Source: an uncultured Chloroflexia bacterium (GTDB lineage: Bacteria > Chloroflexota > Limnocylindria > Limnocylindrales > CSP1-4). Taken from it: a stretch of 25,079 nucleotides of DNA. This document shows, one piece after another, positions 1 to 25,079 of the stretch. Position 1 is the stretch's first letter. Every line of letters starts with the position of its first letter. The position numbers were made by a program, and so were the translations under genes. The stretch is taken from contig CAVQJC010000016.1 of NCBI GenBank assembly GCA_963712745.1, forward strand, positions 1 to 25,079, read 5' to 3'. Below the pieces are notes generated by a model. That model made no database searches and was not told the origin of the DNA. It worked only from the letters and a program-made list of their open reading frames with translations.

Positions 1-1
1 G

Positions 2-187
2 TCTTCCCCGGACGTCGTCGACAACACGATCGAGGGCAGTATCACCGGGGTCTCGGTCGCCGGCGAGGAGTCGGCGCCGTCGTTCTCCGGGAACGAGCTC
101 TGTGGGACGACCAGGTCTGTGTCGGTCTCGGACGGTGCGATGGCGCCGGGACTCGAGCGGGCTTGGGGACTGCACGTCGTACGGTGA
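2..187 (+). CDS. C-terminal end of a probable parallel beta-helix (PbH1/NosD-like) repeat protein, 5' end outside the window
   Basis: Open frame from base 2: SSPDVVDNTIEGSITGVSVAGEESAPSFSGNELCG..., with 'P-x-V-x-x-N-T-I' and 'S-G-N-x-L' beta-helix-like repeats; TGA at 185-187. The exact C-terminus may be affected by an indel. Confidence 0.45.
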   Translation, partial: SSPDVVDNTIEGSITGVSVAGEESAPSFSGNELCGTTRSVSVSDGAMAPGLERAWGLHVVR

Positions 188-336
188 ACGGCCCCGAGTG
201 GGCGAGACAGTTCCGAGGTGTAGTCGAGTGGTCGCGTGGCGCGAGCTGGGGCGTGCGCAACCAGCCGGCGCGGCGCGATTAGCTAGTCGGTAGGCGCCGA
301 GGCCGGATCATTCGGCGCCCACACACCTCAACCGCA

Positions 337-374
337 CGCGACGGGACCCCCGCCGAGGCAAGGGTCCCGTCGCG
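337..374 (-). terminator. 13-bp perfect hairpin, likely terminator between convergent genes
   Basis: CGCGACGGGACCC (337-349) / GGGTCCCGTCGCG (362-374), just downstream of the inferred true stop of the minus-strand gene. Confidence 0.7.
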
Positions 375-395
375 GTCTGGTTCCTCCCCTTGTCG

Positions 396-915
396 CTAGT
401 CGAGGTTCCGGAAGTGACCTTGTAGGGGTAGGACACGTCGTCGGGGTCATCGACGTCGTCCCGGAAGTCCAGACGGCCACTGACACCTTCGAAGACGCCC
501 GTGCCGCTACCTTCGACGATCGGGTGCTTGCAGAACCCGAAGCTACTCCGTTGCCCGAGGCAAGGTCGACTTCGCGTGGAAGTGTCCATCATGCGGAACG
601 TCCCTTCGCGTCCGTGGTAGGTGCCGACGAAGGTCTCGGCGGCACGCTCCTTGTAGACGCCGCTCGGTCCTGGGCCCTGGTAGCTGGTGACCACCCCGTA
701 TACACAACCCACGAGGTCGCCCGTCATGACGATGGCGTAGTGCGCGCTGCCACCGGGTGGTGCATTGCACTCGCCGTCGCCAGGTGGGTAGTTGGTCCCA
801 GGAAGGACCTGGTTCGCCCCGTTCCCTCCTGCGCTTGCCGGCACGGCCATGACCATGGCGAGGAGCAGCGCGCCTCCCAGGGTCGTCACCCTCTGGACAA
901 TCGATCGCTCGTCAC
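396..915 (-). CDS. Secreted hypothetical beta-rich protein (possibly DUF3224/allene-oxide-cyclase-like barrel), frameshifted
   Basis: Signal peptide LGGALLLAMVMAVPASA and a 'GSGTGVFEGVSGRLDF' motif. A GTG at 915 follows GAGAGG. Restoring single homopolymer bases gives a clean N-terminus and a C-terminus YPYKGHFRNLD* before the hairpin. Confidence 0.6.
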
Positions 916-1272
916 GAAACCTATCCTCTCACCCCCCTTCGAGCGCCTCGGACACCGCCCCCCTGGGCGCTCCCAGGGAATAGAGACGCCCGCGACACGA
1001 TGGGTTCCATCTTCTTGGGCTTGAGGGACGGCGGGAGTCTCTAGCTGGGCCAAGCGTGTCCGCGTCGCACCAAGGCGGGCGCCACTTCGCCGACCCGGAC
1101 GCACTCCGCCCAGAGCGGTGGCCCGAGGCGCGGAACGCCGGCTGCCATGCGGAGCCCTACCTCAGGGGGCTGACCATCGAGCGATGAGAGGCCGGCCGGT
1201 CTCGCCCGACGATCGGCACCCCCCGAAGCATGTCCACCTTGCTTCAGACGATAACGTTCAGCCCATAACAAG

Positions 1273-1295
1273 GCCCTCACCGCATCGGTGAGGGC
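1273..1295. terminator. 10-bp perfect hairpin inside repeat copy 1
   Basis: GCCCTCACCG-CAT-CGGTGAGGGC; followed by CTTGTTAT on the minus strand. Confidence 0.65.
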
Positions 1296-1333
1296 TCTTC
1301 CTCGTGCAGCACCTACGCCGCATTCCTTTGGAC

Positions 1334-1374
1334 GCATGTCAAGCAAGTGCTCTAACCAGCTGAGCTAGCCGCCC
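1334..1374 (-). tRNA. 5' half only of tRNA-Val(GAC) (tRNA fragment)
   Basis: Minus strand GGGCGGC-TA-GCTC-AGCTGGTTA-GAGC-A-CTTGC-TT-GAC-AT-GC: acceptor 5' strand, intact D-arm and anticodon GAC, then non-tRNA sequence. No T-arm or acceptor 3' strand was seen in the window. Confidence 0.9.
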
Positions 1375-1384
1375 GAGTCGTCAC

Positions 1385-1413
1385 ACGATACCAGAGGCTC
1401 ACCGGGCCGTCAC
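1385..1413 (-). promoter_or_regulatory. sigma70-like promoter for the tRNA half
   Basis: GTGACG (1408-1413), 17 bp, TATCGT (1385-1390) with an extended -10 TG; 10 nt upstream of tRNA base 1. Confidence 0.65.
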
Positions 1414-1588
1414 TCGCGGGACGATGGTGAGTCGTGGTCAAGGCCGGGAAGGCTTGGTGCGGCCAGTCTGATCGGGGCGAGAGGGGTATCGCCAGCTTGG
1501 CCCACCTCCGATTCCGGTCTCGATTCGTGCTCGAGAACGCGAGTCCGGCGGCGAGATCGTGGCCCACCGCGTACCGGAAGGCTGGCTG

Positions 1589-1846
1589 ATGACCAACCAG
1601 CGGCCGACCCGCCGGCAGCTCGAGGTCCTGCGCGCGTACATCCGGGCTGGCTCCGTGGCGGCTGCGGCGCACGAACCGCAGCTGTCCGAGACGACGGTCC
1701 GTCAGCATCTCTCGGGGCTCTACCGCCGGACCGGCTGCCTCAATGCTGCCCAGGCGGCCTTCCACTTGGGCCGAGGCGACCTCGACGGGGTGACGCTGCG
1801 GACGTCTGAGGCGAGGGCGACCGGCTCGGGCGCGCCGCGCAGGTAG
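1589..1846 (+). CDS. Small solo LuxR/GerE-type helix-turn-helix protein
   Basis: MTNQRPTRRQLEVLRAYIRAGSVAAAAHEPQLSETTVRQHLSGLYRRTGCLNAAQAA matches the LuxR C-terminal pattern (T-x-R-x-x-E-V-L...SE-x-TV-x-x-H). The true stop may be near 1793 if a G is spurious. Confidence 0.75.
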   Translation: MTNQRPTRRQLEVLRAYIRAGSVAAAAHEPQLSETTVRQHLSGLYRRTGCLNAAQAAFHLGRGDLDGVTLRTSEARATGSGAPRR

Positions 1847-2452
1847 CGGTACACCAGCGCCGCCGCGATCGCCCCGACGACCGGACCGACGAGGTAGAGC
1901 CAGATGGCCGTAAGGTCGGCGCTCACGATGGCAGGGCCGAGCGAGCGGGCCGGGTTCATGGAGGCCCCGCTGATCGGTCCGCCGACGAGCGCTCCGAGCG
2001 CGACGGTGCCGCCGATGGCGAGGGCTGCCGCCTCCCCACCGTGCGGGTGTCGGTGGCGACCGCGGTGATGACGAGCATGAGGAAGAAGGTGAGGAGCGCC
2101 TCCCAGGCCAGCGACTGGAGCTCGCCGCCCGACGGCTGCGTGAGGCCGAGGTCGGCACCGTCACCCAGCGAGATGCGCAGCACGAGCGCGCCGAGCGTGG
2201 CACCGGTCACCTGGGCCACGCCGTAGGTCGCGACCCGCGACCACGGGAAGTGGCGACCGACCGCGAAGCCCACCGAGACCGCCGGGTTGAAGTGGGCCCC
2301 GCTGATGTGCCCGAGGGCGTAGATCATGACCGCGATGACGAGCCCGAAGGCGAGCGGCACCGCGGGCTGCCCAGCTGGCCGACCGCGATGGCGCCACAGC
2401 CGAAGAAGACGAGCGCGAAGGTGCCGAGCGCCTCGGCGAGGTGGGCCCTCAC
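1720..2452 (-). CDS. MIP family aquaporin/aquaglyceroporin (arsenite-channel context), frameshifted
   Basis: AEALGTFALVFFGCG, HISGAHFNPAVS and GASMNPARSLGPA (both NPA motifs) spread over three frames. The GTG start overlaps the upstream TGA. Confidence 0.88.
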
Positions 2453-3293
2453 CCGGCGATGACGCTGCCGACGGGCAGGCCCGCGGTCCGCCGCGCGATC
2501 TCGATGAACGGGCCGCAGGCGCTGCGTCAGCTCCTGGCGCGTCCGACGGAAGGCGGCGAGCTTCTGCTCGTCGCGTGCCCTCGACCTCGGCGGGGTCCTC
2601 GAGGCCCCAGTGGAGCGAGCTCGTCGAACCCGGGAAGACGGGGCAGGCCTGGCGGGCGCGGTCGCAGACGGTGATGACGTAGTCGAAGGGCTGCTCGAGG
2701 AAGGGCGCGAGCGCCTTGGACTCCGCACCGGACCAGTCGATGCCGACCTCGGCGAGGACCCGCACGGCGTACGGGTTGACACCCTTGGGCTCGGTACCGG
2801 CGGACTCGACCTCGAAGTCGGCCCCACCGAGATGCGTGAGCAGCGCCTGGCCGATCTGGCTGCGGGCCGAGTTGCCGGTGCACACGAAGAGCACGCGGAT
2901 GGGGTGGTCGGTCATCGTGGTCTCCCTGGTGGGCCGCGCGACCCGGCCCGCGGCTTCGATGGTCAGCTCGAGGTCGGTGAGCTCGGCGTCGAGCCGCTCG
3001 AGGTCGTCGCGCTGGCGCGCGAGGGCCGCCCGCTGCGCAGCGATGAGCGGGGCCAGGTCGAGGTCGACGGCACCCTGTTCCAGGCACAGCCGCGCCAGTC
3101 GCCCGGCGTCCTCGGGCCCGAGGCCGAGGCGGCGCAACGTGACCACCAGGCGCAGCCTGGCGAGGTCGACCTCGCGGTACTCGCGGTAGCCGTTGTCACC
3201 GCGCTCAGGGGCGGGCAGGACCCCGACCTGCTCGTACCAACGCACGGCGCTAGGCGCGACTCCGGCACGGCGAGCGAGTTCGGCGATCCTCAT
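2449..3293 (-). CDS. arsC: MerR-family HTH fused to thioredoxin-type (LMW-PTP fold) arsenate reductase; indels near the 3' end
   Basis: N-terminal MRIAELARRAGVAPSAVRWYEQVGVL...NGYREY (MerR). C-terminal VLFVCTGNSARSQ, ITVCDRARQACP and HWGLEDP (ArsC). The tail continues DEQKLAAFRRTR...FIEIARR...IAG* to a stop at 2449. Confidence 0.88.
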
Positions 3294-3299
3294 GACGGG

Positions 3300-3330
3300 A
3301 CCGTATACCTTCGAGTGACTCGAAGGTCAA
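3300..3330 (-). promoter_or_regulatory. MerR-type promoter/operator with 19-bp spacer, leaderless transcript
   Basis: TTGACC (3325-3330), 19 bp, TACGGT (3300-3305). Perfect dyad ACCTTCGAGT-G-ACTCGAAGGT (3307-3327). The ATG is 6 nt after the -10 and has no RBS. Confidence 0.85.
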
Positions 3331-3420
3331 GGGCTCCCCGGCGAGTTACGCCTGGCCAGGTGGGCTGGACCCCTGGCCCGCCCGAGAGGGCCAGTCGGCC
3401 CTGTGACTCCTCATCGGCTG

Positions 3421-3460
3421 ATGTCACATCGTTGATGAGACATCAATCGTTGGGGATGAT
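3421..3460 (+). promoter_or_regulatory. Putative ArsR operator upstream of the + strand ars operon
   Basis: AT-richer patch with overlapping dyads ATGTCACATC/GATGAGACAT (9/10) and TTGATG-AGA-CATCAA, just before ATG 3463. Confidence 0.5.
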
Positions 3461-3462
3461 CG

Positions 3463-3687
3463 ATGCACTGCCATGAATGCGCCCGGATGGGAGCAGAGCG
3501 GATGGCCGTCGCCATCTGCCGGTCCTGCTCGGTGGCCCTGTGCAAGGACCATCTCGTCGCGTCGTTCTACAGCGACCGGGTGCCGCAGTATGGATGCGAC
3601 CACCAACCCGATCGGCCCTTCCCCGCGCCGCGCGCTGCGGTCCACTCGATGGCCGGGTCGGTCGCCGGCCGGGACGGCTCGGCATGA
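3463..3687 (+). CDS. Small Cys-rich protein, DUF2180-like
   Basis: MHCHEC...AVAICRSCSVALCKDHL (CxxC, CxxC, CxxH). The stop overlaps the next ATG (ATGA). Confidence 0.72.
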   Translation: MHCHECARMGAERMAVAICRSCSVALCKDHLVASFYSDRVPQYGCDHQPDRPFPAPRAAVHSMAGSVAGRDGSA

Positions 3688-4205
3688 CCACGACGGGCGA
3701 GCCGGCCGTGCGCATCGGGACCGTGCGCCCCAAGCACCCCGCCGCGCCGGTGTACCTGCTCGACGTCCACGCGGTCCGTGGTGGGCGGACGCGTGCTGAC
3801 GGTGCGCTCTGGGATGGCGTCCTCAACGCCACCCCGGACGACACGAACGACGCGCCCTCGCCCATCGAGGCGTTCATGGCCGCGCTCGCGGGCTGTCTCG
3901 TGCGCAACCTGCGCTCGATGGCCGACGGCCGTCGCATCACGCTCGAGCGGGCCGACCTCCACCTCGCGGCGACCCGCTCGGACGACCCACCCGCCGTGAC
4001 CTCGCTCATCGTCGACCTCGACGTCGTCGCGGACGCCGAGCCGGAGCGCGTCCGACGGGTGGTCGAGCAGGCGCTCCGCTACGGGACCATCACGCGGACG
4101 CTTCACCGGGCCTGCCCGCTCGTCATCAACCTGTCCATCGACGGCGAGCCCGCCCTCGACGTCGAAGCCCTCCTCACCATGAACGCCATCGGAGATGACC
4201 AGTGA
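3684..4205 (+). CDS. OsmC/Ohr-like family protein
   Basis: PSPIEAFMAALAGCL motif and 'ALRYGTITRTL' at the usual second-Cys position; translationally coupled at both ends. Confidence 0.75.
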   Translation: MTTTGEPAVRIGTVRPKHPAAPVYLLDVHAVRGGRTRADGALWDGVLNATPDDTNDAPSPIEAFMAALAGCLVRNLRSMADGRRITLERADLHLAATRSDDPPAVTSLIVDLDVVADAEPERVRRVVEQALRYGTITRTLHRACPLVINLSIDGEPALDVEALLTMNAIGDDQ

Positions 4206-5327
4206 CCGCCAGCCGCCTGCTCGCGAAGCTCGAGGACTTCCGCCTGCTGCCGATCTTCGTCATCCTCAGCATGGCCATCGGCATCGCCATCGGCAAGCTG
4301 CTCTCGATCTTCGGACTTCGAGCTGACCCCGCCCATCGACGCCCTCAAGGCCATGGCGGACGGCACGTTCGAGCTCTCGGTCGCGAGCGCCATCAGCCTG
4401 GGCGTGCCCATCGGCCTGTTCATGATGATGTACCCGGCCATGACCAACGTCCGCCTGGGCGAGGTCGGCACGGCCTTCCGCTCGCCGCGGCAGCTGGCTG
4501 TCGTGCTCTTCTTCAACTTCGCGGTCGCGCCGTTCCTGATGCTGCTGCTGGCCGACATCTTCGTCAGCGACCCGGAGCTGCACACCGGCCTCGTGCTGTA
4601 TGGCCTCGCGCCCTGCATCGCGATGGTCATCATCTTCACCTACCTGGCCAAGGGCAACGTGCCCATGGCCCTCGTCTTCGTGGCCGTGAACTCCGTCCTG
4701 CAGATGCTGCTCATCCCGGTCTATGCGCGCCTGCTCATCGGCAACGTCGAGTTCGACGTCCTCGTCGTGGGCCAGAGCGTGCTGCTCTACCTGGGCCTGC
4801 CGCTGGTGCTGGGCGTGCTCACGCGCATCCTCGTCGTGCGAAGGGGCGGCGAAGCGGCGATGGACCGCCTGAAGCCGGGCTTGAACGCCCTGTCGATCGT
4901 GGGCCTGCTGTTCACGCTCATCGTGATGTTCTCGCTAAAGGGCGACCTCATCCTCGAGCAGCCGGGCATCGTGCTCGAGATGGCCATCCCGATGACCATC
5001 TTCTTCGCGGTCATGTTCTTCCTCGTCCTCTACATCGGCTCGCGCCTGCACTTCAGCTACGAGGACGGTGTGGCGGTGGCCTTCAACGCCACCGGGCGCG
5101 ACTTCGAGATCGCCATCGCCATCGCCATTACGGCCTTCAGCCCGACGGTCGCCCTGGCCACCGTGGTGGGCCCGCTCATCGAGGTGCCGGTCATGCTGTT
5201 CCTGGTGTGGGCCGCGACCCGCCTGGCGCCCCGCTGGTTCGGGACGACGGTCCGCGACCGGCTGGACACCACGGTCGGCGCAGTCACGAGTGAGACGCCA
5301 GCGACCGATCCGAAGGTGGCCCACTGA
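4202..5327 (+). CDS. acr3: Acr3 family arsenite efflux permease (frameshift near 4312)
   Basis: IGLFMMMYP, GLAPCIAMV, RDFEIAIAIAI and GPLIEVPVML motifs. The N-terminus lies in a different frame from GTG 4202. Confidence 0.92.
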
Positions 5328-5659
5328 TGGCGACGAGGACCGAGCTCCCGGTCGTGCCCGAGCTTCGGTTCGACCTGCCCCGACCCGACGTCAGCGAAGC
5401 AGCACGAGTGGCGGCGCTGTGCGGCGAGCCCGTCCGCGCCGGCATCCTCGCTATCCTGCGCGACGGACCCCACTGCGTCTGCGAGATGGCGGCCGCGCTC
5501 GATGAACGCCAGAACAACGTCAGCAACCACCTCGCCAAGCTGCGCGAGGCCGGGCTCGTCCGGACCAGCCGGCACAAGGTCGATGCGCGCTGGGTCTACT
5601 ACGAGCGCGACGAGGCGGCCATCGCCGCAGCTGCTGAGGCATTGGCCGCGGTCCTCTGA
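5327..5659 (+). CDS. arsR: ArsR/SmtB metalloregulator
   Basis: HCVCEM alpha3 Cys motif, VSNHLAKLREAGLV and RWVYY. Confidence 0.92.
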   Translation: MATRTELPVVPELRFDLPRPDVSEAARVAALCGEPVRAGILAILRDGPHCVCEMAAALDERQNNVSNHLAKLREAGLVRTSRHKVDARWVYYERDEAAIAAAAEALAAVL

Positions 5660-6708
5660 TGGGCACCCTCACCCTCCATCGCCACGAACTGCCCTTCTGG
5701 CCCACGGCCGCCCTCGCCGCGCTCGCCTGGCTCATCGCCTGGTTCGCAGCCTGGCCCTTCAGCCAGTGGGTCGCGTTCGACCTGCTCGGCCTCGAGCACG
5801 GCAGCTCGCTCGGCGAAGCGGTGGCCTTCTTCCTCTACGACGTGCCCAAGGTGCTGCTGCTCCTGCTGGGCATCGTCACGGTCGTCAGCTTCCTGCGCTC
5901 GTACGTGCCGCCCGAGCGGGTCCGTTCCGCGCTCGCGGGCAGGAACGTGGTCGGGGGCACCGTGGCCGCCGCGCTCTTCGGCATCATCACGCCCTTCTGC
6001 TCCTGCTCGGCGGTCCCGCTCTTCATCGGCTTCCTGCAGGCCGGCATCCCGATCGGGGTCACGCTCGCCTTCCTCATCAGCTCCCCGCTGGTGAACGAGG
6101 TCGCGCTGGTCCTGCTGTGGGGCCTGTTCGGCTGGCAGATCGCATTCATCTATATGGTCGCGGGCCTGTCGATCGCCATCGTGGGCGGACTGATCCTTGG
6201 CCGACTGCCGCTCGAGGGCTTCCTCCAGCCCTGGGTGCAGGACATCCGTGGTGCCGGTGGCGGCGCCGAGGTCGTGGAGGTCAAGCCCTCGACCGAGGAG
6301 CGGCTGCGCGAGGCCTGGGGCTCGACCCGCGACCTCGTGCGCAAGGTCTGGCCCTGGGTCGTCATCGGCATCGGCGTCGGCGCCTTCATCCACGGCTTCG
6401 TACCCACCGACGTCATCGTCGACATCGGCGGGGCCGACAACCCGTTTGCCGTCCCGCTCGTGACCGTCCTGGCCGTGCCCCTCTACGCGGGCGCCGCCGG
6501 GGTCATCCCCATCGTCGAAGCGCTCCTCGACAAGGGCCTGCCGCTGGGCACCGTGCTGGCCTTCATGATGGCCACCGTCGCCATCAGCCTGCCCGAGTTC
6601 CTCATCCTCCGGCGCGTCGCCCGCCTGCCACTGCTGGCCATCTTCCTGGGTGTCGTGGTCAGCGGCATCCTCGCGGTCGGCTACCTCTTCAACGCCCTCG
6701 GTATGTGA
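5659..6708 (+). CDS. arsP: DUF318 permease (ArsP-like organoarsenical efflux)
   Basis: FFLYDVPK, TPFCSCSAVPLFIGF, FLISSPLVNE and GTVLAFMMA...SLPE. Confidence 0.88.
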   Translation: MGTLTLHRHELPFWPTAALAALAWLIAWFAAWPFSQWVAFDLLGLEHGSSLGEAVAFFLYDVPKVLLLLLGIVTVVSFLRSYVPPERVRSALAGRNVVGGTVAAALFGIITPFCSCSAVPLFIGFLQAGIPIGVTLAFLISSPLVNEVALVLLWGLFGWQIAFIYMVAGLSIAIVGGLILGRLPLEGFLQPWVQDIRGAGGGAEVVEVKPSTEERLREAWGSTRDLVRKVWPWVVIGIGVGAFIHGFVPTDVIVDIGGADNPFAVPLVTVLAVPLYAGAAGVIPIVEALLDKGLPLGTVLAFMMATVAISLPEFLILRRVARLPLLAIFLGVVVSGILAVGYLFNALGM

Positions 6709-6736
6709 TGCCCGCAGCATCGAAAGGAGAACCCTC

Positions 6737-6976
6737 ATGGTGAAGATCGAAGTGCTCGGCTCCGGCTGTGCCAACTGCAAGGCCGTCGAGGCCAACGCTC
6801 GCGAGGCCGTGAACATGGCCGGCATCGAGGCGGAGATCGTGAAGGTCACCGACTACGCCGAGATCGCCTCGCGTGGCGTGATGACCACGCCGGGCCTGGT
6901 CATCGACGGTCAGGTCCGCTCGACCGGCCGCGTCCCGTCGGCCGGTGACATCGCCGAGTGGCTCGTCGCGTCCTGA
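6737..6976 (+). CDS. Small thioredoxin-like redox protein (MTH895-type)
   Basis: KIEVLGSGCANC...GVMTTPGLVIDG; RBS GAAAGGAG. Confidence 0.9.
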   Translation: MVKIEVLGSGCANCKAVEANAREAVNMAGIEAEIVKVTDYAEIASRGVMTTPGLVIDGQVRSTGRVPSAGDIAEWLVAS

Positions 6977-7013
6977 GCCGACGCGACACGCAGGAAGGAA
7001 AGGAGGTCCGATC

Positions 7014-7283
7014 ATGACGGACACCAAGACCGCGCTCGACAGCACCACTGTCACGCCGGTCATCAGCCACTGGATCGATGGACACCCCGTGGAGGTGCTC
7101 CCTGAGCAGACCGGCCCGGTGTACGACCCCGCGACCGGCCAGGTCGTCGCGCGGGTGCCGCGCGGCGGCGCCAGCGAGGTCGACCGCGCCGTGGCTGCCG
7201 CCGCGGCGGCCTTCCCGGCCTGGCGCGACACGCCGCTCATCGCGCGCAGCCAGATCTTCTTCGCCTTCCGCGAGCTGGTGTAG
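7014..7283 (+). pseudogene. N-terminal 89-aa fragment of an aldehyde dehydrogenase (methylmalonate-semialdehyde dehydrogenase-like)
   Basis: Strong RBS AAGGAGG. ISHWIDG...PVYDPATGQV...EVDRAVAAAAAAFPAWRDTPLIARSQIFFAFRELV then TAG; no continuation seen in other frames. Confidence 0.85.
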
Positions 7284-7374
7284 TGGCTGGGCTCATCCAT
7301 CTCGGACCACACTGCACGCTGCGGCAGCCCAAGGGGATCGTCGAGGTCTTCGCTCGCTCGGTCCCAGCCTGGTC

Positions 7375-7818
7375 TCAGGCGGGAGCCTCCGCGAGACGCT
7401 TGAGGTTGGCAAGTACCTCGGTGCCGGTCTTGCGGGCGCTGCGAGCCGCGAACCAGCCGATGAGCTTGCCGATCGGGCCATAGGGGAACTCGATGCGATC
7501 GTTGAAGGTGAAGCGACTGCCCGCATCGACAGCCTCGATGACCCAGCGCTCGTCGTAGCTCTTGAAGAAGTCGCTGCGCACCTGGCGGAAGCCGAACGCG
7601 AACGGAGGTTGCCACTCGGTCGTCTCGAAGTCGATGGTGTAAGTCCGGCCGGACGCTTCCTCGTCCCAGGTGAACGTGGAGCCCACCCCGCCCGGCTCGC
7701 TCGTCCAGTCGTACCGCTTGAGCGCCGTGAACCACTGCATGGCCTTGTCGGGTTCGACAAGGAACTCCCAGACACGCTCGGGTGGCGCCTTGATATCGAC
7801 TGACATCGTCACAAACAT
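7375..7818 (-). CDS. SRPBCC (START/polyketide cyclase-like) family protein
   Basis: SVDIKAPPERVWEFL...GVGSTF...LANLKRLAE; RBS GGAAGGGAG. Confidence 0.85.
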   Translation of the reverse strand: MFVTMSVDIKAPPERVWEFLVEPDKAMQWFTALKRYDWTSEPGGVGSTFTWDEEASGRTYTIDFETTEWQPPFAFGFRQVRSDFFKSYDERWVIEAVDAGSRFTFNDRIEFPYGPIGKLIGWFAARSARKTGTEVLANLKRLAEAPA

Positions 7819-8160
7819 GGGCGATCTCCCTTCCTTCTCCGAGTGCCCATCATGACCGGGCATGCAAGCGGATCAGGCCGGGGAGACGCGCCGGTCGTGC
7901 TCGAGGACGTGACCGGCCGACTCGGATCCGGCGGGTCGACAGGCTGAAGGCTGGCTGAGGCGAAGCAGCACCCGACCCGGCGCCAGCTCGAGGGACGCGC
8001 CAGCACGGCGCAGAGGTCGGGCCACGGTAGCAGCGGCGACTCCAGTGCGACGATGGCGTCGGTCCCTCCTTGGCGAGCGACGGCCAAGAGGGTCAGGAAC
8101 CATGGCATGCTGGCTATCGACGATCAGTCCGCGATGGCCTCAGCGAAGGGAGAACGATCG

Positions 8161-8685
8161 ATGCGCGAGACGACCAAAGCATCGGCCACCGACGTGGACT
8201 GGACGGTCACCGTCACCGAACCGCTTCCCGACTGCCCGAGCGTGGAGGCATGCTGGGAGAAGCTCGCGACCCAGACGACATGGGGCGAATGGAGGTCCGC
8301 GAGCAAGTTGCGCGGAAGCGACGTCACGACCTCGCTCATCCCCCCGGCAACGGAGCCCCTCACGGTGGGCGAGGAGTACGTGGTGCGCGTCGGGAGATTC
8401 ATGCGGATCCGCTGTCGCGTGCTCGAGTCCACTGCCGGTGGCTCCGCCGACGGCACTGACGGAGAAGCGGTCTTCGATGCGCTGGGGCTAGCCCTCGGTG
8501 GTCTCGTCAAGGCCCGCTTCCGGTTCACCGTCTTCCGAGGCGAGGATGGCATCGTCATGGCCCGGGCCCAGGAGCGGATCATGTCGTTGTCCGTGCTCGC
8601 GCCGGCCAGGGAGACGCTCGAGAACGAGCACAGACACACCTTCAGGGACCTCAACGCGAGCTTCCTGCCACCCTCGCGAGCGTAG
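8161..8685 (+). CDS. Hypothetical protein, possibly SRPBCC-like
   Basis: RBS GAAGGGAG; 'EACWEKLATQTTWGEW...PLTVGEEY' resembles an SRPBCC N-terminus. Confidence 0.55.
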   Translation: MRETTKASATDVDWTVTVTEPLPDCPSVEACWEKLATQTTWGEWRSASKLRGSDVTTSLIPPATEPLTVGEEYVVRVGRFMRIRCRVLESTAGGSADGTDGEAVFDALGLALGGLVKARFRFTVFRGEDGIVMARAQERIMSLSVLAPARETLENEHRHTFRDLNASFLPPSRA

Positions 8686-8694
8686 GGAACCCGC

Positions 8695-8895
8695 CCCGCC
8701 GCCAGCTCGAGGTCCGGCGGGTACATCCGGGCCGGCTCGGTCGCGGCCGCCGCCTACGAGCTCGGCATCAGCGAGACGACGGTGCGCCAGCATCTCTCGG
8801 GGCTGTACCGGCGGACGGGCTGCGTGAACGCGGCGCAGGCGGCGTACTGGCTGGGGACGGGCCATCGGCGTCTGCGCACGGCCAGGTTTCCCTGA
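8695..8895 (+). pseudogene. Degenerate second copy of the solo LuxR-type HTH gene
   Basis: RRQLEV / YIRAGSVAAAAYELGISETTVRQHLSGLYRRTGCVNAAQAAYWLG; no start codon, and a 2-nt deletion relative to the copy at 1589. Confidence 0.85.
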
Positions 8896-8970
8896 TTGCT
8901 ACGGCAGCACTTCATCGCATCGCCGGTGGCCACACAAACACGGTCTCACTCGATCGTCATGGCAAGCAGA

Positions 8971-8999
8971 GGCCCCGGCTCGAGGATCGAGCCGGGGCC
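8971..8999 (-). terminator. 13-bp perfect hairpin ending the minus-strand operon
   Basis: GGCCCCGGCTCGA-GGA-TCGAGCCGGGGCC, about 35 nt past stop 9034. Confidence 0.75.
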
Positions 9000-9033
9000 C
9001 CGTCGACCCATCAGAAAGCCGAGGGTGGCGTGA

Positions 9034-9213
9034 CTAGAAGCGGCGACGCCCGGGGGTGACGGCGGCACCGACGACGGCGGCCTTGGCGACGGGAGACGGT
9101 CCCGGCTTGACGGCGGCGCCGACGACGGCGGCCTTGGCCACCGGCGAGGGGCCGGGCTTGACGGCGGCGGTGACGACCGCGGCCTTGGCGACGCGGGATG
9201 GTCGTAGTGGCAT
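9034..9213 (-). CDS. 59-aa basic peptide made of three 17-aa repeats
   Basis: MPLRPSR-VAKAAVVTAAVKPGPSP-VAKAAVVGAAVKPGPSP-VAKAAVVGAAVTPGRRRF. RBS GAAGGAG; synonymous variation between the 51-bp units. Confidence 0.75.
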   Translation of the reverse strand: MPLRPSRVAKAAVVTAAVKPGPSPVAKAAVVGAAVKPGPSPVAKAAVVGAAVTPGRRRF

Positions 9214-9214
9214 A

Positions 9215-9673
9215 TCAGGCTCCTTCTGCCTCGAGTGCCGCGTCGGCTTCGACCGCGGCGATGATGGCCTGGATGGGGATGCGTCCGTCGGCGACCAGCT
9301 GGGCACCGGCGCGGCGCAGGGCCGAGGCGAACGGCGCGGCCCACAGGTTCTCGTAGATGAGCGCGGCCGCCACGCTGCCCGGGGCCATGGCCTCCGCGAG
9401 CGTGACCACATCGTCGGCTGCGAGGGTCTCGGCCAGCTCGGCCTCGATGCGGGCGAACTCGCCGAGGTCGGGCACGTCCGACAGCTCCATCGCGTCGACC
9501 GAGCCATCCTCGTCCTTGACGATGATGACCAGGTCCATGATCCGGATGATGCCGGCGTCATGGAGCCTGAGCAGCTCTGTCGCACCCTCGCCCGTGAAGT
9601 TCTGCTGCCCCTCCGGGAACTCGACGATCAGGTAGTCGACGGGCCCCAGCTCGTCGAGCGTTCTCTCGGTCAT
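9215..9673 (-). CDS. DUF6325 (DUF1269-like) family protein
   Basis: LGPVDYLIVEFP...GIIRIMDL...YENLWAAPFASALRRAGAQLVADGRIP; RBS GGAGGAG. Confidence 0.82.
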   Translation of the reverse strand: MTERTLDELGPVDYLIVEFPEGQQNFTGEGATELLRLHDAGIIRIMDLVIIVKDEDGSVDAMELSDVPDLGEFARIEAELAETLAADDVVTLAEAMAPGSVAAALIYENLWAAPFASALRRAGAQLVADGRIPIQAIIAAVEADAALEAEGA

Positions 9674-9830
9674 GACTCCTCCATCTCGTTGCGGTAGCGT
9701 GGTTCCACAGCCTGGGCCCACGCTCGTCGTGGCGCCCGGCCTGGCCGCGGCCCACGACTTGGTTCGGCTCGGTCTCGTGCTTGCGCCCAGCTGACCGACG
9801 CGGGCCTGTCAGGGCCCACGGGGCGACGGT

Positions 9831-10385
9831 TCAATCGTGTTCGTTCCCCGGGTGAAGCATGCGGCTCTCCCGTGCTGGGAGTTGCAGCCGCTCGCGGTCG
9901 AGCTCGTACGTCCAGGGCAGCCCCGAGTTCTTCCAGCCGTTCTTCATGCGCATGCCATCGAAGACGCTTTCGGGATCCTTGACCTTGGCCCCCTCCATGC
10001 CGTCGAGGATATTGAAGGCCTTGGTGAAGCCGGCCTTGGCCATCATGTCGATGGCCATCGCGGCGCGACCACCGGAGCGGCACGAGACCAGGATCGTCTC
10101 GTCGGGCCGGGCCCAGCGTGTCACCGCCGCCACGAACTCAGGGTTGAGATCCCAGCGGAAGCCCTGCCGCTCGGCATCCCACTCGAAGGACTGGAAAGCG
10201 AACGGGATGTTGACGGCCATCGGGGGATGGCCGACGAAGACATACTCCTCCGGCGTACGGCAGTCGAGGATCTTCAGATCAGGATCGGCCTGCCACATGT
10301 CGTACGCCTCCTTGGCGGTGACGTAGAGCCCAAGGCTCGTCCGCCGCTCCTGGGCGATCGAATCGTCCGGGTGACTGCTGGTCAC
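9831..10385 (-). CDS. Rhodanese-like sulfurtransferase
   Basis: ILDCRTPEEY..VGHP, active loop CRSGGR, NILDGMEG and NGWKNSGLPW. Confidence 0.9.
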   Translation of the reverse strand: MTSSHPDDSIAQERRTSLGLYVTAKEAYDMWQADPDLKILDCRTPEEYVFVGHPPMAVNIPFAFQSFEWDAERQGFRWDLNPEFVAAVTRWARPDETILVSCRSGGRAAMAIDMMAKAGFTKAFNILDGMEGAKVKDPESVFDGMRMKNGWKNSGLPWTYELDRERLQLPARESRMLHPGNEHD

Positions 10386-10648
10386 TCGGCGTCCTTGTCC
10401 GCGTCAGTGACTTCCTGCTTGTCGATGCCGAGCTCGTCCATCGCCTGTGCCAGCTCCTGATCGGTCAGCTCCTCGGGGTCCACACCGGTGTGCTGCTGGA
10501 CCTGCTCGGCCTGCTGCTTGCTCATCTTGTAGGCGCCGAAAGCGAGCATCCCGCCCACCAGCAGCCGGCGGCGACGGCGACGGCGGCGCATCGCTCGCAT
10601 GGCAGGAGCTGGTCCTCGTCCGGGTCCTCTTCGTGGTCCGAGTGGCAT
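10382..10648 (-). CDS. Small hypothetical protein with poly-Arg, short hydrophobic segment and acidic tail
   Basis: MPLGPRRGPGRGP...RRRRRRRRLLVGGMLAFGAYK...PEELTDQELAQAMDELGI; RBS GGAGG; overlaps the rhodanese start. Confidence 0.72.
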   Translation of the reverse strand: MPLGPRRGPGRGPAPAMRAMRRRRRRRRLLVGGMLAFGAYKMSKQQAEQVQQHTGVDPEELTDQELAQAMDELGIDKQEVTDADKDAE

Positions 10649-10718
10649 GGTGGTTTCCTCCGATACGTTGCGTTGGACGACAGGCGACGCAGCCGAGATG
10701 GCTGCGATTGGTCGTCGA

Positions 10719-11906
10719 TTACCCGAGTCGCATTCCCTCGACCTCAAGTCCGCCACCCGAGGGCAGCTTGCTCCAGCTCCGTCGCTCCCATTCCTCCTCG
10801 AGCACTTGCGTTGCCGCCTGCTCCAGGAACTCAGGACGAGCCCACTCGTCGACGTCGAAATCGCTCTTGATGTACCCGTGGCTGTACATGAAGTCCTTGC
10901 CGATCTTGATGCACTGCATGTTCTGCGCGCTCAGGCTCGGCACCATGTCCACGTCCTTGATGCCCTCGTAGGTGTGCTCGGCATCCAGGTAGAACGTCTG
11001 ACGGTTGAGGATCTCACCGGCGGCGTGCTTGTTGCGGTTGGCCCAGAGGCCCACCTTGATCATGGCCCGCATGTAAGCCAGGACGAGCTCGGGATGCTCG
11101 TCGGCCATGACGTCGGAGCAGGTGATGACGGCAGGCGTGTTGGCGACCTGGATGGTCCAGTCCGGGTGCTTGGACAGGTCGAAGATGGCCTTGATCTCGC
11201 CCGTGGCCTCTGAGAGCTGTCCCAGTTGCCCCATCTGGTTGTAGATGGCATCGACGGTCCCGTCGAGCAGTGCCTTCTCGAGCGGACGGAAGGCGTAGTC
11301 GTGCTTGTGGTCACGGCGCAGCCACAGCTCGGACGGGTTGTTCATGGGCACGACGAGCATCTCGGGCTTGTCGTACCAGTCGTCCGGGTACGGGAACTCG
11401 ACGAGCTCGATGTCGTCCATGGTCATGCCGTGGAGCCTGAGCATGTTCTCGATGCCCATGTGCTCCTGGATGCGCCACCAGTCGTTCTTGATGGTGTTCA
11501 GGCTCTTGGTTAGACCGATCTTCTTACCCTTCAGGTCCTGCACCCGGAAGATCTGGTCGCGGGCACGGACCTGCATCACCCCACCCTCGTAGACCCACGT
11601 CGCCCCCAGCAGCACCGTCCGACGCATGTCGGCGTGGACGTGGATCGGCGGGTACAGGCCACCGAAGCGGATGAGGTTGTCGAGGTTGTGGATGTAGTGG
11701 GGGTAGAAGTTGTTCTCGTTGGCGGAGCGGAAGTAGGCGTACTCGACGCCGATCTTCTTGTACTCCTCACGGCACCAGCCCAGCTCCTGGTCCACATTGT
11801 TGGCGGAGACCATGGGGCAGTTGGTGTACCACACCTCGCTCCAGTCGAGAGGGACGGTCGTGGAAACCCTGCCCTCACCGTCAGTGGCTGTGGTCTGAGC
11901 GTTCAT
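10719..11906 (-). CDS. DszB-like desulfinase / SsuA-NMT1 fold protein without signal peptide
   Basis: WYTNCP, HYIHNLDNLIRFGGLYPP, TVLLGAT, DLKGKKIG and C-terminal GYIKSDFDVDEWARPEFL; RBS AAGGAAGG before ATG 11906. Confidence 0.75.
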   Translation of the reverse strand: MNAQTTATDGEGRVSTTVPLDWSEVWYTNCPMVSANNVDQELGWCREEYKKIGVEYAYFRSANENNFYPHYIHNLDNLIRFGGLYPPIHVHADMRRTVLLGATWVYEGGVMQVRARDQIFRVQDLKGKKIGLTKSLNTIKNDWWRIQEHMGIENMLRLHGMTMDDIELVEFPYPDDWYDKPEMLVVPMNNPSELWLRRDHKHDYAFRPLEKALLDGTVDAIYNQMGQLGQLSEATGEIKAIFDLSKHPDWTIQVANTPAVITCSDVMADEHPELVLAYMRAMIKVGLWANRNKHAAGEILNRQTFYLDAEHTYEGIKDVDMVPSLSAQNMQCIKIGKDFMYSHGYIKSDFDVDEWARPEFLEQAATQVLEEEWERRSWSKLPSGGGLEVEGMRLG

Positions 11907-12089
11907 CAGCGCCTTCCTTACTCTGTTGCGACCCAAGCATCGTTCGACGACCGTTCGCACCCGATCACGGTCTCGTCCTCGCAATGTGCGTCGCGTGCCC
12001 GCAGTCCGCATCGGACGAATCGCCCGATGCCTGCCACCGGTGACGGCGCTTGGCTTGGGCCAGCAGGCGCACGGTGAGGAGGATCCAGC

Positions 12090-12489
12090 GTGAAGAGCGT
12101 GCGAGACTGGTCGCGGAGGCCAGCAACAAGATCGAGACATCTCTCCGAACGACGCTCAGGCGGAGCTCGAGGCCGGGACCGCCGTCTTCATCGACGTCCG
12201 CGAGCCGGTGGACTGGCAGGCCATATCGCGGGCGCGGACCAGATCCCGCGGCGGCCTGCTTGAGTTCGTCTCGGACCCCGAGTGTGGACCGCGCTTGCCG
12301 CCCAATCTCAAGTACGACCTGGACCCCACTCGCCGGGTGATCGTGTACTGCGACTCGGGCGCCCGTGGCGCGCTCGCCGCGCACTCGATGCAAGATGTGG
12401 GCTACGAGCGTGTCGCCAGTCTCGATGGCGGGATCACCGCCTGACGGGAAGCAAGGCTGCCCCTCGCAGAGCACCGCAGCGGGCTGTGA
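12090..12489 (+). pseudogene. Rhodanese-domain gene with several frameshifts and an in-frame TGA at the conserved Trp
   Basis: RBS GAGGAGG. Pieces LVAEA, FIDVREP, HIAGA, GLLEF, VIVYCDSGARGALAA and LDGGITA*REARLPL. Confidence 0.8.
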
Positions 12490-12525
12490 CCCGGGGCGCT
12501 CGGGCCCAGCCCAGCCTGCGATCGG

Positions 12526-14880
12526 TCAGTCCTCCGGCGTCCCATGGGCGAGCGGCAGGCTCGGTAGGGGCTCGATCAGGCCCAGCTCGATGGCCCGCTC
12601 GACGGCCTGGCTACGACTGGTGGCCTGAAGCTTGGCGTAGACGGCGATGGCCTGGCTCTTGATGGTGTGCCGCGATAGGGAGAGCCGGCCGGCGATCTCC
12701 TCGAACGTCAGGTAGGTCGAGAGGAACGGCAGCAATCGCAGCTCGGCGGGGGTGAGAGCGGACGAGCCCACGAGCGTCTCGGCCGCGTCGGCCAACTGCC
12801 CTCGAATCTCGTCGAACTCAGCGATGAGCGTCCCCAGAGCCGGGCGCCGTCGAGCGATCCGTTCGGCTTCAGCGACCGTGGCGCGGGCGCCTCCGATATC
12901 CGCGATCGCGAGATAGGCACGCGCGACGTGGAGCAGTGCGCCCAGAGCGAGCCACGGTGTGGCGTAGGTAGCCTCTGCGCGAGCCAGTTGCGCGTGGACG
13001 AGCTCGGCCCGACCTTGTGCCTGGTCTCCCTTATGGATCGCCACGCGTGCCGCGACCGCGTGGACGAGAAGTGACGAGGCGATATCGGCGAGGTTGGTCC
13101 GCTCGAAGGCAGCATGGCTCTCCTGGGTCAGTCGTGCGGCCGACCGCCAGTCCCCCAGGTCGATCGCGTTCGACGCTCGGCTCGCCAGAGCGATGAAGGG
13201 GTTGACATCACTCACCCGCGCCGAGTCGACGGCCTCGATGAAGGCTGTGCCGGCAGCGTCGGTATCGCCCAGCAGCCGGTGCGCCCATCCGAGCAGCACG
13301 AACGCGAACATGCGCCACGGATGACCCGGCTCCTCTTCCGTGGTCGCGATCACCGCGTCCGAGAGCATGGCGGTGGGTCCGCCCCGAGCCATGAACGCGC
13401 GCAGCATCGCCTTCGACGATCGGAACGACGACGCGCCGTCCTCAGGCGCGCCGGTCAGGTCGGACCGCTCCGCGATGTCAGCCATGCGGTCCGCGGCGCC
13501 GGGTCGGCCGTTCAGCGCGTAGATCCAGGCTGCGACGACGGCTAGTGACGGGTGTCGCGCGACCGCCGAGTCGTCGAAGCTGGCGAACCAGCGCTGGAGC
13601 CGATCGTCATGGCCACCGTGATGCATCGACAGGGCCGCGCCCGCGATGAGCCGGGCCGCGTCGTCGACGTCCCCCCCGGCCAGCGCATGCTCGATCGCCA
13701 GCTCCGTGCGTCCGTGGTCCGCGAACCAGGCCGCAGCCCGACGATGAAGCTCGGGCGCCGTTCCCGGCTCACGTCGCTCGAGCTCCGCCGAGAGGAAGTC
13801 ACGCAGCAGCGCGTGGTAGCGAAAGGCCACGTCCGGCCCCTCGACCCGCCCGATGAGCTGGTTCGCGTGGGCCAGCGAACCCAGCCGCTCCTCGGCATGC
13901 GGGACTGCAGCGACGGACTCGGCAAGGCTCGGCTCGACGACTTCGAGGATCGATGTCCGCGTGAGGAGGGCGACGTCGTGGTCGCTCAGACCTCGCTCGA
14001 GCTCAACCCGCAGATACTCAGCGACGTAGCCGACCCCGCCCGAGATGTCGGCTGCGTCCCGGCCCCCGCCGTGTCGTGTGCGTTCGAGGGTCAAGAGGTA
14101 GATCCCGGCAGCCCAGCCCTCGGCCCGCTCGCTCAGGAGCCGGGCCTCGGTCGCATCGAGTGGCTGGCCCATCGCGGACACCAGGGCGAGCGTCTCCTCC
14201 GGGTCGAGCGCGAGGTCCGCACCGCCGAGCTCGAGCAGCGCCTGCCGCGCCCGATACCGCGCCAGCGGCAGATCGAGGTCGACCCTCGCCGCCATTGCGA
14301 CCTGGAAGCCGGGAGGCAGGAGATCGAGGAGCTGAGCCAGGGCATCGAGACAGATCCGATCGGTCAGCTGATGGACGTCATCGAGGACGAGCAGGCCGGG
14401 CTGTTCCCAGCGGGACAGCTCCCAGGCGATCCGCGGCACGGCCGTCGCGAGGACCCGATGTCCATGGACGGCGATAGCAGCTCGCATCGACGCGTCGATC
14501 GGTCGAACCCGGTCGAGTGACGAGGCGACATTCGTGAGAAAGACGCTGGGGTCATTGTCGAGATCGTCGAGCGTCAGCCACGCGACATCCCGTTCCTCCC
14601 GTGCCACCCATCGGGAGAGCAGCACGGTCTTGCCGTAACCGGGTGGTGCAGTGACCGACACGATCGACTTTCGCGGCTCGGCTGTGAGCTGGCGGATGAG
14701 CCGCTCTCGCGGCACGGTCACCGGGGGCGACGTGCGCGGGCGGAACTTGGCCTCGACAAGCGGAAAGGACGGCCGGAAGACCGAGCGACGCTCGCCTCGG
14801 AGCGTGGAGGCTCCAGGACCGGTCACGCCGCTGGTCGGAGACTCGGTGGCTTCGACTGTCCGTCTGGTCTGACCGCTCAC
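12526..14880 (-). CDS. MalT-like LuxR-family regulator (AAA/STAND, TPR-like region, C-terminal HTH)
   Basis: Walker A APPGYGKT, Walker B LLVLDDVH, EGWAAG, FRYHALLR and C-terminal LTPAELRLL...TIKSQAIAVYAKL. Confidence 0.92.
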   Translation of the reverse strand: MSGQTRRTVEATESPTSGVTGPGASTLRGERRSVFRPSFPLVEAKFRPRTSPPVTVPRERLIRQLTAEPRKSIVSVTAPPGYGKTVLLSRWVAREERDVAWLTLDDLDNDPSVFLTNVASSLDRVRPIDASMRAAIAVHGHRVLATAVPRIAWELSRWEQPGLLVLDDVHQLTDRICLDALAQLLDLLPPGFQVAMAARVDLDLPLARYRARQALLELGGADLALDPEETLALVSAMGQPLDATEARLLSERAEGWAAGIYLLTLERTRHGGGRDAADISGGVGYVAEYLRVELERGLSDHDVALLTRTSILEVVEPSLAESVAAVPHAEERLGSLAHANQLIGRVEGPDVAFRYHALLRDFLSAELERREPGTAPELHRRAAAWFADHGRTELAIEHALAGGDVDDAARLIAGAALSMHHGGHDDRLQRWFASFDDSAVARHPSLAVVAAWIYALNGRPGAADRMADIAERSDLTGAPEDGASSFRSSKAMLRAFMARGGPTAMLSDAVIATTEEEPGHPWRMFAFVLLGWAHRLLGDTDAAGTAFIEAVDSARVSDVNPFIALASRASNAIDLGDWRSAARLTQESHAAFERTNLADIASSLLVHAVAARVAIHKGDQAQGRAELVHAQLARAEATYATPWLALGALLHVARAYLAIADIGGARATVAEAERIARRRPALGTLIAEFDEIRGQLADAAETLVGSSALTPAELRLLPFLSTYLTFEEIAGRLSLSRHTIKSQAIAVYAKLQATSRSQAVERAIELGLIEPLPSLPLAHGTPED

Positions 14881-15230
14881 CGGACCACGATACGATGGCA
14901 GGGCAGGCTCGCGCTCCAGAAGGGACGCAGGTCTCTCTTGGGTCGTGGTGTGATACGACCGCTGTAGGCCGCCTCGCTATCGGTTTGGACGCGCGCCGTG
15001 CACCCGATCCACGCACGGACCTCGTCGGGGTGTCGTGCAGCGGTAGAGCACATGCTTGGCATCACGTCCGCAGCCTCGTCACCGATGCCATCGTCATCCC
15101 CTGGCTCGTGGACCCGGGACTGTTCCCCGTCCGCCGGCATGACCGATGATCGCTACCCGCCGGGTCAATGTCGTTGACCCCGGCCGGTCTTGAGGGCTGC
15201 GCGGACGTGATCAGGCATGTCCAAGCGTGG

Positions 15231-15367
15231 TTCAGCCGATAACGTTCAGCTCATGACAAGGCCCTCACCGCATCGGTGAGGGCTCTTCTTCATGCAGGAC
15301 CTACGCCGCATTCCTCTGGACGCATGTCAAGCAAGTGCGCTAACCAGCTGAGCTAGCCGCCCGAGTC
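15231..15367. repeat. Direct repeat copy 2 (att-like: arm, hairpin and 5' half tRNA-Val)
   Basis: 129/137 identical to 1243-1379; hairpin at 15261-15283 is identical. Confidence 0.95.
15322..15362 (-). tRNA. 5' half only of tRNA-Val(GAC), with a D-stem mismatch
   Basis: Same 41 nt as 1334-1374 except position 15339 (D-stem GAGC to GCGC). Confidence 0.88.
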
Positions 15368-15372
15368 AGTTC

Positions 15373-15401
15373 ACGACAGCAAATCCGGCCCCACTCGTCA
15401 T
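15373..15401 (-). promoter_or_regulatory. Degenerate promoter for tRNA half copy 2
   Basis: ATGACG, 17 bp, TGTCGT with extended TG, at exactly the same offsets as copy 1 although the spacer has diverged. Confidence 0.5.
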
Positions 15402-15471
15402 CCCGACATCCTGTTGCAGCTGCCCTGCCGTACGCTCGCGCGATCCGAGCCATCGAAGGTGGCGGCGAGGT

Positions 15472-15731
15472 CTACTCGTCCAGTAGCGAGTCCTCGATCG
15501 CGTCCATGAGCGACTGCAGCTCGTCCTGATAGCCAGTGAATGCTTCAAGCCATCGCTGGCGTTCCGCGTCAGTCATCGGCAGCAACTCGTCGCGAGTCGG
15601 GGTCATCTCTCTTGCGCCCGCAAGCCACTCGGCCTGGCGGTCGAAGCGATAGTCCATCGTCTGTGCCGATCCCTTTCTGGAGAAGCGCGTAGAGGTAGGC
15701 AAGTCCAACACCTCAGCCTGGACGAAGTATA
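15472..15731 (-). pseudogene. 3' remnant of an unknown gene cut by the IS3 end
   Basis: Protein-like frame YFVQAEVLDLP...MDYRFDRQAEWL...QSLMDAIEDSLLDE* begins at the IS3 terminal repeat. Confidence 0.45.
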
Positions 15732-16072
15732 GGAAGTGCCACAGGGTTTCGTGGAGACCCTGATCGTAGGGTTCAGGCGGCCGAGGCCACCTGCTGCGTG
15801 GCCCAGTATGCGGGCTCGTACTCGGCAGGTGGGATGTCGCCGCAGGCGCCATGGAGGCGCCGCGTGTTCCACTGGTGGACCCAGCGCGCGGTCGCGGCCT
15901 CCACGTCCTCGACGGAGCGCCAAGGACCCCGGCGGTTGATGAGCTCGGCCTTGTAGAGGCCGTTGACGGTCTCGGCGAGCGTGTTGTCGTAGCTGTCACC
16001 CTTCGACCCCACGGAGCTCACGACGCCGGCGTCGGCGAGGCGCTCGGTGTAACGGATCGCAAGGTATTGCTT
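15732..16072 (-). mobile_element. IS3-family remnant (OrfB C-terminus and right inverted repeat)
   Basis: QYLAIRYTERLADAG..SVGSKGDSYDNTLAETVNGLYKAELI..GPW..WNTRRLH...IPPAEYE. IR-like GGAAGTGCCACAGGGTTTCGTGGAGAC at 15732-15758 (canonical TG end altered). Confidence 0.9.
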
Positions 16073-16200
16073 GGGTTCAAGGAGTCGTCGCAACACCGCT
16101 GTCTTGCTGGACCGAGTGTAGGTGCTCGTCGAGGACCTCCGCTGGCGTCTTCCAGCCGAGGGTCTTGCGGGGTCTGGCGTTCAGCGCTGCCGCGACCGCG
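16073..16200 (-). mobile_element. IS30-family remnant (transposase C-terminus and right end)
   Basis: AVAAALNARPRKTLGWKTPAEVL...GVATTP* ending in GTTGCGACGACTCCTTGAACCC. Confidence 0.88.
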
Positions 16201-16278
16201 AGGATGGGCGTCATCAGCGGTGCCACGAGCATGGCCTGCCCCGACGACCACCGCGGCACTATCGTTGACGAGCCGATT
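16198..16278 (-). pseudogene. Short fragment of a DUF389 membrane protein gene
   Basis: LVNDSAAVVVGA / AMLVAPLMTPIL is the DUF389 signature (DSxAVVIGAMLxAPLMxPI), split by an indel. Confidence 0.7.
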
Positions 16279-16344
16279 CGGCGTCATCTCATCAGCTGTC
16301 CGCAGGAGCCCGGTCGATCGGGTCCCCGTTGTCGAGCCCGCTGG

Positions 16345-16635
16345 TCAGCGCAACGTCGCGCGACCCTCGGCGGCCGACGCAGCCGCCCCGGCGCCGTTGG
16401 TGGCTTCGTGGTTACCAGCAGCCTTCGCGTGAGCGACTGTGGCAGCCTTCTCAGCCTCGGCCAGCTGGGCACGAAGCTCGTCGGCGATGATCGAGAGCGC
16501 CTCGACGCGCGCCTGCGCCCGGTCGCGCTTGGCCGAAGCGTCCAAGAGCTGGTTTTCGGCCTTGCGCAGGCGCTTGCGTAGCTGCTTGGACGTCGAGATC
16601 CTGGCGTACCGGCGGACGGCCCTAGTGCTGGCCAT
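16345..16635 (-). CDS. Small coiled-coil hypothetical protein
   Basis: KQLRKRLRKAENQLLDASAKRDRAQARVEALSIIADELRAQLAE heptads; RBS GGAAGGGAG; overlaps the SulP stop. Confidence 0.7.
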   Translation of the reverse strand: MASTRAVRRYARISTSKQLRKRLRKAENQLLDASAKRDRAQARVEALSIIADELRAQLAEAEKAATVAHAKAAGNHEATNGAGAAASAAEGRATLR

Positions 16636-18403
16636 GTGCTCCCTTCCTGCCGGGTGTCTTCTCAGCGCTGCCAGATCGCTGTCCGCGCGCGTCGGTTTCG
16701 TCCTCGATCAGGTCTTCGACGGCCGCGTACACCTCCGGGTAGACGCCGGGCGTACCGAGACGACCGAGCACCCCGTCGGCCTCCAGCACGCGCATGACCT
16801 GGCCGCCCTTGACGCGGGCGAGGCGGATGTCGATGTCGTTGTAGCCGGCCAGATCGATGACCTTGCCGATGGCCTCGGACGCCTGGGAGTCGATGAAGTT
16901 GATGCCCTCGAAGTCGAGCACGATGGTGCCGATGGGCGGGTCGGCGTCCTGGACGAGCTCGCGCAGCCGATCCTCCGGGGCCTCGGAGTTCGCGAAGTAG
17001 AGACTCGAGTCGATACGCATCACGAGCAGGCCCGGATAGGTGGTGACCTCCGGCTCGTCATCCACGCTGCGGAAGGCCCGGGTGCCGGGCTTTCGACCGA
17101 GCTCCGGCATGGCGGGGCTCGCGCTGATGTAGATGAGGTAGCCGAGTGAGAGGAAGACGCCAATCACGACACCGGCCAGCACGCCGGCGGTCAGGACGCT
17201 GACGAGCGCGATCATTGCGATCCAGAAGTCCGTCCGCAGCACCCGGTACAGCCGCCGCATCTGCGGCACGTCCATCATGCCGCTCACCACGGCCTGGATG
17301 ATGATCGCCGCGAGCACCGCCGTGGGCAGGTCCGAGAACAGCGGCGCGAGGAGGATCATCGTGAGCACGACCACCGCACCGGTGGTCAGCGACGCGAGCT
17401 GCGTCTTGGCACCCGAGCTGTCGGCCAGCGAGCTCGCGGACAGGCTGGTGGACACGGGGATGCCCTGGAGCAGGCCGGAGCCGATGTTGGCTGCACCCTG
17501 CGCCACCGACTCCTGGTCGATGTCGACCCTTGCGCCGTGCTTGGAGGCGAACGAGCGGGCATCGCCGGCGGTCTGCGAGAAGCCGATGAGCAGCAGTCCG
17601 ACGGCCGCGGTGAGGATGACCGTGATGTTCTGGCCCACGAAGTCCAGCTCGGGGATCGCGATCGAGGGCAGGCCACGTGGGACCTCGCCGATGAGCGCCA
17701 CGCCCTGATCACCCAGGCCTAGCACGTTCGACGCCGCCAGTCCGAGCACGAGTAGGACGAGCGCGCCCGGCAGGCGCGGTGCCGCGACCTTGAGCCCGAA
17801 GATCAGGACGAGCGAGGCAACGCCGACCGCGACGGTCGTGAGATCGGTCGCCGAGAGCCCCTCGACCCAGCTCAGGAGCTTCTGCCACGAGTTGGTACCT
17901 TCGGCTGAGGTGCCGGTGATCTTGGGCAGCTCCCCGATGACGACCTCGATGGCGGCCCCGAAGAGGAAGCCGGTGATGACGGGCTTGGAGAGGAACTGAC
18001 TGATCCAGCCCATGCGGAACAGCCGCAGGACCAGGAACAGGAGACCCGACGCGATGGTGACCGCGGCGATGAGCGCGACCGCATCGTCGCTGCCGGTGGC
18101 GATGCCGGCGGAGACCAGCGCGCCGGCGGCGACCGCGGCCAGGGCCGAGCTGGGCCCTGTCGCGATCTGGCCCGACAGCCCGAAGATGGCGTAGAGGATC
18201 GCTCCGGCTGCGGCCGCGTAGAGCCCGTATTCGATGGGCACGCCGGCGATGCCGGCGTAGCCGAGGGACTTGGGCACCACGAGCGCGGCCACGGTGATGC
18301 CCGCGATGAGGTCGGGGCGAAGCCACATTCGCTGGTAGCGGGGCACCCACGACAGGATGGGCAGGAACCGCGCCAGGCCGGACGGGGACGACGGGTGGCT
18401 CAT
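16622..18403 (-). CDS. sulP: SulP/SLC26 inorganic anion transporter with STAS domain
   Basis: DLIAGITVAALVVPKSLGYAGIAG..GLYA, FLSKPVITGF and STAS 'LYFANSE...VLDFEGINFIDS'. Confidence 0.93.
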   Translation of the reverse strand: MSHPSSPSGLARFLPILSWVPRYQRMWLRPDLIAGITVAALVVPKSLGYAGIAGVPIEYGLYAAAAGAILYAIFGLSGQIATGPSSALAAVAAGALVSAGIATGSDDAVALIAAVTIASGLLFLVLRLFRMGWISQFLSKPVITGFLFGAAIEVVIGELPKITGTSAEGTNSWQKLLSWVEGLSATDLTTVAVGVASLVLIFGLKVAAPRLPGALVLLVLGLAASNVLGLGDQGVALIGEVPRGLPSIAIPELDFVGQNITVILTAAVGLLLIGFSQTAGDARSFASKHGARVDIDQESVAQGAANIGSGLLQGIPVSTSLSASSLADSSGAKTQLASLTTGAVVVLTMILLAPLFSDLPTAVLAAIIIQAVVSGMMDVPQMRRLYRVLRTDFWIAMIALVSVLTAGVLAGVVIGVFLSLGYLIYISASPAMPELGRKPGTRAFRSVDDEPEVTTYPGLLVMRIDSSLYFANSEAPEDRLRELVQDADPPIGTIVLDFEGINFIDSQASEAIGKVIDLAGYNDIDIRLARVKGGQVMRVLEADGVLGRLGTPGVYPEVYAAVEDLIEDETDARGQRSGSAEKTPGRKGAHGQH

Positions 18404-18415
18404 CGGGGGATGGCC

Positions 18416-19837
18416 TCAGCTGCCAAGTGAATGCTCATCCTGCGCCTCGATGCGGCCGTCGTGGATGGCCGCGGTGAAGGCCGCGTAGTCGCGCTCGTTC
18501 TGGTCGGCGTAGGCGACGGCGAAGTCGGCGATCGCCCGGTCGAAGGTGTCCCCCGTGCCGAGGTAGCCAGCGATCGTGGCCGGCTCCCCCGAGCGGGCGT
18601 GTGCGTGCGCGAGCGTCCAGCCGCACAGCTCCGCGTACCGTCGCATCGACTCGAGCGACGCGCCCTCGATCTCGATCGAACCCTTCATGTCCTTGAACTG
18701 GCGCCAGTAGTAGTGGCTGCCGGAGCGGCTCGCGTGCCAGCCCAGGAAGCTGTCACTCGTCGCCTGCATCAGCCGCTGCCCCTCGACCACGCGGCGACCG
18801 TCGTTGTCGTAGGCGCTCTTTGGCAGGTAGTCCTCCAGCACGGACGCATCAGCCTCCTTGATCTGCAGGAAGAACGGGTCTCGATCGTCGCGGCCCTCCA
18901 GCAGCACGATGAAGCACCTCGTGCCTACCGAGCCGACGCCGACGACCTTGATGGCCACATCGCGGTAGTGGTAGCGACGCAACAGGATGCCGATATGATC
19001 CGGGACCGAATCGAGATAGGCCTTGAACTCGGCCTTCAGCTGAGCGTCGATCTGCTGTGGGTCGGCGCTCGTAGGGACGTCCCGGATCGGCACGACGAGG
19101 GGCGGCTGCGAGGCGATGCGAACGCCATCCCCTGACGCTTCGGCCAGCTTGTCAAAGGCATAGACGCTGTCCCTGGCGCGCGTCTCGCGGATGTACGCTG
19201 CGCCACGCTTGCGCTGCTTCTTCGTAAGCTGCCCGCTGAACGCGCTGAAGACCTTGTCCACGTCGAGGTGCGCGTACCAGACGTCGCTGTAGAGAGCCTC
19301 GGCGAAACGCAGCATCGCTTCGCGGTACATCTGGACTGCGCGGCGGGCCAGACCGCGCTCCTCGCTGGCGTCGTACTCGTTGTGGCGAGCAACGATGGCG
19401 AAGCTCGTCGCCAGGCGCTTGACGTCCCACTCCCACGGTCCGGGCAGCGTCTCGTCGAAGTCGTTGAGATCGAACACGAGATCGCGCTCCGGGGAGCCGT
19501 AGACCCCGAAGTTCGACAGATGGGCATCGCCACAGATCTGGACGTGCAGGCCGGTCGATGGCGTCGTCGCCAGGTCGTTGGCCATCACCTTGGCCGCGCC
19601 ACGGTAGAATGCGAACGGCGACCGGGACATGCGCCAGTGTCGAATCGGGACCAGGAATGGTAGCCGCGCTTCGTTCTGGCTGGTGATCAGCTCGACCGGG
19701 TCGGGCCGATCGTCCGCAGGCCGCCACCCACCCTGCGCGCTCCGTGGGACCGTCTTGCGCAACCGGACGCCATCGCTCCCCGGCGCAGAGCCACTTCGTG
19801 CCTTCACCGAGCTGTATGACCTGCCCCTCGTCACCAC
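18416..19837 (-). CDS. DUF2252 family protein (kinase-like)
   Basis: RMSRSPFAFYRGAA, CGDAHLSNFG, FDLNDFDE, KVVGVGSVGTRC and LAHAHARSG. Confidence 0.93.
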   Translation of the reverse strand: MVTRGRSYSSVKARSGSAPGSDGVRLRKTVPRSAQGGWRPADDRPDPVELITSQNEARLPFLVPIRHWRMSRSPFAFYRGAAKVMANDLATTPSTGLHVQICGDAHLSNFGVYGSPERDLVFDLNDFDETLPGPWEWDVKRLATSFAIVARHNEYDASEERGLARRAVQMYREAMLRFAEALYSDVWYAHLDVDKVFSAFSGQLTKKQRKRGAAYIRETRARDSVYAFDKLAEASGDGVRIASQPPLVVPIRDVPTSADPQQIDAQLKAEFKAYLDSVPDHIGILLRRYHYRDVAIKVVGVGSVGTRCFIVLLEGRDDRDPFFLQIKEADASVLEDYLPKSAYDNDGRRVVEGQRLMQATSDSFLGWHASRSGSHYYWRQFKDMKGSIEIEGASLESMRRYAELCGWTLAHAHARSGEPATIAGYLGTGDTFDRAIADFAVAYADQNERDYAAFTAAIHDGRIEAQDEHSLGS

Positions 19838-20082
19838 TCCCCCTCACACTCCAGAGCTACGCCGGGCCTCCGTCGAACCCTTCAGCGACCGGCCGGATAT
19901 CGGGCCCACCCTGGGTTGGGCTGTCCCCGCTCGCCGGGGAAGACGGATGGTACCGTCTGCCTTCAGGAACTCCAAGGCCTCGCGGAGGCGAATAGTCGAC
20001 TCACCCAGGGTGAGACTACCGCCGCAGAAGGCGACAGGGCCTGACCGACGAGTCTCGGCCACACTTCGCCCGGCGTCCGTGT

Positions 20083-22140
20083 TCAGACGGGTCTGGCCAG
20101 CAGCACCACCGAGCGGGGCCCGACTCGGTAGGTCTCGACGTCGATCGGCAGCGCCCGTTGATACGTGACGAGATCGTGAGGCGACGGCAACGACGTGTCC
20201 AGGACCGCACGCCAGCGATGATCCTGCCCGGACGGGTCCCCCGCGACCTGTGGCGGCAGCTCGAAGTCGAGTGGCTCCCAGTAGGCATTGAGGGCGAGGT
20301 GCAGGGCCACACCGCGGCCGGTGAGGCTGATGGCGATGCTGCGGGATGCATCGCTCAGATCGGGCTGCCCGTAGCGTGCGCCGCTCAGCTGTGCCTTGGC
20401 CGACTGCAAGAGGTCCAGGAGGCTGACGTCATCTGCGGCGTCCAGCAGCGACTGCAGCCGACGCCGGCCGCGGGTGAGCCCCTGCACGAACGCGAGCAGG
20501 TCGCTGTGCTTCGTGACCAGGCCCCAGTCGAACCAGGTCAACTCGTCGTCGTGGCAGTAGGCGTTGTTGTTGCCTTGCTGCGTCCGGCGCACCTCGTCGC
20601 CCATGAGGAGCATGGGCAGGCCGACACCGAGCAGGTCGAGTGCCAGCAGGTTCTTCACCTGACGCAGGCGCAGTGATTCGACCGCCGGATCGTCGCTGGG
20701 ACCCTCGATCCCACAGTTCCAGCTGCGGTTGTCATCGCTGCCGTCACGGTTCTGCTCGCCGTTGGCCTCGTTGTGCTTGTGGTCGTAGGAGACGACGTCG
20801 TTCAGCGTGAAGCCGTCGTGACAGGTCACGAAGTTGACCGACTCCTGGGCCTCCCGACCGCGCCGACCGTAGATGTCCGGGCTGCCCAGGAACCGCTGGG
20901 CCACGGTCCCGGCCAGGCCCGGGTCACTCTTCACGGATGAGCGGACGTCGTCGCGGAAGCGCCCGTTCCACTCGATCCAGCGGTCACCCACGAAGCTGCC
21001 GACCTCGTACAGCCCGCCGGCGTCCAAGGCCTCGGCGATGAGCTTGGTGCTCGCAAGGACCGGGTCGGTCTCGATATCCCAGAGCGTGGGTGGATTCGAG
21101 AGGGGCCGCCCGTCATCGTCCCTCGAAAGGATGGCCGCGAGGTCGAAGCGAAAGCCGTCCACGTGCATCTCACTGACCCAGAAACGCAGGCTATCGAGGA
21201 TGAGACGGCGCGCGATGGGGTTGCTGGCGGCGAAGGTGTTGCCCGTGCCGGAGAAGTCAGCGTAGTAGGTCCGATCGGCAGCCGGGATGTAGTAGTCGTC
21301 ATTGGCGAGGCCGCGGAAGCAGAACGTGGTGTCGTCGGGACCGCCCTCGGCGGTGTGGTTGTAGACGACGTCGAGGATGACCTCAAGGCCGGCGCGATGG
21401 AGCGCCTTGACGAGGTCGCGGAACTCATCGGCGGCGGACAGGGCATCGCGCCGGCTGCTGTAGGCGACGTGGGGGGCGAAGAACGCGATCGGTTGGTATC
21501 CCCAGTAGTTGATCAGCCCCGGAGGAGCAGCGAGGTGATCGAAGTGGAAGACCGGCAGCAGCTCCACCGCGGTGATGCCCAGATCCACGAGATAGGGGAT
21601 CTTCTCGATGAATCCAGCGTACGTGCCCCGGTGACCCTCCTCGACGCCCGAGTTCGGATGGGCCGTGAAGCCACGGAGGTGAGCCTCATAGACGATGGTG
21701 TCCCGCAGGCTGCGGCCAAGGGGCCGGTCACCTTCCCAGTCGTAGCGGCTTAGATCGACCAGCACGCTCTTCATGGCCTCGGCGTCCCCGAGCGGGACGG
21801 ACGCAGGGTTCCGTCGGTACGTCGGTGGAACGGCCACACCGCGGCCATACGGATCAAGCAGGCGGTGGTGAGCGTCGAAGCGCAGGCCGCGCTCGGGTTG
21901 CCAGGGACCGTCGACACGGTACGCGTAGAGTTGGCCGTGCCCTACGTCGGGCACGAGCGCGTGCCAGTACTCCCCGTCCGGTGGAGTGGGATCGATCCGG
22001 GCAGGCATGGCTGATCCCACGCTGTCGTACAGCAGCAGGTCAACGGAGGTCGCGTGCTTGCTGTAGAGACTGAAGTTCGCCCCCGCCGGCGTGATCGTGG
22101 GTCCAAGGGGGTGGCTCAGTCCGCGCTCCACGGTAGTCAT
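20083..22140 (-). CDS. glgX: Glycogen debranching enzyme/isoamylase (GH13)
   Basis: NYWGY, DVVYNHTAEG, DGFRFDLA, NFVTCHDGFTL and QQGNNNAYC. Confidence 0.95.
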   Translation of the reverse strand: MTTVERGLSHPLGPTITPAGANFSLYSKHATSVDLLLYDSVGSAMPARIDPTPPDGEYWHALVPDVGHGQLYAYRVDGPWQPERGLRFDAHHRLLDPYGRGVAVPPTYRRNPASVPLGDAEAMKSVLVDLSRYDWEGDRPLGRSLRDTIVYEAHLRGFTAHPNSGVEEGHRGTYAGFIEKIPYLVDLGITAVELLPVFHFDHLAAPPGLINYWGYQPIAFFAPHVAYSSRRDALSAADEFRDLVKALHRAGLEVILDVVYNHTAEGGPDDTTFCFRGLANDDYYIPAADRTYYADFSGTGNTFAASNPIARRLILDSLRFWVSEMHVDGFRFDLAAILSRDDDGRPLSNPPTLWDIETDPVLASTKLIAEALDAGGLYEVGSFVGDRWIEWNGRFRDDVRSSVKSDPGLAGTVAQRFLGSPDIYGRRGREAQESVNFVTCHDGFTLNDVVSYDHKHNEANGEQNRDGSDDNRSWNCGIEGPSDDPAVESLRLRQVKNLLALDLLGVGLPMLLMGDEVRRTQQGNNNAYCHDDELTWFDWGLVTKHSDLLAFVQGLTRGRRRLQSLLDAADDVSLLDLLQSAKAQLSGARYGQPDLSDASRSIAISLTGRGVALHLALNAYWEPLDFELPPQVAGDPSGQDHRWRAVLDTSLPSPHDLVTYQRALPIDVETYRVGPRSVVLLARPV

Positions 22141-22353
22141 GAGGGCTCCTCTTGCTCGCCGACCGGACGTTGTCGACCGCGCTGGGTGGCGCCACTCAGG
22201 ATGACAGCCTGGCGGCTCGGCAGCCAGGCGGCAGGAGCGGCGATACGGTTCCTCGCCGGGGGTCGAGCACGCCGCGGTCGAGGCTCACGGACCGACTGAC
22301 CTCTTCCCGTCTCGACCGGGTGCCATGATGGTGGTGCAGCGTACGGAGGTGAC

Positions 22354-25057
22354 ATGATCCCAGCGACAGGCACTGCTGAGCACGACCGCCTCGCTCAAGC
22401 CACGGGCCGTGCCGAGGATGACCTCTTCACCGCCAACCCCTGGTACGAGTGGGGTCCCTATCTGTCCGAGCGGGCGTGGGGCACGGTGCGGGAGGACTAC
22501 AGCGCCGATGGCGATGCCTGGCGATCGTTCCCGCATGATCATGCCCGCTCGCGCGCGTACCGCTGGAACGAGGATGGCATGGCCGGCATCTCCGACGTCG
22601 GCCAGGAGCTCTGTCTCGCACTGGCGCTGTGGAACGGCACCGATGCCTACCTCAAGGAGCGCATGTTCGGGCTCACGGGGCCGCAAGGGAACCATGGGGA
22701 AGACGCCAAGGAGTGCTGGTGGTACCTCGAGGGGCTGCCCAGCCACGCCCTCCTGCGCTGGCGCTATCACTACCCCCAGGCAGCATTCCCGTATGACGAC
22801 CTCGTCAGGGAGAACGCGCGTCGCGATCGCCACCAGCCTGAGTACGAGCTCATCGACACCGGCGTGTTCGACGACGGACGCTACTGGATCGTCGAGGTGA
22901 CGTACGCGAAGGCGACCCCGACCGAGATCCTCTGCCGCGTCAACGTCACGAACCATGGCTCCGACGAGGCGACGCTGCACGTCCTGCCCACGCTGTGGTT
23001 CCGCAACACTTGGCGCTGGTCGGGATCACCTGACATCCCGGAGCTCCGCCTCGATGGAGACGCCGTGACGATCCGGCACCCGCGCCTCGAGGGCTACAGC
23101 CTCGAGGCCGCCGCGGGGCCTGACGGCGCGATGCCCGCGGCGCTCTTCTGCGACAACGAGACGAATGCGCGGCGGCTCTACGGAAGCGCGCCCATCAGCC
23201 CCTTCCCCAAGGACGGCATCAACGACCACGTCATCAATGGCGCAGCCACGGTCAACCCGGCGTCGACCGGTACGAAGGCCGCCTGGTGGTACCGGCTGAC
23301 GGTCCCGGGCGGCGGCCAGGCCGAGATGCGGCTGCGCCTCCATCGCCCGGAACCGGCGACCCGTCGTTCCTCGGACGGTCGGGGCGCAGCGGCGCGCTGG
23401 TCGGCAGAGCCATTCGAACGCGTGATCGACGAGCGTCAGCGCGACGCCGATGCGTTCTACGCAGCGCTGGCGGGCGCACCGCTCGACGATGAGCGGATGC
23501 GGATCCTGCGACAGGCGGCTGCCGGCCTCGTGTGGAGCAAGCAGTTCTATCCGTACCGTGTCGGACGCTGGCTCGACGGTGACCCGGCCGAGCCTCCGCC
23601 CCCACCAGGCCACGCCACCATCCGCAACGCCGGCTGGCGCCACCTCGACGCCTGCGACATCCTGGCCATGCCGGACCCCTGGGAGTACCCATGGTTCGCC
23701 GCCTGGGACCTGGCCTTCCACGCGATCGCCTGGGCACACCTGGACCCTGCCTTCGCGAAGTACCAGCTGCTCGTGCTCCTGCGGGAGTGGTTCCAGCACC
23801 CCGACGGTGCGCTCCCCGCGTACGAGTGGAACTTCGACGATGTCAATCCACCGGTCCATGCCGTTGCGGCGCTGAGCGTCTTCGCGATCGACGGGGCCAC
23901 GGACACGGACTTCCTCGAGCGGGTGTTCCAGAAGCTGCTGCTCAACTTCACGTGGTGGCTCAATCGAGAGGACCCCGATGGTCGGAATATCTTCGGTGGC
24001 GGCTTCCTCGGGCTGGACAACATCAGCCCCATCGATCGCTCGTCACTACCACCCGGAGTACGTCTCGCCCAGGCGGATGGCACCGCATGGATGGCGTTCT
24101 ACTCGCTGAGCATGCTCATCCTCGCGGCCCGTCTCGCCCAGGACGACCCGGTGTATGACGACATGGTCGTCAAGTTCGCCGAGCAGTACCTGCTCATCAC
24201 CGATGCCATCGATGACTCGGGTATGTACGACGCTGCCGATGGCTGGTTCTACGACCAGCTCATCGACGCGTCCGGCAGGAAGACGCCCATCACGGTCCAG
24301 ACGCTCGTGGGCGCGATCACCATGCTGCCTGCCGTCACGCTGCCCGCGTCTCAGGTCGGCGCCCTGGAGCGTCTCCGACATCGGTTCGCACGGCTGGCCG
24401 ACAAGGAGTCGGATGGCGCCGCTCAGGCCGGTCGACACGTCCATCACTCTGGCGAGGGAACGATGCTGTCGGTCGTTGATCCAGACCAGCTGCAACGCAC
24501 GCTGGAGGCCTTGTTCGACACCGATGCCTTCCTCTCGCCGCATGGCCTTCGGTCGCTGTCAAGGCGCTTCGCTACGTCGTACCAGGTCCCCGGGGTCCCA
24601 GGCGCGACCATCGACTACGAGCCAGCCAAATCGACGACGGCGATGTACGGCGGCAACTCCAACTGGCGCGGGCCAGTCTGGTTCCCGTCAACTACCTGGT
24701 CATCAGGTCGCTGCAGCAGTATCACGAGTTCCTCGGTGCCGGCTACACCGCCGAGTACCCCACCGGCTCCGGCCAGCGGCGGACCCTGCTCGAGGTCTCG
24801 GCCCGAGTCTCGCCGAACGCCTGATCTCCATCTGGCTGCCGGACCGGGCCGGGCGGCGACCGCTCTACGGCGGCGTCGGTCTGCTCCAGTCGGACCCGGC
24901 CTGGCAGGGGCTGCTCTGGTTCAACGAGTACTTCGAGGGCGACGATGGCGCCAGGCTCGGCGCCATGCATCAGACGGGCTGGACCGCCCTCGTCATCGAC
25001 CTGCTGCTCGCGCCGCCGGGCTCGCGCACCGAGGAGCCGGTCGACCTCTCCCGCTGA
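22354..25057 (+). CDS. GH63 / MGH1-like glucosidase, two frameshifts near 24687 and 24803 (absent from the ORF track because the frame runs off the end)
   Basis: RBS GGAGGT. WGPYLSERAWGTVREDYS, MPDPWEYPWFAAWDLAFH, GGFLGLDNI, NSNWRGPVWFP and EYFEGDDGARLGAMHQTGWTAL. Confidence 0.92.
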
Positions 25058-25079
25058 AGGACGACGCGCCGCGCGGGTG

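What the first reader, a model, noticed from the sequence alone, without database searches (positions are those of the whole stretch)
1192..15401. Tandem 'promoter + 5' half tRNA-Val + arm' junctions bracket a 14-kb cargo: a candidate 5'-restoring tRNA-targeted cassette array
Seen: two same-orientation copies 13,988 bp apart, each with the first 41 nt of tRNA-Val(GAC) broken just after the anticodon loop and joined to the same ~90-bp non-tRNA arm. No 3' half is seen in the window. Established: most tRNA-targeting islands duplicate the 3' end and leave one intact gene plus one fragment. Inference: these units carry their own promoter and 5' half, recombine in the anticodon loop (TTGACAT), and stack in tandem. 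Each insertion would leave an attP-like junction, and the intact tRNA should lie left of base 1. This would be an integron-like accretion site for adaptive cargo.
Basis: partly seen in the sequence, partly recalled or inferred. Interest (0 to 1): 0.88.

Follow-up and report, generated by a model that had tools for sequence, protein, structure and literature searches.

The report
Stacked gene islets at tRNA-Val
The two repeats are scars left where pieces of mobile DNA inserted one after another into the front half of a tRNA-Val gene; this soil/sediment Chloroflexota genome carries dozens of such scars at six tRNA genes, an unusually large and integrase-poor version of a known process.

Summary
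Window 1240-1393 and 15228-15381 are two co-oriented copies (minus strand) of a module. It holds a tRNA-promoter-like upstream, the first 41 nt of tRNA-Val(GAC), and a ~94-nt arm with a terminator-like hairpin.

There are more than two copies. The genome holds 7, on contigs C8, C9 and C16, plus one intact tRNA-Val on C10. Three congeners and 12 metagenome contigs hold more.

G001 is an empty site. G021, L064 and L069 carry the native upstream sequence, then the half, then the arm. In G024 the junctions lie directly upstream of the intact gene on one contig.

G319 has a complete 11.6-kb element at tRNA-Val with the same break point. A Xer-like tyrosine integrase sits divergent from the tRNA. 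In the own genus, 13 of 14 genes of that integrase family sit this way.

The window's 14 kb has no recombinase. It is two decayed, fused units: an arsenic-resistance-like block and a regulator/transport block.

The same genome has further arrays at tRNA-Pro (12 junctions), Lys and Arg (5' type) and at Thr and Gly (3' type).

Verdict: real tandem accretion of 5'-restoring, anticodon-loop-targeting elements that have mostly lost their integrase. It is a new variant of a known kind. Whether capture in trans, integron-like, occurs is unproven.

The parts
1240..1333 (-). Arm of junction copy 1: non-tRNA sequence joined to the tRNA half. This is the left end of the unit that runs toward base 1.
   Evidence: It is conserved at 87-95% among the 7 genome copies. 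It aligns in 27 copies from several genomes and metagenome contigs. In all 18 extra contigs where both parts are present, the arm's core motif starts exactly 80 nt after the half's first base.
1273..1295 (-). Hairpin of 10 base pairs followed by a T-rich tail; terminator-like on the tRNA-sense strand.
   Evidence: The scan found 1 site against 0.1 expected from shuffles. The consensus fold of 24 distinct copies keeps all 10 pairs. The only variation is C->U in 4 of 24 copies, which keeps a G-U pair on the sense strand only.
1334..1374 (-). Displaced 5' half of tRNA-Val(GAC), nt 1-41, copy 1.
   Evidence: 41 of 41 positions match the intact gene at C10:7833-7873.
1375..1464 (-). tRNA-promoter-like upstream region, with GTGACG about 17 nt before TATCGT. 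It is the right end of the 14-kb composite unit.
   Evidence: The -45 to -1 region is conserved in 27 copies and at the native tRNA of the empty-site genome G001. It is 84% identical over 132 nt to the region upstream of the intact tRNA on C10. The strict sigma-70 scan did not detect it.
1559..1846 (+). Small (95-aa) LuxR/GerE-type helix-turn-helix gene, divergent from the tRNA half. It sits where int-bearing relatives have the integrase.
   Evidence: Pfam GerE 3.3e-05; no NCBIfam model matches. About 10 copies occur in the genome, including one beside the intact tRNA-Val on C10 and one beside tRNA-Gly on C11.
1956..8690 (.). Cargo block b, arsenic-resistance-like. Genes: MerR + low-MW phosphatase (ArsC-like) + MIP fragment (1956-3293 -), OsmC (3477-4205 +), SBF/ACR3-type carrier (4353-5327 +), ArsR (5327-5659 +), ArsP_1 permease (5659-6708 +), aldehyde-dehydrogenase N-terminal fragment (6945-7283 +), SRPBCC (7375-7863 -).
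   Evidence: Pfam hits. Tyrosine- and serine-recombinase searches gave no hit on this contig.
8691..8888 (+). Truncated second copy of the small HTH gene. It marks a lost junction, the point where two former units were fused.
   Evidence: tblastn aligns only residues 27-73. Homology to G022 ends at 8691. In G022 the full gene is followed by promoter, half and arm.
8938..15070 (.). Cargo block a. Genes: DUF6325 (9215-9721 -), rhodanese (9831-10385 -), NMT1-like binding protein (10719-12140 -), AAA + LuxR regulator of 784 aa (12526-14880 -).
   Evidence: Pfam hits. It is 94.1% identical over 6,148 nt to G022, whose two comparable flank genes are only 55.9% and 75.4% identical in protein.
15073..15227 (.). 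'Post-arm' stretch shared with a subset of copies. My reading of the alignment is that it holds the 3' end of a small membrane ORF on the + strand.
   Evidence: It aligns with copies in C8, C9, G022 and G022b. Homology with G022's cargo resumes at 15070.
15228..15321 (-). Arm of junction copy 2, with its hairpin at 15260-15284. This is the left end of the 14-kb composite unit.
   Evidence: The hairpin scores as terminator-like on the + strand here.
15322..15362 (-). Displaced 5' half of tRNA-Val(GAC), copy 2.
   Evidence: 40 of 41 positions match the intact gene.
15363..15401 (-). Upstream region of copy 2, with a weaker promoter-like match. It belongs to the neighbouring unit on the right.
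   Evidence: Alignment of copies.
15773..16096 (-). rve_3 integrase-core fragment, an IS remnant in the neighbouring unit. It is not a site-specific recombinase for this module.
   Evidence: Pfam rve_3 3.5e-13, 107 aa only. It lies in the 1,274 nt (15071-16344) that G022 replaces with 679 unrelated nt.

Best explanation
The two repeats are attL-type scars of tandem accretion at the tRNA-Val(GAC) gene of a Chloroflexota bacterium.

**Proposed mechanism.** Integrative elements of one family carry an attachment site made of a copy of the tRNA promoter, tRNA nt 1-41, and an arm of about 95 nt. A compact Xer-like tyrosine integrase lies next to this site and reads away from it. It recombines the element with the chromosomal tRNA in the 7-nt anticodon loop. 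The element's promoter and 5' half then join the host 3' half and restore the gene. The old promoter and 5' half are pushed upstream and become fused to the element's arm. The arm's hairpin probably stops transcripts from the orphaned promoter.

Each new arrival repeats this at the restored gene, so units stack upstream, all in one orientation. Most units then lose the integrase by deletion, leaving integrase-less islets.

**The window.** Its 14 kb is such a relic: two former units fused by a deletion that removed one junction.

**What is shown.** The module, its copy number and its co-orientation. Arrays lying directly upstream of the intact gene on single contigs. An empty site, and junctions with native upstream sequence. 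Complete int-bearing elements with the same break point. The integrase family's constant position beside tRNA genes. Cassette polymorphism with breakpoints at the module's edges.

**What is inferred.** Crossover inside the loop. Promoter and terminator function. Loss of int rather than capture in trans. The order of this genome's contigs.
For: 1. **Copies.** There are 7 half+arm copies in G000: C8 at 73133, 81321, 86722 and 94037; C9 at 7173; C16 at 15362 and 1374. There is one intact gene, at C10:7833. The 3' part occurs once.

2. **Synteny.** Genes downstream of the tRNA are conserved in 6 of 6 relatives compared. In G001 the C8:47-67.8 kb homologues abut the tRNA, which makes it an empty site. 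Both flanks are single-copy in G000.

3. **Native attL.** In G021, L064 and L069 the native upstream sequence is followed by half plus arm.

4. **Contiguous array.** In G024, junctions at 1030675 and 1032106 are followed by the intact tRNA at 1039209, all on one strand of one contig. Decayed remnants lie between them.

5. **Complete element at tRNA-Val.** In G319 a 41 of 41 nt half lies 11.56 kb upstream of the intact gene. The break point is the same and the arm starts with the same four bases. The int is at the tRNA-proximal end. The cargo is phage-like: head maturation protease phrog_53 at 1.5e-76.

6. **Complete element at tRNA-Pro.** In G008 a 312-aa integrase (PF00589 1.8e-29, plus SAM-like domains) lies 122 nt from the tRNA and divergent from it. 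A partial half plus Pro-type arm lies 5.9 kb upstream (nhmmer 3.1e-11).

7. **Integrase family position.** In the own genus, 13 of 14 distinct genes are divergent from a tRNA 5' end and 110-190 nt away from it. In a phylum sample, 24 of 27 assessable loci have a tRNA at the int start: 10 divergent and 14 co-directional.

8. **Break at the anticodon loop at six loci in G000**.

9. **Population polymorphism.** L069 and L073 are 100% identical over 1,850 nt from 3 nt before the half onward, and unrelated upstream. L073 and L066 share the upstream unit, half and arm (99%) and then diverge.

10. **Horizontal exchange.** Cargo blocks are 97.3% and 94.1% identical to G022. The two comparable flank proteins are 55.9% and 75.4% identical.
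Against: - No tyrosine or serine recombinase lies on any contig that carries Val copies in G000. G000 has no member of the Xer-like family at E<=1e-25.
- None of the 27 window-type arms has an int beside it. The integrase is therefore linked to the window's arm only through G319 and G011. G319's arm shares just the break point, the first bases and one short motif.
- G060 has the int beside tRNA-Val but no far junction in 31 kb.
- The contigs C8, C16, C9 and C10 are not physically linked. The bin is 84.55% complete with 5.03% contamination. C1 and C2 share tRNA order, so two related genomes may be mixed.
- G022 has the two cargo blocks that flank window 15071-16344 side by side without a junction. 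This needs an extra deletion or replacement event.
- There is no age gradient along the Pro array (rho 0.21, p 0.51).
- The strict promoter scan finds nothing.
Confidence: 0.78

Rival explanations
1. The array is an active, integron-like capture system. On this view the integrase-less units are true cassettes whose conserved module (promoter, half and arm) is recombined in trans. The enzyme would be a Xer-like integrase encoded elsewhere, for example on a visiting phage satellite. The units would not be decayed former elements.
For: - The arm is conserved at 87-95% across units with unrelated cargo and across species.
- The same cassette occurs at 100% identity in different array contexts.
- The tRNA-Pro array holds 12 small units of 1-6.6 kb with 1-3 genes each. 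By my count from the gene list, 21 of 28 ORFs point the same way as the tRNA.
- Toxin-antitoxin-like pairs occur in the arrays, judged from my reading of the N-terminal sequences.
- Displaced halves stay at 0-3 mismatches.
Against: - No platform integrase lies beside the arrays.
- Integrase remnants do exist: a frame-broken int in G011, and an N-terminal remnant upstream of tRNA-Lys in G000 (40.7% over 54 aa). These show decay from int-bearing elements.
- Units in the window hold many genes on both strands, along with gene fragments.
- The polymorphisms could equally come from homologous recombination between modules.
Confidence: 0.15
2. The module spreads and the arrays are reshuffled only by homologous recombination, duplication or gene conversion between copies of a tRNA-promoter repeat. 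No site-specific recombinase would be involved at this locus.
For: - The modules are direct repeats of 150-300 nt at about 90% identity, which is enough for RecA-type exchange.
- In L073 and L066 the breakpoint lies at the arm's end rather than in the loop.
- G022 and G000 differ in where the junctions are placed around shared blocks.
Against: - This does not explain how a tRNA half first became joined to a foreign arm at the same nucleotide at four different tRNAs.
- It does not explain the complete elements with an integrase at the expected place.
- It does not explain the integrase family's fixed position beside tRNA genes.
Confidence: 0.04
3. The module is a gene for a small RNA: a tRNA 5' half fused to a tail, with its own promoter and terminator. 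On this view it is kept for a regulatory function, and the repeats are a gene family rather than scars.
For: - A promoter-like upstream region and a terminator-like hairpin are both conserved.
- The hairpin's only variant keeps pairing on the sense strand alone.
- The single-sequence fold has a z-score of -2.46.
Against: - The consensus fold keeps nothing beyond the hairpin, and no pair shows a change on both sides.
- Rfam gives no match.
- All copies lie in one locus, upstream of the gene they copy.
- No RNA data could be obtained (one search lists no RNA run).
Confidence: 0.02
4. The repeats are an artefact of assembly or binning in a metagenome-assembled genome.
For: - The bin has 5.03% contamination.
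- C9's left end stops in the promoter-like region, about 10 nt before where the tRNA half would begin, so that contig breaks at the repeat.
Against: - The same architecture is seen in independent assemblies. These are G021, G022 and G024; three further genomes; and 12 metagenome contigs.
- The two window copies differ at about 10% of positions.
Confidence: 0.01

Closest known systems
tRNA-targeting genomic islands with a 5' tDNA fragment (tyrosine integrase, anticodon-loop site)
   Same: An intact tDNA has a co-oriented displaced end fragment upstream, the island lies between them, and the break is at the anticodon loop. Islander lists 159 islands with a 5' fragment among 3,919, and 2,083 anticodon-centred sites (PMC4383910, passages read). 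Krupovic et al.'-distal recombination 'considerably less frequent' (PMC6563490, passages).
   Different: - Here 7 to 12 units are stacked per locus, whereas Islander found only 4 tandems of 3 or more.
- Almost none of these units keeps an integrase, so Islander's integrase filter would reject them.
- In this integrase family the 5' type is common: 13 of 14 in the genus and 10 of 24 in the phylum sample.
- I could not read Zhao & Williams 2002 (not held). I know it only through citations.
Tandem accretion and cis-mobilizable elements (CIMEs) of Streptococcus ICE/IME families
   Same: The same three steps apply: site-specific integration, decay to an element that keeps attL and attR but has lost its integration genes, then integration of a newcomer into the restored att site (PMC5704250, passages). 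Pavlovic 2004 was seen only in that paper's reference list.
   Different: Those elements use the 3' end of the target gene and usually form tandems of two or three. No conjugation genes were seen here. The one complete Val element is phage-like.
Dehalococcoides ssrA genomic islands
   Same: They occur in the same phylum. Many tandem islands lie at one small-RNA gene within 100 kb. Fifteen islands lack an integration module and are discussed as possible cis-mobilizable elements (PMC3146451, passages).
   Different: - They use a serine recombinase (DsiB, CcrB-like).
- They leave 20-bp repeats of the ssrA 3' end, located downstream of the gene.
- Here the enzyme is a Xer-like tyrosine recombinase, the repeats are 41-nt 5' halves with a promoter, they lie upstream, and at least six tRNA loci are involved.
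Integrons and chromosomal cassette arrays
   Same: Both are co-oriented arrays of accessory genes bounded by a repeated recombination module. Both include toxin-antitoxin-like pairs (my reading of the sequences). Both rely on a tyrosine recombinase of the simple two-domain type. The best NCBIfam hits of the integrase include XerC, XerD, XerA and integron-integrase models, all below their cut-offs.
   Different: - There is no intI-attI-Pc platform.
- The module is a tRNA half plus arm, not an attC.
- New units enter at the tRNA gene and bring their own promoter.
- Units hold several genes on both strands.

Membership tests
tDNA-integrated genomic island (Islander definition) | An intact tDNA plus a co-oriented end fragment of the same tDNA, with a 5' fragment lying upstream of the gene | tested here: met
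   Both window copies carry nt 1-41 and are co-oriented with each other. The gene is on C10, so the relative position cannot be read in G000. In G024, G021 and G319 the configuration is seen on single contigs.
tDNA-integrated genomic island (Islander definition) | The island encodes its own integrase | tested here: not met
   Six-frame searches with PF00589 and PF00239 at E<=0.01 gave no hit on C16, C8, C9 or C10. The only hit is an rve_3 IS fragment outside the unit. The feature is met by related complete elements in G319 and G008.
tDNA-integrated genomic island (Islander definition) | Precise absence of the island in related genomes (an empty site) | tested here: met
   In G001 the left-flank genes abut the tRNA. 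The native upstream sequence is shared with the attL junctions of G021, L064 and L069.
Anticodon-loop class of tyrosine-integrase att sites | Identity between element and target ends at the anticodon loop | tested here: met
   For Val and Pro, identity ends 2 nt after the loop. For Lys and Arg it ends at the last loop base. For the Thr 3' fragments it starts at the loop. The crossover itself is inferred.
Cis-mobilizable element (CIME) formed by tandem accretion | Flanked by att-type sites, with no integration or transfer genes | tested here: met
   The 14-kb stretch is bounded by two junction modules and has no recombinase.
Cis-mobilizable element (CIME) formed by tandem accretion | Can be excised or moved together with a neighbouring functional element | not testable with these tools
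   Only short contigs of public runs could be laid on the window, and no joint was informative.
Integron | An intI gene next to attI and a cassette promoter, with cassettes ending in attC sites | tested here: not met
   No integrase lies beside any array in G000, G021, G022 or G024. The repeated module is a tRNA half plus arm.
XerC/XerD chromosome-dimer resolvases | Score above the curated cut-off of the XerC or XerD equivalog models | tested here: not met
   The G008 integrase scores 163.1 bits against a cut-off of 335.15 (XerC) and 144 against 329.6 (XerD).
Dehalococcoides ssrA-GI | A serine recombinase (DsiB) module, with repeats of the ssrA 3' end | tested here: not met
   The only Resolvase hit in G000 is at C1:7391. 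The repeats here are tRNA 5' halves.

The most novel reading that the evidence does not exclude
Chloroflexota of this family may run a tRNA-anchored gene-capture system that works like an integron without a resident platform. Short integrase-less cassettes would carry a conserved module of about 190-300 bp (tRNA promoter, 5' half through the anticodon loop, and arm). They would be inserted, excised and swapped in trans. The enzymes would be Xer-like integrases brought in by phage-satellite-like elements. Each event would renew the tRNA's own promoter. The result would be arrays at six or more tRNA genes, which together may make up about 4% of this genome.
Probability: 0.22. Interest if true: 0.8.

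Novelty: new variant of a known kind. Interest (0 to 1): 0.6.

Why it matters
Integration into the 5' side of tRNA genes is a documented rarity (4% of Islander islands), and tandems of three or more are rarer still. Several things are unusual here.

- One integrase family uses the 5' polarity routinely.
- It builds stacks of 7-12 units at a single gene.
- It has left about three dozen integrase-less islets at six tRNA genes in one genome.

Standard island finders demand an integrase in each island, so they would miss nearly all of this. Gene flux in uncultured soil and sediment Chloroflexota may therefore be badly under-counted.

The arrays carry plausible adaptive cargo: arsenic-resistance-like genes, transporters, ECF sigma/anti-sigma pairs and hydrolases.

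The clean module also offers candidate attP/attB pairs. Compact two-domain integrases sit beside tRNAs of at least 15 different anticodons. These could be tested as targeted-integration tools.

Tried and rejected
**Public reads.** Only Logan contigs of sediment and soil metagenomes were available, and the best run held 0.37 of the sampled words. No joint connected ~1340 to ~15328, and none looked like a circle. Loose ends at 1334/1335 read like 3' parts of tRNA genes, so I take them for other organisms' intact tRNA genes. Two contig pieces stop at 15070, the same boundary seen against G022. This test gives no verdict on excision or misassembly.

**dif/XerCD idea.** A loose dif-like pattern found nothing in G000, so I dropped the idea as untestable.

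**Global similarity of the Val, Pro, Lys and Arg arms.** None exceeded shuffles (z from -1.0 to 1.0). The end-gap settings made this test weak. Only short motifs stand:
- A 7-mer seen 78 times genome-wide occurs in 4 of 7 Val arms and 2 of 2 Lys arms.
- Its degenerate form occurs in 7 of 7 Val, 9 of 14 Pro, 2 of 2 Lys and 0 of 1 Arg arms.
- A 9-mer seen 40 times genome-wide holds the hexamer that one search places at offset 15 in all 7 Val arms and the Arg arm; that the full 9-mer stands there is my reading of the alignments.

**Larger RNA structure.** The single-sequence z-score is -2.46. The consensus fold does not keep that structure, and there is no compensatory change.

**Other negative or weak results.**
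- Rfam: 0 matches at E<=1.
- Strict sigma-70 scan: 0 sites at either junction.
- Age gradient along the arrays: not significant.
- Viral-contig scan for the arm: 0.
- The 110-aa ORF upstream of tRNA-Lys has no Pfam hit. Its only support is a tblastn match to the G008 integrase N-terminus (40.7% over 54 aa, E 6e-4).
- G060 has no far junction within 31 kb.
- The profile scan at E<=0.01 found no decayed junction inside the window's 14 kb.

**Tools and papers not available.**
- Supplementary files of papers were not consulted. Table S2 of PMC6563490 and the Islander tables may list further 5'-type cases.
- I searched the literature four times and saw no description of integrase-less 5'-type arrays in Chloroflexota. 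These searches were narrow and do not show absence.
- Williams 2002 and Pavlovic 2004 were seen only as citations.

Full report
**Observation.** The window is a whole 25,079-bp contig (C16) of a 20-contig, 4.2-Mb, 68% G+C assembly that is 84.55% complete with 5.03% contamination. The repeat finder gives one long direct repeat: 1240-1393 and 15228-15381, 154 nt, 90% identical, 13,988 bp apart. The tRNA-like part reads on the minus strand. Window 1374->1334 equals nt 1-41 of the genome's only tRNA-Val(GAC) (C10:7833-7909) at 41 of 41 positions, and 15362->15322 matches at 40 of 41. Identity stops two bases after the anticodon loop. A shared arm of about 94 nt follows. ARAGORN finds no tRNA in the window, and the 3' part of the tRNA occurs once in the genome.

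**More copies, and the module's limits.** The genome has 7 half+arm copies: four co-oriented on C8 (73133, 81321, 86722, 94037), one on C9 (7173) and the two on C16. C9's left end also breaks just before another copy.

Scans with the arm's core found further copies in congeners (G022, four; G024, two plus remnants), in three more genomes, and in 12 metagenome contigs. No viral contig held it. Record titles of the genome hits call them Chloroflexota or 'Chloroflexia' MAGs.

In all 18 extra contigs where both parts are present, the arm's core motif starts exactly 80 nt after the half begins. The arm was never found alone or joined to a 3' half.

An alignment of 27 copies defines the module:
- about 45 nt upstream, with GTGAC-type and TATCGT boxes;
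- 41 nt of tRNA;
- GTC, then 5-6 variable bases;
- a conserved arm of about 85 nt, with a 10-bp hairpin and a T-rich tail.

The same upstream boxes precede the native tRNA in a genome without any insertion, so each unit carries a copy of the tRNA's own upstream region. The strict sigma-70 scan does not call a promoter. The hairpin scores as terminator-like (1 found against 0.1 expected). Its only variant (C->U, in 4 of 24 distinct copies) keeps pairing on the tRNA-sense strand only. Nothing else folds consistently, and Rfam has no match.

**Is it an insertion array at tRNA-Val?** I called genes by GC3 periodicity and compared them with six congeners.
- Genes downstream of the tRNA (C10:7865 onward) are conserved in 6 of 6 relatives.
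- In G001 the homologues of C8:47-67.8 kb lie directly upstream of the tRNA. G001 is an empty site.
- Both flanks are single-copy in G000.
- In G021 and in metagenome contigs L064 and L069, the same host gene and intergenic sequence are followed by half plus arm. This is an attL with native upstream sequence.
- In G024, on one 1.2-Mb contig, a decayed junction, a perfect junction and the intact tRNA follow each other on one strand. Internally deleted remnants lie between them.

In G000 the contigs are not linked. That C8's end, C16, C9 and C10's start form one array is therefore an inference.

**What lies in the window's 14 kb.** The genes are as follows:
- a small LuxR/GerE-type HTH gene, divergent from copy 1 (1559-1846);
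- an arsenic-resistance-like block: MerR + ArsC-like phosphatase + MIP fragment, OsmC, ACR3-type SBF carrier, ArsR, ArsP permease;
- an aldehyde-dehydrogenase fragment and an SRPBCC protein;
- a truncated second copy of the small HTH gene (8722-8862);
- DUF6325, rhodanese, an NMT1-like binding protein and a 784-aa AAA+LuxR regulator.

There is no tyrosine or serine recombinase on C16, C8, C9 or C10.

Window 8938-15070 is 94.1% identical to G022, and 16345-20022 is 97.3% identical. The only two comparable flank proteins are 55.9% and 75.4% identical, so the cargo has been exchanged recently between species. In G022 the full small HTH gene that matches window 8691-8888 is followed by promoter, half and arm. 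In the window the homology stops at 8691. The 14 kb is therefore two former units fused by a deletion that removed one junction.

Conversely, G022 has 679 unrelated nt where the window has 1,274 nt (15071-16344) holding junction copy 2 and an IS remnant. The arrays are being remodelled by deletion and replacement as well as by insertion.

**The recombinase.** No integrase lies near the Val arrays in G021, G022, G024 or three further genomes. None of the 27 window-type modules has one beside it.

A genome-wide scan of tRNA halves in G000 then showed that the phenomenon is general. Counts include the intact gene:

| tRNA | Fragment type | Copies | Where |
|---|---|---|---|
| Pro(TGG) | 5' half | 15 | 13 in one run, C5:73753-110161, upstream of the gene |
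| Val(GAC) | 5' half | 8 | C8, C9, C16, C10 |
| Lys(TTT) | 5' half | 3 | C17 |
| Arg(TCG) | 5' half | 2 | C20 |
| Thr(CGT) | 3' part | 9 | C5:295905-348475, downstream of the gene |
| Gly(TCC) | 3' part | 7 | C11, C15, C20 |

All break at the anticodon loop, and each 5'-type family has its own arm. The arms are not alike overall but share rare short motifs. Pro-array cargo is ordinary accessory enzymes (only the first 10 ORFs were scanned). The Pro module forms arrays in many congeners, always upstream of and co-oriented with the gene.

Complete elements appear in relatives.
- **G008.** A 312-aa tyrosine recombinase (PF00589 1.8e-29, plus SAM-like N-domains) starts 122 nt upstream of the intact tRNA-Pro and is divergent from it. 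A partial half plus Pro-type arm lies 5.9 kb further upstream. NCBIfam places the enzyme nearest XerC, XerD and XerA, far below their cut-offs.
- **Own genus.** Homologues (42-55% identity) exist in 9 more of 49 genomes. Of 14 distinct genes, 13 are divergent from a tRNA 5' end and 110-190 nt away: Arg-TCG seven; Val-GAC two; Pro, Ala, Gly-TCC and Arg-TCT one each. One is co-directional.
- **Phylum sample.** 47 of 401 genomes have the family at E<=1e-40 (this tally includes the unpublished G408). Of the 30 loci fetched, 27 are assessable. Of these, 24 have a tRNA at the int start: 10 divergent and 14 co-directional. I assigned these classes by hand from strands and coordinates.
- **G319, a sister genus.** This gives the direct link to tRNA-Val. 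A 41 of 41 nt half lies 11.56 kb upstream of the intact gene. It breaks at the same base, and its arm starts with the same four bases and holds the shared 7-mer. The int is at the tRNA-proximal end. The cargo is phage-like: head maturation protease phrog_53 at 1.5e-76, a weak small terminase hit and a weak replication-initiator hit.
- **G011.** It has a frame-broken int between a decayed half and tRNA-Val, plus a window-type arm remnant further upstream.
- **G000.** It has no intact member of the family. The only trace is an N-terminal remnant upstream of tRNA-Lys.

**Population evidence.** Metagenome contigs L069 and L073 are 100% identical over 1,850 nt, from 3 nt before the half through arm and cassette, but are unrelated upstream. 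L069 has the native flank there, and L073 has another unit. L073 and L066 share the upstream unit, half and arm at 99% and then carry different cassettes. The same cassette therefore sits in different array contexts, with breakpoints at the module's edges. This is compatible with site-specific events or with homologous exchange between modules.

**Mechanism, with its limits.** The best reading is tandem accretion of 5'-restoring integrative elements of a Xer-like tyrosine-integrase family. Crossover would be in the anticodon loop. Loss of int would follow, giving CIME-like islets. I hold this at about 0.78.

Points against, or still open:
- No integrase is linked to a window-type arm.
- G000's contigs are unlinked, and the bin may be mixed (C1 and C2 share tRNA order).
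- There is no age gradient.
- The promoter and the crossover point are inferred.
- Public reads were uninformative.

Active capture in trans (integron-like) is the bolder variant, at about 0.15-0.22.

**Comparison with what is known.** 5'-side tDNA integration is known but rare (159 of 3,919 Islander islands). Tandems of three or more are very rare (4), and Islander requires an integrase in each island (PMC4383910). Krupovic et al.'-distal recombination 'considerably less frequent' (PMC6563490). Tandem accretion and CIMEs are established concepts (PMC5704250). Dehalococcoides ssrA islands are a Chloroflexota precedent for long tandem arrays that include integrase-less members, but they use a serine recombinase and 3' repeats (PMC3146451).

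What appears new:
- a clade in which the 5' polarity is routine;
- arrays of 7-12 mostly integrase-less units;
- their presence at six tRNA genes in one genome. These cover roughly 185 kb if all of C16 and C9 belong, by my sum of the spans.

My verdict is a new variant of a known kind, with interest 0.6.

Noticed in passing
G000:C5:73713-110161 (outside the window): A contiguous array of 12 displaced tRNA-Pro(TGG) 5' halves lies upstream of the intact gene. Each has a conserved arm of about 100 nt. Units are 1-6.6 kb with 1-3 genes. The intact gene's half differs at one base from 11 of the 12 displaced copies.
   Followed up: partly
G000:C5:295866-348510; C11:92-5950; C15:9285 and 18845; C20:656766-660461: These are classical 3'-type arrays. 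There are 8 extra 3' parts of tRNA-Thr(CGT) downstream of the gene over 53 kb, and 6 extra 3' parts of tRNA-Gly(TCC) spread over three contig ends. No integrase lies on C5.
   Followed up: partly
G000:C8:98104-98251 (minus strand): A tRNA-Pro-type half+arm (85% identical to the C5 module) lies inside the tRNA-Val array region, in the opposite orientation. Units or modules seem to move between arrays.
   Followed up: no
window 1559-1846 and 8722-8862; also C8:71576-71815, C9:143-388, C10:7374-7565, C11:5528-5742, C17:13936-14163 and 36353-36565, C20:30917-31105 and 32306-32488: A family of about 10 small stand-alone LuxR/GerE-type HTH genes. Several sit right next to a tRNA gene or half, in the place where relatives have the integrase. 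Their function is unknown and no NCBIfam model matches.
   Followed up: partly
window 9050-9203: Three tandem 51-nt repeats at 83% identity (family D2), in G+C-rich sequence. It was not checked whether they lie in a gene.
   Followed up: no
window 15071-16344: This 1,274-nt stretch holds junction copy 2, an rve_3 IS fragment and a short ORF. G022 replaces it with 679 unrelated nt between the same two cargo blocks. Two public-run contigs also stop aligning at 15070.
   Followed up: partly
G000 contigs C1 and C2: C1 and C2 carry the same series of tRNA genes (Ala, Ile, Ser, Ser, Arg, Ser, Ser) in the same order. They share only about 3.5 kb at 90% identity or more. The bin may hold parts of two related genomes, or there is a large old duplication.
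   Followed up: partly
G000:C17:373610-376530: Around tRNA-Lys(TTT) there is an integrase N-terminal remnant just upstream. A C-terminal PF00589 remnant (profile positions 126-171) lies 2.2 kb downstream, fused in frame to a 650-aa ORF. An IS630-type DDE_3 transposase lies nearby (366336-367418).
   Followed up: partly
G021 oriented locus, about 9335-9470: The decayed distal tRNA-Val junction contains two successive partial copies of the D-arm-to-anticodon segment. This may be the trace of two junctions with the unit between them deleted.
   Followed up: no
G000:C8:71928-72445 and C5:84850-85397, 103911-104342: Toxin-antitoxin-like gene pairs (RelE/ParE-like with Phd-like, and a PIN-like gene) lie inside the arrays. 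They were judged only from my reading of the N-terminal sequences, with no family search.
   Followed up: no
G319:C1:2125864-2137420: A complete 11.6-kb int-bearing element at tRNA-Val. It has a head maturation protease plus small-terminase-like and replication-initiator-like genes. It is too small for a tailed prophage and is reminiscent of a phage satellite.
   Followed up: partly
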